From a virus: 64,000 bases of DNA. The stretch is taken from the IMG/VR virus record IMGVR_UViG_3300024999_000041, positions 32,001 to 96,000 of that record, one strand, 5' to 3'. Each line of letters starts with the position of its first letter. The first letter of the stretch is position 1. The notes beneath the pieces were generated by a model that was not told the origin of the DNA, made no database searches, and worked only from the letters and a program-made list of their open reading frames with translations. Shown in pieces: positions 1 through 64,000 of the stretch. The position numbers were made by a program, and so were the translations under genes.

Positions 1-776
1 TTAGAATCATCCTCTTCGTCTAAGAAGATAGCAGATAGATTATCCTCTTCCTTGTATATTATAATTCTAGTATAATCTCTTAACTTTAATATTTTTTCAA
101 TAAAAGGATGAACGGCTTTTGTAGCTAACCAAACATAATAATCATCCGTACTTTCTGGAGATGCTGGAATTAGTGCTCTAAGCTCTCTTCTTCCTTCAGA
201 ATCAGGTTCTGCCATCTTAAGCAATTTCATTATTTCAAAATAATTTGAATTCTTATAGACATCCATGGGAGGATGTTCTATTGAAGTAAAATAATCTTCG
301 TTTTCTATTCTTGCTACATTTTCTTTAACATTAAATATAATATAATTAACTATACCATCTTCCAATATTTTAGCTGAATCAAACCCCTCTATGCCTAAAT
401 TTGGAATAGTGTCTAAAAATTGTTCCGTAATTTCCCAAGAGTTTCCAGAATTTGCAATTATGGAAGGGTCTTGTATATCTATAAATTGAGATAAATATTC
501 GTCGTCCTCTTCTCCGTATGCGTAAGGGTCTGTTATCTCTCCAACAGTATCCTTTAACATCCTAAAATGTTCAGGATTAGTTATGTCAAAAGTTCTTCCT
601 AAGTCAACTTTGTATTTTTTAACATTTCCTTTTTTACTATATAACTTCGCAAAATCATAATTAGTGGAGAAATAATTTCCCACTCCAAACTCGTCGTCAA
701 AATCAGAACCTCTAAATAAAAGAACAGGATTGTTCTCCATCTTTTCCACTATCTTTTTAATTTTCTTTAAACTCAT
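1..776 (-). CDS. ADP-ribosyltransferase-like (ART-PolyVal type) domain protein, runs off left edge
   Basis: Own translation from ATG at 776: MSLKKIKK...LLFRGSDFDDEFGVGNYFSTNYDFAKLYSKKGNVKKYKV...GFDSAKILEDGIVNYIIF; open to position 1; not in ORF track. Confidence 0.55.
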   Translation of the reverse strand, partial: MSLKKIKKIVEKMENNPVLLFRGSDFDDEFGVGNYFSTNYDFAKLYSKKGNVKKYKVDLGRTFDITNPEHFRMLKDTVGEITDPYAYGEEDDEYLSQFIDIQDPSIIANSGNSWEITEQFLDTIPNLGIEGFDSAKILEDGIVNYIIFNVKENVARIENEDYFTSIEHPPMDVYKNSNYFEIMKLLKMAEPDSEGRRELRALIPASPESTDDYYVWLATKAVHPFIEKILKLRDYTRIIIYKEEDNLSAIFLDEEDDS

Positions 777-815
777 TAAATATATTTTCCAATAGTAATC
801 TATTTAAAATATAAA

Positions 816-1250
816 TTAATCATGTTTATATTTCTCATTTAAGTCTTTGAATAATTCTTCTCCATCTAACACAGCTTTGCCCTGAGTGAGTTCGTCCTCG
901 GCTTCATTAAGCTTGTTAAATAAATCTTCTATACTTTCACATCTCGTGAGGTTGATTCCGTTCTCCACTTCAAACATGGCTTCCAATGTTTCAGCATTAG
1001 GTTCATGAGAACTATACTCTAAAGAGGCACTTGGATATTCTTCATCGTCATCTGTTTTAATATAATAGTTATCTATGTCTTTAGCATCTACTTCTATCTC
1101 GGAAACATAGTAGAAATCATAATCTCCATAATCATCCGTCTGAGAATACATCTCACATAACCTATCGGCATGTTCTTTATTACTAAATGCTTCTACAGTA
1201 TAATCCCCGTCCATACCCAGATTGTGCATTACAACATAAACTTTACTCAT
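816..1250 (-). CDS. Hypothetical acidic protein with Phd/YefM antitoxin-like C-terminal segment
   Basis: AGGAGG RBS; C-terminus DLFNKLNEAEDELTQGKAVLDGEELFKDLNEKY. Confidence 0.5.
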   Translation of the reverse strand: MSKVYVVMHNLGMDGDYTVEAFSNKEHADRLCEMYSQTDDYGDYDFYYVSEIEVDAKDIDNYYIKTDDDEEYPSASLEYSSHEPNAETLEAMFEVENGINLTRCESIEDLFNKLNEAEDELTQGKAVLDGEELFKDLNEKYKHD

Positions 1251-1270
1251 TGTTCCTCCTAATTATAAAA

Positions 1271-1433
1271 ATAAGAGCTATCTTCCTCTTTCGTTATCTA
1301 GCACTTAATAAGTATATACTACCGTCGTAGCTTTCCTTACTGAGCTTGCGTAATCACTTTGGACTACGGAATCATAAACCGATTCTACGATACCCAAAGA
1401 AATAGCGGGTTTATCACTACTTGTCGCTCTTAT
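1271..1433 (-). ncRNA. Candidate structured RNA element A
   Basis: ATAAGAGC/GCTCTTAT closing stem, internal stems CTTTGG/CCAAAG and GAATC/GATTC, T-rich tail. Confidence 0.3.
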
Positions 1434-1521
1434 GTGTTATCTGTATTAAAGGAGTTCCTGTCAGGACACCTAAGCCCATAAACAGTATTCCTAACCCTGC
1501 AAAGAAACCAAACAGTTCCAT
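1417..1521 (-). CDS. 34-aa single-pass membrane peptide (paralog 2)
   Basis: MELFGFFAGLGILFMGLGVLTGTPLIQITHKSDK; AAGGAG RBS, TAATG coupling. Confidence 0.65.
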   Translation of the reverse strand: MELFGFFAGLGILFMGLGVLTGTPLIQITHKSDK

Positions 1522-1625
1522 TATTTCTCCTTGTGATTTATTGTTATAGTTATTCCACCATGGATGCAAAGACCAAAAGCTAAAACTATTAAAGCTAGTC
1601 CCGCAAAGGCTCCGAATAAATCCAT
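1521..1625 (-). CDS. 34-aa single-pass membrane peptide (paralog 1)
   Basis: MDLFGAFAGLALIVLAFGLCIHGGITITINHKEK; AAGGAG RBS. Confidence 0.65.
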   Translation of the reverse strand: MDLFGAFAGLALIVLAFGLCIHGGITITINHKEK

Positions 1626-1640
1626 ATTGTTTCTCCTTAT

Positions 1641-1970
1641 TTAAAGAATACTTCTGTATTCTACGGGTATTCCTTGTTTCATTGCTAAGTCTATTCCGTA
1701 ATTCATACCCTTAGATATACCTCTATCCGTATATACTACAGATTTATTTGCTACTACTCTCCAAGCCAAACCCGCATCAATACCCATTTGTCTTTCTTCT
1801 GGGATATTGTCATCTAGGATGCTATCTTGAGTATATAACAAATGACTCGCTATAGGAGATTCGCCTCTAAGTAGAGAGTCTCTAACAGCTAGTCTTGCAT
1901 ACTTTATATTTTCTTGTAACTCTTCTTCGGTCTTACCAGCGAAGGGGGATTCAACTATTACTAAATCCAC
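1641..1970 (-). CDS. DUF4406/nucleoside deoxyribosyltransferase-like phage protein
   Basis: VIVESPFAG, GESPIASHLLYTQ, VYTDRGISKGM motifs. Confidence 0.65.
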   Translation of the reverse strand: MDLVIVESPFAGKTEEELQENIKYARLAVRDSLLRGESPIASHLLYTQDSILDDNIPEERQMGIDAGLAWRVVANKSVVYTDRGISKGMNYGIDLAMKQGIPVEYRSIL

Positions 1971-1995
1971 TTAGTTTCTCCTTTATAAAAATAAA

Positions 1996-2121
1996 CTTGT
2001 CTGAGATACTGTAGGGAATTCCACCCTAATGTCCGCTACTTAAACATCTTCTAAAAGAGACGACCAACTTGTATGGCATACTAACTACTCTTAGAATCAA
2101 ACGCATGATTTCCCAGACAAG
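1996..2121 (-). ncRNA. Candidate structured RNA element B
   Basis: CTTGTCTGGGA/TCTCAGACAAG closing stem (one G-U), TAGGG-7nt-CCCTA hairpin, T-rich tail. Confidence 0.3.
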
Positions 2122-2445
2122 CTAAACTTCTACCTCCTGTATATAGAATGCTAAAGTTCTGTCAGGGTGTTTCTGTTCAGAGTACTTCTGCATGTAACTA
2201 GAACATTCTATGGCTTTCTCTTTGGTATTGAATTCATCTAACTGAATATCTTCTCCGTCTTCTCGTATCAATCTGACACGATATCTCTTATTAGATGGTT
2301 CGATTCCTGCTAACTCAGGAAGATTCTCTGCTATCATTCTCTCGGCATCTGCCCTTAATTCTGGAGGCAGATACTCCTTAAGTTCGTTTAATTTAGTGAA
2401 TAGATGTATTCTATAAGCATCACTATCTTGAGGTTCCATTGTCAT
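2122..2445 (-). CDS. Hypothetical protein
   Basis: Co-oriented ORF. Confidence 0.6.
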   Translation of the reverse strand: MTMEPQDSDAYRIHLFTKLNELKEYLPPELRADAERMIAENLPELAGIEPSNKRYRVRLIREDGEDIQLDEFNTKEKAIECSSYMQKYSEQKHPDRTLAFYIQEVEV

Positions 2446-2448
2446 TTA

Positions 2449-2967
2449 TTATCCCTTTACTAATTTAGTGATTCCTTTTTTATCATTTTCTTTGTTGTAC
2501 CTGATTAAATCATGTACGCTTATTAAAGTAACTACGTCTTGTCTTCCACGTCTATTGTATAGTTTATACAAAGCTTGTTCAGGATAATCTACGTAAACAT
2601 CGTAGTTGCATTTAGTTTCTATATACTCTCTTAAGAGTTCAGTTTTAACAAGCATGAAACCTTCTCCAGTTTCAAAAGCTATGTATTCTGATTTACCATA
2701 GACCCAACCAAAGTCTCCATTGACATTGGTTAATTCTATCCAGAGGAAATTACTTTGTACATCATAATCTTTTCTACTTATTTTCTTTTCGGCTTTAACA
2801 TCGAGTGAGGTGTAGAAGGAACCTTTCTTTACATAGAAATCTATGTGGTCAAACATGTTCTCTTCTCTAGTTGCATTGGTAACTGTAAACCCTAGGTTTA
2901 CAGCTAATTCCTTAAACTTAGTTTCGGCAGTTACACCAGAGACTCTTGATTGGTCTTGAACTCTCAT
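2449..2967 (-). CDS. PD-(D/E)XK nuclease-like protein
   Basis: E..F helix, HIDF, LDVKA motifs; AGGAG RBS. Confidence 0.6.
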   Translation of the reverse strand: MRVQDQSRVSGVTAETKFKELAVNLGFTVTNATREENMFDHIDFYVKKGSFYTSLDVKAEKKISRKDYDVQSNFLWIELTNVNGDFGWVYGKSEYIAFETGEGFMLVKTELLREYIETKCNYDVYVDYPEQALYKLYNRRGRQDVVTLISVHDLIRYNKENDKKGITKLVKG

Positions 2968-2999
2968 GTCTATCTCCTACTTTACTTATACATATAATT

Positions 3000-3028
3000 A
3001 TAATAGCATAAGACAGAAAAGAATTCAA
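3000..3028 (-). promoter_or_regulatory. Early-type sigma70 promoter
   Basis: ACAC-TTGAAT-17-TATTAT with TG extension. Confidence 0.6.
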
Positions 3029-3040
3029 GTGTATGTTAAG

Positions 3041-3784
3041 TTATATTAAACTAAGTCCATAATTAATCATAGATAACTTAGCGTTAGCATAAGCTGTAGA
3101 GTATTGTTGATTAGCTAACGGATAACCTCCGTTAGTTTGTATAGAGTTAGAATAAGCTTGCCACGCTTGAGAAGTAGCACAAGCATTATAAGCTTCTACT
3201 GCATAATCAAATCCATTGTTGTCTGTAGCATACCCGTGAGTTATTACAGGATAAGCATTACTATAACAAATATTAGAAGCATTCTCAGCACAGTACGCAG
3301 AGTTAATGGAAGTATTAGAGTTAGCCTCAGCTAAAATAGTATTATATATTTTAACTTGGTCGTCTGCGAAATTTAATACTGAGTGTGGATTTATATCTTC
3401 ATTAATAACTGCCTTAGCTACATCCGCTGCCATGTTAGAACCTGTTGACTTAGTAGCACAAATAGAAGCGTTCTCTGGAGTTGGGTTATTCAGATAAGCT
3501 ATAGCAGAAGCTAGAGCTTCAGAAGGTCTCCCGTCATTAGGATAAGCACTGGTGAAATTATTTATACACTGTTGAGATGCAAAGATTCCATATTGTATCT
3601 TCTGACTATGAGTAAGTTGTCTTAATACTAAAAAGTTAGCCCAATCGTATTGATGTTCGGATAATAGTTCAGTTATAAGTGTTGAAGAATCTATCTGGGT
3701 TTGTACTCCAAAATAAGTTACAGCCCATGTATAAAATTCTTTGGAAGCCTCATTATCTTTAAGCCATTGTAATGTTATTTGCAT
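3041..3784 (-). CDS. Imm5-like alanine-rich helical protein
   Basis: YPNDGRPSEALASAIAY motif. Confidence 0.45.
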   Translation of the reverse strand: MQITLQWLKDNEASKEFYTWAVTYFGVQTQIDSSTLITELLSEHQYDWANFLVLRQLTHSQKIQYGIFASQQCINNFTSAYPNDGRPSEALASAIAYLNNPTPENASICATKSTGSNMAADVAKAVINEDINPHSVLNFADDQVKIYNTILAEANSNTSINSAYCAENASNICYSNAYPVITHGYATDNNGFDYAVEAYNACATSQAWQAYSNSIQTNGGYPLANQQYSTAYANAKLSMINYGLSLI

Positions 3785-4035
3785 TTACTCTCCTTTGGTT
3801 CGTTATCAGTTATCTCGGTGAGTTCTCTCATCATAAGAGCTTTAGTCTCCCATTCTCTGAATTGCTCTTCGGTCATTATCTGATAGTCTTGGTGTTCTAT
3901 ATAAAATTCTAAGAAGTAAGATTCTGGATTACAACCCGCTAAATCACTTCCAACATAAGTTTGTATTACATCCCCGTCTTCGTATCTTAATAGATAATGT
4001 CCACTATCAGGACTTGTTAAATATACTTTATTCAT
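3775..4035 (-). CDS. EL[VIT]-tag family small protein (tag plus short extension)
   Basis: ...KALMMRELTE-ITDNEPKESKCK. Confidence 0.75.
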   Translation of the reverse strand: MNKVYLTSPDSGHYLLRYEDGDVIQTYVGSDLAGCNPESYFLEFYIEHQDYQIMTEEQFREWETKALMMRELTEITDNEPKESKCK

Positions 4036-4337
4036 GTAGTTAATTCCCTCATCATGTTTAAGGTAATAAGTTCTTTGTAATCATCTATCTGATATATTCT
4101 CTCTTTACAGGGAGCAATTAGTTTACTTATATATTCTAATTTAGTTTCATAAGTATTAGCGTATACAGGAAGAATTTTATGTTTATCATCAGATAAGTCT
4201 ATTAGTATTATATCAACTTTATAACCTTTTTGCAAGTCGTCAGTTACCAAGCATATTCCATTACCTTCCCTGAAGTAAGCATACTCTTTAGAAGGGTCAT
4301 AGTTCTGTAAGAACTGTTCAAAGGTATATTCTATCAT
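4032..4337 (-). CDS. EL[VIT]-tag family small protein
   Basis: Ends LNMMRELTT; ATGA overlap. Confidence 0.75.
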   Translation of the reverse strand: MIEYTFEQFLQNYDPSKEYAYFREGNGICLVTDDLQKGYKVDIILIDLSDDKHKILPVYANTYETKLEYISKLIAPCKERIYQIDDYKELITLNMMRELTT

Positions 4338-4678
4338 TCCGTCAACTCCCTCAACGTCTTTTTAATTTCCAGAAATTCCGTAGCTTTTTTCTGGGAATCA
4401 AATTCATATATCTCCCAGATATTCCTTAAGTCCCTATACTGCATTAAGGAACCTTCCATGTCATGTAGGGAGGAATGTGTTTCATATTGATTTTCTTTAT
4501 CCAACCAGTAGGTAGAAGATATTTCATATTCTATCCAAGGATAATCTTCTTTATTCCATTTACTTCTATTGGGACAGTGCATATAGCCACAAATAAATTT
4601 TCCATCCTTCTCGTCGTATTCAAGAACGATATATACTTTCTTAGGATTTATATTTGTTTTAATCTCAAACCTAGTCAA
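4334..4678 (-). CDS. EL[VIT]-tag family small protein
   Basis: Ends KKTLRELTE. Confidence 0.75.
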   Translation of the reverse strand: MTRFEIKTNINPKKVYIVLEYDEKDGKFICGYMHCPNRSKWNKEDYPWIEYEISSTYWLDKENQYETHSSLHDMEGSLMQYRDLRNIWEIYEFDSQKKATEFLEIKKTLRELTE

Positions 4679-4902
4679 CTTACCAGCTCTCTTAGGTATC
4701 TTATTCTTTCTACTTCTTCTTTATTCTCTAACAGGGTTACACTATTTATATTAAAGAACTCATTACGATAATCAGAGTCGTAAAACTTATGAACTATTTT
4801 ATAACCGCTTCTTATAAACTCTTGTCCTCTTCTGTTAGTATATAAGTATTTTGAATGACGACTCCTTTTCATAATCTGGTCGATACTTGTAATCTTAATC
4901 AT
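4675..4902 (-). CDS. EL[VIT]-tag family small protein
   Basis: Ends IRYLRELVS. Confidence 0.75.
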   Translation of the reverse strand: MIKITSIDQIMKRSRHSKYLYTNRRGQEFIRSGYKIVHKFYDSDYRNEFFNINSVTLLENKEEVERIRYLRELVS

Positions 4903-5199
4903 CTAATCCACCAGTTCCATCATCATTAGCACTCTGGTCATTTCTTCTTTTTCTTCGGGAGAACATTCCCACACATTAGTTATGTATCTATTATTTATGT
5001 GCATCTTTAGATTTGCTTCATCCCTTCCTCCTCGACAAGAATGCTTAGAGGGATTCTTAGATACGTAAGTAAATCTCCAAATATCAAACATGGCTTTCTC
5101 GGCTCTTTCAAATGTATAATAGCCGATAATCCCATCATCTTCTTTAGAGAAATATAATTTATTATAATCAAATTTATTTATATAATCTATCTTTCTCAC
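4903..5199 (-). CDS. EL[VIT]-tag family small protein
   Basis: Ends VLMMMELVD. Confidence 0.75.
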   Translation of the reverse strand: MRKIDYINKFDYNKLYFSKEDDGIIGYYTFERAEKAMFDIWRFTYVSKNPSKHSCRGGRDEANLKMHINNRYITNVWECSPEEKEEMTRVLMMMELVD

Positions 5200-5460
5200 T
5201 TAGCTTGCTAACTCCAGCATCATTAATCTTTTATTTATCTCATCTTGATTTATAGAATAGCTTATAGTATATAAGGAGGGTTTACATAACTGTTCATATA
5301 CATCTCTTATACTATAAAAGAGGATAGCTATCTCAAGGAGTCCAGTGTTAGTAATGACATAATGCTTTACTCCACTACCTTCTTTGATATAGACATGTTC
5401 GCCACTACAGCTTCGGATATATATTTTAGTTATGTCATTCCAATTATATAACTTAGCCAC
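5200..5460 (-). CDS. EL[VIT]-tag family small protein
   Basis: Ends RLMMLELAS. Confidence 0.75.
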   Translation of the reverse strand: MAKLYNWNDITKIYIRSCSGEHVYIKEGSGVKHYVITNTGLLEIAILFYSIRDVYEQLCKPSLYTISYSINQDEINKRLMMLELAS

Positions 5461-5768
5461 TACTCTTCTATCCCTTGAAATAAATCCATTATTGATATCT
5501 TATACTCTCCCATAGCTTCTATGAGTTTTGGGTCTAAAGTATCAGGAGTGTTCTCATCTATAATAGCGTAAAGTTTTACCCAATCTACTTTAAGATTGGT
5601 CGAGATAGCAGTTTGTAAAAACACTATAGTAGCTTGAGAAGCTGCTCTGAGATAGTTGAATTCGGTTCCGTTTTCACACCCCATCATCATATCATAAGAC
5701 AGAGCTTTGATTAAATCAATAACCCCTTCATATACTTCTCGTTTATTTTGTTCCATGATTATCTCCAT
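5460..5768 (-). CDS. Hypothetical helical protein (no tag)
   Basis: Co-oriented ORF downstream of a promoter. Confidence 0.6.
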   Translation of the reverse strand: MEIIMEQNKREVYEGVIDLIKALSYDMMMGCENGTEFNYLRAASQATIVFLQTAISTNLKVDWVKLYAIIDENTPDTLDPKLIEAMGEYKISIMDLFQGIEE

Positions 5769-5809
5769 TCATTATCATATTTAAAAAATCATAAGGCTTA
5801 TATAACTTC

Positions 5810-5837
5810 ATTATATCAAATGTTCTATCTTTGTCAA
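5810..5837 (-). promoter_or_regulatory. sigma70 promoter
   Basis: TTGACA-16-TATAAT with TG extension. Confidence 0.6.
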
Positions 5838-5885
5838 GCCCTGTATATTTCTTTTCTTGTATTGGTCTGGGTGCTATTAATATTT

Positions 5886-6167
5886 TCATTCTACTAATTC
5901 CTCCATTAGCCACTGAGAGAGCATTCTCTCATCAGTTACTATTTCTAATTCATCACGAGAGTTCTCTGCTTTTTTAATTAGTCCTGCTTCGTCAGATACG
6001 AAAAAAGAACGTAACCAGTTACCGTCATGTTCACAATCTGGCTCTCTATAGAATTCTACGCAGTCATCATCTGTTATTCTGTAATAAAGAAAACTTCCAT
6101 AGACTAAACTATTATACAAATCCTCATTACGGTTTATATTATGAAAAATGTATTTATAGTATTTCAT
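5886..6167 (-). CDS. EL[VIT]-tag family small protein
   Basis: Ends QWLMEELVE. Confidence 0.75.
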   Translation of the reverse strand: MKYYKYIFHNINRNEDLYNSLVYGSFLYYRITDDDCVEFYREPDCEHDGNWLRSFFVSDEAGLIKKAENSRDELEIVTDERMLSQWLMEELVE

Positions 6168-6505
6168 CCTACTAACTCCGTGAGTACCATGTGTTTAACT
6201 AAGTGTTCTTTCAATTCTGACAGAGAATCAAATTCTATTATACCTGTTGCTTTCTCTACGTCTTCACTTGTCGGTTTACTATTTACCATATAACTTTCTA
6301 TGTCGTAACACCAATCGGCTACATTACTTTTGAAGTTCTTTCTTTGTTTAATTCTAACACTCCCATCAGAAAAGTCAAGCTCGTAAAGTTTAAAATCATC
6401 TTTTCTTTTCATATATAATTTGAAATCGGGAAGCAATAGATAAACTTTAGATGGATTAGCATCCCAGATATTTTCTCCGTCTACATATCTGTAAGTCTTA
6501 ATCAT
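6164..6505 (-). CDS. EL[VIT]-tag family small protein
   Basis: Ends HMVLTELVG. Confidence 0.75.
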   Translation of the reverse strand: MIKTYRYVDGENIWDANPSKVYLLLPDFKLYMKRKDDFKLYELDFSDGSVRIKQRKNFKSNVADWCYDIESYMVNSKPTSEDVEKATGIIEFDSLSELKEHLVKHMVLTELVG

Positions 6506-6780
6506 GACGAAAGTTCCTCTATCATAAGATGCTTATTAATCTCGTCCATCATCTCTTCGTAAGAATTAAACTGCTTTAGTATTTTATATTTATATAGATT
6601 TTCTGAAATAAGATAACCGTCTCTTATTCTTTCCTCGCTGTAGGTTCTTTCTAACTCATTAGACTTCCCAAATCTAAAGGCATAAGATTTATATGTTTCT
6701 TTACAAGCAAAAGACCCTCCCAATGAAGATACAAAATCATCATTTAAATAAGGTTCTACTTGTACATAATATTTAGTCAT
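6502..6780 (-). CDS. EL[VIT]-tag family small protein
   Basis: Ends HLMIEELSS. Confidence 0.75.
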   Translation of the reverse strand: MTKYYVQVEPYLNDDFVSSLGGSFACKETYKSYAFRFGKSNELERTYSEERIRDGYLISENLYKYKILKQFNSYEEMMDEINKHLMIEELSS

Positions 6781-7210
6781 TGATTAACTCTTCCATAACA
6801 TACTTGGATAGAAATATATTTTCTCCTTTATCTAACATGGGTTTAAAACGCTCTTTGCAATCTTCAAAAGAATCAAATAATAATTTTATAACAGGTTTTG
6901 AATTTGTGTAAAGTCTTATTAAATCATAGAATAAATCTGACCTATTAGTATTTATACGCTCCCATCTTTGAGATTTCAAAGTATGAATGTATCTGGGATA
7001 AACTCCTATCATGCTAAAATCTTCTCTACAAGAATATCTTATAGGCATTAATCCAGTAAACTTCTTATTAAACACTTCTACAAAATAACTCATGCTAGAA
7101 TAAAAGATACTGTTATCCAAGCGTTCCTTTTCTATCATAGGTTTTATAGTAAGTTCGTACCAAACATCTTGGAACTTTAACTTCTGTACAAGTAGCTCAT
7201 GTCTATTCAT
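6773..7210 (-). CDS. EL[VIT]-tag family protein
   Basis: Ends KYVMEELIND. Confidence 0.75.
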   Translation of the reverse strand: MNRHELLVQKLKFQDVWYELTIKPMIEKERLDNSIFYSSMSYFVEVFNKKFTGLMPIRYSCREDFSMIGVYPRYIHTLKSQRWERINTNRSDLFYDLIRLYTNSKPVIKLLFDSFEDCKERFKPMLDKGENIFLSKYVMEELIND

Positions 7211-7404
7211 GATACAAGCTCCCTCATATATAGAAAGGATTCCACCTGTTCTTTACTATATTCTTTCATCTTATCTAACAGAACATTTTCGTTTTCCGTG
7301 AACCATTTCTTCTGATGAAAGGAATACCAAAGTACTCTATTATTAGAATTTATTTTATATATTAAAGGTTTATCTACATCTAGTCTTGTAGCAAAATATC
7401 TCAT
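7207..7404 (-). CDS. EL[VIT]-tag family small protein
   Basis: Ends FLYMRELVS. Confidence 0.75.
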   Translation of the reverse strand: MRYFATRLDVDKPLIYKINSNNRVLWYSFHQKKWFTENENVLLDKMKEYSKEQVESFLYMRELVS

Positions 7405-7634
7405 CTTACCAACTCCTTAAGCATAAAAGGAGCCAAAGCTTTTCCTTCGGATATTTCTTTAACGATGTAATCCTGCTCTTCCCAATGTAACAAAACCTCT
7501 TCAGCAGGATACCAAGATTTCATCCATAAAGGATTATAGCAATTGTCATAAAAATGAATAGAGTTCTCTTCCGAGATACTGTAAACTTTTAAAAGCTCAT
7601 TACCACTCTTACTAATTACTTCGTAATACTTCAT
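7401..7634 (-). CDS. EL[VIT]-tag family small protein
   Basis: Ends PFMLKELVR. Confidence 0.75.
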   Translation of the reverse strand: MKYYEVISKSGNELLKVYSISEENSIHFYDNCYNPLWMKSWYPAEEVLLHWEEQDYIVKEISEGKALAPFMLKELVR

Positions 7635-7885
7635 GATACTAACTCCAGCATAGATAACTCAGCTTCTATTTCTGACTCGTGTAGTATCTTTATTTCGTAA
7701 TCAGTACTTGCTTCAACTAACAAAGCTTTCTCTGTCGGTATAATAGATTCAGTCCATTTACCTTCTCTGAAAGAATAGTAAGATACTCTGGTACCTCTGC
7801 CTCTTATCCTATAAACAGAACAAAGACTTGGTTGCCTTTCATTTCCAGTATATGTAAATTTATAATACTTATACTTACTAGCCAT
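7631..7885 (-). CDS. EL[VIT]-tag family small protein
   Basis: Ends ELSMLELVS. Confidence 0.75.
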   Translation of the reverse strand: MASKYKYYKFTYTGNERQPSLCSVYRIRGRGTRVSYYSFREGKWTESIIPTEKALLVEASTDYEIKILHESEIEAELSMLELVS

Positions 7886-8084
7886 TGATAACCTCGTAGT
7901 TTCTTATTGATTGCATGTCCCTAGCTCTGAATAAAGCTTTATGTCCGTTCTTATACTCAATCAATTTGTATAACCCGCCTCTAGTACCTTCACAGTAGTA
8001 ATAGAATTTAGATTCTCCTTGTTTGAAAACATTAGGATATTCTTGTTGAACATCTACTACATGTGTTACTTTTACTTTAAGCAT
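7878..8084 (-). CDS. Hypothetical protein, first gene of operon
   Basis: AAGGAG RBS after promoter. Confidence 0.65.
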   Translation of the reverse strand: MLKVKVTHVVDVQQEYPNVFKQGESKFYYYCEGTRGGLYKLIEYKNGHKALFRARDMQSIRNYEVING

Positions 8085-8112
8085 TAATATCTCCTTGATT
8101 AACTATATAGTT

Positions 8113-8164
8113 AGATTACCATAGCTAAGACAAGAAGTCAATGGTATGTAAATATATTGTTACA
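8113..8164 (-). promoter_or_regulatory. Early promoter module with TGTAAC-N6-TTTACA box
   Basis: TTGACT-17-TAATCT; box 5 nt upstream of -35. Confidence 0.65.
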
Positions 8165-8312
8165 CTTTCTTAACTATTACCTGTAAGTTATCCCAAGCAT
8201 CTCCCAGACTATGCACTCTATACATATCCTGACTATTTCCTATCAAAAATATTTGAACATCTCCATCATCATGAAGGTCTTTTAAATAATCTTTAAGTTC
8301 ATAAACTTTCAT
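8160..8312 (-). CDS. Hypothetical 50-aa protein
   Basis: MKVYELKDYLKDLHDD..., AAGGAG RBS. Confidence 0.5.
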   Translation of the reverse strand: MKVYELKDYLKDLHDDGDVQIFLIGNSQDMYRVHSLGDAWDNLQVIVKKV

Positions 8313-8545
8313 TTAGGATACTCCTTTATATTGTTACACTTTATGTACTTCTATTATAGTAGAGAATACTCCGTCATCTACAGAAACATTATCCCTAGAG
8401 GCTAATTCTTTTATAAGTGCTTCTTTAGAAAATAGTTTAAGTATTTCTATCTTATCTTCTTTAATCATTTCTTCCTTAATATTTTTTGACATAAGTTATG
8501 ATTTATTAATAGTTTTCGACTTGGCTTAATCTTTTTCGACTTTAT

Positions 8546-8776
8546 CTATCTTATCAAGTAGCTATGTTTAAGAAGTCTTTTTAATTCCAAACAATGATAC
8601 TTAAGATAATTAAGTTCCGATTCCCTATCAATATCTTTATAGGTTTTAATAAAGTAGCTTCTCATCTTTATAAATCCTAGTAGGTGTCCGACTTCTCCAC
8701 AATGATTTTGTTTATTCTTACTTATCTCTCTGAGTTCTACACTGCTCCCAGACTTAGTTCCATTCTGAGTACTCAT
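8546..8776 (-). CDS. Hypothetical protein
   Basis: ATGA-coupled ORF. Confidence 0.5.
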   Translation of the reverse strand: MSTQNGTKSGSSVELREISKNKQNHCGEVGHLLGFIKMRSYFIKTYKDIDRESELNYLKYHCLELKRLLKHSYLIR

Positions 8777-8973
8777 CGTTTCTTCCCTTGTACTAAATTA
8801 AAACAATAGTCCAATATTCTTTCATTAGTGTCATTGACTCTATATCCCATCACAACACCGCTATCCCCTATAAAGAAATCAGTAGGATATTTTATCTCTT
8901 CATTTAAGAATATCTTTACTTCTTTTTTAACAACTATATTTCCGTGTCTAGGTTTAGCAACGTACTCAAACAT
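8773..8973 (-). CDS. Hypothetical protein
   Basis: Coupled ORF. Confidence 0.55.
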   Translation of the reverse strand: MFEYVAKPRHGNIVVKKEVKIFLNEEIKYPTDFFIGDSGVVMGYRVNDTNERILDYCFNLVQGKKR

Positions 8974-9160
8974 TTTTAGTTTCTTCCTTTTCTTTATTCT
9001 CGTGATGTTCTACGTAGAATCTATAAAACTCCTTTAAAAAATAGAATCCACACATAAGACAAAGGATGCCCCAGAAATATTCACCTGATTTTAAATCGTT
9101 GAATCCAATATATAAATCCATGAAAGATAAAAATAAAAGAAAAACTTGTACTCCAGTCAT
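8966..9160 (-). CDS. Small two-TM membrane protein
   Basis: Two hydrophobic segments. Confidence 0.55.
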   Translation of the reverse strand: MTGVQVFLLFLSFMDLYIGFNDLKSGEYFWGILCLMCGFYFLKEFYRFYVEHHENKEKEETKNV

Positions 9161-9388
9161 TTAATTATTCACATACCTTTCCCTATCAGATTGTATTTGT
9201 CTTCTTACAATCTTAAGGTCTTCTTCATCACCTGTTATTCTAATACGATAATCTTCAAAGAATAAACCAGAGTCTTTCTCATATTCTACCCTTACATTAT
9301 CATATTTAAAATCTAAAGCTCTTAAGTAACTTCCAAAGTTAGCAAGCTTAGTACATTCAACAGTAAATTTTAATACAGCCTCTGCCAT
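9161..9388 (-). CDS. Hypothetical protein
   Basis: AAGGAG RBS after promoter. Confidence 0.65.
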   Translation of the reverse strand: MAEAVLKFTVECTKLANFGSYLRALDFKYDNVRVEYEKDSGLFFEDYRIRITGDEEDLKIVRRQIQSDRERYVNN

Positions 9389-9408
9389 TAATTTCTCCTT
9401 GTATATTC

Positions 9409-9460
9409 ATCATATACTATATTGAATTATACTACAAGTGTTTGTAACTAAACTGTTACT
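9409..9460 (-). promoter_or_regulatory. Early promoter module with AGTAAC-N6-GTTACA box
   Basis: ACAC-TTGTAG-17-TATGAT; box 5 nt upstream of -35. Confidence 0.6.
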
Positions 9461-9777
9461 AATTCTTTTCTTCTGAGTCGAGAAACAATTCCTAAAAGTC
9501 CTTGATGTAGTAAAACATGTTCGTCATGAGACATTATTTGTAAGTTAGAAATATGATTATTAGACTTATTTAAATCTCTATGATGTACCTCATATCCATC
9601 GGGAATTTCAATATCCATTGCTAAGAAGAGTAATCTGTGTTCTAGGATTAAGAAACTTCCTTCGTCTCCTTTGTACCTAACTAACACATACCCGTTATGA
9701 GTAATTTTTCTTTCTCCTTCTCTAAATACTTTCTTAACTAGCTCTTTGTCTCTAGTAAGTCTTTTAATACTTGCCAT
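9448..9777 (-). CDS. HNH endonuclease
   Basis: GYVLV...EHRL...VHHRDLNKSNNHISNL...EHVLLH; ends KELVTV. Confidence 0.8.
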   Translation of the reverse strand: MASIKRLTRDKELVKKVFREGERKITHNGYVLVRYKGDEGSFLILEHRLLFLAMDIEIPDGYEVHHRDLNKSNNHISNLQIMSHDEHVLLHQGLLGIVSRLRRKELVTV

Positions 9778-10000
9778 TAAAATCTCCTGTCAGTTCATTT
9801 AACATCTTTACCGTTTCATAATTCATAACCTTATAATCTGTTGTGGAATGATATCTTTTCATTTCTTGAAGATACACATAGGCTAACTCTTCAGTAGGAA
9901 CAGTATAATCTATTTGTTCTTCGGTTGCTTCTCCAGTACAACAGATATACCAATGATTAGGATTTCTGTCTCGTTGTCCTTGAAATGCTACGCAATACAT
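9764..10000 (-). CDS. EL[VIT]-tag family small protein (tag plus extension)
   Basis: ...KMLNELT-GDFNGKY. Confidence 0.65.
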   Translation of the reverse strand: MYCVAFQGQRDRNPNHWYICCTGEATEEQIDYTVPTEELAYVYLQEMKRYHSTTDYKVMNYETVKMLNELTGDFNGKY

Positions 10001-10024
10001 TTTCTTCTCCTTATGTATATACTT

Positions 10025-10077
10025 AGCATAACAAAAAGAAGACTATATTTCAAGTCTTCTTCTATTACTTTGTTACA
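10025..10077 (-). promoter_or_regulatory. Early promoter overlapping an intrinsic terminator
   Basis: TTGAAA-17-TATGCT; AGAAGAC/GTCTTCT hairpin plus T-run; TGTAACA half box. Confidence 0.6.
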
Positions 10078-10089
10078 ATTATTTACAGA

Positions 10090-11406
10090 CTATACTATGC
10101 TTGTAATTTGTCCGTCTACTACTGTTATTGTTTTGCCATCTACCGTTGTAAAGCTACCATTAATAGCATTCTTAGTTACGCAATTGTTAAGAGCATCTTT
10201 AACTGAAGTTCCAGAAACTGAAGAATCGTTTGCTAATGCTGAAGCATGACTCATCAAGTCTACGTTACCAGAGTTAAGAACTATCACGTTAGCTGGATTT
10301 TCTGGGGCAGATACTACATCATAGTTAAGATAAGCTGTAGCTCCATCAGAAGTTAAGCTTCCCCAAGTATGACAAGTATGTATTTCTAACCAACAATTAT
10401 TTATAACTGAGACATTGTTTAAACCAGAGTTAGCAATGTTTCTTGTACCAGAATCTCCATAAACTGGGTCAGGAACTTCTAAACCTACATCATCTATTAC
10501 AACATTTCCGTATACCATAGAGTCTCTTACTATCATGTGGGAAGAATGTTGTGTAAGATTTCCACTAATTAAACAATCATTGGTAATTTGAAGGTAGTCA
10601 ACTGTTCCTCTAAAATTAGATACTATACTATCAGCCCACATATCTGCTAACCAAACTGAAACTCCATTTACTACTCCCGCAGGTTTATCAAAAGTAATTG
10701 TTCCTTTGATAGTGATATCCCTTATCTCTAATCTACCACCAGTACTGAATGTACAAAGATGAGTTCCTGTTACTTTAGTAGTTTCTTTTGATTCACCTTT
10801 TAAACATACATAAGGTTTGAATGCTAAGTTTTCTGTGTAAGCTCCTGCTTTTATTTCTAACATATATTTCTTGGAGTTGCTTGCATCAGAGATAGAATCA
10901 ATAGCAGATTGAATTGTCTTAAATGGTTTCATTTGAGAACCATCTTCTGTGTAAGAATCGGTTCTTGTGTTGTCTACGAATTTAACTTCTGTAACGGGGA
11001 TTACTATTAAAGCATCTAGTACAGCACGGTTAGTATGAGCTATAGCTGTATGGTCATACGTTGTTTCGTGTGTAGTCATGACCCCATTAACAAAAGTAGC
11101 ATCTACGGAAGAACCTTGTAGACTTACTACTTCAGTTTGAATAGTTTGAACTGCTTCATTCATTTCTGATATAGTATCTTTAAAGGCTTGTGGAGTTAAT
11201 TGTTCTGCATCACGAGGAACAGGTATAGATAAATCTACTGTAGCTCCTAATAATACCAAGGTATCAAAGGGGGCTATTGCTGATATTATCTGTACTTCTG
11301 TATAACCTATTGGAGCATTTACAGTAGTTAAAGGTGCTACTGTAAAGTTAGCAAGCTCGGATATAATAACTTGGGAGCTTCCCGTATTTTGAATTTGAAG
11401 TGCCAT
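10090..11406 (-). CDS. Probable virion-associated beta-helix (pectin lyase-like) protein
   Basis: DGSQMKPFKTIQSAI, GAYTENL, LKGE motifs; T/V/S/N-rich. Confidence 0.55.
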   Translation of the reverse strand: MALQIQNTGSSQVIISELANFTVAPLTTVNAPIGYTEVQIISAIAPFDTLVLLGATVDLSIPVPRDAEQLTPQAFKDTISEMNEAVQTIQTEVVSLQGSSVDATFVNGVMTTHETTYDHTAIAHTNRAVLDALIVIPVTEVKFVDNTRTDSYTEDGSQMKPFKTIQSAIDSISDASNSKKYMLEIKAGAYTENLAFKPYVCLKGESKETTKVTGTHLCTFSTGGRLEIRDITIKGTITFDKPAGVVNGVSVWLADMWADSIVSNFRGTVDYLQITNDCLISGNLTQHSSHMIVRDSMVYGNVVIDDVGLEVPDPVYGDSGTRNIANSGLNNVSVINNCWLEIHTCHTWGSLTSDGATAYLNYDVVSAPENPANVIVLNSGNVDLMSHASALANDSSVSGTSVKDALNNCVTKNAINGSFTTVDGKTITVVDGQITSIV

Positions 11407-11496
11407 TTTTTAATTCCTTATATTTTATTACTCACTTAAAATATAAAATAATTGTATAGTAGACAATTTAATCCATTAATTCCTTCATAATTTATT

Positions 11497-11793
11497 TCAT
11501 TTTGTCAACTCATCTATAAATTTATCTACCACATCTCTTTTTCTTTGTTTCCATACGGCTATCATATATCTATACATAAACCAAGGAAATATTACAAATA
11601 CTATTAAAAGAATGTATCTTTCATTCTCATAAATATCAAAGACATCTCTAAATACTAGATAGTCCCAAAGCTCATTACAAAAAGAAGGAGGAGAGTATAT
11701 TCTTATAAAAATTAAAAATGCTATGAAATTAAAAGTACAGTATAATACAAAGACAAGTAGCATTATAAGTAGTATAGCAAATACTTCTTTCAT
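11497..11793 (-). CDS. Two-TM membrane protein with EL[VIT] tag
   Basis: Two hydrophobic segments; ends KFIDELTK. Confidence 0.65.
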   Translation of the reverse strand: MKEVFAILLIMLLVFVLYCTFNFIAFLIFIRIYSPPSFCNELWDYLVFRDVFDIYENERYILLIVFVIFPWFMYRYMIAVWKQRKRDVVDKFIDELTK

Positions 11794-12053
11794 TAGTCAG
11801 TAAGCTCTTTCATTAAATCAGCAGTTATAAACTTAATATTAAATTGTTCTAAATCTTTAGAACAAGTCATCTTCCCATCTATAATTGCTTTCTGTATCTT
11901 ACGTGTATATATTTCAAGATGCACTGGACATAAATCTATGTGTTCCCAATCGGAAGTATATCTATCATAGTCCAAAGATTCTCCATGATAAAGTTGTATC
12001 TTTCTAACATATTCTATTTCATTACATTTATCACATCGTCTTATACTAACCAT
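11793..12053 (-). CDS. Zn-finger protein with EL[VIT] tag
   Basis: CDKC...CPVH; ends DLMKELTD. Confidence 0.7.
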   Translation of the reverse strand: MVSIRRCDKCNEIEYVRKIQLYHGESLDYDRYTSDWEHIDLCPVHLEIYTRKIQKAIIDGKMTCSKDLEQFNIKFITADLMKELTD

Positions 12054-12054
12054 A

Positions 12055-12318
12055 TCAATCTCCTGTTAATTCTTTAAACACATCTAATTCTTGTTTCTTA
12101 ATACAATAATCTATCAGAACCATATAGTCGTCTATCTCTTCAATAAACTTATAAGTAAAGACTATTAAACTTCCACAGTCGGAACAAGTATGAGTAGTAC
12201 TTAATTTATCTAGGGTTCCTTTAACATAATAGGGTTGTCTACAAATAGGACAGGTACTAATAAATCCATAAGACCTCATACTCAAAAAGAACTTTGTAAT
12301 GATACCGATTATGTTCAT
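12055..12318 (-). CDS. Zn-ribbon protein with EL[VIT] tag
   Basis: CPIC...CSDC; ends VFKELTGD; start moved to ATGA overlap. Confidence 0.65.
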   Translation of the reverse strand: MNIIGIITKFFLSMRSYGFISTCPICRQPYYVKGTLDKLSTTHTCSDCGSLIVFTYKFIEEIDDYMVLIDYCIKKQELDVFKELTGD

Positions 12319-12647
12319 GCTACTAATTCCCACATTGTTCTTACAGTATCTATATCTTCTGTTATCCTAGTTACTATAAGATGAGGATAAACTTTATTAT
12401 CAAATATTGTAGGCTTATCTAATTCAAAATCATGAGAGACTCTTCCATCTATCCACAATCCTTTTTCCATATCCCTAACTAAGACTTCGAGCACGTTAGG
12501 AACTCCTCTGCCTAGCATACCCTTTGTTTGTAGGTATCCAGAAGAAGTTTTAATTATGAAAAAGTAAACAGGGTCAGTCTCCGTGTAACTATCAAAAGCA
12601 CAAGGGTTCTTCACCATCCATACATCTTCTATTTTAATTACTGTCAT
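12315..12647 (-). CDS. EL[VIT]-tag family small protein
   Basis: Ends VRTMWELVA. Confidence 0.75.
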   Translation of the reverse strand: MTVIKIEDVWMVKNPCAFDSYTETDPVYFFIIKTSSGYLQTKGMLGRGVPNVLEVLVRDMEKGLWIDGRVSHDFELDKPTIFDNKVYPHLIVTRITEDIDTVRTMWELVA

Positions 12648-12904
12648 ACTACAAGTTCTCTCATTACTCTGTACGCTTCTATTTTCTCTATGTATTCTTG
12701 TACCTTGTCTTTATCTATTTCAAAGATACCTTGAGATATCATATAGTGAGTTTGAGCTTTGATACCTTCCATACTCATAGGTTGGAAACAATCCCATTTA
12801 CCATGATAGTTTAGTTCATAGGTCTTATCATTATAAGACTTAAACACTCTAACTTTTATTATAGAATCGGGGAAGCATAATTCATAGTATCTAATCTTTG
12901 TCAA
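12644..12904 (-). CDS. EL[VIT]-tag family small protein
   Basis: Ends YRVMRELVV. Confidence 0.75.
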   Translation of the reverse strand: MTKIRYYELCFPDSIIKVRVFKSYNDKTYELNYHGKWDCFQPMSMEGIKAQTHYMISQGIFEIDKDKVQEYIEKIEAYRVMRELVV

Positions 12905-13311
12905 GTTACAAGCTCCCTCATATATTTAAAAGTCTTGAAGTCTTCTTGGTTTAAATCAGTAAAGGCATAAGTAACAGAACCACCGTTGTAATAATCTATA
13001 CCGAATACATGTTTCACTGGTAAATCATCATCGTAGTATACAGTCTGCCAAATCTGGTCTCTATTATTTGTCTGACCATAGTTTAATCTTATAGCTTCTA
13101 AGTTTGGCTTGGGGTTAGTTATATGCACTATAACATCCCCTTGTATATAATTTACCATTCCGTATCCTAAAGCACCATTGACAGGAACCAACTGATTGAA
13201 TCCGTCATCCATAAGATAATTTTTAGTCAGTACTCCTTCATGGCTGAAAATTACACTCAGGGTATTTTCTCTTATGTTTCCTAGGGTCTCTATGCAGAAA
13301 TCACTTATCAT
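12901..13311 (-). CDS. EL[VIT]-tag family protein
   Basis: Ends FKYMRELVT. Confidence 0.75.
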   Translation of the reverse strand: MISDFCIETLGNIRENTLSVIFSHEGVLTKNYLMDDGFNQLVPVNGALGYGMVNYIQGDVIVHITNPKPNLEAIRLNYGQTNNRDQIWQTVYYDDDLPVKHVFGIDYYNGGSVTYAFTDLNQEDFKTFKYMRELVT

Positions 13312-13829
13312 GCTACTAACTCCTGCATCATTAGAAACTTATCAACATTGTCTACTATCTCAATTACTTTAAGTAAGTCTCTGGCTTTTATACAGGATTC
13401 GTCCCCTTCTACAGATAGTATCATCCTACCATTTTTCATAACCTTCTTAACTTCTAGTTCAGTTTTGTTATCGAAGTTACCGTCAGTGTATATACGCAAG
13501 GACACTATAAAGATATCTCCGTTCCAGATATTATCACACATCCAGATACTGGGACGAAAGCTAGTGTTAGCCTCAATAAGATTCTCTATCTCGTGAATAT
13601 GTTTATATCTCTTATTAGTATTTGCTTTCCCAAAATCTTTATAGGTATCTAAAAGCTTACTGTGTAGTTGTCTTAACTTCTTGTCATACCAAGGATGTAA
13701 GTTTCCTTTCCTATCTGTTACGTAGGTAGGTAACTCTTCTTCTTTCTCTTCAGTTACACTTTCTCCTATAAATAGATTCTTAATATATTCTATTAAAGAA
13801 AAGTGTTCATTACAACAAGGACATTTCAA
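13308..13829 (-). CDS. EL[VIT]-tag family protein
   Basis: Ends VDKFLMMQELVA. Confidence 0.75.
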   Translation of the reverse strand: MKCPCCNEHFSLIEYIKNLFIGESVTEEKEEELPTYVTDRKGNLHPWYDKKLRQLHSKLLDTYKDFGKANTNKRYKHIHEIENLIEANTSFRPSIWMCDNIWNGDIFIVSLRIYTDGNFDNKTELEVKKVMKNGRMILSVEGDESCIKARDLLKVIEIVDNVDKFLMMQELVA

Positions 13830-14131
13830 CTTACAAGTTCCCTCATCATTACATATTTATCTATCTCTGCTAAGTATTGTTCTTTAGTTCTGTACTCTTT
13901 TATTATATCGTTATAGAATTTCTCATGATTAGTTGTATAAGAAGTTTGTAACCTATTACCAACTACAGTAAGAATCTTTCCTCTCTGTAAGTCATGAGAG
14001 TTACATACGAAAGAATAAGCGAAGGCTCCTTGGATAAATCCTTCAGTTTCCCAATACATAAAGGAACACTCGGGGGAATTATAATCAGTGTTAAGACACT
14101 TTGATATTTTAAAGTACCTTGACTTATTCAT
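13826..14131 (-). CDS. EL[VIT]-tag family small protein
   Basis: Ends EIDKYVMMRELVS. Confidence 0.75.
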   Translation of the reverse strand: MNKSRYFKISKCLNTDYNSPECSFMYWETEGFIQGAFAYSFVCNSHDLQRGKILTVVGNRLQTSYTTNHEKFYNDIIKEYRTKEQYLAEIDKYVMMRELVS

Positions 14132-14388
14132 AGCGTTAATTCTTTCATAGTTAATATTTTATCTATTTCTTCTGGGTCAAATATTATAGAGAGTACTTGG
14201 AAACCTCCATCATTTTTATCTCCAGAACATAGAACTCTTTTTAAAGCTTCTGTTAAATCCTCTTCATAACATTCATAGTCAAATCCATCATTCAGATAAG
14301 TACATCTTAATTGATTACCTTTCTGATAGTAGTAGTGTTCATTAATCTTTCCACTCCTTCTTGTCTTTACTATGATTCTTTCTATCAT
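14128..14388 (-). CDS. EL[VIT]-tag family small protein
   Basis: Ends EEIDKILTMKELTL. Confidence 0.75.
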   Translation of the reverse strand: MIERIIVKTRRSGKINEHYYYQKGNQLRCTYLNDGFDYECYEEDLTEALKRVLCSGDKNDGGFQVLSIIFDPEEIDKILTMKELTL

Positions 14389-14687
14389 GATACTAGCTCT
14401 TTCATCATAACATACTTTTCTATTTCTTGCAAGTACTCTTCTTCAGAATTATATTCTTCTAAGTAACTATGAACTGTAGTAGTTGTTCCGTAGGCTCCTC
14501 GTTCCACTAACTGTACTGCATCTATTGTTTCACATCTTTTAGCTACTGTATGTGTACATTTACAATGAACTTGTCTTTCAAAATCATATACATAAAGTAT
14601 ATCCCCTATTATATAAATCATAGATATACCACCAGAACAATGCTTATCTCTCCAAGACATTAGAGGTAACTTGTAATACTGAATCAT
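14385..14687 (-). CDS. EL[VIT]-tag family small protein
   Basis: Ends EIEKYVMMKELVS. Confidence 0.75.
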   Translation of the reverse strand: MIQYYKLPLMSWRDKHCSGGISMIYIIGDILYVYDFERQVHCKCTHTVAKRCETIDAVQLVERGAYGTTTTVHSYLEEYNSEEEYLQEIEKYVMMKELVS

Positions 14688-15028
14688 TCTACAAGCTCCT
14701 TTAGCGTTCTATACTTAGTAAGACATCTCTGTAATCCTTTCTTGGTTCTGAATTCATATATGTTCCACTGTCGTACTCCTTCACTATAGGATAGACTGTC
14801 GGCTATGTCATCTACCCAATCCCACAACCAATCATGGCTTGTGTAATCACATCCTTCTAGTATTAAGTCTTCCCCCAGATTATACCTTATATAATCTCCA
14901 TATCCATCCTCATCTCGTTCTTGTACTTCGTAAGCAAAGAACCTATCATCCACTTCTGGTATTAAGGGAACAGCAAGATAGAATCTATCGGGTCTTATGT
15001 TACATACAAGTTTCTCTATCTGTTTCAT
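14684..15028 (-). CDS. EL[VIT]-tag family small protein
   Basis: Ends YRTLKELVE. Confidence 0.75.
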   Translation of the reverse strand: MKQIEKLVCNIRPDRFYLAVPLIPEVDDRFFAYEVQERDEDGYGDYIRYNLGEDLILEGCDYTSHDWLWDWVDDIADSLSYSEGVRQWNIYEFRTKKGLQRCLTKYRTLKELVE

Positions 15029-15291
15029 GATACGAGTTCCTGCATCATTAAGTAATTATCAACCTCACAGTTTTCTATCTCGTAGAAAATATCTGGAAAC
15101 AACATAACATCTTTATCTATAACAAGGTCATGGAATATTAACAGGTTCTTGTGTACCTCTGCTGTAGAAGATACTCCCCATCTTATAAACTTTAATACTG
15201 TATATTTAGGGTTACTGAGGCTAGTACCTAAAGGATAATATAGATAGTGCTTCCCTGTTATACACTTATAGGTTCTCTTTAGTTGATTCAT
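15025..15291 (-). CDS. EL[VIT]-tag family small protein
   Basis: Ends EVDNYLMMQELVS. Confidence 0.75.
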   Translation of the reverse strand: MNQLKRTYKCITGKHYLYYPLGTSLSNPKYTVLKFIRWGVSSTAEVHKNLLIFHDLVIDKDVMLFPDIFYEIENCEVDNYLMMQELVS

Positions 15292-15584
15292 TCTACTAAT
15301 TCCTCTATCATTAGTTCATTTTGAAACCGACCCCAAGTTATTTCTTCTATAGGATTACCCTTGCTTTTAATCCAGTTGAAGAATTCTAACTGAGTATTGT
15401 GTCTTGTTGTATACCATGATTTACTAACCTTGTCCCAAACTTCTAGTATGTACTTGTCTGGTTCTTTATAAGTAAGAATGTTATGTTTTCTATAATAAAC
15501 ATAAACAGTCTTATCTTCTGATTTTATAGACGGGTCGGTATAATTCCAGTTACGGAATTCTACTTTGAAATAAATATCTTTCAT
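15288..15584 (-). CDS. EL[VIT]-tag family small protein
   Basis: Ends ELMIEELVE. Confidence 0.75.
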   Translation of the reverse strand: MKDIYFKVEFRNWNYTDPSIKSEDKTVYVYYRKHNILTYKEPDKYILEVWDKVSKSWYTTRHNTQLEFFNWIKSKGNPIEEITWGRFQNELMIEELVE

Positions 15585-15877
15585 TCAATAAGCTCCACCA
15601 AGGATGCTCTAAGACTTTCCAAATCAGATAGGCTATTGGACTCTGCTATTATAGTATGACCTCTGCTTTTTATGAACTCTGGAAAGAGTAAAATATAGTT
15701 CTTCTGTGCTATAGTCCAGTTGGCTATATCGTTATATCTGAAGTAGAAGTAAACGTCGTCATTAAATTCATTATTAACATCAGGAACTACTTTGTAGATA
15801 AAGTACAAAGGCTTAGTAGAGTGAAGTACACTCTTAACTAAACAATAGAAAGATGGTCTTAAAGGTTTTGCTCTCAT
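15581..15877 (-). CDS. EL[VIT]-tag family small protein
   Basis: Ends RASLVELIE. Confidence 0.7.
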   Translation of the reverse strand: MRAKPLRPSFYCLVKSVLHSTKPLYFIYKVVPDVNNEFNDDVYFYFRYNDIANWTIAQKNYILLFPEFIKSRGHTIIAESNSLSDLESLRASLVELIE

Positions 15878-16110
15878 GATATTAATTCCTTCATTGCAAG
15901 GGAAGCTTCAAATTCTTCTGTAGGAATTTGTTCTATCTTATATTGGAAAGCCTCAGCTACTCTTATCATTTCAGCCTCATCTATGAAAGAAACAGTAGAC
16001 CAACAATCTTTATAGTTACCATCATAATAGCTAATAAGATTATTGTCTCTTACTCTATAGATGTCATCCGTATTGTTATCTGTATTTGTAACTCTAAAAT
16101 ATTTAGTCAT
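15874..16110 (-). CDS. EL[VIT]-tag family small protein
   Basis: Ends EEFEASLAMKELIS. Confidence 0.75.
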   Translation of the reverse strand: MTKYFRVTNTDNNTDDIYRVRDNNLISYYDGNYKDCWSTVSFIDEAEMIRVAEAFQYKIEQIPTEEFEASLAMKELIS

Positions 16111-16346
16111 AAAATAAGTTCTTCCATTATTAAGGTTGCTTCAAATTCATCTGAGGTAAGTTCGGTTAAGATATAACTTTCTGGATATCTACTAGCACAG
16201 TCTATACAAGAGTCTGCGTTAAGTATGGAGGTTCTATCCCACCAGCCTCTTTTCTTATTATATATCTGTGCTTTATCATTGTCAACACATTTATAATAAT
16301 CTGTTACATTTGTATACTTCTTATAAACTTTAAAGTATCTTATCAC
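16107..16346 (-). CDS. EL[VIT]-tag family small protein
   Basis: Ends DEFEATLIMEELIL; paralog of 15874..16110. Confidence 0.75.
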   Translation of the reverse strand: MIRYFKVYKKYTNVTDYYKCVDNDKAQIYNKKRGWWDRTSILNADSCIDCASRYPESYILTELTSDEFEATLIMEELIL

Positions 16347-16660
16347 TTAGTTAATTCCTCCATGAATAAGAACTTATCTAATTCCTCTTCGGAGTCTAAT
16401 TCCCAGAGAGACATATCGTGAGACAGATAATTCCATGTAACAAACCACTTATGTAAATCCATCCGAAGAGTAGAATCTGTAGCTTCAGAAGTATGCCATA
16501 TCTTTCTATTCCTAGTACTGGTAAGCTTCTTATAATTGAAGTTACCTATAGGAATAAACACATGTAAGTTCTCAGTAATAAAAGTTTCTCCAAGATGTAC
16601 TACGTATATCTTATCATGTTCTATTTTAAAAGTATGGTGTATGTTGCCTAAGTTTCTCAT
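16343..16660 (-). CDS. EL[VIT]-tag family small protein
   Basis: Ends EELDKFLFMEELTK. Confidence 0.75.
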   Translation of the reverse strand: MRNLGNIHHTFKIEHDKIYVVHLGETFITENLHVFIPIGNFNYKKLTSTRNRKIWHTSEATDSTLRMDLHKWFVTWNYLSHDMSLWELDSEEELDKFLFMEELTK

Positions 16661-16911
16661 GCCACTAACTCACTCATCATTCTTACAGACCTTCTGTAGT
16701 CGTTGACAGTTTCAAAGTCTACTTCTTTATAGGAATCTCCTATAAATTGAATAAGAGATTCTTCACTCTTGAAATGTAAATCATTAACTGCATTGTTTGT
16801 TTTCCACATGTGGTTTTCAAAATAGTTATATTCAGCAAACCACGTATTAATTTGTTTGTAGCAGTAAGTAGTTATGTAAGATTTATTATCTGGATTAATA
16901 TAATATCTCAA
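16657..16911 (-). CDS. EL[VIT]-tag family small protein
   Basis: Ends VRMMSELVA. Confidence 0.75.
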   Translation of the reverse strand: MRYYINPDNKSYITTYCYKQINTWFAEYNYFENHMWKTNNAVNDLHFKSEESLIQFIGDSYKEVDFETVNDYRRSVRMMSELVA

Positions 16912-17264
16912 GACACTAACTCCTCTATCATTCTCTCAGAGAGATATTCTTTTTCGTCTAAGAGATATATTTTTCTGAACATATATTCATAATAAGACCT
17001 GTTAGATGTTCTTAGGTCAGCATTTATTAGATTACATATATCAGCATGGAAGTTGATATTGTATAGTAGTTCTAGGAACTGGTCTATCTCTTTCGCACTA
17101 GAAGTTCTAAAGTCTATGTATACTTTCTTCTGTCTGTTGAAAGTACTTGTTATGACCCAGTATCTTTTTATACTCCAAAAGAACCATCTTATTATAAAAT
17201 GATTATGCTTTTTAAATACTGAAAAGATATTAAAGATACTTGACCTGTTACCTACTTCTATCAT
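16908..17264 (-). CDS. EL[VIT]-tag family small protein
   Basis: Ends ERMIEELVS. Confidence 0.75.
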   Translation of the reverse strand: MIEVGNRSSIFNIFSVFKKHNHFIIRWFFWSIKRYWVITSTFNRQKKVYIDFRTSSAKEIDQFLELLYNINFHADICNLINADLRTSNRSYYEYMFRKIYLLDEKEYLSERMIEELVS

Positions 17265-17554
17265 GACACTAATTCTTTCATTACTGAGTATTTACTTATT
17301 TCTTTTAGATACTCTTCCTCTGTTTCATATATTTCCAGTATTGGGAAATTAAAGGTTCTATTAGTTCTCGACAACCAAACATGTAGACAGTCTCCTTTTA
17401 TGTAGGAACAAGTCTGTCTTATCTTAGAACATCTATGCTCTCCTTTTACAAAGTTATAACCACGGTCTTGGTCTCCGTCCAGAGTTATAAAAGAAACTCC
17501 CGCAGAAGTAAAATGTTTATTAGGGAGTCCTTGCATTTTTAAATACATCTTCAT
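17261..17554 (-). CDS. EL[VIT]-tag family small protein
   Basis: Ends EISKYSVMKELVS. Confidence 0.75.
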   Translation of the reverse strand: MKMYLKMQGLPNKHFTSAGVSFITLDGDQDRGYNFVKGEHRCSKIRQTCSYIKGDCLHVWLSRTNRTFNFPILEIYETEEEYLKEISKYSVMKELVS

Positions 17555-17796
17555 CCGACAAGTTCCTGCATAAATAAAAAGTTATCAAGTTCTTCTTTAG
17601 TTACTTCTTTTATACCTAAGAATCTTTTATCATGTTGAGCACCTCCCAGATACCAATCCGTCGTTACCCATTCTTTGGATTTAACCATGAGTTCTTTCCA
17701 TCTCCAGTATCTCTTATGAACTCCTATTTTAAAGTATCTATATCTAGGGGTACTTCTATACCCATCAAACAATGTTAGATAATAACGGTACTTCAT
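17551..17796 (-). CDS. EL[VIT]-tag family small protein
   Basis: Start moved to ATGA overlap (MKYRYY); ends EELDNFLFMQELVG. Confidence 0.75.
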   Translation of the reverse strand: MKYRYYLTLFDGYRSTPRYRYFKIGVHKRYWRWKELMVKSKEWVTTDWYLGGAQHDKRFLGIKEVTKEELDNFLFMQELVG

Positions 17797-17984
17797 TCGA
17801 CAAGTTCCTGCATAGTTATATATCTTAAGGCTTTCTCTCCTGAAATTATATGACCAGCCACTCCGCCTACGGACAAGTTCCACTCTCCATTATACCAGTA
17901 CTCTAATCTTTTTTCAATATAATCGTACCGATATATTAAGGGATTGTAAAATTCTTCTGTAGATATATGATACTGATATCTCAT
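17793..17984 (-). CDS. EL[VIT]-tag family small protein
   Basis: Start moved to ATGA overlap (MRYQY); ends YITMQELVE. Confidence 0.75.
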   Translation of the reverse strand: MRYQYHISTEEFYNPLIYRYDYIEKRLEYWYNGEWNLSVGGVAGHIISGEKALRYITMQELVE

Positions 17985-18226
17985 GCTATTAATTCCTTCA
18001 TACAAAGATAAGCATCTATTTCTTCTGGGTCAGTAATTAAAGTACAACTTCTACCATAATCTTTAAAATAAGATAGGTCTTCCAATTTAGCACTAGGATT
18101 ATAGTAGGAGAAGATAAGCTTCTTACCTCCTATATAATAGTATTCTATCTTATTATCCCAACCATAAAAGAATAAAGTAGATTTGGTATCTGTTGAATTA
18201 ATAACTAAAAGTCTACTTAGAGTCAT
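17981..18226 (-). CDS. EL[VIT]-tag family small protein
   Basis: Ends EEIDAYLCMKELIA. Confidence 0.75.
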   Translation of the reverse strand: MTLSRLLVINSTDTKSTLFFYGWDNKIEYYYIGGKKLIFSYYNPSAKLEDLSYFKDYGRSCTLITDPEEIDAYLCMKELIA

Positions 18227-18549
18227 ACTGTTAGTTCCTTCATGAATTCTAAGGTGCCATAGTCTTCTGCTTCTGCCAGTACTTCGTAACCGTACTCAAG
18301 AAAATATTGTTCTGGTTTAAGTCCTAACCTTCTAGGTAACGTAAGCCAACCATAATCTTTCCTATGAATGTCATAGTAATAATTATAAGTGCCGTCTCCG
18401 TTTAGTCCAAGAGTTAATCTACATATAGATATATCTAAGTTATTTTTAATATACTTATAACTGTCCTTGACAAGATAGAATCTCTTACCAGATTCTTCAT
18501 AAGCTTTTAGCTTTCCTTGTTCATCTTCTGCTATAAAAACTTTCTTCAT
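18223..18549 (-). CDS. EL[VIT]-tag family small protein
   Basis: Ends LEFMKELTV. Confidence 0.75.
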   Translation of the reverse strand: MKKVFIAEDEQGKLKAYEESGKRFYLVKDSYKYIKNNLDISICRLTLGLNGDGTYNYYYDIHRKDYGWLTLPRRLGLKPEQYFLEYGYEVLAEAEDYGTLEFMKELTV

Positions 18550-18559
18550 ATCAACCTTC

Positions 18560-18808
18560 TTAAGATATTAATTCATTTAAGTATACTAACTTCTGATATT
18601 CTTCCATAGACTCTAGCTTATAAATATCATACGTGTCAAACAGAACGCTTACTTTTTCTGGAGTGTCGGATAAGTGTGCAAATTGCCAAACAGTGTACTT
18701 ATCTAAAAACCTATGCTGTTCTTTCCTTTTATGAAACACGTAGAAGATAGGACTGTCCGTACAAGTTACAGCTTCAGATAATGATTCCATGTTATCTAAT
18801 TGTATCAT
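18560..18808 (-). CDS. EL[VIT]-tag family small protein
   Basis: Start moved to ATGA overlap; ends LVYLNELIS. Confidence 0.7.
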   Translation of the reverse strand: MIQLDNMESLSEAVTCTDSPIFYVFHKRKEQHRFLDKYTVWQFAHLSDTPEKVSVLFDTYDIYKLESMEEYQKLVYLNELIS

Positions 18809-19053
18809 CCGATGAGTTCCTTCATACACTTAAGCTTTGTCTTCTCTTCCTCAGACTCTATCTCGTAGATATCATATATGTCAAAGAATCCAGAGTAGCC
18901 TTGAAGGAATGTACCCATGCCATCTGTCAGTCTGTAAGAAGTCCATTTCATTATTCTCTTCTTATTAGTTATGCTTATCCAATTGTCTTTCTTCCTGACA
19001 GTGTAGTAGTGTTTCTTATATTTGATATCAGCCTTATTAAATATTTGTATCAT
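18805..19053 (-). CDS. EL[VIT]-tag family small protein
   Basis: Ends LKCMKELIG. Confidence 0.75.
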   Translation of the reverse strand: MIQIFNKADIKYKKHYYTVRKKDNWISITNKKRIMKWTSYRLTDGMGTFLQGYSGFFDIYDIYEIESEEEKTKLKCMKELIG

Positions 19054-19379
19054 GTTGTAAGTTCCTTTACATACTTGAGAGTATTAAGAAATCTTTTAAC
19101 TGCTCTAAGGGATTTAAACTCGTAGATAGAATTCCAATTCTCTATCGTAAGATGATATCTGTCGTAAATCTGACCAGACCAGTTCCTGAAAGTATCGAAG
19201 CTTTCCTTACAATAGTATGTATAGATGTTTAAATCTAAAGTAATTTCATTACAAATAAAAGTACGTTCTCCAACCTTATGATACAACTCTCCAGCAGAAG
19301 AATATCCCTCTGGGTTATTTCTTAGTACCAGATATAACCTGTCCTCTTTAATATTAATCTTAGGAATAAACTCTTTCAC
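19050..19379 (-). CDS. EL[VIT]-tag family small protein
   Basis: Ends LKYVKELTT. Confidence 0.75.
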   Translation of the reverse strand: MKEFIPKINIKEDRLYLVLRNNPEGYSSAGELYHKVGERTFICNEITLDLNIYTYYCKESFDTFRNWSGQIYDRYHLTIENWNSIYEFKSLRAVKRFLNTLKYVKELTT

Positions 19380-19684
19380 GATATTAACTCCAGCATACTG
19401 TCTAATGAATCTCTCACTTCATCAACTTCTTTCGTACTATCTATTTCGTATATAGAATAGTCTCCATGTCCATAGTTCTTTCCATGATTGAATAAATGTA
19501 ACAGTTGACTATCGTTGAACTTATGACGATTGTTATTCACTGGTGTGTTAGCATGCCATACGAGATAATGTAAGAATGTTCTTATTACATTAGTAGGCTT
19601 ATATCCTTTATAAGAACGATAAGTATACACATATACTTTATCTCTGTTCAGTTCTTTTATAGGTAATTCTAATAATCTTATCAT
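19376..19684 (-). CDS. EL[VIT]-tag family small protein
   Basis: Start moved to ATGA overlap (MIRLL); ends LDSMLELIS. Confidence 0.7.
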   Translation of the reverse strand: MIRLLELPIKELNRDKVYVYTYRSYKGYKPTNVIRTFLHYLVWHANTPVNNNRHKFNDSQLLHLFNHGKNYGHGDYSIYEIDSTKEVDEVRDSLDSMLELIS

Positions 19685-19917
19685 GATACTAATTCTTTCA
19701 TCATTATAATAGTATTTGCTTCCTCCTCTGTTATCTCTACCATAGTATCCCTCCATATATTAATGCTACTAAGGCTCTCCACATTAGGGAAATGGGTTTC
19801 TCTCCACCTTACCTCCCCCTCTATTTTCTCACAAACTTCTACATTTCTGATTCCTCCCGAGTTCCATCTAAAGAATCCAAAAGGGAAAGTTATATTTGAT
19901 TTAAAATATCTTACCAT
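19681..19917 (-). CDS. EL[VIT]-tag family small protein
   Basis: Ends EEANTIIMMKELVS. Confidence 0.75.
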   Translation of the reverse strand: MVRYFKSNITFPFGFFRWNSGGIRNVEVCEKIEGEVRWRETHFPNVESLSSINIWRDTMVEITEEEANTIIMMKELVS

Positions 19918-20207
19918 GATACTAATTCTACCATAAACTCTTTTGTTTGTCTAGCCACAGTTTCTTTTTCTATTACATCAGCTATAGCACTCGTGATAGC
20001 TTTAGGAAGACTATCTCTATGACTCTGTTCCATTCTGGGACTGTAGTATAATCTATCCCAACTACGTACTTCATTGAACAAGTACTCCATAGTGTAAGTA
20101 CCTTTTCTTCTATCGACAAGTCTTAAGTTGTGTACTCTCAGTTCGTTACCTTTATTAAATAGATAATACCTACTCGTCTCGGCTATAAGATTGTATTCGT
20201 TTGACAT
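19911..20207 (-). CDS. EL[VIT]-tag family small protein
   Basis: Ends KEFMVELVSW. Confidence 0.7.
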   Translation of the reverse strand: MSNEYNLIAETSRYYLFNKGNELRVHNLRLVDRRKGTYTMEYLFNEVRSWDRLYYSPRMEQSHRDSLPKAITSAIADVIEKETVARQTKEFMVELVSW

Positions 20208-20216
20208 AGTAATCTC

Positions 20217-20852
20217 CTAGCTAACTTTAGATAAGTATCTTATATGGAACTTCTGGATGTTATATCCTCCAGCATAGATAGCTTGAGTTACCAGAGTTCT
20301 TTCTAATCCAAAGGGTTTCTTAATCTTAAATGTTCCTACCAAGTTTCCTTTACTTAATGCTATGTCGACAGTTTGTACTTCATTTATTTCTACACCGTCG
20401 AAATGTTTAAGAGCGGACTGAAGTAACTTGTATCTTGAATTAAGTATTGATTCGGTAACAGTCATGTCAATAAATCTATCAAGTTGTTTTCTGTTATGTG
20501 CTTCTATTAATTCTTTGTTAGGCTCCCCATAGCAACCATGAGTTCTTCTTCCGTCATGCTTCTTTATACCTAGTTGTTGTAAAGTATACCAACATGATTT
20601 ATAGAACTCTTTATTGAAATGACTTATCTTTAATTGTAGCAATTGAAAATCATGCGGGGAATAATACTCAGAAGTATTTAAGAACTCTCTGTACTTTAAT
20701 TCCCAGTAAGCTTTTATGTCTTGAGCCATCTCATCTTCTTTAACTTTAAAAGAAGAAGTCATCTTCTCGATAAGCTCTTCGTTCAATTGTTTCTTAGTCT
20801 TATCTATTTTATTAGAAAGCTTTTCATTGTTTCTTCTTATATCGTCTAACAT
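20217..20852 (-). CDS. Hypothetical phage protein heading the longest tagged operon
   Basis: AGGAG RBS; C-terminal AGGYNIQKFHIRYL motif. Confidence 0.65.
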   Translation of the reverse strand: MLDDIRRNNEKLSNKIDKTKKQLNEELIEKMTSSFKVKEDEMAQDIKAYWELKYREFLNTSEYYSPHDFQLLQLKISHFNKEFYKSCWYTLQQLGIKKHDGRRTHGCYGEPNKELIEAHNRKQLDRFIDMTVTESILNSRYKLLQSALKHFDGVEINEVQTVDIALSKGNLVGTFKIKKPFGLERTLVTQAIYAGGYNIQKFHIRYLSKVS

Positions 20853-20867
20853 AATAAACTCCTATCG

Positions 20868-20937
20868 CTTAACCTCATAATATAAATATATCATGAATGC
20901 AGTAGGAGTTCAAGTGCATAGATTAATCTTTGTTACA
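20868..20937 (-). promoter_or_regulatory. Early promoter module
   Basis: GCAC-TTGAAC-17-TATATT; TGTAACA half box; AGGTTAAG leader. Confidence 0.6.
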
Positions 20938-21177
20938 TTAGTTTACAAGTTCTTGTATAGTAAGTATTCTAGTTATCTCATCTTCATCTGTTATTATTTT
21001 GAGACCCACAGGAAATTCATCTATTATATCTTCTAGGCTTAAACCCATAGTATGTATAGGACATAAGTATTCTTTCTTGTCATTTAAATATCTATAATGA
21101 ATATTACTCTCACCATAAAAGTATAAACGAGAAAGAGCAGGGTTATAAGGAATATCTACTATAAGTCTTTCAAGCAT
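20938..21177 (-). CDS. EL[VIT]-tag family small protein
   Basis: Ends DEITRILTIQELVN. Confidence 0.75.
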   Translation of the reverse strand: MLERLIVDIPYNPALSRLYFYGESNIHYRYLNDKKEYLCPIHTMGLSLEDIIDEFPVGLKIITDEDEITRILTIQELVN

Positions 21178-21437
21178 TAGTTTACTAACTCCTTCAAGAC
21201 AAGAGCACCGTTGAATTCGTCCTCAGTTAGTTCTTCTACTATGTTTAATTTATCATATAAGTCCTGTATGTAATCACAGTAGGCTCCAGTATACTTATCG
21301 TAATGTTGAAATAAAACATATCCTTTGGGAACAGCTAACTGATGAGGACAGAATTTAACATACTCGAAAAGATTAGACGGGGTTATAAACTTAAAGTATC
21401 TGGGTTTAGTATATTCAAGATACCAATCTAAACTCAT
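21177..21437 (-). CDS. EL[VIT]-tag family small protein
   Basis: Ends DEFNGALVLKELVN. Confidence 0.75.
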   Translation of the reverse strand: MSLDWYLEYTKPRYFKFITPSNLFEYVKFCPHQLAVPKGYVLFQHYDKYTGAYCDYIQDLYDKLNIVEELTEDEFNGALVLKELVN

Positions 21438-21664
21438 CCTTTTATTCTTTCCGCCAGTTCTATTATCTCTTTATTAAATTCGTTCTTACATTCTCCAGAA
21501 CAGATATGGAGTTTGGCTCTGCTTATATGGAAAGTTATCCAGTCGTTATCTTTAATAGTATCTATTATATCTTGAGGGCATGGCTCGTGAGGAGTCTCTA
21601 TGTGTTTACCACACTGGTCGCAATAGATTCTATACAGATATTCGTCATCGTCAAAAACTATCAT
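21434..21664 (-). CDS. Zn-finger hypothetical protein
   Basis: CDQC...CSGEC. Confidence 0.6.
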   Translation of the reverse strand: MIVFDDDEYLYRIYCDQCGKHIETPHEPCPQDIIDTIKDNDWITFHISRAKLHICSGECKNEFNKEIIELAERIKG

Positions 21665-21809
21665 AGTTATATTTGTCCCATCTTCTTCAGGTTCTCGTCA
21701 GACTGTCTCTTGTCTTTAAGTCCCGTTCCTATAAACACTTGTGCTCCATAGGTTTCATCGTAGCCTATGAATAGCAATTCTCTTTTCTTTAAGTCTTCTT
21801 GTTTTGACA

Positions 21810-22079
21810 TTAGTTTATTAACTCCTTCATGCACTTGTATATCTCTGCTTCTTCTTCAGTAACCTTCTGGAATTCCTTTGGATTATTTGTACAACCGTGG
21901 TCTAACAGTTCTCTTAATTCCACTTCTGACACATCACTCCACATAGTAACAGAGAATCCGTTGAAGTAGAATTGTTTCTTGGTAGCTACATCTCTTATCG
22001 CCCATGCTCCTCTACGACAATCGTGGAACAACTCGTCATAATAAACTTCTACTATACTATCGTTAATCTTATAGTACAT
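21810..22079 (-). CDS. EL[VIT]-tag family small protein
   Basis: Ends EEAEIYKCMKELIN. Confidence 0.75.
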   Translation of the reverse strand: MYYKINDSIVEVYYDELFHDCRRGAWAIRDVATKKQFYFNGFSVTMWSDVSEVELRELLDHGCTNNPKEFQKVTEEEAEIYKCMKELIN

Positions 22080-22606
22080 TAGTTTACCAACTCCTGTAGC
22101 ATTATGATTGAATCTATCTTGTCTTCTGAGTTCAACATCTCTTTTACTTCCTCAGTTATATCTTCATCGTTAAGGAACTTCTCCAATGAATTATAGTAAT
22201 AGAATCTTAAGTTGTCGTATAGATTACTACGTATCCTAGAAATTATAAAAGCATCATTAGAGTTGGGGTAACTATAGTAATCAGAATCATCACCAGATAC
22301 AATATTAAATCCTCCTGATTTAGAAAAGGTTATCTTCCACACTTTACCTCCTTTCCAATAAGAACCTTCTTTGTGTATTACAGAAAAAGTTTCATTTGTA
22401 TTATAAAGTTCTTTAATCTTATTATAGCATATTATTACTAAAGCATCAAGTAGTTTGTAACTAAATCTTATCTTATTAGCTTCTTCTTTTATTAACTCAG
22501 GATTATCAATCGCATCTTTAAGCATACCTCGTAGAGAACTATGGCTTCTACAGTTCTCTTCTATTAAAAGTATATCTGCTATTACTTCTGAGTTAGTGTA
22601 ATTCAT
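22079..22606 (-). CDS. EL[VIT]-tag family protein
   Basis: Ends IDSIIMLQELVN. Confidence 0.75.
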   Translation of the reverse strand: MNYTNSEVIADILLIEENCRSHSSLRGMLKDAIDNPELIKEEANKIRFSYKLLDALVIICYNKIKELYNTNETFSVIHKEGSYWKGGKVWKITFSKSGGFNIVSGDDSDYYSYPNSNDAFIISRIRSNLYDNLRFYYYNSLEKFLNDEDITEEVKEMLNSEDKIDSIIMLQELVN

Positions 22607-23072
22607 TAACAGTTCCTAGTTTCCATATTAAATATTTTCTATATTGATTTATAGTTTCTTGTAGAGGTAAGACCGTATTAGTTTCAACAGTACATTTATA
22701 TTCTTTACTGTATCTGAAAGGAGCTTTGTCTGGAACTTTTAAAGTAGAGTCTCCCAGCTTACTTAGTTCTCCTAAGATATACTGGTACTTTAATTTAGTA
22801 GGGTCTTTTAGTTTAACAGTATCTTTGCAGTGGGATAGTAATCTTAGTCCGTACTTATTAATCCACTGTGGATTTTCTTTTATGAACTTTTGAAACTCCT
22901 TACCTTGAGGAATCTTTTTGTCCAGTAAACTATCTAATTCTTTACCACCTAAGACTGAACTTATCATCTGACAGAGTTCTTTTAACATGGTATGACAATA
23001 AGCAGGTTTCATATTATTTATAAGTATCTCCGCAGATTCTACGGGGAACTCAGATAAAATATATAATTGCAT
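22593..23072 (-). CDS. Pyrimidine-dimer glycosylase/endonuclease V-like family protein (divergent)
   Basis: MQLYIL...P..SA..L...MLKELCQMIS N-terminal pattern. Confidence 0.4.
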   Translation of the reverse strand: MQLYILSEFPVESAEILINNMKPAYCHTMLKELCQMISSVLGGKELDSLLDKKIPQGKEFQKFIKENPQWINKYGLRLLSHCKDTVKLKDPTKLKYQYILGELSKLGDSTLKVPDKAPFRYSKEYKCTVETNTVLPLQETINQYRKYLIWKLGTVNELH

Positions 23073-23248
23073 ATTTACTTTCCTTAACGATACGTTCTTA
23101 TAGACTTTGGTACAGATAATTTATCCCTTAATGATTCAATAACTAAAAATTCTTGTTTAGTGTACTCTCTTCGAGATACCGTTCTATTTAAAAGAATTTC
23201 AATAAATAGTTTTTCTTCTGGATTTAAAACCATATTCATCATCTCTCC

Positions 23249-23653
23249 TTAGTTTACAAGTTCTTCCATAACTTTAGATGCGTTCATTATACTATCGACT
23301 TCTGCTCTTCTACGAGAACAATCAAAACATCCTACGTAAGTTATTCTACAGTAGACTTTAACTATAGCTGTAACAACTCCGTCTATGTTTTCGTATGTTA
23401 GTATATTGCTTGTACTGGCTTGGTCGTATTCTATATTAACACAAGCATAACCAGCACTGAAATCTTTAACGTGGTTTCTTAACTCTTCATTATATAAACT
23501 GGAATGATAGTAAACATTGGGTACTACTAAATCTCTGAAGGTAATTTCATTATCTGTCTTAGCAATACATTGTACTGAAGTTCCTCTTGATGGAATGCGT
23601 TCTCTCTTTTTTCTTGGGGTCATACTTTTACCAGAACATTTAAAACCTATCAT
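23249..23653 (-). CDS. EL[VIT]-tag family protein
   Basis: Ends SKVMEELVN. Confidence 0.7.
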   Translation of the reverse strand: MIGFKCSGKSMTPRKKRERIPSRGTSVQCIAKTDNEITFRDLVVPNVYYHSSLYNEELRNHVKDFSAGYACVNIEYDQASTSNILTYENIDGVVTAIVKVYCRITYVGCFDCSRRRAEVDSIMNASKVMEELVN

Positions 23654-23667
23654 AGTGTTCTCCTTAC

Positions 23668-23916
23668 TTAATACAACTGAGGGATTATTGGTTCTTTAAC
23701 CACTTCAACTTCGGTAGCTTTATAATCGAAGTTACAGAGCATGCCTGTGAAATGAGATTCTACATTCTGTGCATACTTAATCTGACCATAAGCAACTGAG
23801 TTCTTGTTCTCTAAATAATCTGGGTTAGCTTTCTTGTGGTCTTCTATGTATTTTCTAAGTCTTTTAATTTCTTCAGAGATGCTTTCTTTTGTAAAGATGA
23901 TTGCTTTTACTGTCAT
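23668..23916 (-). CDS. Hypothetical protein
   Basis: AAGGAG RBS after promoter. Confidence 0.65.
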   Translation of the reverse strand: MTVKAIIFTKESISEEIKRLRKYIEDHKKANPDYLENKNSVAYGQIKYAQNVESHFTGMLCNFDYKATEVEVVKEPIIPQLY

Positions 23917-23930
23917 AGTGTTCTCCTTGT

Positions 23931-24010
23931 CTTAACCTTATATATTTAGTATAACAAAAGAGGCACCATAAGTCTAGTGTCTCTTTTATATTTATTAAGT
24001 TATTGTTACA
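23931..24010 (-). promoter_or_regulatory. Early promoter module overlapping terminator
   Basis: ACAC-TAGACT-17-TATACT; AAAAGAGACAC/GTGCCTCTTTT hairpin; TGTAAC box; TATAAGGTTAAG leader. Confidence 0.6.
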
Positions 24011-24016
24011 ATAAAT

Positions 24017-24102
24017 GCGTAGAGGGAACAGGGGATACGCATCCGTGCACTGCCTACGTATCTCGTCGGATATTAATTAATACCCTTCAAGTTCCCAAAC
24101 GC
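24017..24102 (-). ncRNA. Candidate three-way-junction RNA element C
   Basis: GGGAAC/GTTCCC, GGGTATT/AATATCC and GATACGTA/TGCGTATC stems; G-U pairs favour the minus strand. Confidence 0.35.
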
Positions 24103-24103
24103 T

Positions 24104-24391
24104 TTATCTACAAGTATATCCTATAACTCTTCCGAGCTGGTCAGTGATTGGAACATAGCCTCCTTGTTCTAAGATGTATGTTGTTCCATAAAGATGAGGT
24201 ACTACACATCCCGTCGGTTGGTATACTTGAACTGGGACAGGATAATAGTTGGTCTGGGGATAATAAGCTTGAGGTTGTTGTGCTCCTATGATTGTAGTAG
24301 GTGCATAGTTAAGGGATAGGGAATTCCCCCTAGCATAAGAAGCCTGAGTAAATCCTAACACTATAAGTAAACTAAGTATTATTCTTTTCAT
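24104..24391 (-). CDS. Secreted Y/P/Q-rich protein
   Basis: Sec-type signal peptide MKRIILSLLIVLGFTQASYA. Confidence 0.6.
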   Translation of the reverse strand: MKRIILSLLIVLGFTQASYARGNSLSLNYAPTTIIGAQQPQAYYPQTNYYPVPVQVYQPTGCVVPHLYGTTYILEQGGYVPITDQLGRVIGYTCR

Positions 24392-24865
24392 CTATATCTC
24401 CTTATATAATTCTTTGAAGTTACTTGTATAATTCTTTTGTTTACTATCCTCTTCATCTAATTTTATTTTATGTTCCTCGTAGATAGGGGATAAAGTATCC
24501 TGTATAGTTTTCAGAAGAGTATACAGTTCGGGGGCACCTAGTTTAGTATCTTTAATAGATATATAATTTTTATTAGCATAGATGTTGAATATCTTTTTAT
24601 TGCCTTTATAAACTGTTAGCTCCTCGTACATGTCTTCCCTACTAAAAGGATTCCCTCTTTTAGCATGTACCCTGATTTTATTATAGCCTTCTATATTTAA
24701 ATCTACATAATAGTTATTCTCACCATCCCAATAGCCATTTACATTTATATACTTATTAGCACATAAGCAATATACCGTGTAGTTGATATCGTTTAGCTGT
24801 TCATATACTTTCTCTTCAATAGTAACTTCAGGTTGAGTTTCTTTTTTCTTAAATATATTAAACAT
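24392..24865 (-). CDS. Hypothetical protein
   Basis: Coupled ORF. Confidence 0.6.
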   Translation of the reverse strand: MFNIFKKKETQPEVTIEEKVYEQLNDINYTVYCLCANKYINVNGYWDGENNYYVDLNIEGYNKIRVHAKRGNPFSREDMYEELTVYKGNKKIFNIYANKNYISIKDTKLGAPELYTLLKTIQDTLSPIYEEHKIKLDEEDSKQKNYTSNFKELYKEI

Positions 24866-25189
24866 TTAATGACTCCTCTCTATATCTTCGGTAACTCTGT
24901 TGGTTACAGTTTTATATCCAGTAACTATTCCTAAGAATGTAAGAGGCATCCTAGTTTCTTCTAGTTGTAAGAATCCTTTGCAATCATTCTTTTTATTTAT
25001 ATGTATGCAAGTTGTATCCCTTTCAATATCTCTTACAGGTCTTTCTAACGGGCTACCCTTTCTATTACACTCTTCTTTTATTATAACATCAGAGTTGATA
25101 CAATGATAATCATCGTCGTGTATATGAACATAGTTATCATGTATCCTATAACAGTATGCACATTCTTTACAATAAACTTTATCTGCCAT
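24866..25189 (-). CDS. Cys-rich hypothetical protein
   Basis: CKECAYC...C...C...C. Confidence 0.6.
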   Translation of the reverse strand: MADKVYCKECAYCYRIHDNYVHIHDDDYHCINSDVIIKEECNRKGSPLERPVRDIERDTTCIHINKKNDCKGFLQLEETRMPLTFLGIVTGYKTVTNRVTEDIERSH

Positions 25190-25194
25190 GTTAC

Positions 25195-25404
25195 TTATCC
25201 AATCATACTTAATTGTAAAACTGATAATACTCTTTTGTTATTTAAAGTATACAGATGATAATCGTTAGTATATTTAGAGTGAAGTAAGTAGAATCTTTCT
25301 CCCTTACTATTCTCGATTATCTTTTTGAAGATGACAAACTCATGGTCGACAACTTCACATTCTTCTATGAATTTATATATCTTTCCTTTTATCTTGTACT
25401 TCAT
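25195..25404 (-). CDS. Hypothetical protein
   Basis: ATGA overlap. Confidence 0.55.
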   Translation of the reverse strand: MKYKIKGKIYKFIEECEVVDHEFVIFKKIIENSKGERFYLLHSKYTNDYHLYTLNNKRVLSVLQLSMIG

Positions 25405-25712
25405 TTACTAACCGCCAATACGAAACAACCGCAGGAGTTATAAACTTCTATACCTTTGAAGCTTTCGTTTTCGTATTCAGAGAAGTAATCTCTGCTACTT
25501 CCTACGAACCAAGCTCCTACTATTCCTAAAGTATTTTTAGAATAACCGCTTCCTTTTATTTCAACTCTTTTGAAAGAAGAGTCAGCACACGATACTACAC
25601 AATCTTGCATACCATCGAAGTCGGAATCGTTTCTTATATAAAGATTATCCAAGTTCTTTTTGACAAATGATTTAACTGTAGCTAATGTTATTTTCTTAGT
25701 TGTCATATTCAT
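25401..25712 (-). CDS. Hypothetical phage protein
   Basis: SDFDGMQDCV, GAWFVGSSRDYF, YNSCG motifs. Confidence 0.65.
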   Translation of the reverse strand: MNMTTKKITLATVKSFVKKNLDNLYIRNDSDFDGMQDCVVSCADSSFKRVEIKGSGYSKNTLGIVGAWFVGSSRDYFSEYENESFKGIEVYNSCGCFVLAVSK

Positions 25713-25720
25713 CTCCTTGT

Positions 25721-25790
25721 CTTAACCTTATATAATTATATTACCATACATGGTTAGACAATACAAGTGTTATGTAACTAAACTGTTACA
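25721..25790 (-). promoter_or_regulatory. Early promoter module with perfect TGTAAC-N6-GTTACA box
   Basis: ACAC-TTGTAT-17-TAATAT; TATAAGGTTAAG leader. Confidence 0.65.
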
Positions 25791-26169
25791 AACTTATTCT
25801 ATACTTACTGGTTCCAAATGCCGTAATAGTATAACCAAGAAGTTTCAAACACTTAAAGGTTTCACTTGCTAAAGGATTCTCTAACTGTACCTCAATAGTA
25901 TCCTTACCAGAATTAATAGTCTTCTCTAATTCCCATAACAAATATCTGAGTTCGTTCCGATGTAGGTTTGCTCTTACTATATTAGTGATAGCTTCTTGTC
26001 TGAAGAGTACGGGAGGTTCCTTTGCATAGCTACTCTCGTAGAATTCTTTTCCGTATACTTTATCTAACTCCTGAGTACACTCATAGTCTTTGTATATAGT
26101 ATTCCAACTATATAACTCAGGATGTTTATTCATATAGAAATATGCACCGTGTTTATATAACTTAGCCAT
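25786..26169 (-). CDS. Hypothetical protein
   Basis: Co-oriented ORF. Confidence 0.6.
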   Translation of the reverse strand: MAKLYKHGAYFYMNKHPELYSWNTIYKDYECTQELDKVYGKEFYESSYAKEPPVLFRQEAITNIVRANLHRNELRYLLWELEKTINSGKDTIEVQLENPLASETFKCLKLLGYTITAFGTSKYRISL

Positions 26170-26267
26170 TATGTTTTCCTTTCGGTTTCTTTAATTCAAT
26201 TACTTTTCCACATGCTTCACAGTAGAAACAATCTTTTATTATAGTTGTCCTAGCAACATTACCACAC

Positions 26268-26444
26268 TTACAATTCATCAGTGCATTCTCCTGAATCTAT
26301 TAAGTCGGTAGCTACTCTTCCGTAATGTCCTTGCAACTGCCATACTAATTTACTATCTATTAAATCTTGGAACAGTTCTACTATCTCTTCGTTATCAAGT
26401 TCGCCTTGTTCATAAGCAATGATTCTATCTACATAATCTGCCAT
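26268..26444 (-). CDS. 58-aa phage protein
   Basis: MADYVDRIIAYEQGEL...ELFQDLID..LVWQLQGHYGRVA; below ORF-track cutoff. Confidence 0.6.
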   Translation of the reverse strand: MADYVDRIIAYEQGELDNEEIVELFQDLIDSKLVWQLQGHYGRVATDLIDSGECTDEL

Positions 26445-26758
26445 TAGTTACTAAGCTCCTCTAACTTCTTATTAATCTTTTCTTGTACTCTTTCTTTACT
26501 ATCATTGGAATTATTAATCTGAATTACTTTAAATCCTTTATTGCAAAGTTCTTTATTAATCTTAGATAGGTACTCAGATGTATATTCAAAATTCCTAGCT
26601 TCTTTCTTTCCGTACTTCTCTATGAACTCAACACCGTTGATTACAGAAACATAACCAGATAAATCTTTAATACCGAAATTAATTAGTAGCATCCATCTGT
26701 CTCTAAGGGAGATTGTTATTCCAGCTTTTCTTAAGTCTTCTAATGTTTTTAAACTCAT
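26444..26758 (-). CDS. Hypothetical protein with tag-like end
   Basis: Ends NKKLEELSN. Confidence 0.6.
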   Translation of the reverse strand: MSLKTLEDLRKAGITISLRDRWMLLINFGIKDLSGYVSVINGVEFIEKYGKKEARNFEYTSEYLSKINKELCNKGFKVIQINNSNDSKERVQEKINKKLEELSN

Positions 26759-26774
26759 AAAGTATCTCCTACTG

Positions 26775-26843
26775 CTTAACCTTATATAATAAGGTTATCA
26801 TATCTCATATATGAATACAAGTGTTTGTAAAGTTATTGTTACA
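26775..26843 (-). promoter_or_regulatory. Early promoter module with TGTAAC-N6-TTTACA box
   Basis: ACAC-TTGTAT-17-TAACCT; TATAAGGTTAAG leader. Confidence 0.65.
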
Positions 26844-27204
26844 ACTTATTGATTTGTTCTTTTAGTTTCTGGAAACAGGATTTACATAAGTCGAAAGTAT
26901 ATTCACCAGTAGGATTAATACTTATAGAATAAGATATAGTGTTCTCACATTCATAAACATTACAGATACATCTAGGATAATCGTTACGAGTTACTTTCAT
27001 AATACTACCCTTCGGTGTCTATGTAGAATGCTAATCTGTCTATTACTTTCTTGATTGCTCTTCTCATATCATCTTCTTGTCTATGTCCATACTCATTACT
27101 GAACTGGGTCAGGTCTTTCTTTAAAGCAACTAAATCTTTTTCTAACATGATTTTATGTCCTTATCTATATAATAACTTATATAATTATATTATCATATAA
27201 CGTA

Positions 27205-27729
27205 TTAAAATATAATGGGTCTATCTATATTTGTTAAGTTATTGTTACAAGATACTTTTTCTTTCTTATACGTTCCTCTTTTCTTTCCAGTGCCTTTATT
27301 CTTTTTACTATCTCCCGCAGGAACAGAAAAGATATCTCGGATATTAGCTATAATCTCTCTAGCTATCACTTCATCTACTTTAACATCTACTTCCACAGCA
27401 TCCAAGAACTCAGTAACCATTTGAACTTTAGTCTTGTAACTTCTACCAAACATCTTTTCTTTATTCTCTTGATAATGTTTTTTACTATAAGCCTTAGAAT
27501 ATTCTTTATATTTCTCAGAAGTTCTTTGATACTCAAGACACCTAGCCTGAGCCTTCTTTCTTTTGTCTTCCATAGTATCTACTTGTTCTTTAAGAGTTTT
27601 AATCTGTTCTTTCATGATATTTACTGTAGCTTTATCTTTGCCTATATTATCTAAAACATCAACTTTCTCTTGTAGTATTTCAATAAGTCCTAATAAGTTC
27701 CTAGATGTAACCGTTCTTTTGTCAGCCAT
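27205..27729 (-). CDS. Basic coiled-coil protein
   Basis: AAGGAG RBS; heptad pattern; K-rich tail. Confidence 0.6.
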   Translation of the reverse strand: MADKRTVTSRNLLGLIEILQEKVDVLDNIGKDKATVNIMKEQIKTLKEQVDTMEDKRKKAQARCLEYQRTSEKYKEYSKAYSKKHYQENKEKMFGRSYKTKVQMVTEFLDAVEVDVKVDEVIAREIIANIRDIFSVPAGDSKKNKGTGKKRGTYKKEKVSCNNNLTNIDRPIIF

Positions 27730-27751
27730 AACTATCTCCTTTTAAAATTAT

Positions 27752-28279
27752 CTATACACAGTTACTTCCCATTAAGGGAGAATACCTACGCTCCCAGTAA
27801 CTCTCCATCCTTCTTATGAATCTTGTATCCCTTCGGATGGTTCTACTTAATTTGTGCATAACCCTATTTTCTATCTGTCTTATTCTTTCCCTACCTACCC
27901 CAAGAAGTTTACCTGTTCCTTCTAAAGTTTCTTCCGAATAGTAACGAAATTCTATAACCTTTTTTTCTTTAGAAGATAGTTCATTAAATAACTTATTAAT
28001 ATAAATTATTGCTTCTTTCTTTTCTATCTCATAATCTAAATCAATTACTGAAGTATCGTATCTAATGTTATTCAATATTATTCTATCTATCTCGAATAGT
28101 ATATCTTCGTGAGTGTAAATTTTATAGTGGTACACCTGTCTTCTTAAGTATCTAAGAGTTTCGTACTCTTTTTGGTTACTAGTGTGGCAGGGAATCTTAT
28201 TATAAATTCTTACAAACTTAAGTAAGTCATCAATACTATCTGCGAGTTTACCATTCTTATTTATACAATATTTTTTCAT
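27752..28279 (-). CDS. Sigma70 region 4 HTH domain protein
   Basis: LSSKEKKVIEFRY...TLEGTGKLLGVGRERIRQIENRVMHKL. Confidence 0.75.
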   Translation of the reverse strand: MKKYCINKNGKLADSIDDLLKFVRIYNKIPCHTSNQKEYETLRYLRRQVYHYKIYTHEDILFEIDRIILNNIRYDTSVIDLDYEIEKKEAIIYINKLFNELSSKEKKVIEFRYYSEETLEGTGKLLGVGRERIRQIENRVMHKLSRTIRRDTRFIRRMESYWERRYSPLMGSNCV

Positions 28280-28499
28280 AATCTTATATCAATCCCTGTA
28301 TCTTTAAAATTAACGGAACCAAACTTGTTATGTCTAATAGAATCATTCCAAGTAATACATATAATAAAGATAGGTCGGATAAATTCTTGGAAGCAGGAAT
28401 AATTATAAATAGATTTGCTAATATCAATAATACTATTGCAAAATACATGTATATATCTCCTTTTAAAGTTCGTCATTTTTCTTAAGAGCCGCAAGGTTC

Positions 28500-28745
28500 T
28501 TAACCAAATATTCTTAAAGTCCTATAATCATTATAATGGTATTTAATATCTTGGTATATCTTATCTCCTTCAGAAGTTTTTGATTTATGGGTAATAGTTT
28601 TAATAGTATCTTCTTTAATATACATAGCTTCTACTGAAGGACTGACAATTATATTAACTTCTTTATTCTTAAGTTTAGGAACTATGCCTTCTTGTTTTTC
28701 TATTTCATTTACTACTTGTTTTAATTCTGTCAAACTTAAATACAT
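28500..28745 (-). CDS. Hypothetical protein
   Basis: Start moved to MYLSLT after AAGGAG; promoter TTGACT-17-TATATT at 28780-28808. Confidence 0.55.
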   Translation of the reverse strand: MYLSLTELKQVVNEIEKQEGIVPKLKNKEVNIIVSPSVEAMYIKEDTIKTITHKSKTSEGDKIYQDIKYHYNDYRTLRIFG

Positions 28746-28860
28746 ATATGTCTCCTTATCTATTTCGGTACTAATAATTAATATAGCATGTATGAAATAA
28801 GAAGTCAACATATTGTTAAAATTTATTAAGCTAAAGGTTTACTAGCGAATTAAACATATT

Positions 28861-29140
28861 GAATATAAAGAAAAAGCTTGATACCTTGACTATTGGTCAG
28901 CGGGTGGCAAGCTTACAGGAAATAGATTATGGAGATAAATCAAAAGAAAATGTGGGATTTTGTATCAACACGTCCCTGAAACCCCACGAAAATCGAGCCG
29001 TGGAATAGGAAGCTACAAATCTACCACGCACCGTTTCAATCCTTGACCCAGTGGCTAACCTGTTGGTAGTACTCTAAAGTTTTAAGTACCCGCTACCTCG
29101 GAGCACTGTTCACATATAATAGTCAAGCTTCCTTATATTC
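28861..29140. ncRNA. Candidate 280-nt structured RNA element D
   Basis: GC-enriched and gene-free; terminal stems GAATATAA/TTATATTC, AAGCTTGA/TCAAGCTT, CTTGACTATT/AATAGTCAAG; inner AGCGGGT/ACCCGCT. Confidence 0.4.
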
Positions 29141-29296
29141 TATTACATGCCGTTATGTATATAGTTATTGTTTTAAAGAAACTAATAGAACTGATAAACT
29201 ATTAGAGTGAGTGTATTAGCAATAAAGGTAATTCTCAGTTTTTAATTACAGGTTTATTTTTTCTATACTTAGATATTAATTTCTTATGACTTGTTA

Positions 29297-29596
29297 TTAT
29301 TCCTCTTCTAATCTTATTGATATGTTACATATATCGGGCTCCCAATCTGGCGGATGAAGTTCACATCCCTCGTCCCATAAGTCTCCTACATGTTGTTTAC
29401 ATACATGAGAGTATCTATCATAGATAGCTCTTATGCCGTCAGGAGGATATACGATAGTATAGTCTGCATCTTTGCTACAAGGTATATGACAGCAAAAGTT
29501 ATTCCCAGAAGGATTATAACAGATAGAACGGTTTCCCGTTATCCTATCTACTAATCCATACCAGTAAAAACTTATATACGCTAATATCTTTTTCAT
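29297..29596 (-). CDS. Cys/His-rich hypothetical protein
   Basis: C...CC..C...HVC..H. Confidence 0.55.
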   Translation of the reverse strand: MKKILAYISFYWYGLVDRITGNRSICYNPSGNNFCCHIPCSKDADYTIVYPPDGIRAIYDRYSHVCKQHVGDLWDEGCELHPPDWEPDICNISIRLEEE

Positions 29597-30106
29597 TAAA
29601 TTATATTGAATTTCTTAAGTATGTTATATAAATTATGAGGATTAGTTTGAGAAGAGTTTATATCATGTAATACTTTACAATGGAATAAAGCATCTGTTAC
29701 TACCTCAGAACAGTAGAGAAATTTCTCCGATTCTTTTGTTTTAATCTTTGAATTAATACCGTGAAGTCCCGATACAAATGCTTGATAGAAATCATAAGGT
29801 CTTCCATTTACATCAGTAACAAAAGCTCTGAAAGCATTCGCATCAAATCTTTCTCTAGCACTTGCAGTTAGGGGGGAAGCAATCTTTACTCTGTGTTCTA
29901 TTTAATGCTTCTGACAATGGAACTATTCTCACTCCACTTGTTTGAGCTTCTAACATATTTTCTGAATCAACTGCAATACCTACGTGAGTATATTTAGACC
30001 AAGTAAATATTCTAATGATTTGTCCCATTAAATCAGCAGGTTCAAAAAATACTACATCTCCTGCTTGAAGCTTTGGAAATTGTTTTTGTTTCTTACTGAA
30101 TAACAT
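29596..30106 (-). pseudogene. Permuted papain-like amidase (YiiX/YaeF, NlpC/P60 superfamily) split by one frameshift
   Basis: LQAGDVVF...YTHVGI...LEA in frame 0; GRPYDF...YCSEVV in +1 frame to stop at 29596. Confidence 0.65.
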
Positions 30107-30133
30107 AATTTATTCTCCTATTGTTTATAATAT

Positions 30134-30355
30134 TTATGTAGCATTGATTATAGTTTCATAAGACAATTGAACTTTGGTAGGGTCTAATGCTTGGAAGTTA
30201 CCCCTATCCTCAAAAGCAAATTCAACATTATCTACTGTGTATGTAACCTTTACTCCATGTATGTCTGTTATAGATATTAAGTCTCCCGCTCTTGGTAATA
30301 AAACCACAGTTAAGTTCTCTGCTATTACGGTTCCACCTACTACTAATTTCATCAT
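30134..30355 (-). CDS. Hypothetical protein
   Basis: AAGGAG RBS; LPRAGDLI motif. Confidence 0.6.
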   Translation of the reverse strand: MMKLVVGGTVIAENLTVVLLPRAGDLISITDIHGVKVTYTVDNVEFAFEDRGNFQALDPTKVQLSYETIINAT

Positions 30356-30378
30356 ATATTATTCTCCTTTAATTAATA

Positions 30379-30612
30379 TTATATGTCCCAACTTATTTCC
30401 AGTACTCTGTCAGTCTCTGTTGTTTTCTGTATGGTTACTTTATACCCTGCTTCTTGATAGTATGATACTACCTCGTCCGATAATGAAATAGGAATCTCAT
30501 CTACTTTAATACTAAGCTTACCGTAGTGTACCCTTCCGTTTACCTTGTTATCTACTATGGATATAATAGAATCCAATGTTTCTTTACGAACTTCCTTAGC
30601 GGATTTTGTCAT
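30379..30612 (-). CDS. Hypothetical protein
   Basis: Coupled ORF. Confidence 0.6.
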   Translation of the reverse strand: MTKSAKEVRKETLDSIISIVDNKVNGRVHYGKLSIKVDEIPISLSDEVVSYYQEAGYKVTIQKTTETDRVLEISWDI

Positions 30613-30819
30613 CTAGTCCTCCTTATAATTTGATAGCATTACATCATAATCGCTGAAAGCGTATGAGAGTTTTACTATCAAATCCCATGCTTCATCGGAA
30701 GGAGCTACGTCCTTTGATTCAAAGAAGTCCAGTATCTTTAATAGAGCTACTGCTTCTGTATTTGTTTCCAGTGTTATCTTAATAGGTTGAAATGACAATC
30801 CTTCTTGTTCTATCTTCAT
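30613..30819 (-). CDS. Hypothetical protein
   Basis: Coupled ORF. Confidence 0.55.
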   Translation of the reverse strand: MKIEQEGLSFQPIKITLETNTEAVALLKILDFFESKDVAPSDEAWDLIVKLSYAFSDYDVMLSNYKED

Positions 30820-31154
30820 CTTACTAACTCCTCTAATACTTCAGCAGAAACTTGAGGTAGTTTATAATTAGGGTCTTCTAATTCCCTAATCATTCTTCCA
30901 AAATTAGTTATCTCTTTAATAGAATTTCTTATAGAAGATTTAATACTTGTATAAGCAATGGTAAATTCTGGATACAAATCTCTATATCCATTACAGTCGC
31001 TATATGTAATTCCCCATAAAAAATTAGATATGTCCATTGGTAACTTAGCATTAAGTAAAGTGTTCTTAATAACTCTTTGATATAGTCTTGGGAAATCATT
31101 AGATTTCTTCGAGTCTATTATCTTTTGGAAATCTCTAAGTGTATAAATTTTCAT
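30816..31154 (-). CDS. Hypothetical protein with tag-like end
   Basis: Ends AEVLEELVR. Confidence 0.6.
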   Translation of the reverse strand: MKIYTLRDFQKIIDSKKSNDFPRLYQRVIKNTLLNAKLPMDISNFLWGITYSDCNGYRDLYPEFTIAYTSIKSSIRNSIKEITNFGRMIRELEDPNYKLPQVSAEVLEELVR

Positions 31155-31444
31155 ACTGGTTTATATTCCTCCACATCTTTATAAATTATATGTTTAAATC
31201 TATCTTGAATAATCCTAGGATTATTAGGAAGTTGTTTAAGTATCTCCACAGCATCAGGAAAGATATGATTAGACGGTATTACAATTTCAGTTCCGTTTGC
31301 TATCATGTAACAATTATCATCTATGATTATATGAGAATAGTTATTATTAAATTGTACATAAGATATAGTTTCATAACTAGACTTACCTAATCTGCTAGGA
31401 TTAAGAGATAAAACTTTTATCCTAATTGGATTAAAATCTATCAT
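31151..31444 (-). CDS. Hypothetical protein
   Basis: Coupled ORF. Confidence 0.55.
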   Translation of the reverse strand: MIDFNPIRIKVLSLNPSRLGKSSYETISYVQFNNNYSHIIIDDNCYMIANGTEIVIPSNHIFPDAVEILKQLPNNPRIIQDRFKHIIYKDVEEYKPV

Positions 31445-31792
31445 TTATTTATCTTTCTTAAAGTATTTTAAATATATTCTTAATAATTCTTTTTGGTCGT
31501 CTTCCATCATATCCCTGCTACAACGTGAACAAACCTTATGATGTTTCTCATAAAGTTCAACAACTCTTTTGCAATCTATATAGAAAGAATATAATTTACC
31601 TATATCCATTACTTTTATTTCCTATGGTACTTTGAATTTCCTGAACCGCCTTTAGGAGGAATTGGATTATCGGTAGTCCTCTTACCTCCAGTATATCCTC
31701 TAGGATAATTTTCTATAAATAGTATATAGAAACCCACACAACCTAATACAAATATCAGAGGATAAATATTAATCAATGAATCAACATTCATC

Positions 31793-32134
31793 CTATCTTG
31801 TCCTAGGAGGTTTAGTATCAGCAGGTATCTCTCCTCTGCCTTCATGACATCTACTTCTGATAAGAGGTCTCACATCTTGAGAAGGGTCATACTCATTCTT
31901 ACTTTGTTTTTTAATCTTAGTAGCAAGTAAAGCATCAACACATTCAACAAGAACCTTTACGGTATTTTCCAGTTGAGTTATTCTATTTAACATGTTTTTA
32001 TCATTGAGGGGAGAACCCTTACCAACCGTCAAATTTGTAAAAGAATTTATACTGGACACATCTGGATAAGGACAAGTTCCTAAGAGTTGACATCTTACTC
32101 CATTGAAGTTACCACAACCATCACACTTATTCAT
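31793..32134 (-). CDS. Cys-cluster/coiled-coil hypothetical protein
   Basis: CDGC...C...C; RITQLENTV. Confidence 0.55.
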   Translation of the reverse strand: MNKCDGCGNFNGVRCQLLGTCPYPDVSSINSFTNLTVGKGSPLNDKNMLNRITQLENTVKVLVECVDALLATKIKKQSKNEYDPSQDVRPLIRSRCHEGRGEIPADTKPPRTR

Positions 32135-32492
32135 TATTAAATTCCTTTTTGTTTCTTCTCTAACTTCTTAAGTCTTCTCTCCGCTTTCCTCTTCTCGGTT
32201 CTAAATCCTCTGGGGTCAGACTTCCTCCAACTCTCCATGAAAGCAAAAGTATCTTGGGACATAGTTTCTTCCCGATTATTCCCAGAGTATTTGTTCAACA
32301 AAGTATCAAGAACTTGTTCTGTTGTATCTTTATTAATACTTTCCATATTTACTATTATAACCTCTTCCATTAGATTTGTCAACTGCTGTGATAAACATTT
32401 CTTTTAACTTAGGGTTATTTGTTTTTCTTATTAAAAGTTCTTTAAAACATACTTCTAATATATCTCTTCTACTTTGTTCAAAATTATTCATG

Positions 32493-32804
32493 TTAATTTC
32501 CTTTAATTGTTTTAATAACATCGAGTCTCTGTTGATAAGCTTTAATCATAGTTTCAATCAATTCAATACCCGTATCTAAATTTTGTTCATCTAGGGTAAG
32601 CTGTTTCAATTCATCGGTATCAGCTTTGTCTCTATACAATGTTTTAACTTTAATAGCTAAATCTTGTAACGAGTCCATCACGTCGTCATTACTCTTAGCA
32701 GCTTTATTGTACAGGTTAATTTTATTCTTGGGAACTTTTCTATCCAGCAGGTATTTAATTACTGGGGCTAACAATACAATTATTTTTACTACATCTATTT
32801 TCAT
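32493..32804 (-). CDS. Hypothetical coiled-coil protein with hydrophobic N-terminus
   Basis: AAGGAG RBS. Confidence 0.6.
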   Translation of the reverse strand: MKIDVVKIIVLLAPVIKYLLDRKVPKNKINLYNKAAKSNDDVMDSLQDLAIKVKTLYRDKADTDELKQLTLDEQNLDTGIELIETMIKAYQQRLDVIKTIKGN

Positions 32805-32813
32805 ACTATCTCC

Positions 32814-33716
32814 TTACCTATTTAATACCTTAGCTAAATCATCTAACTCATCATACCATTCATTGTTTATATAATTCTTGGTTAAGTTCTCTAAGTCTTT
32901 AAGATTCTTATCTGAAACATTATCCATACTTGAGTTATCTTTAGAGAGTCTGACTTGAAATCTCCAGTAATCTTTTATAGGTAACATTTTTCTTAATATG
33001 TATTCTGTAGTATCTGATTGACCATCGGATACTAAATCAAATAGACCAGTAGCCCAATCCAACATATTATATTTCTTAATCTTATTTGGGTCTACGTATT
33101 CATATAAGGAACCAGTACCCAAAGATACTAATATTATCTCTTCATTAGGATACTTCTTCTGTGCTTCCGTATAAGCACACAGGGCTGGATTATTTGCAAA
33201 TACTCCCCCGTCAACACAGAGCATATCATTTAACACAAATGACTCAAAGAAGGTAGGAGCTGCTGAAGTGGCTCTCGCTATCTGAGATAATAAAACATTA
33301 GAATATCTCTTATCTTCTTTAGTGAAGAATACTGCTTGCTTAGAGAGGATATCGTAAGTTGTTACCAGTAATCCCTTATCGGGTCTGGTATCTCCTAGTT
33401 TAACTCCTTTAAAGATATCATTAAGAACTCCATCTATATCTGCTGAAGGATATTTTATAGCATCAAGTGGGTTAAGTTTTAACTTCCCTTTAAATATTTT
33501 ATGTATGGGTTCTTTGGTATAAAAATTATATATATCGTCCATACTCATACCCGTAGATAAAAGTAAAGATATAATGCCTCCTGTAGAAGTTCCAGCAAAG
33601 AAATCAAAACTTTGTTGTATGGGTTTATCTAAAAGATTGTTTTCCAGATATCTCAACAGAACTATTGGAATTAATCCTTTACATCCTCCCCCATCTATAG
33701 ATAATATTTTCTTCAT
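32814..33716 (-). CDS. Patatin-like phospholipase
   Basis: DGGGCKG, GTSTG nucleophile elbow, DGGVFANNP. Confidence 0.9.
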   Translation of the reverse strand: MKKILSIDGGGCKGLIPIVLLRYLENNLLDKPIQQSFDFFAGTSTGGIISLLLSTGMSMDDIYNFYTKEPIHKIFKGKLKLNPLDAIKYPSADIDGVLNDIFKGVKLGDTRPDKGLLVTTYDILSKQAVFFTKEDKRYSNVLLSQIARATSAAPTFFESFVLNDMLCVDGGVFANNPALCAYTEAQKKYPNEEIILVSLGTGSLYEYVDPNKIKKYNMLDWATGLFDLVSDGQSDTTEYILRKMLPIKDYWRFQVRLSKDNSSMDNVSDKNLKDLENLTKNYINNEWYDELDDLAKVLNR

Positions 33717-33726
33717 TATATAACTC

Positions 33727-34029
33727 CTAAGTTAATTTAATTACAGATAGTATATCTTTCCATACCACATTTAAAACTATATTTTCATTAGGAGGAGCAA
33801 TATATACATAGTCAAATTCCGCTTCTGTTTTAATAACATAGGTTCCTACAGTCTCCGAAAAATCTCCCAGTAATATTCTTCCATTACCTAATACATAATC
33901 AAACACTTCCTGTTTCATATCTAATAATGTTTGAGCATCCACAGGAACAACAGTTACAAAATTAGTTCCCGTAAATTCAAAAGTTTTATCAACATCATCA
34001 TGTATAGTTATACTAAAATTAAATATCAT
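33727..34029 (-). CDS. Hypothetical (virion-like) protein
   Basis: In cluster with fibre-like genes. Confidence 0.55.
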   Translation of the reverse strand: MIFNFSITIHDDVDKTFEFTGTNFVTVVPVDAQTLLDMKQEVFDYVLGNGRILLGDFSETVGTYVIKTEAEFDYVYIAPPNENIVLNVVWKDILSVIKLT

Positions 34030-34038
34030 ATTATTTTC

Positions 34039-34722
34039 CTATGCTGGTTTCTGTAATACAATCCAACCACTGCCGTCGGGATTTGCGAATAACTCACAAG
34101 CTCTTCCTCCAGATACAGAAAGTATATTAGAGTTATCTATAGTTTGTCCTGAAGTAGAATAGAAGTATACAGTTCTATTTCCTATATTCTTTATGTAATA
34201 AACTCTTTCTGGACAATTAAGTACATTAGGCAAATAAGCATTGATACTGTGGTCTGTGTCAAAAATCCATACAGTAGCTGAAGCATCCAAAGTTATATTA
34301 CTGGAACCAGTTACCTTATGTGATTTTATGGAACCAGTACCGTCCTGACCTATCACGGGTAAAGAATTCATTAGTTCATCTAATCTGGTAGGAGATTGAT
34401 TAAGGGAAGTTATGTACGTTTTCCAGTTCTCCCATTCGGTGGAAGTTATATCTACCATATCTGGATATCCTATCACTATATCATTAGCTCCGTCTACCCT
34501 CAACACTTTAAAATAGGGAGTTACTTTTAACTTAGCATCTATTTCCATAGATGTTTTATTAGCATTATATATATCCGTAAGGTCTGGAACAGTAGGCTCT
34601 GGGTCTTCTAAATTCCATGAATGGATATAAGTATTCCCAGCACTATCAACCTTAAGAATAACATCCTTCTTAAAATCTATCTTTCTCCCAAGTTTCTTTT
34701 CTATACTAGAAGCAAAATCCAT
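34039..34722 (-). CDS. XkdW-like N-terminal domain, tail fibre-associated protein
   Basis: YIHSWNLEDPEPT motif; C-terminal beta domain LP...RVYYIKN. Confidence 0.5.
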   Translation of the reverse strand: MDFASSIEKKLGRKIDFKKDVILKVDSAGNTYIHSWNLEDPEPTVPDLTDIYNANKTSMEIDAKLKVTPYFKVLRVDGANDIVIGYPDMVDITSTEWENWKTYITSLNQSPTRLDELMNSLPVIGQDGTGSIKSHKVTGSSNITLDASATVWIFDTDHSINAYLPNVLNCPERVYYIKNIGNRTVYFYSTSGQTIDNSNILSVSGGRACELFANPDGSGWIVLQKPA

Positions 34723-35348
34723 TATAAGCCTCTCCCTTCCACAGTTAATATCTCTAATCTATAATCTGTTAAGCTCAGAGTGCTAAGACTACTGTTATAA
34801 ACTTCCACTGCAAGAGTATCTCCCTTAGTTAATCTGGTTATAACATTACAGGAGGTTAATAAATCTTCCGTAGAGAGTAACCCCGCCATAGAGACATTAG
34901 TATCAAAATCTATTATGGCACCATTCTTTCTTACCGTTACTTCAAACTTATAATTACTAGAAACATTATTTAAAGTTCCCACAAAGTTCACAGCTACAAA
35001 TTGTACCTTCTTAGAAGTAAAAGTATTAGTTACAAACTCTACATCTTTATCTTCTACTTCAGTAAAATTGACAGAAGTGAATACCCTTGATTGAATACTC
35101 TGAGAAGTTCCTGTAGCATAAACATAAGAGTCTGGATAATTAGACCACAGGGTATGGTCGAGAGTATTCCATAGGTCAAGTAACTGTTGGTAGGTAGGCT
35201 TAGTGGGAGAAACTATATTCCATTCCTCTATACAAAATCCATCTGGGTCTGAGTCTCCATCCCAATCTTGACAGATTATAACTTCTGAATTATAATCTAC
35301 CTCCCTGCCAACATAAGCATCTACTGCTTCTCTATAATTAAAACTCAT
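34722..35348 (-). CDS. XkdW-like plus C1q/TNF-like domain protein
   Basis: IEEWNIVSPTKPT; QSIQ...VNFTEVED..EF..NTFT...LTKGDTLAVEV. Confidence 0.5.
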   Translation of the reverse strand: MSFNYREAVDAYVGREVDYNSEVIICQDWDGDSDPDGFCIEEWNIVSPTKPTYQQLLDLWNTLDHTLWSNYPDSYVYATGTSQSIQSRVFTSVNFTEVEDKDVEFVTNTFTSKKVQFVAVNFVGTLNNVSSNYKFEVTVRKNGAIIDFDTNVSMAGLLSTEDLLTSCNVITRLTKGDTLAVEVYNSSLSTLSLTDYRLEILTVEGRGL

Positions 35349-35359
35349 TAATATATTTC

Positions 35360-36046
35360 CTACCTTAATTTAATAATACTAAGTATTTGATTTCCATCCA
35401 AGTTTCTATTGTTACTGCCATCAGTATGTCTAGCATAAATTTCTAAAGTATCATTTGCAACAACATCTATCGGAAAAGATATATTAACACATACTAATCC
35501 TCCAGTAGCTCCTCCTCCGCTATTTTCTAAAGCGTGTATATAAGTACTGCCATTCTTATAAATGTAAAGATACAACAATCTATCATTACCAAAACCAGTT
35601 CCAGAAAAGGAAGCAGATACTAATACCGTTTGGGTGGATAAGCTAGTGAAAGTACTGCTTGAAAATTCAGATAAAGTATCCGTTACTTCAGTTGGAAATA
35701 ATACTTTAGTGTATACTCCTCCTTGAATAGCTTGGGTAGACGTATTCTTTACAAGTACTTTAGATGCTGGAAGAGAATCTATACTAGACCAACTTGTATC
35801 AGTTCCGTCCGTTGTAAGAATCTTAGAAGTGTTCCCAGTTTGAGATGGTAGTAAATTGTTCAAAGAAGTATTTTTATTGGATACATCATTGAGATTATTA
35901 CCTCCAAGAAGTATCTTAGAAAAAACTCCTCCAAAGTTTTTCCCTTCCAAGGTTCCACTATTACTTTGAATAGTTACCTTGTTACTAGACTTACCTAATG
36001 AAAATATGCTTCTCAGAGTGCCTTCTATATTTAGAAAGTCGCTCAT
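35360..36046 (-). CDS. Tail fibre-like protein with C1q/TNF-like head
   Basis: NLLPSQTGNTSKILTTDG stalk; TKVLFPTEVTDT..EFSSSTFT...NDTLEIY. Confidence 0.55.
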   Translation of the reverse strand: MSDFLNIEGTLRSIFSLGKSSNKVTIQSNSGTLEGKNFGGVFSKILLGGNNLNDVSNKNTSLNNLLPSQTGNTSKILTTDGTDTSWSSIDSLPASKVLVKNTSTQAIQGGVYTKVLFPTEVTDTLSEFSSSTFTSLSTQTVLVSASFSGTGFGNDRLLYLYIYKNGSTYIHALENSGGGATGGLVCVNISFPIDVVANDTLEIYARHTDGSNNRNLDGNQILSIIKLR

Positions 36047-36101
36047 GTAATCTCCTTTTTATATATGTTTATATTAAATACTATTTTTACATACTAATAT
36101 T

Positions 36102-36130
36102 ATTTTATCACAAGTTAAGATGAATGTCAA
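36102..36130 (-). promoter_or_regulatory. sigma70 promoter
   Basis: TTGACA-17-TAAAAT with TG. Confidence 0.6.
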
Positions 36131-36347
36131 TAGTCTAGTTGAAAATATCTGTATCTTCAATCATAGTGTCTATCTTACCACATGTATCAAGACCTTCTTC
36201 ATATACTACTGTATCTAACAGTCCCACAGTAAACCTAGAAGTATCTTTAAATAACAATTTATATCTTCCCGATAACTTTGAAGCTAGTTTATATAATCTT
36301 TTTAATTCTAATTCATATTTATCTTTAGACATATAATTCCCCTTTTA

Positions 36348-37403
36348 TCAGTCCAAATAACTCCATCTAAAACCCCCACATGTTTTCCTTTTCCCTTTAC
36401 ATACTTTAACTATGCTTGTGATATCTAAATTATAGAAAAGAGATGCTTCCGTAATATTATTAAAAACAACATTAGTATCTAAGTTAATAACCTTCTTGGA
36501 AGTTCTTCCCTTACTCTTCTCCCCTATTTTCCTTTTGTGCTCCTCTGAGAGCTTCTTTCCTATGTTAGCTTGTCTAGTTTTCTCTATAGATTCAGGAGAC
36601 ATCTTCTTTCCTAGGTTTCCTAATCTAATCTTTTCTTTATGCTCCTCAGATAACTTTCTACCAAGTGTATGAGTATTTCCTAAGTTAGCTTGTCTTATCT
36701 TTTCTTTATGTTCCTCAGATAACTTATTACCCAGAGCATATTTATTTCTCTTACTCTTCTCCCCTATTTTCCTTTTATGTTCTTCAGACAATACATGTCC
36801 CAAGGTATGAGTATTCCCTTTTAACTTCTCACTCATTTTCTTCTTAGTTTCTTCCGATAGTATTTTACCCAAATTAGCTTGTCTTAATTTTTCTTTAGTT
36901 TCTTCCGATAGTATTTTACCCAAATTAGCTTGTCTAGTTTTCTCTATAGATTCAGGAGACATCTTCTTTCCTAGGTTTCCTAATCTAATCTTTTCTATAA
37001 CATCTTGTGGAAGCTTCCTTCCCCTCAAAGCTATACTGTTTGCTCTGCCGATTCTTATTCTAGTTTCCTTAGATAATTTTATTCCCAGATTACTTCCTGC
37101 TGTAGGATTGAAATTATAACAATCTTCTCCAAAAAATAAATCTAACCAATGCTGTTCTCTTTCTAACAGTTTCTTTTTAACTTCTTCCAAGCTCTCTAAC
37201 TTTTCTACATACTCTATAATTTCCCATTTGAAGTTTTCTCCCCCATGTAAATTATACGCATATTGTAAATATCTATTAGTATGGTTATTTTTAGAGAGTA
37301 AGTAAAAATGCTGTCTCTTACGATTATCTAAATTTACTGAACTTCCGATATATACTTTATTATTCCCTCTATTAGTTATTTTATAGATACCTGCTTTTTT
37401 CAT
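36348..37403 (-). CDS. GIY-YIG homing endonuclease with NUMOD3 repeats and C-terminal NUMOD1/IENR1 HTH
   Basis: GIYKITN...YIGSS...R..QH; many LSEEHK/ETK repeats; CKGKRKTCGGFRW. Confidence 0.9.
   Translation of the reverse strand: MKKAGIYKITNRGNNKVYIGSSVNLDNRKRQHFYLLSKNNHTNRYLQYAYNLHGGENFKWEIIEYVEKLESLEEVKKKLLEREQHWLDLFFGEDCYNFNPTAGSNLGIKLSKETRIRIGRANSIALRGRKLPQDVIEKIRLGNLGKKMSPESIEKTRQANLGKILSEETKEKLRQANLGKILSEETKKKMSEKLKGNTHTLGHVLSEEHKRKIGEKSKRNKYALGNKLSEEHKEKIRQANLGNTHTLGRKLSEEHKEKIRLGNLGKKMSPESIEKTRQANIGKKLSEEHKRKIGEKSKGRTSKKVINLDTNVVFNNITEASLFYNLDITSIVKVCKGKRKTCGGFRWSYLD
36565..36996. repeat. 72-bp identical direct repeats (36565-36636, 36925-36996) and shorter tandem units within NUMOD3 array
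   Basis: Direct sequence comparison. Confidence 0.85.
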
Positions 37404-37455
37404 TATACTTGTTCCTCAATGTATTTATATATCTATAATATAAATACAAGCGTTA

Positions 37456-38151
37456 TTATATGTCAATTCCTTTTCTAATAGGCACAGTATTCAAAACAGC
37501 TCCGCAATTGGGACAGTAATTAGACCTGAACTCAAAACTTCTCTTACAAGTAGAACATGTCTTCTCGAAATAGTGCTTAACACAACGTAAGTCCGTCATA
37601 AGGTCTGCTATATCTTTAACTTTATCATACAGTGGTTCAGACCACATCCTCCCAGTTAGAACTATTTCTAGGTCTGGTCTTTCCTCCTTCATAGTTCTTA
37701 TGAACTCAAAGAAAGTTTTCTGAGATATCAATGATAGGTTTAGAGCTCCTAGTATCTCATCCAACACTAACATGTTGTAAGGTTCAAAGTATTCTTCTAT
37801 GTGGTCTTGTGCTATTATATTCTTCTTAGTCTTACCAGTGTTTATATCATCTACCATAGAGAGCCAAGCCTCTCTTACAAGTACTTTATCCTCTTCATCT
37901 TTATTATGTTCCAGTATTACTTTATAGGGAACAGTATCGTGAGATTGTATAATAGTTATATTATTCTTAAACATCCTGCAAGATTTAAGTTCTCCGTAAA
38001 CCCTATCCACTGAGGAGTCCCCCTTCATGAATTGAGTTATCAAAACATTCCAGTCCTGACCCATAGCTCTCATCACTAAACCAAATGCACTTGTAGTCTT
38101 TCCTTTACCACTCCCAGTGTACACTTGTATCAAACCTGATTTATTTATCAT
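37456..38151 (-). CDS. cobO: Cob(I)alamin adenosyltransferase CobO/BtuR-like with Zn-ribbon insertion
   Basis: GLIQVYTGSGKGKTTSAFG, QFMKG, LVLDEI, VLTGR, ADLMT...KHYF...RKGID. Confidence 0.85.
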   Translation of the reverse strand: MINKSGLIQVYTGSGKGKTTSAFGLVMRAMGQDWNVLITQFMKGDSSVDRVYGELKSCRMFKNNITIIQSHDTVPYKVILEHNKDEEDKVLVREAWLSMVDDINTGKTKKNIIAQDHIEEYFEPYNMLVLDEILGALNLSLISQKTFFEFIRTMKEERPDLEIVLTGRMWSEPLYDKVKDIADLMTDLRCVKHYFEKTCSTCKRSFEFRSNYCPNCGAVLNTVPIRKGIDI

Positions 38152-38393
38152 TAATCTTTCGACTTCTTTCTTTTCTCTAAACTTTTTTGCATACTTTTAA
38201 TTCTAGGGTTAGCTTCAAACAACTCACAGAAATCCTGAGTTGGAATCTTTTCCCTAATAGGAATACAATATTCTCCCAACTGGAGTGCGGATATCAAAGG
38301 ACACTTAGCTAAGTGTTTACAGAATCTACACTTGTCTTCATCATCGAAGAATACTATGGGACCTCCATTACCCTCATCATAACTTAGGTACAT
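38151..38393 (-). CDS. Cys-rich hypothetical protein
   Basis: CRFC..CP...FC. Confidence 0.55.
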   Translation of the reverse strand: MYLSYDEGNGGPIVFFDDEDKCRFCKHLAKCPLISALQLGEYCIPIREKIPTQDFCELFEANPRIKSMQKSLEKRKKSKD

Positions 38394-38613
38394 AGAACCT
38401 CCTTTAATATTTATAGATTAAATCTGCATTCCTTCATCCAAGTCTACCATGACTACTCCATGATATACAATCAGAGATTTAGGATTGTCCCCTAAGATAC
38501 CAGCGTAATCTTGTAATCTATCTGTACTAACTTTTCTTAATAACCATATATAAAAACATAAAGGCATACATAATAATATGAATGTCTTAAGCTTTAATAA
38601 AAAATTCTTTAAC

Positions 38614-38931
38614 TTATTCATACTTAGTTTTAATCTCCTCTATTAATTTCTCTAACTTAATTCTTGTCAGAGATTCTTTCTTTAATCTTTTAGCTATGCC
38701 TTCTATGTTCTTAATTATGTTTAAGAACAATAGCATATTATTGTTTATTGGTTTCTTATTACATAATACATCAAGGAAAGCATCAGTTAAATAATAATGT
38801 TTCTTTCCTCCCCTACTGATAAATATCTTATTGTAATCATCTAACTTTAACATATACCCATCTGGTAATATTATATGGGGTATCTCTCCTCGTCTCAAGG
38901 CTCTCAAATCCTTACGGTTTATCATCTTCAT
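38614..38931 (-). CDS. Hypothetical protein
   Basis: Coupled ORF. Confidence 0.55.
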   Translation of the reverse strand: MKMINRKDLRALRRGEIPHIILPDGYMLKLDDYNKIFISRGGKKHYYLTDAFLDVLCNKKPINNNMLLFLNIIKNIEGIAKRLKKESLTRIKLEKLIEEIKTKYE

Positions 38932-39184
38932 CCTGCTCCAATTTTAGTCTAATAAGAATCAACGCTTCTTCTTCATCTATCTCTTCAAATGAATTAGCCT
39001 TCTTCCAATTGGATTTAAAATAACAGAGCCAGTCTATCTGATGCCTACAAAAGATATTCCTCTTGGGGATATAAAACAGGTGCTCCTCGTAATCTATCTC
39101 CCCTAACAGATTAACATCTTCATCCAGCAGGTATGATTTACCCACTTTAATTTCTTCTAGGATTTCTTCAGGATTTAAAACCAT
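38912..39184 (-). CDS. Hypothetical protein
   Basis: GGGAG RBS; FEEIDEEEA resembles array bodies. Confidence 0.55.
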   Translation of the reverse strand: MVLNPEEILEEIKVGKSYLLDEDVNLLGEIDYEEHLFYIPKRNIFCRHQIDWLCYFKSNWKKANSFEEIDEEEALILIRLKLEQDEDDKP

Positions 39185-39217
39185 TCGTCTCTCCCACTTA
39201 ACAAGATATCTTAAAAC

Positions 39218-39550
39218 TTAATGTTCTTTATAAATCATTTCATAAAAGTCATCTATCTCTTTATCATAATCCGTTTCTTTGATTAGTTCTAAACATTTAT
39301 TGAATAGATTTACTTTATCTATTCTTATTGTTAAAAGGTGCATGAAGAAACCCAACTTCGATTCATCTGCTGAAAAGATTGTTTCCATCTTAAAGTTCTC
39401 TAGGTTACTGGGTTCTTTTCTGGTAACATGAACCGATGTTCTACTATGCCATCTTAACACTTCAAAGCTGATATTCAACTCCTCACAAAGTTCAATAGCA
39501 TAGTAGTATTCATATTCATCATCTAAACATAGAACTGTTTCTTTTATCAT
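39218..39550 (-). CDS. Hypothetical protein
   Basis: Downstream of promoter. Confidence 0.6.
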   Translation of the reverse strand: MIKETVLCLDDEYEYYYAIELCEELNISFEVLRWHSRTSVHVTRKEPSNLENFKMETIFSADESKLGFFMHLLTIRIDKVNLFNKCLELIKETDYDKEIDDFYEMIYKEH

Positions 39551-39579
39551 AGTATCCCTTTAGACAACTTAGTACTCTG

Positions 39580-39608
39580 ATTATATCATCTATCGATATA
39601 AATGTCAA
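39580..39608 (-). promoter_or_regulatory. sigma70 promoter
   Basis: TTGACA-17-TATAAT with TG. Confidence 0.7.
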
Positions 39609-39617
39609 TATCCTTTT

Positions 39618-40499
39618 TTAGAATCGTAGTCCCAATTGTTCATGTACCAATTTTAAATATTCCATAGAAGCTTCAGGAGTTTCCAACTCTTGAAGAATCT
39701 TAAGGGTACTTATACTTTCAGAAGGATTCCTCTTCTTAAAATTAGATATCAAATTGTCTAAGTTAGATAAATCACAAATCTTATTAATAACTCTATCCAT
39801 ATTATTATATGCTTCAGGAACAAACACTTCCTTAGCAGGAGTTACCTTTAGCTGATTCAAGGATACAATACCCTTGTCAATAACAGCATAGGTTATAATA
39901 TCTCTAACTAGATTATATCCATCGGCAGTGTTCCTCATGAAGGAACCCATACGATAGACATTAGTAGTTTCAGTTACTATAGTTGAGTACGGAGAATGGT
40001 CGTGTCCTAAGAAGACATACTGATAACTCTTTAAGTTACCCATAGATAAACTTTCTTTAGGGGCTAAGTTATTATCTAAATAGAAATGTCCCAATAATAT
40101 ATTTGATTTTTTCTCGGGAAGTTTTAACTCTGGAACCACGGAAGCCACATCATAAGATACACCTTCTAATTCAAAAGATTCTAAATGTAAATCTATAACA
40201 TCGGAGTTCATTAGAGTTCCCATGTCTGTCTTATCTAAGTTAAGAGTTCTATAGGAAGCATCATGGTTCCCTAATATAGAGTGTAATCTTCCCTTATAAG
40301 GTTTTAATCTTTTAATTAATTTATTACAGTATTCTGTAGACACTGAAGAGCTATGAAATAAATCTCCAAGTATTATTACATACTTATATAATTTTAATAT
40401 GGATTCTAATTTATCTATACAAGTAGTAGGGTAGTCATCCATTCTACTTTTTGGTTTAGTGTCGGAGGCATGAAGGTCTCCTATTATAGCTGTCGCCAT
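39618..40499 (-). CDS. sbcD: Mre11/SbcD-like recombination nuclease
   Basis: GDLH, GDLFH, GNHD, GH, GHDH metallophosphoesterase motifs next to Rad50 halves. Confidence 0.8.
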   Translation of the reverse strand: MATAIIGDLHASDTKPKSRMDDYPTTCIDKLESILKLYKYVIILGDLFHSSSVSTEYCNKLIKRLKPYKGRLHSILGNHDASYRTLNLDKTDMGTLMNSDVIDLHLESFELEGVSYDVASVVPELKLPEKKSNILLGHFYLDNNLAPKESLSMGNLKSYQYVFLGHDHSPYSTIVTETTNVYRMGSFMRNTADGYNLVRDIITYAVIDKGIVSLNQLKVTPAKEVFVPEAYNNMDRVINKICDLSNLDNLISNFKKRNPSESISTLKILQELETPEASMEYLKLVHEQLGLRF

Positions 40500-40837
40500 T
40501 ATTCCTCCATTAAATCTTTTACGCTGTTGGTTATCTCTGTTATGGTTGCTCTAAATAGATATCTTCTCTTTTTATTTACTTTGTTATAACTATGTAAATA
40601 ATTAAGTTCTATCCATAAAGAATCTAATAACTCTAAATTACTTGGATTAAATAAAAATTTATTACAGTATTCAACTATCTCTATTAACTGTTGCCTATCT
40701 GATAAACATAATTCTTCAAAGTAAGTTTCATTTAAACTGGATAACTTTTCTTTGATACAAATTATCTTGTGCCTGTAATCAAGCATTAGGAACCTCTTCA
40801 ACTCTCCCATCGCTAATCCTATAAATCTTATTAGCAT
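40499..40837 (-). CDS. Hypothetical protein
   Basis: Co-oriented ORF; true start probably shorter. Confidence 0.5.
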   Translation of the reverse strand: MLIRFIGLAMGELKRFLMLDYRHKIICIKEKLSSLNETYFEELCLSDRQQLIEIVEYCNKFLFNPSNLELLDSLWIELNYLHSYNKVNKKRRYLFRATITEITNSVKDLMEE

Positions 40838-41402
40838 ACATCAGAAACCTAGGGTCGTGAGTTACTATCGATATTCTTAATCCTTTCTCTTGACAGATTC
40901 TACCTAGAAAAGTAAAAAAATTAGGAAGATACTCAGTAGAGATATAAGAATACTTTTCATCTACTTCTAAAAATTCTTTACCCTTATTCACTAATGCAAA
41001 GATATTAAGTATAGCGGAGATGACAGACCTAACCCCGTTGCCACATCCGTTCTTGAGAGATACTTCAAAATCATTATCTAAGTCTTTGAGTTTAAAAGAC
41101 AATCCTTTGGTTCCTCTTTTATCTTCTAGCTCTATTGCTATCTCATAACTCTTATCATAGAATATAAATCTAAGAGCGGAATTTATAAGCTCCTTCAAGA
41201 ATCCTATGCTTTTATCATATAGAATATCCTGACTCTTCTTGTAATAGATAGCAGATTCTCTAATTGTTTCTAAGTCCCTACTTTCTTCTTCTATCTCTTT
41301 TTTGGTTGAAAAGATATTACTTTCTATATTACTTACTCGAGATTTAAGAGACCCGTACCTTCTAACTCTATAATCGAGAGACAGTAAAATATTGTCATCC
41401 AT
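40779..41402 (-). CDS. Rad50/SbcC ATPase, C-terminal half
   Basis: Coiled coil, signature-like GCGNG, Walker B EVDE, VTHD. Confidence 0.75.
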   Translation of the reverse strand: MDDNILLSLDYRVRRYGSLKSRVSNIESNIFSTKKEIEEESRDLETIRESAIYYKKSQDILYDKSIGFLKELINSALRFIFYDKSYEIAIELEDKRGTKGLSFKLKDLDNDFEVSLKNGCGNGVRSVISAILNIFALVNKGKEFLEVDEKYSYISTEYLPNFFTFLGRICQEKGLRISIVTHDPRFLMYANKIYRISDGRVEEVPNA

Positions 41403-41403
41403 A

Positions 41404-41670
41404 TTAAATATTATCCTCTATCTCTCTGAGTTGGGGTTCAGAAGAGTTCATGTAGTTCTGAACTTGGTCTAAGAAGGATTCTACTTCTGGTTTCCTACTA
41501 TCCCTAAGTGCTACCACTTTCTTCCAATCCTTCAAATCTTCAAAATTATATTTCTTTACTAAACTACTTGCTTCTTTAACTTTCATATTCTTTACAGCTT
41601 CTATTTTAGATTGTCTTAATTGAAAAGCTTCGTAGTTCTTTTTAATAGCTTCTGCTTCTCTGATATCCAT
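41404..41670 (-). CDS. Small coiled-coil protein between Rad50 halves
   Basis: Helical, coupled. Confidence 0.6.
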   Translation of the reverse strand: MDIREAEAIKKNYEAFQLRQSKIEAVKNMKVKEASSLVKKYNFEDLKDWKKVVALRDSRKPEVESFLDQVQNYMNSSEPQLREIEDNI

Positions 41671-42786
41671 CTATACTTTCTCCTTTATAGTTTGTCCACA
41701 TAACGGGCAGGTATCCATAGAATCTAACTGTTCCTTTAGTTCTACCAAGTTCTTTTTAACTTCTTTCTCTTCATCAGATATATCTTTAACTTCTTTTAGA
41801 ATACTAATTAAATTTTCACAATCCCTATCGAGTTCTTGATATTGTTTCACAATATTAAAATCAAACTTAGGGTCTTCTGGAATATCTATGGACAAAGATT
41901 TATTTAAATCTACCAGCTTGTTAGCATCTTTATCTAGCTCGGTATAACTATTAACAATATTGAAATCGAACTCTTTATGAAGTATTTCTTTATTCACTAT
42001 TGACATACAATCTTCTAAGACTTTAACATTTTTATCTAGCTCGGTATAACTATTAACAATATTGAAATCGAACTCTTTTCTTTCAATCTTAGATATGTCA
42101 GATATAATTCTAAGACATGATACAATACTATTACAATCATTGTCCAGTCCTTTGTATTCCTGAAGCATGAATTGTAACTTATCCCTCATAGTCAATAAGT
42201 CTTCCTCACTATAAGAGTTTATGAAAGAGTTTATCTTACTAAGTCTCTCCTCGTTTATAGCAAGTTTATTATTCATATCGGCTATCTTACGTTTAGCTTC
42301 TGACTCATCTTCCTTTATCTTCTTCATGACAGCCGTGGAATCATTCTCGTTCATAGCAAAAATATCTTCAAATAATTTATATACTTGAGAGTCTGTTCTA
42401 TCAAATGGGAATAAAGAAGACCATTCATCTTGTATATTTATTATACTTCCATCTTCATCAAGATAAAAATCATTATCTGGAACTAGCTCGAATAAATCTG
42501 TTCTTCCTACTTTCTGATGAACTATTCCATCTATCTCATATATAGATTCTTTGGGAGTTCTAGTCCACTTAACTTTCATTCTGTCCGTCTCTATCTCCAC
42601 TTCAGCTTTGTCTTTGCCATGTTTAATGAAAGATTTAGCCTCTGGAGGATTCTTTAGTAGAGAATAGATAGCTCTTATAGTTGATGTCTTACCAGAGTTA
42701 GAGGGTCCTATTATAGCTGTGATGCCTACAGGAAATTCTAATTCAGCTTCAGCGATAAGTTGAAAGTTCTTTATTTTTAATTTCAT
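41671..42786 (-). CDS. Rad50/SbcC ATPase, N-terminal half
   Basis: IKNFQ, Walker A GPSNSGKT, coiled coil, terminal CPLCG zinc hook. Confidence 0.8.
   Translation of the reverse strand: MKLKIKNFQLIAEAELEFPVGITAIIGPSNSGKTSTIRAIYSLLKNPPEAKSFIKHGKDKAEVEIETDRMKVKWTRTPKESIYEIDGIVHQKVGRTDLFELVPDNDFYLDEDGSIINIQDEWSSLFPFDRTDSQVYKLFEDIFAMNENDSTAVMKKIKEDESEAKRKIADMNNKLAINEERLSKINSFINSYSEEDLLTMRDKLQFMLQEYKGLDNDCNSIVSCLRIISDISKIERKEFDFNIVNSYTELDKNVKVLEDCMSIVNKEILHKEFDFNIVNSYTELDKDANKLVDLNKSLSIDIPEDPKFDFNIVKQYQELDRDCENLISILKEVKDISDEEKEVKKNLVELKEQLDSMDTCPLCGQTIKEKV
41929..42078. repeat. 48-bp identical repeat, 102-nt period, in Rad50 coiled coil
   Basis: KEFDFNIVNSYTELDK twice plus a diverged third copy. 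Confidence 0.8.
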
Positions 42787-42836
42787 ATATCTTTCCTAAT
42801 TACTATAGCATAATTAATATTATATCATATCTTAAT

Positions 42837-42864
42837 AAAAAAAGCTAGAGGTTTTTCTCTAGCT
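42837..42864 (-). terminator. Intrinsic terminator
   Basis: AGCTAGAG/CTCTAGCT hairpin plus T-run. Confidence 0.65.
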
Positions 42865-42884
42865 CTTAAAAATTTTAATATGAT

Positions 42885-43109
42885 TTATTCTTTTGGTACC
42901 TTTATAAAAGGAGTTTCTTTAGCAACACCAAGTATATAGTCTTTTAATTCCTGTTCATCTATTCCGCCATTCAAAGCTTTCTCTATCATATAAGATACAA
43001 GTAGAGCATCCTCTTGGTTATATACTTCTGCTACTATCTCATCCACTCCGTCTTTAGTTACAACTAATTTGTAATTCTTCTTAAACTGTATTATTCTTAC
43101 TTTACTCAT
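42885..43109 (-). CDS. Hypothetical protein
   Basis: Coupled to recA. Confidence 0.55.
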   Translation of the reverse strand: MSKVRIIQFKKNYKLVVTKDGVDEIVAEVYNQEDALLVSYMIEKALNGGIDEQELKDYILGVAKETPFIKVPKE

Positions 43110-44223
43110 CTTCTTCTACTATATCCTCCTCTGTTTTCTCATGTACTAATGTGTAAGCTCCATCATTTTTTAAGAACTCATCTAGCTCTGCAAAGTTATC
43201 TTTAACCCATTTATATAAAGACTTCATACCACAGAGACTCCACTCTCCCCCCGCTGGGTTAGGAATGATTTCAGTTTTCCAATAAGCTCCCGCTGATTTA
43301 ATATATCCTTTACTTTTCAACAGGTCTACTAAGAAATAAATATTAGAAACACCCTTAGTAAATATCAAAGGAAATACTATTGGAATCTTAGAAAATCCTT
43401 TCCTGTTCTTATCTGCCTTAGCAGAGATATAGCATCCAACTGGTACGTCTTTCTCTCCTTCTAATGTTATCCTCTTCTCCATCATATCGGCTCCTCCAGT
43501 TCTACCACTGTCTTTCTTTAAAGATATGATAACGTCTGGTTGATAGTGTAGAGCCTTGCAACCTGCCGATTTAGTTTTCTTGTCGTAGGGACCTTTCGCT
43601 TCTATATTAGCTCTCTCTTGATTTACCAAGAAAGTTGTAATACCCGCTTTCCTTAACAGTACCCTAAACTTCTGTAAGAAGGATGTCATAGCCTTTGCCT
43701 GTCCACACATCATGGGGTCTATGACTGACCTAGTTAATACAGAGAGAGCTAACACATTAGTAATACTATCTATAATGACCACATCGTAAGCAGGAACATC
43801 TTGTTTAACTAATCCCTCTAATATCTTTTCTAAATGTCCTACGGTCTGTAACTCATCTACGAAATTAAATAACCCCTTATCTATATAAGGTAGCATTCCT
43901 TGGGATTCAATCATGTTAGCTAAACCAGCTTCCACGTCTATGAAGAGAACTTTCTTACCATACTGTTCCATCAATCTTCTAGCCATGTGTAGTACTAAAG
44001 TAGTCTTACCTAAACCTTCTGGAGAATATATCATAATCATATCTCCCTCTCGGATACCTCCAGATAACAATATATCCATGGGGATAATTCCAGTAGGAAC
44101 TACTTCGTCTTCTCTGGCTTCTGCATTAACATATTTCTTCAAGAAGTCATCAAAGGATAACTTCATATTTATTCCAGCTAAATCCGTGTCTTCTTTCTTC
44201 TTGGCTTGTTTCTTTGGTGCCAT
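43102..44223 (-). CDS. recA: RecA/UvsX-like recombinase
   Basis: PTGIIPMDILLSGG, SPEGLGKTT, FIDVE, IIDSI, NQER; start moved to MAPKK after GGAGG. Confidence 0.85.
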   Translation of the reverse strand: MAPKKQAKKKEDTDLAGINMKLSFDDFLKKYVNAEAREDEVVPTGIIPMDILLSGGIREGDMIMIYSPEGLGKTTLVLHMARRLMEQYGKKVLFIDVEAGLANMIESQGMLPYIDKGLFNFVDELQTVGHLEKILEGLVKQDVPAYDVVIIDSITNVLALSVLTRSVIDPMMCGQAKAMTSFLQKFRVLLRKAGITTFLVNQERANIEAKGPYDKKTKSAGCKALHYQPDVIISLKKDSGRTGGADMMEKRITLEGEKDVPVGCYISAKADKNRKGFSKIPIVFPLIFTKGVSNIYFLVDLLKSKGYIKSAGAYWKTEIIPNPAGGEWSLCGMKSLYKWVKDNFAELDEFLKNDGAYTLVHEKTEEDIVEEDE

Positions 44224-44242
44224 TTTATGTCCTCCCGTTGTT

Positions 44243-44794
44243 TTATGATACACTTGTCGCAAAATCTCGTGCCATACGTTTGGCATCCTCTAGGGTAGAT
44301 GCTACCCATTCTCCTCTTCCTTTTGTATAATGAGGACAACTATCTTCATTACATTCTATTCGGGTATCCCTACAAAGTAATCTACTTGTCCCATCATCTA
44401 TTCCGTAATCTTCTACTAAATCAGAGCAAGCTCCCCAGACACTTCCATACCTATAATCTTCAAAGTTATCTGGAATATAGTGAGCATCTCCTTTCTTACA
44501 AGTAGAACCTATTCCAAATCCAAAGATAGCTCTATGACTCCACCCATACCACTTCTGTTCTTTAGTAGAGAATCCTACACTACAAACTTTATTCTCTGGC
44601 TTAGATGTTTGGAACTCTGAGTCTATAGAGTACCTATCCATCTTGATAGCTAACTCTACAGCATCATCTATGTACTTACCATCTTTGTTGTAAGCCCAAA
44701 CCATTATGATATCCTTACAACCTTCTGCGGAACATCTAACTAATCGGATATCAAAGTTATCAAACTCTATTATTCTTATTAACTCTTCTTCCAT
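44243..44794 (-). CDS. Hypothetical phage protein
   Basis: SVGFS..EQKWYGWSHRAIFGFGIG motif. Confidence 0.65.
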   Translation of the reverse strand: MEEELIRIIEFDNFDIRLVRCSAEGCKDIIMVWAYNKDGKYIDDAVELAIKMDRYSIDSEFQTSKPENKVCSVGFSTKEQKWYGWSHRAIFGFGIGSTCKKGDAHYIPDNFEDYRYGSVWGACSDLVEDYGIDDGTSRLLCRDTRIECNEDSCPHYTKGRGEWVASTLEDAKRMARDFATSVS

Positions 44795-45444
44795 ATATTA
44801 TCTCCTAATATATAGATTCCCTCTTCTTTGTTAAATTTTAGACATCCTCTATTTATTAAATCCTTCACACAATAATTTAAAGAGGCATGGGCTTTGTTAT
44901 GACAAGAAGCATTTCTACACAGGTACAAGTTATCTAGCTCATTATCACTATTGTCCATATTAATATGATGAACTACCTCCTCCATACTCAGGATTCTTCC
45001 TAAATCTTCTTCTATCACAAGACGGTGTTGTGCCACATAACCTTTTCTATTATTAATATGATTAGGAGAATACTGAAGAATACTTCCAGAGGTTTTATAT
45101 TTAAGACCCTTTACTTGCTTTCCCCTCATTAGTTCTTTTTTGCATTCTTTGCTACATACTGTAGCAATTTCTCTTTTTCCTAATATGTGAACTCTAAAAC
45201 ATTCCTTACCACAAAAAATGCAAGAAGATTTATAAAAATAGTTGTATCCTATATCTCCTTTTTTATTGATATGATATTTTTTGTACAAACCGTTATCACA
45301 AAGAATGTACTCTCCTAATACTTCAAGTCTCCTCTTCAAATTAAATTCATTGTAGCATTTACGAGAGCATGTTTTAGAATCAATGCTACTGGGTCTAACA
45401 TAATAATTCTTACCACAAACAATACAACTATTCCACAATTCCAA
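44779..45444 (-). CDS. HNH homing endonuclease with Zn-finger repeats
   Basis: CIVCG..CS..C; GYVAQHRLV...VVHHINMDNSDN..DNL..H...H. Confidence 0.85.
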   Translation of the reverse strand: MELWNSCIVCGKNYYVRPSSIDSKTCSRKCYNEFNLKRRLEVLGEYILCDNGLYKKYHINKKGDIGYNYFYKSSCIFCGKECFRVHILGKREIATVCSKECKKELMRGKQVKGLKYKTSGSILQYSPNHINNRKGYVAQHRLVIEEDLGRILSMEEVVHHINMDNSDNELDNLYLCRNASCHNKAHASLNYCVKDLINRGCLKFNKEEGIYILGDNIWKKS

Positions 45445-45967
45445 ACTCCTTTGTATGTTTAAATAGATAATCTGCTAGTAGTAAAGATTCTGCTCTTCCG
45501 TCATGTTTCTTTAATTTAATACAATCTTTTGATTCTGGATACATCTCCCTAACTAAAGAGATAGACTTGCCTTTATCACTATCAAGATTATAGTATGTCT
45601 TCCATTTCCTAGGAGAGACTTTATGTAAATTGAAGTTTGAATTTTGAACGGAGGCTACCACTAGCCCATAATTATATCCGAAAGTAAATACTGATACTAC
45701 TCCCTGTCCTGGCATAGAAGCCACTTTTTCTATAAGTACTTCGGTTTTTTCTACTGCATAGACATTTATAATATCTCGTAACTTGACGGTATCCACTTCT
45801 CTGATGAATATCTCTTCCCTCTTCATTTTGGAGATATTCATTTTCTTCTTCCCAGTAGAAGTAGATTTTATAGGAATATCCACTACTAGTTCAACGACTC
45901 CATTCCTAATTACGGATATCCCTCCTTGGAAGCCTGGGTCTATACCAATAAAGAACTTGTCTTTCAT
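45428..45967 (-). CDS. ruvC: RuvC-like Holliday junction resolvase
   Basis: IGIDPG, IEKV, P..WK, DGRAE. Confidence 0.8.
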   Translation of the reverse strand: MKDKFFIGIDPGFQGGISVIRNGVVELVVDIPIKSTSTGKKKMNISKMKREEIFIREVDTVKLRDIINVYAVEKTEVLIEKVASMPGQGVVSVFTFGYNYGLVVASVQNSNFNLHKVSPRKWKTYYNLDSDKGKSISLVREMYPESKDCIKLKKHDGRAESLLLADYLFKHTKEFGIVE

Positions 45968-45978
45968 AATGTTTCTCC

Positions 45979-46014
45979 TAGAGATAAGAGGTTAAAATTA
46001 ACCTCTTATCTCTA
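45979..46014. repeat. Perfect 17-bp inverted repeat
   Basis: TAGAGATAAGAGGTTAA-AA-TTAACCTCTTATCTCTA. Confidence 0.85.
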
Positions 46015-46026
46015 TTCTTATAAATC

Positions 46027-46959
46027 CTACTCGGTATAAAAATCATCTACATCTTGAATAATCTCAGATAAGTCGAGACCTTCTAACTCAGTAGAGCTAG
46101 GGAGTTGTACCGTTTGAACAGGTGCCTGAGTAGGAACAACTTGTGCTGGCTGGGGTAAAGGTGCCAAGTTCACAACAGGTGCTATCTGTTGTGGAGGTAA
46201 TGATAATCCCACAACCCCAGCTACCGTTTGTTGTTGCTGTACTTGAGGTTGAGCCACTGGCTGAGGTAATGCTTCTACTTGAGGAGATGCTAATACTTCC
46301 TGAGATTTAGAAACATTTTGTAAGATAGCGTTTCTTAGTTTGTCCCCATTCAAATCTTTACCTAAAGAAGGTCTAATTAATTCCCTGTAACTGATTAAGA
46401 AGTTCTTAGCCTGTTCTACTAGCTGAGGATTCTTTGCAATATCAAATCCTCCCTTAACTTTAATCTTAGGAGAAACTCTTTTAAATCTACCTTCTCCTTC
46501 TGAAGTTCCTTTGATACGTAATATCTTAGAAGGGATAGTAGCAGGGTCTACTTCACTGTCTTCTAATTCATCCAACAATGCTTTATAATCTTTCTCCGTT
46601 AATTCTAATCTTACAAAAGATACAGGTAGTTGAAAATTGTTTTTGTCAACAGTAGTAAAAACCATTGCTGGTAATACATACTTACTAGATGGATAGGACT
46701 TTGTAGTTTCTTCACTTAGTACCCCTTGACTTATTAAGTCCTCTAGTACTTTACAACAATCTCCCTTGATGCGTATTCCGTCATCGTCTGTTGATGTGGT
46801 ACAATGAATAGAGCCAACTCCCTTTACAAAGTGTGTCTTTGGATTCAAAAAGAAATCCTCATCTACGCTAAGTATGTTTACAAATTTAATCTCATCGTCC
46901 ACCAAATCCATTTTCTTAATAATGTTAGATTGTTTTGGGGCTTCTCCGAATTTTACCAT
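46027..46959 (-). CDS. Probable single-stranded DNA-binding protein
   Basis: H..C...CC Zn-like ligands, P/Q linker, acidic tail DDFYTE; replication context. Confidence 0.45.
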   Translation of the reverse strand: MVKFGEAPKQSNIIKKMDLVDDEIKFVNILSVDEDFFLNPKTHFVKGVGSIHCTTSTDDDGIRIKGDCCKVLEDLISQGVLSEETTKSYPSSKYVLPAMVFTTVDKNNFQLPVSFVRLELTEKDYKALLDELEDSEVDPATIPSKILRIKGTSEGEGRFKRVSPKIKVKGGFDIAKNPQLVEQAKNFLISYRELIRPSLGKDLNGDKLRNAILQNVSKSQEVLASPQVEALPQPVAQPQVQQQQTVAGVVGLSLPPQQIAPVVNLAPLPQPAQVVPTQAPVQTVQLPSSTELEGLDLSEIIQDVDDFYTE

Positions 46960-46964
46960 TCTGT

Positions 46965-47288
46965 TTAATCCTCCTCAGAATTTAATAACTCTACTATGCT
47001 CGGTAAAAATATATCGTTAAATATTTTATTACTGGCTTTATCTGTCATCCGTAATGTTTTGCTTTTAGGAATATAGTCATCACAAATATTTATTTCTATG
47101 TTCCCTTTGACTAATGAAGCACTTATCTTTTTATACTTAGATAAATATAACCTATCTGTATTTCTACAAACCTCCTTCATGTTCTTTAAAATTATATACA
47201 ATAGTAAGTGAACATCTCTCTTATTTAAATATATTCCTAACTCAGCTAGGTCATTGCATATACCTGTATATAAATCATCAGCTTTCAA
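46965..47288 (-). CDS. Hypothetical protein
   Basis: Co-oriented ORF. Confidence 0.55.
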   Translation of the reverse strand: MKADDLYTGICNDLAELGIYLNKRDVHLLLYIILKNMKEVCRNTDRLYLSKYKKISASLVKGNIEINICDDYIPKSKTLRMTDKASNKIFNDIFLPSIVELLNSEED

Positions 47289-47290
47289 GT

Positions 47291-47683
47291 CTAATACCTG
47301 CGTGTATCAGGATTTGCCATTTGTTTAATTTTTAACAAGTCCGCCAAGGTTCTAGCCCTTTGAGAAAAAGTATATACATGGTTCTTATATTCTTCTAACA
47401 TGGAATTAACTTCCTCATAAGCTTTCTTGGATTGAACTTGTTCTGATACAGTTCCTCCTTTTTTTACTTTATCCTTAATAAGACTGGACAAATTGTATAG
47501 AATGGAAACAATGTAACTAGCATTATATTGTAGCTCTAAGCTAACATTTATCCTACTTTCATACTCTGTTATAGACAAGTTTAAATTTTCTAAGTCGTCT
47601 CTGTTATCCGCTAACACAGTCTTGAATACATTTATACTATTTCCTAAGTCTGTCCTTAGCCTAGATATTCCTTCCCAACTCAT
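47291..47683 (-). CDS. Hypothetical helical protein
   Basis: ATGA overlap. Confidence 0.6.
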   Translation of the reverse strand: MSWEGISRLRTDLGNSINVFKTVLADNRDDLENLNLSITEYESRINVSLELQYNASYIVSILYNLSSLIKDKVKKGGTVSEQVQSKKAYEEVNSMLEEYKNHVYTFSQRARTLADLLKIKQMANPDTRRY

Positions 47684-48120
47684 TCACAAATCTCCTTTAA
47701 AAATTTTACTCTACCTAAATCTTCCTCTCCCAAATTCTGGTAAGCAAGTATCAAGGAGTAATATCTGTTTTTTAATTCTTTACTTCTCGTTGAAGATATT
47801 ATAGATAATATAATTCCTATGTCCAACTTAGAAGTTATGAGTAAATTATTTAAATTAAGATTACTTATATTGTCCATTATAAATTCTTTTCCCAAATTAG
47901 GGTTAGTAGAGATACCGTCCCAAGTTAAATAGTCTTTAAAAGAATTTATAAACTTCTCTGGTAAATTAGGCAAATAAGATATATCTAACCAAGAATGTTC
48001 TCCAAATTTATGTTCTACTTCAAGTATAACATCTTCTTTGGATTGGATACCTAACATATAATTATTTATTAATGAATCGTACTTACTAGAAATATTTATC
48101 ATGTCCATAATAAAACCCAT
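47680..48120 (-). CDS. Hypothetical repeat-like protein
   Basis: W.DIS..PNL repeats. Confidence 0.55.
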   Translation of the reverse strand: MGFIMDMINISSKYDSLINNYMLGIQSKEDVILEVEHKFGEHSWLDISYLPNLPEKFINSFKDYLTWDGISTNPNLGKEFIMDNISNLNLNNLLITSKLDIGIILSIISSTRSKELKNRYYSLILAYQNLGEEDLGRVKFLKEICE

Positions 48121-48131
48121 CCTTATAATAC

Positions 48132-48160
48132 ATTATATCATTAATGTAAATAAATGTCAA
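48132..48160 (-). promoter_or_regulatory. sigma70 promoter
   Basis: TTGACA-17-TATAAT with TG. Confidence 0.7.
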
Positions 48161-49420
48161 CTACAAAATCATGCTGTTTATAAATTCTCGAGTAATTATA
48201 CAATCGTCTGGCTTCTTATCAATCCTAAAGTTCCAATCCATAGCCCTGCAATGGGACATTCTATTATTTTTTGAGCTAAAATCCTGACCCTCACAAGCTA
48301 ATACCAATCCTAGGTATTCAGTATTCAATGTAGGATTACCTTGTTCATCTATTACTGTCATCTTTCTTCTCAAAGAATCAGTTATTCCAGAGATAGTTCC
48401 AATCCATTGTTCAGTTAAAGATTCATCTTCTTCCTCAACATAACAAGAAACTTTGATGCCTCCTATTAAATTCTGTACTGCTAGGGCTGAATTCTTTTTA
48501 GGAAGTATGGAACCTGAGATAAAACAATCTATATCTTCATTCTTACTTCCAGATAGTGTTCTCTTCATCTTAACTTGAACATGTCTCTTACGAGAAGTAG
48601 TAGCATAGTATTGCTCGTTAAGATTCTTTAGTACTATCCCTTCTCCCCCGTTAGCTACTATCCCATCAAAGAATTCTTGTTTATTTATTATAGTACTTTC
48701 TGGTAACTCAAAAGGAGTTATCCCTTCAATCTTTTTCATAAAGCTAGTTAATAGTTGTCTGCGTTGTCTGAGTGTTTTAGGTTTAAGGTCTTGGTTATCA
48801 AACTCCAACATATCAAACACACAAAACTTCAAAGGATTCCCATCCATCTGAATCTCTATAGCTCTTTCTGCATGGGAACCTAAGATAGAAACAGTGGCAT
48901 TCAACTCAGTAGCTGAGAATGTTCCGCCCCTTGAAGTAGTATCTAAAGTTTTATTAGATACTAAAACCTCAGCATCCAAGATAAAAGATTGTTTGAACAC
49001 CCCTCTATAACTCTGGGGGGTTCTAACTTTACCATCTTTAGTTATTAATAATATTTTTTCCGTATAACAATTAGGTAGAAAAGTTATATCTGATATATCC
49101 CTAGAGAAAAACTCAAATCCCCAGTCGGGGTGATAAGTTATTATAACACGGCATCCATCAATCTTAACCTCGCCCAACCAGTCCTCTGATGTCAAGAGGT
49201 GTTTTTGTTCCTCTGGTTTAAGTTCTTTAAAAGAAAAACATAGTTGTGGAGTATGTAATTCAAACAATCGTTTATACATCCCCCATGTTTGAACTTTAGG
49301 ATACTTATTATAGTAATCTATTCCCAATATTTTTTCAAGCTCTTTGTTGGTAGTCTTAGGATTAGATGGTATAGGAATACCTCGTACCTTGAAATGTTGT
49401 AATATTTCCTCCTTTTTCAT
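48161..49420 (-). CDS. lig: ATP-dependent DNA ligase
   Basis: EVKIDGCR, LDAE, FD, EGIVLK, KMK, C-terminal OB-like domain. Confidence 0.8.
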   Translation of the reverse strand: MKKEEILQHFKVRGIPIPSNPKTTNKELEKILGIDYYNKYPKVQTWGMYKRLFELHTPQLCFSFKELKPEEQKHLLTSEDWLGEVKIDGCRVIITYHPDWGFEFFSRDISDITFLPNCYTEKILLITKDGKVRTPQSYRGVFKQSFILDAEVLVSNKTLDTTSRGGTFSATELNATVSILGSHAERAIEIQMDGNPLKFCVFDMLEFDNQDLKPKTLRQRRQLLTSFMKKIEGITPFELPESTIINKQEFFDGIVANGGEGIVLKNLNEQYYATTSRKRHVQVKMKRTLSGSKNEDIDCFISGSILPKKNSALAVQNLIGGIKVSCYVEEEDESLTEQWIGTISGITDSLRRKMTVIDEQGNPTLNTEYLGLVLACEGQDFSSKNNRMSHCRAMDWNFRIDKKPDDCIITREFINSMIL

Positions 49421-49431
49421 AATCCCCTCCG

Positions 49432-50241
49432 TTAATCTGGAGTACCCTCTTGAGAATCCTCTTCGGGATTTATTAACTTCTCAAGTTTTTTCTTAATACG
49501 TTTATCCCTTTGAAGTTCTTTTTTCTCTTCTAAGTCTCTTCTTGTCTGCTCTTCTAAAGCTAATCTAACTTCTTCAGCTAAAGCTTCTTGTTCTTTCTGC
49601 TTCTTACTTTTTCTTTTCTTTTTGGGTTTCTCTTCTTCCGTCTCATCATCTTCTAAATCTTTTAAAGAATCTGTCGTAACTGCATCTTCATCATTGGTCA
49701 TTATATATACATCTTCATTTACAGATACAACATACTTACTTGTTTTCTGAATAGCCTTAAGTATCTTCTCAGCAGGAGACAACTTCGTATCCTGTAATGA
49801 TTCTAAGATAGCTTGGGAGTGATATTCTCCAGAGCCTATACAAACAAAATTATCAGCAGGTTCTAATATAGATAAGTCTGTTTGAACTACAAATAACTTA
49901 TTCTCTATACCTACAATGAGTTCACTGCCTCCTCCCATAAGTTCTACACCATTCACATCTATGAGAAATTTCTCTTGTCTTAAACAATTAATAAGTGAAT
50001 CATAAAAAGAAGTATATACATACTCATATATATCTTGGTCAATAAATCTAGGAACTACAACTAACTTGTGAGTTAATATCTGTATCATCCTAAAACTTCC
50101 ACAAACTCCTATGATAAAATCTCCTACTTGAAAAACTTTTCTCGGATAATTTATCTTAGCTCCAGTAAAACTATTAGAACCAAAACTATCAGTTCCTAAG
50201 TATACATAATCCTCAGTCCGTATCCCTACTACACAAGTCAT
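49432..50241 (-). CDS. HslV/proteasome beta-type Ntn peptidase with charged C-terminal tail
   Basis: MTCVVG (Thr1), GTDS, KVF, IGSG. Confidence 0.75.
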   Translation of the reverse strand: MTCVVGIRTEDYVYLGTDSFGSNSFTGAKINYPRKVFQVGDFIIGVCGSFRMIQILTHKLVVVPRFIDQDIYEYVYTSFYDSLINCLRQEKFLIDVNGVELMGGGSELIVGIENKLFVVQTDLSILEPADNFVCIGSGEYHSQAILESLQDTKLSPAEKILKAIQKTSKYVVSVNEDVYIMTNDEDAVTTDSLKDLEDDETEEEKPKKKRKSKKQKEQEALAEEVRLALEEQTRRDLEEKKELQRDKRIKKKLEKLINPEEDSQEGTPD

Positions 50242-50825
50242 GAAAAATCCCCCACTGAACTATTATAACCTACTATTTTATTGAAAACATCAAATAAATT
50301 TCTAATATTCTCTGTCTTCGACTCTATATCTTTCGAGTCGTAGTGTAATGAAAATGTTTTGCACAGAGTAGCAAATTTATAATCCCTATAAGATTCTCTA
50401 GTAGCATTCTCTATTAATGGAGCTATGTAAAGTAAGTCATACCCTCCAAACTTAATATAACTATATAGATTATACTCCGTATATAATTTTATAAAGTTAT
50501 TAAGAAATTCTAAATCGAATTTAATATTATGCCCCACGACAGTCAATTTATCTTTTCCTTTATTGGTAACTTCTTTAAGAGTAGATATGAACTTATAACA
50601 AGCTTCTTCTGGATTTCCATAACCTCTAAGAGTATCTATGTCTATTCCATTAAAATCTAAAGCTTCTTTAGCTATAGTGGAAGGAAGTCTACCTCGTCTG
50701 GGCTTAATATGAAATGTATTCTGGTCTACTATAGCATTATTGTGTTCTACTCTATAACATAATTTTATTATATCGTCATACTCTGAATTCAATCCAGTAG
50801 TAGCCGTGGATAAAAACAGATACAT
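50238..50825 (-). CDS. DnaQ/DEDDh exonuclease-like protein, catalytic residues degenerate
   Basis: LSTATTGL instead of DxETTG; GHNIKFD retained. Confidence 0.7.
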   Translation of the reverse strand: MYLFLSTATTGLNSEYDDIIKLCYRVEHNNAIVDQNTFHIKPRRGRLPSTIAKEALDFNGIDIDTLRGYGNPEEACYKFISTLKEVTNKGKDKLTVVGHNIKFDLEFLNNFIKLYTEYNLYSYIKFGGYDLLYIAPLIENATRESYRDYKFATLCKTFSLHYDSKDIESKTENIRNLFDVFNKIVGYNSSVGDFS

Positions 50826-50853
50826 CCCTTCTCCTTTATATCATTCTTAATCC

Positions 50854-50882
50854 ATTATATCACAATATTTAAGATATGTCAA
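50854..50882 (-). promoter_or_regulatory. sigma70 promoter
   Basis: TTGACA-17-TATAAT with TG. Confidence 0.7.
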
Positions 50883-50888
50883 TTTAAA

Positions 50889-52223
50889 TTATATAACAAC
50901 TTTAATAATAGTTTTATTATCACAAAGTTTATCGTGGCTCTTAGCATTGTACGCTTCTATCTCTTTAGTAACATCGTAACCAACTACGTCTCCGTAATTT
51001 TGTAAATCCACCTTAATTATATCCCTGTTCTTATTCTTATAGAAAATTCCTATATTCTGAGAAGCTCTTCCCGATAATTGTAATCCTCTATCGGAGTAAG
51101 CATTCTGACCACACATACTAGCCGACCTACTATAATTATCAGACACACAAGCTTCATGTAAATGTCCACTAAGCACATAGTCAATAAAAATTCCATCATA
51201 AGCATACTTCGCTACAGCCTTCTTGATTCCGTTAGCTAAATCAGATTTAAATTGATGCCCGTGAATTAACAAAACATTGTTACCTGCAACATCTATGACT
51301 TGTTCTAGTGGGTCTTCTAAATGAAAAGACACTGACGGAGAACCCATGAATCTAGCGTTAAGCATATTATATAACATCAAATCATAATTGTCAGAAGCTA
51401 TAATATCTGTCCATGCAATATCTTTAGCCATTCTAGTTTCATTACCCGTTACACCGCAAAAAGTAATTTTAAAATCTTTATTTAAGTCCAAGATAAATTG
51501 GGACAACAAACTTGTAGCAAGTAAACAAGCCTTCATTCTATTAGTAGCATTGTTTAATAACTTATCTAGGATATCGTCTTTGTTGAGTAAATCCCCCGTA
51601 GAACAGACAGCAACACTTTTAATACCGTTTAATTTAAAATAGCTAACTGCTCTATCTGCTAACAACTTTAATCTCTTAGAAGCTATATGAAAATCATATT
51701 TATTATTCTTTAAATTGATTAACTCGTTAAAATGTAAATCAGATAGTTGAATGATACCCATACAATCTGAGCTTACGTTAGTATGTTTAATTGTTTTCTC
51801 TGAAAGATTAATACTTTTCAATAACTGTATTAATTCTAAATTAGATTCCTCTAAAGCGTTAGTTAATCTATCTTCGTGTCTAAGCCCCTTACGTTCTATT
51901 CTATTAATATCTTGAAGCTTTTGAACCTTACGTCTTAATTGAATGTTAGCAATTAAAACATCCTCATCTACTTCTTTCTCTACATCCTCTTTTAATTCTT
52001 GTTGTTTCTGCTTAGACAAATCAGAAGGATATATATCTGACTTAGATAATTCTAATACTAATTTATCTCTATATTCCGAACTAAAGAACATATTAATATC
52101 ATTAGTTGTGTACTCATTAGATACTTCTCTTATTCTTTTTCTCCAGTAACTTCTTCCCCTGTATTTACCTTCTGAGATACACCCTTGATACAATAACTCA
52201 AAAAGCTTTTCAAATTTTTCCAT
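50889..52223 (-). CDS. Calcineurin-like metallophosphoesterase
   Basis: SDLH, GD, GNE, HGH, GHLH. Confidence 0.75.
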   Translation of the reverse strand: MEKFEKLFELLYQGCISEGKYRGRSYWRKRIREVSNEYTTNDINMFFSSEYRDKLVLELSKSDIYPSDLSKQKQQELKEDVEKEVDEDVLIANIQLRRKVQKLQDINRIERKGLRHEDRLTNALEESNLELIQLLKSINLSEKTIKHTNVSSDCMGIIQLSDLHFNELINLKNNKYDFHIASKRLKLLADRAVSYFKLNGIKSVAVCSTGDLLNKDDILDKLLNNATNRMKACLLATSLLSQFILDLNKDFKITFCGVTGNETRMAKDIAWTDIIASDNYDLMLYNMLNARFMGSPSVSFHLEDPLEQVIDVAGNNVLLIHGHQFKSDLANGIKKAVAKYAYDGIFIDYVLSGHLHEACVSDNYSRSASMCGQNAYSDRGLQLSGRASQNIGIFYKNKNRDIIKVDLQNYGDVVGYDVTKEIEAYNAKSHDKLCDNKTIIKVVI

Positions 52224-52267
52224 CGTCTTCCCTCTTCCGTTTTATCTATATATAATATAACTTAAGA

Positions 52268-54772
52268 TTAATTACAGCGTTTAGGAATCAGTCTTACTCT
52301 GCTGTCGTCTTCCCATTTGAAAGCAAATAGGTGTCCAAGACTGTCTCCCACCTCTATAGAACAATCTATAGGTATTGGGAAGTTAGGAGGATTGAATACC
52401 ATCAAATCTTCTATTACTTTAGCCCACTGAGTAAATCTTCTTTTGTTTATTCTATAATTACATTCATCATGTACGGATGAGACATAAGCTACCTCACTAG
52501 AGTACTTAGGATTAAGAAATATCTTATTAGCTAAGTTCACTAACAATTGCCTCATAATAGAACTTCCAGAACCTTGAATTTTATGAGAAGCTATTGTCCT
52601 AACTCCAAAGTTATAAGTTCCTCTATCATCGGAAGTTAAGTAGTGTTTAACTCTCCGAGGTCTTCCGAACATATCGGTTACTGTAAAGTTAGTTTCCTTC
52701 TCTGCCTTATTCAACTCTAGGTCTTTCCAAACTTTAAGAGTTATGTTAGCATTCCACCATTTATTATACAGCTCTTGAGATTCCTCTTCAGACATCATAA
52801 CTCCCATCTGTTCAGCTACCGCTTTCAAGACTGGAGGACTTCCTCCGTATAATAAACCAAAGTTAGCTACCTTAGCTGCTTTTCTTTTTTCTTTATCGTA
52901 ATTCTCTTCTCCGAATAATTTCTTAGCCATTTCAGTATGAACGTCCCTACCTTCTTTAAAAGGTTCTACGAAGTTAGGTTCCCCGCTAATAACACCAGCT
53001 AACTTAAGTTCTTGTGCTGAATAATCCACTGATAGGATTAACTCATCATCGTTCTTAACCCGTATAGCTTTTCTTACATTAAGGTCTGGGCTTAATCCCT
53101 CTACAAAATACTTATTAGGATTCTGAGATACATATTCCTTAACATCATCTGGCTTACCGATTAATTTAAACTCATACCCAAGAATGCCTTGGTAGTCATT
53201 ATCCAACTTGATAGCTTCGTATATAGCTGGTTTAGGCTTAGTTAAATTCTGTATATTTAAATTTATGAAATAATCATTGTCCTCGGCTTTAGACTTACCC
53301 CCCGTTCCAGAAGCTAACCTTCCAGAAGCAGTGTCGAATAATTTATAGTTAATCCTGCATATTCCTATGTTAGGGTTATCTGGAAGCGAATCACACTTAG
53401 ATAGTTTATCTATATAAGAATTTAATTGTTTCTCCAAAGAACTAAGCTCTATCAACTCTTTGACTATAGGATGCTGACCAGATACTTGCAATAAAGCATC
53501 CTTAGCAGTACTCATACAACCAGTCTCTGTTCTGACTCCCGTATCTATTCCCAAGGACATTAAGGCTGCTGGTAGCTCTTTAGTCCTAGAACGTATGTTA
53601 AAAGGGTATCCTACTGTTTGGAAGATACTCATCTCTAGTTCTTCTATTCTCTTTAATATAGTATCTTTGTACTCGTTCATAACAAGCTTATCTATGTACA
53701 AAGGATTCTCTACATAGTAATCAGCAAATGCCTTAACAAGCTTATTATCTAAGGATAATATTTTTTCGCAACCTTCCCTTTTCAAAGTTGGATAGAGAAC
53801 TTGAAATAGCCCAAAAGTATTTCCAGTATCACAAGAAGCATAAAAAGCACAAGCAGAAGGGTCTACGTCTTTTAATGTCTTGTTGGTACCTAATACTTCT
53901 TTAAATTTAGTAGCACGTCTTCCCAAGAAATGTTCCGTTGCTGGTTTTAATCCCATCATACCTTTAGCATTTGTATCTGAATTATAGGTCAATACCATAG
54001 TATCAAAAATATTTATCTTTGAAGTATCATAACCTTCCTTCTTAAGCATTGACATATCAAATGTGGCATTATGACATAAGGTTAATTTTGATTTACGTAA
54101 AGCATCATAAATTATATCTAAACAATTTTTAGGATTTAAATTCTTTTCACTTTCTTTATACTTCTTGATTTTAATTTTTTTCATAGAAGGTTCAAGAGTA
54201 TAAAAATTCTCTTTAAGAATTTTTAATGACTCTGGGAAATGTTCTTCTAAATCAAGAGGATAGATACAAGTAGCTTCTTCTATCTTCTCTTTAATTATTT
54301 CAAGATAGTCCTTATCGAGGGACTTAGCTTCCATTAAGGATTCTAAAAATATATTAGGATAGTCTATGACACTATCATCATCTGGAGAAAATCCCTCGAT
54401 ACTTTCATTAGCTTTAATTAATTTTTTAAGAATCTTATCTTGAGTAGGTTTCTTGAAATGAATTAATCCTGTATCTTCATATCTTTTTTCTTCTTTCCCT
54501 TCCTCATCCCACGAAAGGACATGTCGAATGGGAATATAATATCCCGACCAAGCATCAAAACTAAAAGAGAATCCTATCATTTCATTTCTCCTGTAGTCCA
54601 GTCCGTCCGTCTCACAGTCATAAGCCATTACTCTTCCAGTACAATCTCCTAACAAGTCTTTTAATTCTTGTTCTGACTCTATCAACTTATATTTAAATTT
54701 ATCTTCCCAATTAAAATCTAATGGTACTGGGTCAAAATAATGTCGGTAGTCTATTTTATTTGCTATGCTCAC
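52268..54772 (-). CDS. polA: Family A DNA polymerase with 3'-5' exonuclease
   Basis: DCETDG, HNATFD, DYSAQEL, RKAAKVANFGLLYG, VHDE. Confidence 0.92.
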   Translation of the reverse strand: MSIANKIDYRHYFDPVPLDFNWEDKFKYKLIESEQELKDLLGDCTGRVMAYDCETDGLDYRRNEMIGFSFSFDAWSGYYIPIRHVLSWDEEGKEEKRYEDTGLIHFKKPTQDKILKKLIKANESIEGFSPDDDSVIDYPNIFLESLMEAKSLDKDYLEIIKEKIEEATCIYPLDLEEHFPESLKILKENFYTLEPSMKKIKIKKYKESEKNLNPKNCLDIIYDALRKSKLTLCHNATFDMSMLKKEGYDTSKINIFDTMVLTYNSDTNAKGMMGLKPATEHFLGRRATKFKEVLGTNKTLKDVDPSACAFYASCDTGNTFGLFQVLYPTLKREGCEKILSLDNKLVKAFADYYVENPLYIDKLVMNEYKDTILKRIEELEMSIFQTVGYPFNIRSRTKELPAALMSLGIDTGVRTETGCMSTAKDALLQVSGQHPIVKELIELSSLEKQLNSYIDKLSKCDSLPDNPNIGICRINYKLFDTASGRLASGTGGKSKAEDNDYFINLNIQNLTKPKPAIYEAIKLDNDYQGILGYEFKLIGKPDDVKEYVSQNPNKYFVEGLSPDLNVRKAIRVKNDDELILSVDYSAQELKLAGVISGEPNFVEPFKEGRDVHTEMAKKLFGEENYDKEKRKAAKVANFGLLYGGSPPVLKAVAEQMGVMMSEEESQELYNKWWNANITLKVWKDLELNKAEKETNFTVTDMFGRPRRVKHYLTSDDRGTYNFGVRTIASHKIQGSGSSIMRQLLVNLANKIFLNPKYSSEVAYVSSVHDECNYRINKRRFTQWAKVIEDLMVFNPPNFPIPIDCSIEVGDSLGHLFAFKWEDDSRVRLIPKRCN

Positions 54773-54784
54773 TATAAAATCTCC

Positions 54785-55228
54785 TCAATTAACTTCATCT
54801 AATCTGTAACCGTGATATAGATTGTCTAAAAAGACATCTATTCTTTCAAAGCTATCCACCCAAGTATTATTTACTTTTAATATTACTTCCTCATCCCTTA
54901 ATCCATTTTTTAACAATCCCAAGTCTTTTATAAGTTTACTGTAATCTTTTATTTCTTTATCGGAAAAATTATCTTTAAGATATTTAAATGGATTTATATT
55001 TAATTTTAATTTTAAATAATCATAAGAAGTAAAAAATCTATGTTCTCCCCAACAATGTAATCTAATTACTCCATCATCATCGAAATAAAATCTAGCAGAC
55101 TTAGACTTACTGTACCTAGGGTCTTCGTGGAAAGGACAAAAGACATTACCGTATCCAACATCAATCAAAGAATCAAAAGGAACTAATTTTTCTATAAGTA
55201 TTCTAACCTCTCTCTCATTTAGATTCAT
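54785..55228 (-). CDS. CHC2 zinc-finger (primase ZBD-like) protein
   Basis: CPFHED..S.S...HCWG. Confidence 0.6.
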   Translation of the reverse strand: MNLNEREVRILIEKLVPFDSLIDVGYGNVFCPFHEDPRYSKSKSARFYFDDDGVIRLHCWGEHRFFTSYDYLKLKLNINPFKYLKDNFSDKEIKDYSKLIKDLGLLKNGLRDEEVILKVNNTWVDSFERIDVFLDNLYHGYRLDEVN

Positions 55229-56807
55229 CGTTGGGTTCCTTCATTAAATCATCTAATGTTATAATATCTTCTATATTTGGAAGAACCTCCTCTCCTATAA
55301 CAGTTACTCCTTCGGTATTGGCAATTTCTGAAGTAGGTACGTTATCATCCATCCCTATGTCTTCGATATCCCCCACAACAAAATCATCCGCAAGAGAATT
55401 GATATCTTGAGTTCCAGTAGATACACTATTGTTAAAGGATGGGGATAACACAGAACAGTTAGTAAAGTTACTCCCCTGAGTCCCAAACACAAAAAACTCT
55501 GGCATAATAGGAGAAGGAATAGGTTTATCTGGGGATTCAAAATCTCTGTTCTTTACTATGTGTATGTTTACTACCTTAGCATTCCTCATGGCGGTGGTAC
55601 AGTGAAAAATCATAGCAGTCATAGCAGTTCTCCCAAGAGCATTGGCTTCAGCGAAGTATGTAGAAGATGCTAGTTTAGTATTAGAAGAGGGTGTCCCACT
55701 CTTCTCTGCCTTCTCCACAATAGCTTCCAATTTATCTATAGCTTCTGTTTTCAACTGAGCTAATAGTACTATTATTAAATTATGCTTAACCGCTATCTCT
55801 TGTAAGGTATCAACATAATAATTTAAAGCTTGGTACTGGTCTAACTTTAATTTAGGAGGTATTTTGTTCTTAAACAGGTTTAAGTAGTCCACATAAACTA
55901 AGTCTAAACCCCCCATCTCGTCCCTCATCCTGAGTATAAAAGCTTCTATGTATTCCATAGAATACTCTTCTAAATCATTAACTCCTGCTATTCTTAAATC
56001 TCCTTTACAGGTTTGAAGAAAGTTATCTTTTACTTCTTTAAACTTCTCCTTGCTATCTTCTAATAGTAGAGTCTTTTTCAAGTCTACGGCTGGAATGGCT
56101 CCCTGTTTTCCGTACATTTCATAAGAGTGCCTTGATACGATATTGTATAAAACATTTCTAGGAACAACCTCTAAGGTTATGAATAATACTTTTTTACCCT
56201 CTCTATAAGAGGCGGTGTATGCTGTTGATATAGCAAATGTAGTTTTAAATGATTGAGGAGGAGCCCCAATTACATTCAGTGTCCCGTAATCCAAACCTTT
56301 TAAATAGTGGTCTACTTCAGGGATACCAATCATTACTCCCCTAGGCATAAGTTCTTGACGTTCGTATACATCAAATATATCTTCCATACCTAGAAGTTTA
56401 GGTTTAGTTACATCCACATCCTGTCTGAGTATATCTCTTACTTTGGATATATCATTCTTATCAATAGCATTTTTTACTTCACTAATTTGTTTATGTCTTA
56501 TTAATTCCTTCTTAAGTTTTATGAGAATATCTAAACTAAAAGGACAATCCTTTTTATGAACTAAAATATTATGCAAAGATATAATATAATTTATATCAGG
56601 GAATCTTTTATTATCTGTATAAAACTTTTTACAATCTTGAAGTACTTTAGAATATAATTTAATACCATCTGGACTAAACTCAAGTAATTCTATTAACTCA
56701 TCCATGGATGAGATATCAGTTATCTTATCTAAATGATTTAATACTATAATAATATAATCGCTTAGTTCTTCCGAATCCATTGGATTTACTAATTCGTTAT
56801 TAGCCAA
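55215..56807 (-). CDS. dnaB: DnaB-like replicative helicase
   Basis: GAPPQSFKT, ITLE, VDYL, LAQL, KNR. Confidence 0.8.
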   Translation of the reverse strand: MANNELVNPMDSEELSDYIIIVLNHLDKITDISSMDELIELLEFSPDGIKLYSKVLQDCKKFYTDNKRFPDINYIISLHNILVHKKDCPFSLDILIKLKKELIRHKQISEVKNAIDKNDISKVRDILRQDVDVTKPKLLGMEDIFDVYERQELMPRGVMIGIPEVDHYLKGLDYGTLNVIGAPPQSFKTTFAISTAYTASYREGKKVLFITLEVVPRNVLYNIVSRHSYEMYGKQGAIPAVDLKKTLLLEDSKEKFKEVKDNFLQTCKGDLRIAGVNDLEEYSMEYIEAFILRMRDEMGGLDLVYVDYLNLFKNKIPPKLKLDQYQALNYYVDTLQEIAVKHNLIIVLLAQLKTEAIDKLEAIVEKAEKSGTPSSNTKLASSTYFAEANALGRTAMTAMIFHCTTAMRNAKVVNIHIVKNRDFESPDKPIPSPIMPEFFVFGTQGSNFTNCSVLSPSFNNSVSTGTQDINSLADDFVVGDIEDIGMDDNVPTSEIANTEGVTVIGEEVLPNIEDIITLDDLMKEPNDESK

Positions 56808-56819
56808 AACTACTCCCCT

Positions 56820-57422
56820 TTAAAAATTTTCAGATGTCCCTATAGATTTAGTTTTAGTACTACTTAATACTTTAACAGTTTTATCTTGTAATAAATTAAC
56901 ATCTTTATATATTAAACTTCTATCTGAAGTCATATCAGAAATTTTAAGATGCTCTTTTAAATTTGGATTGGTAGTTAATATTAAATTAATATGTCTCTCA
57001 TTATCCCTAGCAGATATCACAGGAGATAAACATTGTACTATCTTATCAAAACTATATATATCCCTTGGAAAATATAACATTAAAATATCATTTTCTTTGG
57101 CATTATCATACTCATAATTTTTGGACATCATGTCATCCATTAGTTTTTTATAATGTCTAAAAGAAAATCCTTTAAAATTAGGATACCCTGTATTACCTAT
57201 ATAATAAATATTTTTATGTACGACAAAAGAAGCAACTTGCATTAGAGTATCCGTGCTATTGGACTTTATAAAATAGTTATTTCCTCTATGTATCAAACTA
57301 TCAAGAGTTTCAAACTTCTTGGGATTAGAAGTAACTTTTAAGAAATGCTTCATTAAAAACCCCATGCCCGATATATAAGCATTTCTATACTGTTCTTCCG
57401 TAATATTATTATCAAACGGCAT
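56820..57422 (-). CDS. Hypothetical protein, possibly degenerate DnaC/IstB-like helicase loader
   Basis: DILML...ISAR...LILTTN pattern without Walker A; adjacent to helicase. Confidence 0.35.
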   Translation of the reverse strand: MPFDNNITEEQYRNAYISGMGFLMKHFLKVTSNPKKFETLDSLIHRGNNYFIKSNSTDTLMQVASFVVHKNIYYIGNTGYPNFKGFSFRHYKKLMDDMMSKNYEYDNAKENDILMLYFPRDIYSFDKIVQCLSPVISARDNERHINLILTTNPNLKEHLKISDMTSDRSLIYKDVNLLQDKTVKVLSSTKTKSIGTSENF

Positions 57423-57450
57423 AGATAATATTCTCCTCCTCTTGAAATAT

Positions 57451-57479
57451 ATTATACCACAAATATATCTTTTTGTAAA
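57451..57479 (-). promoter_or_regulatory. sigma70 promoter
   Basis: TTTACA-17-TATAAT with TG. Confidence 0.6.
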
Positions 57480-57483
57480 GTGG

Positions 57484-58899
57484 TTACTTCTTTCTCTTGT
57501 AAATCCACAACATTTGTTCTTTAAGTTTTTTTATTAATCGAGCATTAAAAGAAGTCAATTCTGCTTTAGGAACTTCTTTGGCATTAAATACTTTTTCTGT
57601 TATTTCCCCATAAGAAGATATGAGTTCGTGTTTATATCTATCAACAGTTCCAGTTATCTTTCCTTCTACTTCTATATCTGTAAGTATAAAATGAATTTTA
57701 AAATTAGTATGTTGGCTAAATAATCTTTCTATTCTTCCCTTAGCCTGACTAAAAGCCCCAAACCCAAACGGAATATTATAAAAGAACATATTGTTTACAG
57801 ATTGAAGATTCAAACTTTGAGAACCCGCACTTGATATTAATAAAACTTTTTTAGCAGGGTCTGAGTTAAACCACTGTTTAATTTCTCTTCTTTCTTTAGT
57901 ATTAACTTTACCACTAATAACTCTATAGTCTATTCCTATCTTATCAAAAATAGAAGATAGAGTATCTATTGTTTCTCTGAAATGACAATAAGTTATAAGA
58001 CCCTCTCTAAGAATAGGTTTAATAGCCATGAGATACAGTTTAAGTTTATTCTCGTCCTTGTCCACCACTTGTTGTAAATCTATCAACCTAGTAGCATGTA
58101 TCTTAGTATCCTTCGTTTTAAATAATCCCTCAGAAGCTTCTATGTAAGAATCTATATCCTTTATCTTAATAGAATGTTCAATATACTGAGTATCTTGTTC
58201 GGGATAATATTGAAAACATACGGGAGCTATAAGCTCTCTCAAAAGTTCTAAATTTTTATATCCCGTTATTTCTGGGTACTGATGACCCGTTTGCCAATTC
58301 TTAATCATTTTAATTTCTACGAATGTATTAGTAAAAGCCGTTTTGTTTTTAAAAATACTTTTATCCAATATATGTACGATATGAAATAAGTCCATTAACG
58401 AGGTTGTTAAAGGAGTAGCAGTTAAGAAGACAAGGTATTTAAATCCCCTCCTTATTGCTATCATACTCCTAGTCAACATAGCTTTAGGAGTTTTAAGCTT
58501 ATGGGCTTCGTCCGCATAACAAGCCGTTCTAAATTTAGTTAGAAACTTAAAGAGTTTACTTAAATCTATTTTGTTAAAATTTTCATATTGAAGTAAAGCT
58601 ATCTTAGAACTACCCTTAAAAAAATCTTCTATGTCTATGTCTGTTATTAAAATATCGGGTCTATAGTTAGTCTTTCCGTTAAAATCGTCTTGAACTTCCA
58701 ACAATGCAGATTTAGTACATAGCACTAAAATCTTATCGCATAAATTATTATTTATTAAATCCATGGAAGACTTAATAATAATTACACTCTTGCCCGTTCC
58801 CGTCTTCATACTCATCAAAGAAGCAGGTCGAGATGTGGAAAAATCCACAGCCTGTACTTGATAGTCTTTTAAAACTATATCATCATTTAACTTTAACAA
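57484..58899 (-). CDS. SNF2-like SF2 helicase
   Basis: DYQ, TGTGKS, DEAH, TATP, SLNLQ, QAKGRIER. Confidence 0.85.
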   Translation of the reverse strand: MLKLNDDIVLKDYQVQAVDFSTSRPASLMSMKTGTGKSVIIIKSSMDLINNNLCDKILVLCTKSALLEVQDDFNGKTNYRPDILITDIDIEDFFKGSSKIALLQYENFNKIDLSKLFKFLTKFRTACYADEAHKLKTPKAMLTRSMIAIRRGFKYLVFLTATPLTTSLMDLFHIVHILDKSIFKNKTAFTNTFVEIKMIKNWQTGHQYPEITGYKNLELLRELIAPVCFQYYPEQDTQYIEHSIKIKDIDSYIEASEGLFKTKDTKIHATRLIDLQQVVDKDENKLKLYLMAIKPILREGLITYCHFRETIDTLSSIFDKIGIDYRVISGKVNTKERREIKQWFNSDPAKKVLLISSAGSQSLNLQSVNNMFFYNIPFGFGAFSQAKGRIERLFSQHTNFKIHFILTDIEVEGKITGTVDRYKHELISSYGEITEKVFNAKEVPKAELTSFNARLIKKLKEQMLWIYKRKK

Positions 58900-58916
58900 T
58901 TTCTATCCCTTATATA

Positions 58917-59351
58917 TTAGTATCCATTCCCGCATTGAAACACATACAATCCAGAACTTCTAAAGCTTTGAACACATGAGCTACGGTCATCTATACAAAA
59001 TAATATTTCCCCGTACTTTTCAGGTATGTCCTTAATAAGTTTTACTTTTATATCACAATCTTCTTCAGTTGTATTATCGGGTTTAAGAATCAAGTCATCA
59101 TGATATATGCTATATTTATTTAACCATTCTTCTGTTTCTTCCCTACTCTTCTCACTTCTAGCAGAAAGAATAATTATGTTGTAGTCGCTTTTAAATCTCT
59201 CTATTATTTCAACTACTGGTTTACTAGGAACATCTGAGAAAGAAGCAGCTATATAAGCATCCCAATCTATGTCCCTTAGATAGTCCCTTTTTGAGTAATC
59301 GGCAATAGTTCCGTCAAAATCGAATACAATACATTTATTCTTCTTACTCAT
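58917..59351 (-). CDS. HAD-family polynucleotide phosphatase (PNKP phosphatase-like)
   Basis: FDFDGT, SAR, K, DDR. Confidence 0.8.
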   Translation of the reverse strand: MSKKNKCIVFDFDGTIADYSKRDYLRDIDWDAYIAASFSDVPSKPVVEIIERFKSDYNIIILSARSEKSREETEEWLNKYSIYHDDLILKPDNTTEEDCDIKVKLIKDIPEKYGEILFCIDDRSSCVQSFRSSGLYVFQCGNGY

Positions 59352-59901
59352 AGATTACTCCCCAATCCCCACATATTATACTCTCTACCTGTTTATGCAA
59401 ATCTTCTATAGAACCATCGTTCATTAGTATATAATCAAAGGAATAATCATCCAACTTACCTTCAGATATACTTTCTACTAAAGGTACTCTAGGATTAATA
59501 ACTCTTATGAGTTTAAATCCTTTTTCTCTTAAATGTTCTGCCTCGTTGAAAAGTCTTACATCCTCGCACACATATCTTAAGTTAGGGTCTAAATTCCCGA
59601 GGGCTATCTTAATCCACATATCGTCATTAATCATTCCTCTTCCCCACTTGCTACCCAAAGTAACAAGTAAGAATCTGGGGGTAACTCCTAGCTCTGGTAT
59701 GATAACCTCTTTTAAATTACCATAAAGCATATCATAAATTTTAATTTTATCGTAACCTAGTCCTTTTAATATTATTTCAATCATATCTTTCATGGGCTCT
59801 GCAAACGTAAGCATATTATATTTATATTCTTTTACAAAATATTTAGCCGTTTCTGATTTTCCCATCCTCATCGCAGAAGAATATATACCCACATTAAACA
59901 T
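59344..59901 (-). CDS. Deoxynucleoside monophosphate kinase
   Basis: MGKS P-loop, FAEPMK, TPRFLL..LG..WGR, DVRLFNEA, SE; start moved to MFNVG. Confidence 0.8.
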   Translation of the reverse strand: MFNVGIYSSAMRMGKSETAKYFVKEYKYNMLTFAEPMKDMIEIILKGLGYDKIKIYDMLYGNLKEVIIPELGVTPRFLLVTLGSKWGRGMINDDMWIKIALGNLDPNLRYVCEDVRLFNEAEHLREKGFKLIRVINPRVPLVESISEGKLDDYSFDYILMNDGSIEDLHKQVESIICGDWGVIYE

Positions 59902-60808
59902 TAACACTAGCTCCCTTAAGTATGTCATAAAGAAAAACTTCAAATTGTCTTAGTTCATAATACGAGATTAAATCTCTGTTCGGGGTTCCCCTAAATAATT
60001 TATATTCTATTCTATTCTCTTTATCATTATATTTACGTAAGTCCATCAATTCCAAGTAGTTATCAACAACATCTATAACATCCAAATATTTTTTAGCTGT
60101 TGCTTCCCACTTTGTTCCCTCAAAAGAATTAACTGCTTCTAAGAACTTCTCGGGTGTAGTAGGATTCCATCTCTCAGCAAATAACTTCTTAAACTCTGTC
60201 TTAACAAAAGGAACGGGAGCTTTTAAATTATCTGACTTATCCCCATCCAAAATTCTAAAGGATAATAGGTTCTCAGTAGAAACTCCGAATTTACTAAAAA
60301 CTAAGTTATTATCTACAAATTTAAATCCTTTATCGTAATCGTTAGAAACTTTAAATATCTGAGATAATTGCCAAAAATCTTTATCTCCTGAATAAATTAT
60401 TATTTCTTCATTGCCTTTTTCTTTTAATTCAAAAGCTATGTTAGCTATAAGGTCATCAGCCTCACATTCCTCGTTCTTTGCAAAAGCTATATGGTTTAAG
60501 TTGGATAATATATTTACGATATGTGAAGTATCCATATATACTTTAGTTTTATCTTTGTCCCTATTAGCTTTATATTCTTCATTTATTTCTTTTTTAGAAC
60601 ATTTCCCATCCATCACAAAGATAACTTTATGCTCTGGATATTTTTTATATAGCCTCTCCACTAAAAAAGAAAAACCTTTTATACTTCCTACAAATATATT
60701 CTCTTCGTCTTTTTTAATGTAATGGTCCTTGAATCCAAAATGAAAACGATTTAAACACCACGAAAAATCTACTATAATAAATTTTCCCAAAATTCCTCCT
60801 CTTAACAT
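59894..60808 (-). CDS. 5'-3' exonuclease (T4 RNase H/FEN-like)
   Basis: YKANR, EADD, SGDKDF, GDKSDN. Confidence 0.88.
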   Translation of the reverse strand: MLRGGILGKFIIVDFSWCLNRFHFGFKDHYIKKDEENIFVGSIKGFSFLVERLYKKYPEHKVIFVMDGKCSKKEINEEYKANRDKDKTKVYMDTSHIVNILSNLNHIAFAKNEECEADDLIANIAFELKEKGNEEIIIYSGDKDFWQLSQIFKVSNDYDKGFKFVDNNLVFSKFGVSTENLLSFRILDGDKSDNLKAPVPFVKTEFKKLFAERWNPTTPEKFLEAVNSFEGTKWEATAKKYLDVIDVVDNYLELMDLRKYNDKENRIEYKLFRGTPNRDLISYYELRQFEVFLYDILKGASVNV

Positions 60809-60811
60809 AAA

Positions 60812-61144
60812 TTATATTAAAGTCATAAGCACCTTTGCGTTATTGGGATTTATCTGATTGTATCCAATTATACCTAATATCAAAAGTTCCTTTGATACAC
60901 TTCCCGATACTAAATCAGTAAATAAATGAGACAGTACCCTCAAATCAAATTCAATGTCTGATTTATCTTTATCCTTAAACATTGGATTACCGTAAATAAT
61001 ATCTATTAGTCTATCGAATCTGTACTCGTTCAATTTAAAATATAGAGTACCACTTTTCTTATGAGGATATTCTCCCATAAAAATATCTTCTTCTTTTAAA
61101 TATTCTATATCTTCTGGCTCAAAAATAAAATCAGGTATAAACAT
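60812..61144 (-). CDS. Hypothetical protein
   Basis: Downstream of promoter. Confidence 0.6.
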   Translation of the reverse strand: MFIPDFIFEPEDIEYLKEEDIFMGEYPHKKSGTLYFKLNEYRFDRLIDIIYGNPMFKDKDKSDIEFDLRVLSHLFTDLVSGSVSKELLILGIIGYNQINPNNAKVLMTLI

Positions 61145-61173
61145 ACTAATTCCTATTATTACTATTTAATACC

Positions 61174-61202
61174 ATTTTACCACATGAAATTATAAATGTC
61201 AA
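61174..61202 (-). promoter_or_regulatory. sigma70 promoter of replication block
   Basis: TTGACA-17-TAAAAT with TG. Confidence 0.65.
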
Positions 61203-61211
61203 TACCAAAGT

Positions 61212-61240
61212 AAAAAAAGAGCCGTAATTTCTTACAGCTC
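61212..61240 (-). terminator. Intrinsic terminator after endolysin
   Basis: GAGCTGTAA/TTACGGCTC hairpin plus T7. Confidence 0.7.
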
Positions 61241-61268
61241 ATAAAAGGGTTGTCGGAGGTGGATTCTA

Positions 61269-61757
61269 TTAAATTTTATTTACATTAGTGTATATGGGTT
61301 TACCTGCTTTATTAAAAACAGCTTTCATCTTTTGTCTTCTTGGAGTACCATTACATCTTCCTATATGAATCCAAGGGTTAGACGGGTTCTCGAATATAAC
61401 TTGGTCTACTATATCCATCAATGGTTTTCCGTTAGATTGTTTAATGTTCCCCAAAACTATATCATTAAATAGTTGTTGTAAAGATACTCCTATGACATGA
61501 AAATCCGTAGCATTACCGCCCATGTGCTTAGAAGGTGGTTTTACACTTCCCCCCACCTTCTTATTAACTGCGGGACTTCTATACCCAGAAGTTATTATAA
61601 GAGGCTTATTGTAGTAAGCTCTTATAATATCCAAATAATCATTACATAAAATTATAGCATTATTTTTAATAGTACCTGTTGGAAGTGAATTATCTACTCC
61701 CCTAACCTGAGTTACAGTAAACTCCCTCTCGGATATGTATTTACTTAACATATTCAT
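61269..61757 (-). CDS. Peptidase M15 endolysin
   Basis: ITSGYRS..VN..VGG...SKH..G.ATD...WIHI. Confidence 0.85.
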   Translation of the reverse strand: MNMLSKYISEREFTVTQVRGVDNSLPTGTIKNNAIILCNDYLDIIRAYYNKPLIITSGYRSPAVNKKVGGSVKPPSKHMGGNATDFHVIGVSLQQLFNDIVLGNIKQSNGKPLMDIVDQVIFENPSNPWIHIGRCNGTPRRQKMKAVFNKAGKPIYTNVNKI

Positions 61758-61772
61758 ATTACACCTCTCTTA

Positions 61773-62846
61773 TTAATGTCCAATTGCAAACCAATAGAAA
61801 CCATCAGGATTCCCAGAACCGCCTCCCGAAGGATGTTGAGCAAATAGAGTAGCTCCCGTGGTAGACAAAGATACTATTTGTAGTATCATATCTGAAGTAA
61901 TATCAGCTATACTATTGCTCAGAGTTCCAGTGATATTTAAGCATGCTGTAGGAAATGCTTGGGGGAAAGTTATTGGATAGGAACCTTCTGAAATAGTGGC
62001 AGAGTTAAATCCCCATTGCATTATTAAGCCATTAGGTAAAGTACAATATCCATCAGTTGTAAGAGAACTTGGGAATTGACTTATATTAACTACCTGATTT
62101 CCAGTAGTTCCGTCTGAAGCACTAAATAATTGAGTAGAGGAGCCAGCTATTCCAGCATAGGTTCCGTCTGCATATCCCTTAGTCATTGCATCTTGAGGAT
62201 TAGAAGGATTATTGAGATTTATTATGTTGTTGTTATTAAGATTTAAACTTCCCGCCATGGCTACTGACCCATCAGTGAGAATAACGGGTTCAGCTAACAT
62301 GTTGGTAGGAAGAAGACCTTGAACTTCTTCTCCTCCAGTTAGCATTACTTTAGTGGGATTGAATCCTAAAGCATTATGTTTGTGTATCTGAAGGTCGTCC
62401 TGAGTTACATAAACCGTAGAAGCACTCAAATTTATTGTTACTTCGGGTAAATTTACTATTTCTATTAATAACTTCTCCCTAAAATCATATACGGCTCCTT
62501 CGCTCGGTACATTTTTATACACCTCTGGGTGAGCTGCTACACAGAATAGTTCATTGTTATCTGTAAATATTCCTACTTCTCTTATATAGAATCCTCCAAC
62601 ACTAGCAGGAACTATAGTTAAAATTTCTAACCATATAGCTACATTGCTATTAATATATAATGAAGTTATATTTTGTCTATATACTTCATTAACTAAATTT
62701 TGTTGGGATTGACTAGGATTTACATTAAATCCTCCTCCGTCGCCCCAAGCAAAGTATTTTAAATTGATAGGAGTTCCGTGAGCCAAACTTTCTAAAACTA
62801 AGGTTTGTCCTACAGTAGTAAGTATTGGATTATAAATAGTAACCAT
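61773..62846 (-). CDS. Tail fibre protein (P2 gpH-like N-terminus, gp53-like C-terminus)
   Basis: GDGGG...LVNEVYR...GGFYIREVG; GYCTLPNGLIMQWG...FPQAFPTAC. Confidence 0.85.
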   Translation of the reverse strand: MVTIYNPILTTVGQTLVLESLAHGTPINLKYFAWGDGGGFNVNPSQSQQNLVNEVYRQNITSLYINSNVAIWLEILTIVPASVGGFYIREVGIFTDNNELFCVAAHPEVYKNVPSEGAVYDFREKLLIEIVNLPEVTINLSASTVYVTQDDLQIHKHNALGFNPTKVMLTGGEEVQGLLPTNMLAEPVILTDGSVAMAGSLNLNNNNIINLNNPSNPQDAMTKGYADGTYAGIAGSSTQLFSASDGTTGNQVVNISQFPSSLTTDGYCTLPNGLIMQWGFNSATISEGSYPITFPQAFPTACLNITGTLSNSIADITSDMILQIVSLSTTGATLFAQHPSGGGSGNPDGFYWFAIGH

Positions 62847-62903
62847 AATTTGTATCCTCTATATGTAAATAACTTTTATAATATATATATAAAAACCGTC
62901 CGC

Positions 62904-63611
62904 TCACCAATTCCATTTGGATGTATCCCAATCTGAAATATCCCAAATCATAAAATCTATTCCGAAATACCATTTTTTCTCATCCCAGTTAAACACGTCC
63001 CATATAAGGTATTCGGTGTCTGGATAAGCTGTATACATTAACGTACCCTGACTCGCAATTCCTATATAGTATGTAGACTTGTCTAAAGCGAATTCTAAGG
63101 TAAGTTTATTTATAATAGGATAAATATAATTCCTAGCAAAATTTACTATCTTATCTACAACTTCAAAACCTCTAACTTTAGTAGGGCTAAAAGATACTAA
63201 ATCCAAAGAAATGGTATGAGGCTCTCCTACTGGAGTTTGTTCATACCAATCAGATAATTCAAAATCTATATCTAAAAGTTTTAAAGCAAACTCAAAACCT
63301 TTTCTGCTCCCCTTATTGATATGTATAAAATTTATAAAAGATAAAAATGTCCTTACTGACTCTTCCTCTAAGTAAAGAGTATCTATTATATACCCGTAAC
63401 CAAATTCATTAATCAGAGAATACACATCCTCCAAAGGAATATCTTTTAAACTTCTATATTTACTCTTAACAGAGTAAAATCTTTGAGCTAATTTATCAGA
63501 GTATGGATAATCAACACTAAGAAGCCAATCTACAGAGTCTGCAAATTGTTGCATAGTTTCTTCTTCTCTTCTATTTTCGGGTATCCATTTTCTTATTGAA
63601 TGATTAAACAT
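62904..63611 (-). CDS. Baseplate/tail protein (P2 gpI-like)
   Basis: H..KGS..G..FAL.LL...EL.DW pattern; upstream of fibre. Confidence 0.55.
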   Translation of the reverse strand: MFNHSIRKWIPENRREEETMQQFADSVDWLLSVDYPYSDKLAQRFYSVKSKYRSLKDIPLEDVYSLINEFGYGYIIDTLYLEEESVRTFLSFINFIHINKGSRKGFEFALKLLDIDFELSDWYEQTPVGEPHTISLDLVSFSPTKVRGFEVVDKIVNFARNYIYPIINKLTLEFALDKSTYYIGIASQGTLMYTAYPDTEYLIWDVFNWDEKKWYFGIDFMIWDISDWDTSKWNW

Positions 63612-63657
63612 GTCTTTATAAAATCCACCCTCCCGAATTCCTACCTATAATATAAAT

Positions 63658-63686
63658 AAAAAACCGTTGATTGATGGTTCAACGGT
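63658..63686 (-). terminator. Intrinsic terminator
   Basis: ACCGTTGA/TCAACGGT hairpin plus T-run. Confidence 0.65.
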
Positions 63687-63722
63687 CAAAACCTTTATAC
63701 ATCTCTTACCTTTGGTAAGAGA

Positions 63723-64000
63723 CTATACTATGGCTACATTGGTTTTAATTTTTATATATTCATTCCAATTATATTGGAATAAGATATTATCACTATCATA
63801 GTACTTCCAAAGGATACCTCCATCCTTAGTAAGAGTATCTTCCATAACTAAATCTCCTCCCACATTACTAGTAGGAATAGGATTAGATACTTGTACTACG
63901 GTGTTACCACTAGATATTGTAGCTGAAATAACATTATAATATCCATCATTTCCGTTAGAACTCTGAACCCTCACTACGTCATTAGGTAGAAAATGAGATG
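63723..64000 (-). CDS. C-terminal end of structural (probably baseplate) protein, begins beyond the window
   Basis: Open frame to right edge; context. Confidence 0.5.
   Translation of the reverse strand, partial: SHFLPNDVVRVQSSNGNDGYYNVISATISSGNTVVQVSNPIPTSNVGGDLVMEDTLTKDGGILWKYYDSDNILFQYNWNEYIKIKTNVAIV

Follow-up and report, generated by a model that had tools for sequence, protein, structure and literature searches.

Why do some 50 small genes of one phage, all on one strand, end in nearly the same few residues? The window, a 64,000-nucleotide stretch of viral DNA, represents the accessory half of the ∼190 kb genome of an uncultured phage, and about 50 of its minus-strand ORFs have the C-terminus h-[ML]-x-E-L-[VIT]-x. 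The original prediction of about 50 small ORFs sharing a C-terminal motif was borne out: the count was 48–52 minus-strand ORFs of 65–175 aa ending in [MLIV]-x-E-L-[VITAS]-x(0-3), located in blocks at 3775–7885, 9448–10000, 11497–20207, and 20938–23653 and as single ORFs at 26444 and 30816 (Table 1). Two to three of these are weak members, including the HNH endonuclease at 9448 and the ORF at 26444. In G001, a complete phage genome near-identical to that of the window's phage, ∼100 of 382 ORFs are tagged, and tagged genes make up about one quarter of all phage ORFs. Their distribution is uneven, with 98 at 0–103 kb vs. none at 104–184 kb, the replication and structural half, whose genes had been described as essentially free of the motif. 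Given that the core motif occurs at internal sites only four times over 142 ORFs, ∼0.03 C-terminal cases would be expected by chance.

The tagged module and its carriers

The full conserved element spans ∼25 residues (h-x-E-h-[TSD]-x-E-E-h-x-x-h-L-x-M-x-E-L-V-x), exceeding the 6–14 residues of the motif first described. It is made up of a beta-strand followed by a helix cap (S/T-x-x-E) and a confidently predicted, amphipathic C-terminal helix, the last as originally proposed. The motif ends in a polar residue of variable identity, and some tagged ORFs tolerate additional residues after it. No match for the tagged family was found in Pfam, PHROGs, or the PDB, and 1.84 billion representatives, searched exhaustively with a profile, yielded 20 matches. 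Nineteen were retrieved, all small, query-like proteins, of which 17 keep E-L or K-L at the tail end; the remaining match, a protein of 996 aa, has ten matched stretches and lies outside the retrieved set. The tagged family is restricted to this phage lineage.

At least two large body classes, with ∼16 and ∼22 members, were recognized in the pooled window and G001 set. The AF2 models of class 1 (pLDDT 80.9, pTM 0.76) and class 2 (pLDDT 93.3, pTM 0.78) have a common order of several strands, a helix, a strand, and the C-terminal helix, and hhalign connects the classes via the module. Therefore, much of the set seems to have arisen by extreme expansion of a paralog family, not by attachment of a tag to unrelated domains. 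The bodies, first described as very different, thus include two real families with a common predicted fold order, but the description holds in that a membrane protein and zinc-ribbon or Cys-rich proteins also carry the tail. Most members' bodies are not linkable by sequence, and both one family and a portable module fit. On an idealized helix, the hydrophobic face of the last seven residues would point ∼125–150 degrees away from the upstream helix's hydrophobic face; the exposure of this terminal face and of the Glu is derived from a helical-wheel calculation.

Table 1. Tagged ORFs by position in the window (SD, Shine-Dalgarno sequence).
Position	Strand	Tail	Class	Remarks
3775..4035	-	MMRELTE		18-aa extension after motif, bearing next gene's SD
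4032..4337	-	MMRELTT	1	ATGA overlap
4334..4678	-	TLRELTE	1
4675..4902	-	YLRELVS
4903..5199	-	MMMELVD
5200..5460	-	MMLELAS
5886..6167	-	LMEELVE	2
6164..6505	-	VLTELVG	1
6502..6780	-	MIEELSS	2
6773..7210	-	VMEELIND		next start within last codons
7207..7404	-	YMRELVS	2
7401..7634	-	MLKELVR	2
7631..7885	-	SMLELVS	2
9448..9777	-	RKELVTV		HNH endonuclease; doubtful member, possibly chance
9764..10000	-	MLNELTG		6 residues after motif; separate SD (GGAG) 3' of motif
11497..11793	-	FIDELTK		predicted membrane protein
11793..12053	-	LMKELTD		Cys-rich (zinc-ribbon-like)
12055..12333	-	VFKELTGD		Cys-rich; SD in TGD codons rather than KEL
12315..12647	-	TMWELVA
12644..12904	-	VMRELVV	2	missing in G001
12901..13311	-	YMRELVT		missing in G001
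13308..13829	-	MMQELVA		173 aa, N-terminal CxxC; G001 ortholog tail hybrid (crossover within motif)
13826..14131	-	MMRELVS
14128..14388	-	TMKELTL		AAA GAA, no GGAG
14385..14687	-	MMKELVS
14684..15028	-	TLKELVE	1	AF2 model; cassette at different place in G001
15025..15291	-	MMQELVS
15288..15584	-	MIEELVE
15581..15877	-	SLVELIE
15874..16110	-	AMKELIS	2	AF2 model, pLDDT 93
16107..16346	-	IMEELIL	2
16343..16660	-	FMEELTK	1	type C phage ortholog tail LAEKLKQ
16657..16911	-	MMSELVA	2
16908..17264	-	MIEELVS
17261..17554	-	VMKELVS		no GGAG
17551..17796	-	FMQELVG		start set at 17796 instead of longest ORF
17793..18005	-	TMQELVE
17981..18226	-	CMKELIA
18223..18549	-	FMKELTV
18560..18808	-	YLNELIS		TAA stop; SD of next gene 3' of stop
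18805..19053	-	CMKELIG
19050..19379	-	YVKELTT	1	ortholog tails MAKELLK (type B), LADKLSK (type C)
19376..19684	-	SMLELIS	1
19681..19917	-	MMKELVS	2	no GGAG
19911..20207	-	FMVELVSW		ATGG replaces ATGA; one extra codon
20938..21177	-	TIQELVN		uncoupled, 86 nt before next gene
21177..21437	-	VLKELVN		TAATG junction
21810..22079	-	CMKELIN		TAATG junction
22079..22606	-	MLQELVN		175 aa
23249..23653	-	VMEELVN		Cys-rich, 134 aa; SD of next gene 3' of stop
26444..26758	-	KLEELSN		outlier, weak
30816..31154	-	VLEELVR		outlier, ATGA overlap; kept in G001 at 103226-103564

Lineage-specific tails and a putative common partner

Related phages carry tails of their own. Besides type A (h-[ML]-x-E-L-[VIT]-x), we distinguished type B (M-A-x-E-L-x-K) and type C (L-[VAI]-x-K-L-x-K), these two being represented by 10 and 36 tails from contigs of 1–13 kb only; the relations between lineages are uncertain and the phages are mosaic. 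Glu is uniform in ∼150 type A tails, and Lys takes this place in type C (35 of 36 tails). In contigs L124/L120, 36 of 42 small ORFs end in K(-6)..L(-3)-[VAI]-x-K-L-x-[KRQ], with Lys encoded by AAA (18) or AAG (17) and Leu by six codons. Lineage-specific tails are present in all copies, with synonymous sites still diverse, and in nine pairs of body-defined orthologs (five A–C and four A–B) each member carries its own lineage's tail.

Given that all copies changed together between related phages, orthologs included and with diverse synonymous sites, our results suggest one common binding partner. Docking to such a partner had been proposed before, with protease adaptors and PRANC proteins as putative analogies, and a concerted change of the last two helix turns across paralogs is what it would lead one to expect. 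We tentatively favor one shared recognition partner as the best explanation. The last two turns, with residues M(-2), E(0), L(+1), and V(+2), would form the recognition surface for a putative trans-acting partner common to all tails, either phage- or host-encoded. The variable bodies would be the specific parts, probably host-directed, and candidate outcomes are loading, stabilization, timed removal, or assembly. Quick searches of G001 returned no AAA+ or TPR proteins above cut-off.

Because AF2 places the helix confidently inside each monomer, the helix may be purely structural. It seems to us rather doubtful, though, that the tail is just a terminal helix preserved in a single small, rapidly evolving fold, with no partner in trans. 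Tandem duplication would then have copied the helix with its ATGA junction, and lineage consensuses would have arisen via drift, occasional tail-to-tail recombination, and selection for neighbor-compatible tails. The shared order of the two classes and their hhalign link agree with this, as do the existence of within-tail crossovers, the close tie of the tail to NTGA overlaps, and the slightly higher similarity of neighboring than of distant tails (0.50 vs. 0.475, p ≤ 0.001). However, it accounts poorly for an apparently solvent-facing residue that is uniform per genome (E in type A, K in type C) amid diverse synonymous sites, for the parallel switch in orthologs, and for tails on membrane and Cys-rich proteins, which cannot share a fold. 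Tail-end swapping was found in only 1 of 24 ortholog pairs and is thus too rare for DNA homogenization to explain the uniformity.

Possible degradation, packaging, and nascent-chain roles

The tail could instead time the removal of early proteins as a C-terminal degron, for example via a phage HslV-like protein and a host unfoldase, or serve as a capsid-loading or ejection signal, but we consider this improbable. A proteasome/HslV-like ORF is present at 49432–50241, with a Pfam Proteasome score of 24.2 bits (cut-off 22.4 bits) confined to its first ∼50 residues, although no phage AAA+ unfoldase scored above cut-off in a quick search of G001. A classical C-terminal degron is unlikely: in contrast to ssrA-type degrons, these tails end in a variable, polar residue and tolerate extensions after the motif. 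As for packaging, strings resembling the motif (h-x-[EK]-L-[VT]) also occur in N-terminal tags of this genome's head proteins; however, the resemblance is that of generic amphipathic sequence, and known capsid-targeting sequences are N-terminal.

NTGA overlaps occur in 69% of tagged vs. 13% of untagged ORFs, and 33 of the 38 overlaps in the array region (87%) bear the tail, a strong tie that makes a coupling-linked role conceivable. The last residues, still inside a ribosome that has reached the UGA of ATGA, might modulate release or recycling and hence re-initiation at the overlapping AUG, with the ribosome tunnel or RF2 as the partner. The distance from motif to next AUG is fixed even where the stop is displaced (ELVSW, ELIND), and type B and C tails end in Lys. 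Nevertheless, we regard this role as quite improbable: tails are kept with gaps of 45–300 nt or an SD 3' of the stop, one has an 18–24 aa extension after the motif that is conserved in G001, amphipathic periodicity and a helix cap suit a folded helix, and in type C the junction types vary while the tail is constant.

Selection on the protein and dual coding

Purifying selection on the protein keeps the motif. Its Leu uses all six codons (TTA 25, CTT 15, TTG 4, CTG 3, CTC 3, and CTA 2), near genome-wide usage, and its Glu is GAA in 29 tails (56%) and GAG in 23. Across 30 window–G001 ortholog pairs (motif pN/pS = 0.22), synonymous changes were frequent at both positions and residue changes absent, with pS of 0.90 and pN of 0 at Glu and pS of 0.65 at Leu vs. 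0.38 in the bodies; conservation tracks residues, not nucleotides. Glu is never replaced by Asp (GAY), and nucleotide identity of tail plus junction between paralogs is only ∼0.48. As a control, unrelated AT-rich viral loci (0.8 Mb) supplied 222 ATGA-coupled pairs, of which 1.8% had EL (86% here) and 0% the full motif (77% here). The motif also persists away from coupling: ∼20 tails with >15 nt before the next called gene still match the consensus (mean PSSM score +7.7 vs. -26.5 for untagged C-termini), and half of the 10 tails in the relative L123 are uncoupled. Of 30 coupled tails, 6 have practically no SD.

The individual cases cited in the original prediction were also recovered, namely Leu codons TTA at 5200, TTG at 4334, CTT at 7207, CTC at 15025, CTA at 14385, and CTG at 4675; GAA-encoded Glu without GGAG at 17261, 19681, and 14128; a separate SD for the next gene, after or within the extension, at 3775, 9764, 12055, 18560, and 23249; and no coupled gene after 20938. 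It is thus highly improbable that the motif is only a nucleotide-level by-product of the next gene's SD and ATGA coupling, a reading contradicted by the codon, ortholog, control-pair, and uncoupled-tail tests.

The claim that the tag is no ribosome-binding-site by-product therefore stands at the protein level, but the SD is still relevant. In-frame K/R/Q/E-E reads xAG-GAG, third-position G is enriched in column -1 (63%), and so are GAG (44% vs. 31%) and GTA (79% vs. 46%). The anti-SD duplex energy of real tails is -5.26 kcal/mol vs. -3.30 ± 0.41 for synonymous resamples. Given that tail codon choice strengthens the next gene's SD, the stretch is dual-coding. Tail codons double as the next gene's SD and ATGA stop/start overlap, with synonymous choice tuned accordingly, and each gene therefore behaves as a cassette ending in tail and ATGA. 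Mosaic breakpoints are located at the tail/ATGA junctions: a stop codon is found no more than 6 nt away from 40% of window–G001 HSP ends vs. 4% at random, and the comparison also shows an exact excision at ATGA and a hybrid tail. Through crossovers at or inside the tail, cassettes are gained, lost, and moved as whole genes.

The C-terminal tail, its coding constraints and cassette boundaries

We listed the C-termini of all minus-strand ORFs in the window and counted those fitting the pattern [MLIV]-x-E-L-[VITAS] followed by one residue (zero to three allowed). On this basis, 48–52 ORFs of 65–175 aa carry the tail, in agreement with the set of small tagged proteins in the original prediction, and the core motif occurred internally just four times across 142 ORFs. 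The short ending described in that prediction is real, but the conserved element is longer, a module of ~25 residues in which a short strand (h-x-E-h) is followed by an S/T/D-x-E-E helix cap and then by a helix finishing in the motif. The last residue is S, E, N, G, T or A in tails of type A and K, R or Q in types B and C, the other two lineage-specific consensuses, and extensions of 1–24 residues are tolerated. The tail also closes a predicted membrane protein and several Cys-rich proteins. In the near-identical genome G001, a complete 190,151-bp IMG/VR genome with terminal repeats and a polymerase 97% identical to that of the window, ~100 of the 382 ORFs (26%) bear the tail, all of them in the stretch running from 184.5 kb through the genome end to 103 kb. 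No tagged ORF was found at 104–184 kb, consistent with the earlier claim that replication and structural genes lack the tail.

Translational coupling with a Shine-Dalgarno (SD) sequence inside the 3' end of the upstream gene is a general organization in bacteria and phages, and the array shares with it the ATGA overlap of stop and start, an SD-like xAG-GAR 8 nt ahead of the next AUG, and SD-biased codons. A tail arising as a by-product of SD placement and ATGA coupling is nevertheless contradicted by codon diversity, ortholog substitutions, control gene pairs and uncoupled tails, several independent tests thus agreeing with the original prediction. The motif leucine is encoded by TTA (25), CTT (15), TTG (4), CTG (3), CTC (3) and CTA (2), resembling genome-wide usage, and all six codons were present at the genes previously named for them when these were checked individually. 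The glutamate is GAA in 29 and GAG in 23 of 52 tails, including the named GAA tails without GGAG. Across 30 tagged ortholog pairs between the window and G001, the Glu column had a pS of 0.90 and a pN of 0, and the Leu column a pS of 0.65 and a pN of ~0, while body pS was 0.38; pN/pS in the same pairs was 0.22 for the motif versus 0.29 for bodies. Between paralogs, the 42-nt tail and junction is just ~48% identical as DNA. Given the six leucine codons, the mixture of GAA and GAG, and high pS with pN near zero, conservation does not track nucleotides.

Nor is the motif equally frequent in coupled genes of unrelated AT-rich phages: among 222 ATGA-coupled ORF pairs from 0.8 Mb of unrelated AT-rich viral loci, Glu was found at −4 in 9.5%, while E-L and the full motif reached 1.8% and 0%, versus 86% and 77% in the window. 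With a PSSM trained on coupled tails, E and L left out, ~20 tails lying >15 nt from the next called gene had a mean score of +7.7, versus −26.5 for untagged C-termini, a few of these gap calls being gene-calling artefacts. The motif is likewise kept where the next SD falls after it (ELTGD) or beyond the stop codon, and both the tails with a separate SD beyond the motif and the uncoupled tail at 20938 were as originally described. Unlike ordinary coupling, the array combines amino acid conservation over ~25 residues with retention where coupling is absent, and its motif is missing from the control pairs.

Tails paired with the anti-SD at −5.26 kcal/mol, compared with −3.30 ± 0.41 kcal/mol for synonymous resamples, and were enriched in G at the third position of column −1 (the residue before the conserved Glu), GAG and GTA. 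An NTGA overlap was present in 69% of tagged versus 13% of untagged ORFs of the same region. The tail is therefore a protein motif that lends its free positions and synonymous sites to the initiation region of the next gene, with SD pairing as a superimposed constraint and not the cause of the motif. In three type C ORFs of a related contig (L124; see table), where the next start lies 2–5 nt past the stop, the two variable last residues are R-R or R-K, encoded as AGG AGA or AGG AAG and spelling an SD, while the conserved tail positions stay fixed; in type C, free positions thus serve the ribosome binding site and conserved positions are unchanged. Tagged proteins almost always have I, K, R, S, T or N at position 2, given that the ATGA overlap makes the second codon of the downstream gene begin with A (all ATGA junctions, e.g., 4032–20207). 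This bias is a genuine by-product of coupling, but at N-termini.

Despite the 97% identical polymerases, just 72% of window positions 3–31.5 kb aligns to G001. The aligned blocks are whole genes, some of them reordered, and 40% of HSP ends lie ≤6 nt from a stop codon, versus 4% at random. One cassette, found elsewhere in G001, is missing there from the place it occupies in the window, and the break falls exactly at ATGA; in a two-gene difference the crossover fell within the motif, generating a hybrid tail. Between the two genomes tails move together with their bodies, and swapping of tails and bodies was rejected. This behavior recalls T4-type phages, in which PeSL-mediated modular shuffling involves small accessory cassettes bounded by a repeated element where the whole-gene insertions, deletions and replacements that separate closely related phages break; in that system the repeat is a non-coding promoter plus stem-loop terminator (Arbiol et al., 2010, PMC2839356). 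The array junctions differ in being 4-nt coding-sequence overlaps behind a coding tail that is conserved as protein and ~48% identical as DNA. Terminator-like sites numbered five in 20 kb, the shuffle expectation. The demonstration of a shared ending that is under amino acid selection and at once helps to initiate the next gene and marks cassette breakpoints is new here. The tail is a clean natural example of dual coding.

Body families, folds and lineage-specific endings

BLAST and phmmer linked only small clusters of tagged proteins, bodies of one class did not recruit other members once the module was removed, and ~110 pooled members of the window and G001 could not be linked through their bodies. 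Two large groups are nevertheless genuine families: class 1 (~16 members, ~105–118 aa), with N-terminal N-I..K-x-Y and I-Y-E-F-D-S ahead of the helix, and class 2 (~22 members, ~70–90 aa), with M-x-K-Y-Y, a conserved W and E-I-T-x-E-E. In a profile-profile comparison of the two, the last 23 columns alone aligned. Confident AlphaFold2 models built from the class alignments (class 1, pLDDT 80.9, pTM 0.76; class 2, pLDDT 93.3, pTM 0.78) nonetheless had an identical order of elements, namely several strands, a helix, a strand and the C-terminal helix. We conclude that much of the tagged set probably represents one hyper-expanded, fast-diverging fold, and the module may also be present on a few unrelated bodies.

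Searches of 52 members against Pfam and PHROGs returned one HNH endonuclease plus scattered weak matches, Pfam at E ≤ 5 gave nothing recurrent for class 2, and an ESM Atlas lookup gave no usable feature match. Foldseek against the PDB had no match at E ≤ 0.001 for either model. With VIA-align, both models retrieved the same weak set of PDB chains, with best Z of 6.4 and 5.9 and none at Z 8, the level that the tool calls common, lower values indicating no more than a common arrangement. These matches, all below Z 8, included the first ~78 residues of 2ra8_A (Z 6.4, rmsd 2.2, 72 aligned), which we take to be WGR-like, and PARP WGR domains (Z 4.1–4.2); Pfam WGR had no match on tagged members. BFVD yielded weak matches (TM 0.45–0.66) to uncharacterized small phage proteins, including those of jumbo coliphages.

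An exhaustive class 1 profile search of 1.84 billion representative proteins produced 20 matches. The 19 retrieved are small proteins belonging to this phage lineage, 17 of them keeping an E-L or K-L tail ending, and the other match is a 996-aa repeat-like protein. On the 19 retrieved matches, the tailed family is restricted to one phage lineage. A junction-pattern scan of IMG/VR found 112 loci with one match each and a rescan found no further multi-tail contig, the pattern being too narrow for finding relatives, and the query protein P0022 had no matches in viral or metagenome contigs.

The ending differs among related contigs. Type A (M-x-E-L-[VIT]-x) is present on 10 ORFs of L123, five of them uncoupled, and type B (M-A/h-x-E-L-x-K) on L122, L121 and L126, while 36 of 42 small ORFs of L124 and L120 carry type C, with K(−6), L(−3), [VAI](−2), x, K(0), L(+1), x, [KRQ]. 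The type C lysine is AAA in 18 cases and AAG in 17, and its leucine uses six codons. In ortholog pairs found with the tails left out of the search (five A–C, four A–B), each protein bears the tail of its own lineage. This concerted lineage-specific switching of the ending, orthologs included, is also new. Homogenization of tail ends by recombination as the main source of their uniformity is ruled out, given that exchange between genes is rare, with a significantly more diverged tail end in one of 24 ortholog pairs. Since purifying selection in each lineage keeps a different residue at matching tail positions of dozens of otherwise unrelated or diverged proteins, we infer a constraint shared in trans, of which a common binding partner would be the simplest form. 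On a helical wheel assuming an ideal helix, the last seven residues turn their hydrophobic face ~125–150 degrees away from that of the upstream helix, with E/K(0) on the polar side, a geometry that would add to the case for a shared partner.

Possible function and known systems

It is possible, if somewhat short of probable, that the last two turns of the tail act as an address tag through which ~100 distinct small proteins, the products of a quarter of all genes in the phage, dock on a single hub of phage or host origin (for instance a protease, a chaperone, a loader or part of the capsid). In that case the array would amount to a library of effectors shuffled as cassettes and sharing one handle, with tag and hub co-evolving from one phage lineage to another (E-L-V <-> K-L-x-K). 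The concerted switch predicts that type A and type C tails bind lineage-matched versions of the partner, which could be fished with a peptide of 10–20 residues. Such a hub, if real, would account for the way large phages organize or deploy big repertoires of fast-evolving accessory proteins. It would also make available a well-folding small scaffold (78 aa, pLDDT 93) that bears a portable handle. In G001, a search for an AAA+ unfoldase gave AAA (PF00004) below cut-off, and a search for a TPR protein gave no TPR_12 match.

Shared C-terminal docking motifs are found in poxvirus ankyrin/PRANC adaptors, in which a C-terminal F-box-like domain binds Skp1/cullin, in the E-block signals of Legionella Dot/Icm substrates and in the EEVD-TPR system of Hsp70/Hsp90. 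The analogy with the array would be one of logic alone and not of any demonstrated sequence or fold relationship, with diverse bodies whose one short C-terminal element is recognized by a single machine, along with an acidic block (columns −10/−9) and hydrophobic residues near the end. The array differs in its bacterial host, its 65–175 aa proteins and the absence of a TPR_12 match in G001. T4-type capsid targeting sequences are N-terminal amphipathic tags cut off by the prohead protease, and their proteins are found in virions; the element described here is C-terminal, and its resemblance to the N-terminal tags of head proteins is generic only. Degrons of the ssrA/ClpX type require non-polar residues at a free C-terminus in a position-dependent manner. 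Given that the tails end in polar, variable residues and tolerate extensions, a classical C-terminal degron of this type is unlikely.

Lineage-specific expansions of small proteins are already known in jumbo phages (PMC7824862), among them a ~35-copy zinc-ribbon family of Bacillus phage G that was termed unprecedented (Iyer et al., 2021, PMC7824862). The array resembles that expansion in its many diverged, small, uncharacterized copies, which are clustered within the accessory portion of a large genome and confined to one lineage, but dwarfs it with ~100 copies. The size of the set, about a quarter of all ORFs in a 190-kb phage, is new. Unlike in phage G, there are several body classes sharing a C-terminal strand-helix module, whose tail overlaps the next SD and start and whose consensus switches in concert between lineages. 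Acb5 proteins are anti-CBASS, cGAMP-cleaving proteins with catalytic R10, W38 and H61 and a homotetramer pocket (bioRxiv 10.1101/2025.07.12.664507), and like the tagged proteins are phage-encoded and small (~100 aa). The class 2 model aligned to an Acb5 cluster of the ESM Atlas (TM 0.69 by query and 0.57; 74 residues, rmsd 2.6), a likeness of shape only, confined to class 2 and with no sequence match. The Acb5 and jumbo-coliphage likenesses of this model may serve as leads, not assignments.

Transcription signals and genome context

The window has a G+C content of ~32%, with all its genes on the minus strand. No match to a cultured relative was obtained when 12 kb was compared by megablast with 50,697 phage records, and the Pol I of the window is <27% identical to that of any cultured phage. 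Sigma-70-like sites were modestly enriched (130 vs. 96 ± 11), and two perfect consensus promoters within coding sequence hint at early transcription of the array by the host RNA polymerase. The "late" motif TTTATATTATA was not enriched. A TTGTAACAAT-like motif, partly palindromic (TGTAAC..GTTACA), repeats directly past stop codons in the few intergenic gaps, with 19 matches at ≤1 mismatch versus 10.2 ± 3.5 expected, and could be a phage promoter or operator.

Coordinates of features in the window and in related contigs
Sequence	Position	Feature
Window	5810-5837, 16257-16285 (minus strand)	Perfect 12/12 sigma-70 promoters (TTGACA-16/17-TATAAT), coding strand
Window	8156-8165, 8330-8339, 10069-10079, 24002-24012, 25782-25791, 26835-26844, 27241-27250	TTGTAACAAT-like sites
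Window	9448-9777	Homing-type endonuclease, HNH_3, within the array
Window	10090-11406	438-aa beta-helix (pectinesterase-like) protein amid the small-gene array
Window	12644-13311	Two-gene difference from G001
Window	14684-15028	Cassette relocated in G001
Window	34722-35348, 35360-36046	Neighboring untagged ORFs (208, 228 aa), paralogs (34% identity over 87 residues, E 1e-4)
Window	36348-37403	Homing-type endonuclease, GIY-YIG/NUMOD3, in the replication module
Window	49432-50241	269-aa ORF among ligase and exonuclease genes, the HslV-like protein of the original prediction; first ~50 residues match Pfam Proteasome (24.2 bits, cut-off 22.4)
Window	Right half	Replication/recombination genes: Pol I, DnaB-like and SNF2 helicases, RecA-like, ligase, SbcCD-like pair, exonuclease, weak proteasome/HslV-like ORF
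L123	2364-2903	GmrSD_N (PF03235) protein; relatives carry it and ART-PolyVal proteins beside arrays
L124	5344-5586, 6036-6260, 8668-8877	Type C ORFs ending in R-R or R-K

The GmrSD_N and ART-PolyVal genes are conflict-type genes in the same accessory region as the arrays. The 438-aa beta-helix protein, probably an unusually placed fibre or spike protein, has a 98% identical copy on a 190,177-bp JGI contig that is probably the genome of the window itself, and its counterpart embedded in L123 is 53% identical. Its C-terminal ~20 residues are highly conserved and recur, across 55 metagenome loci, in proteins from many further large uncultured phages.
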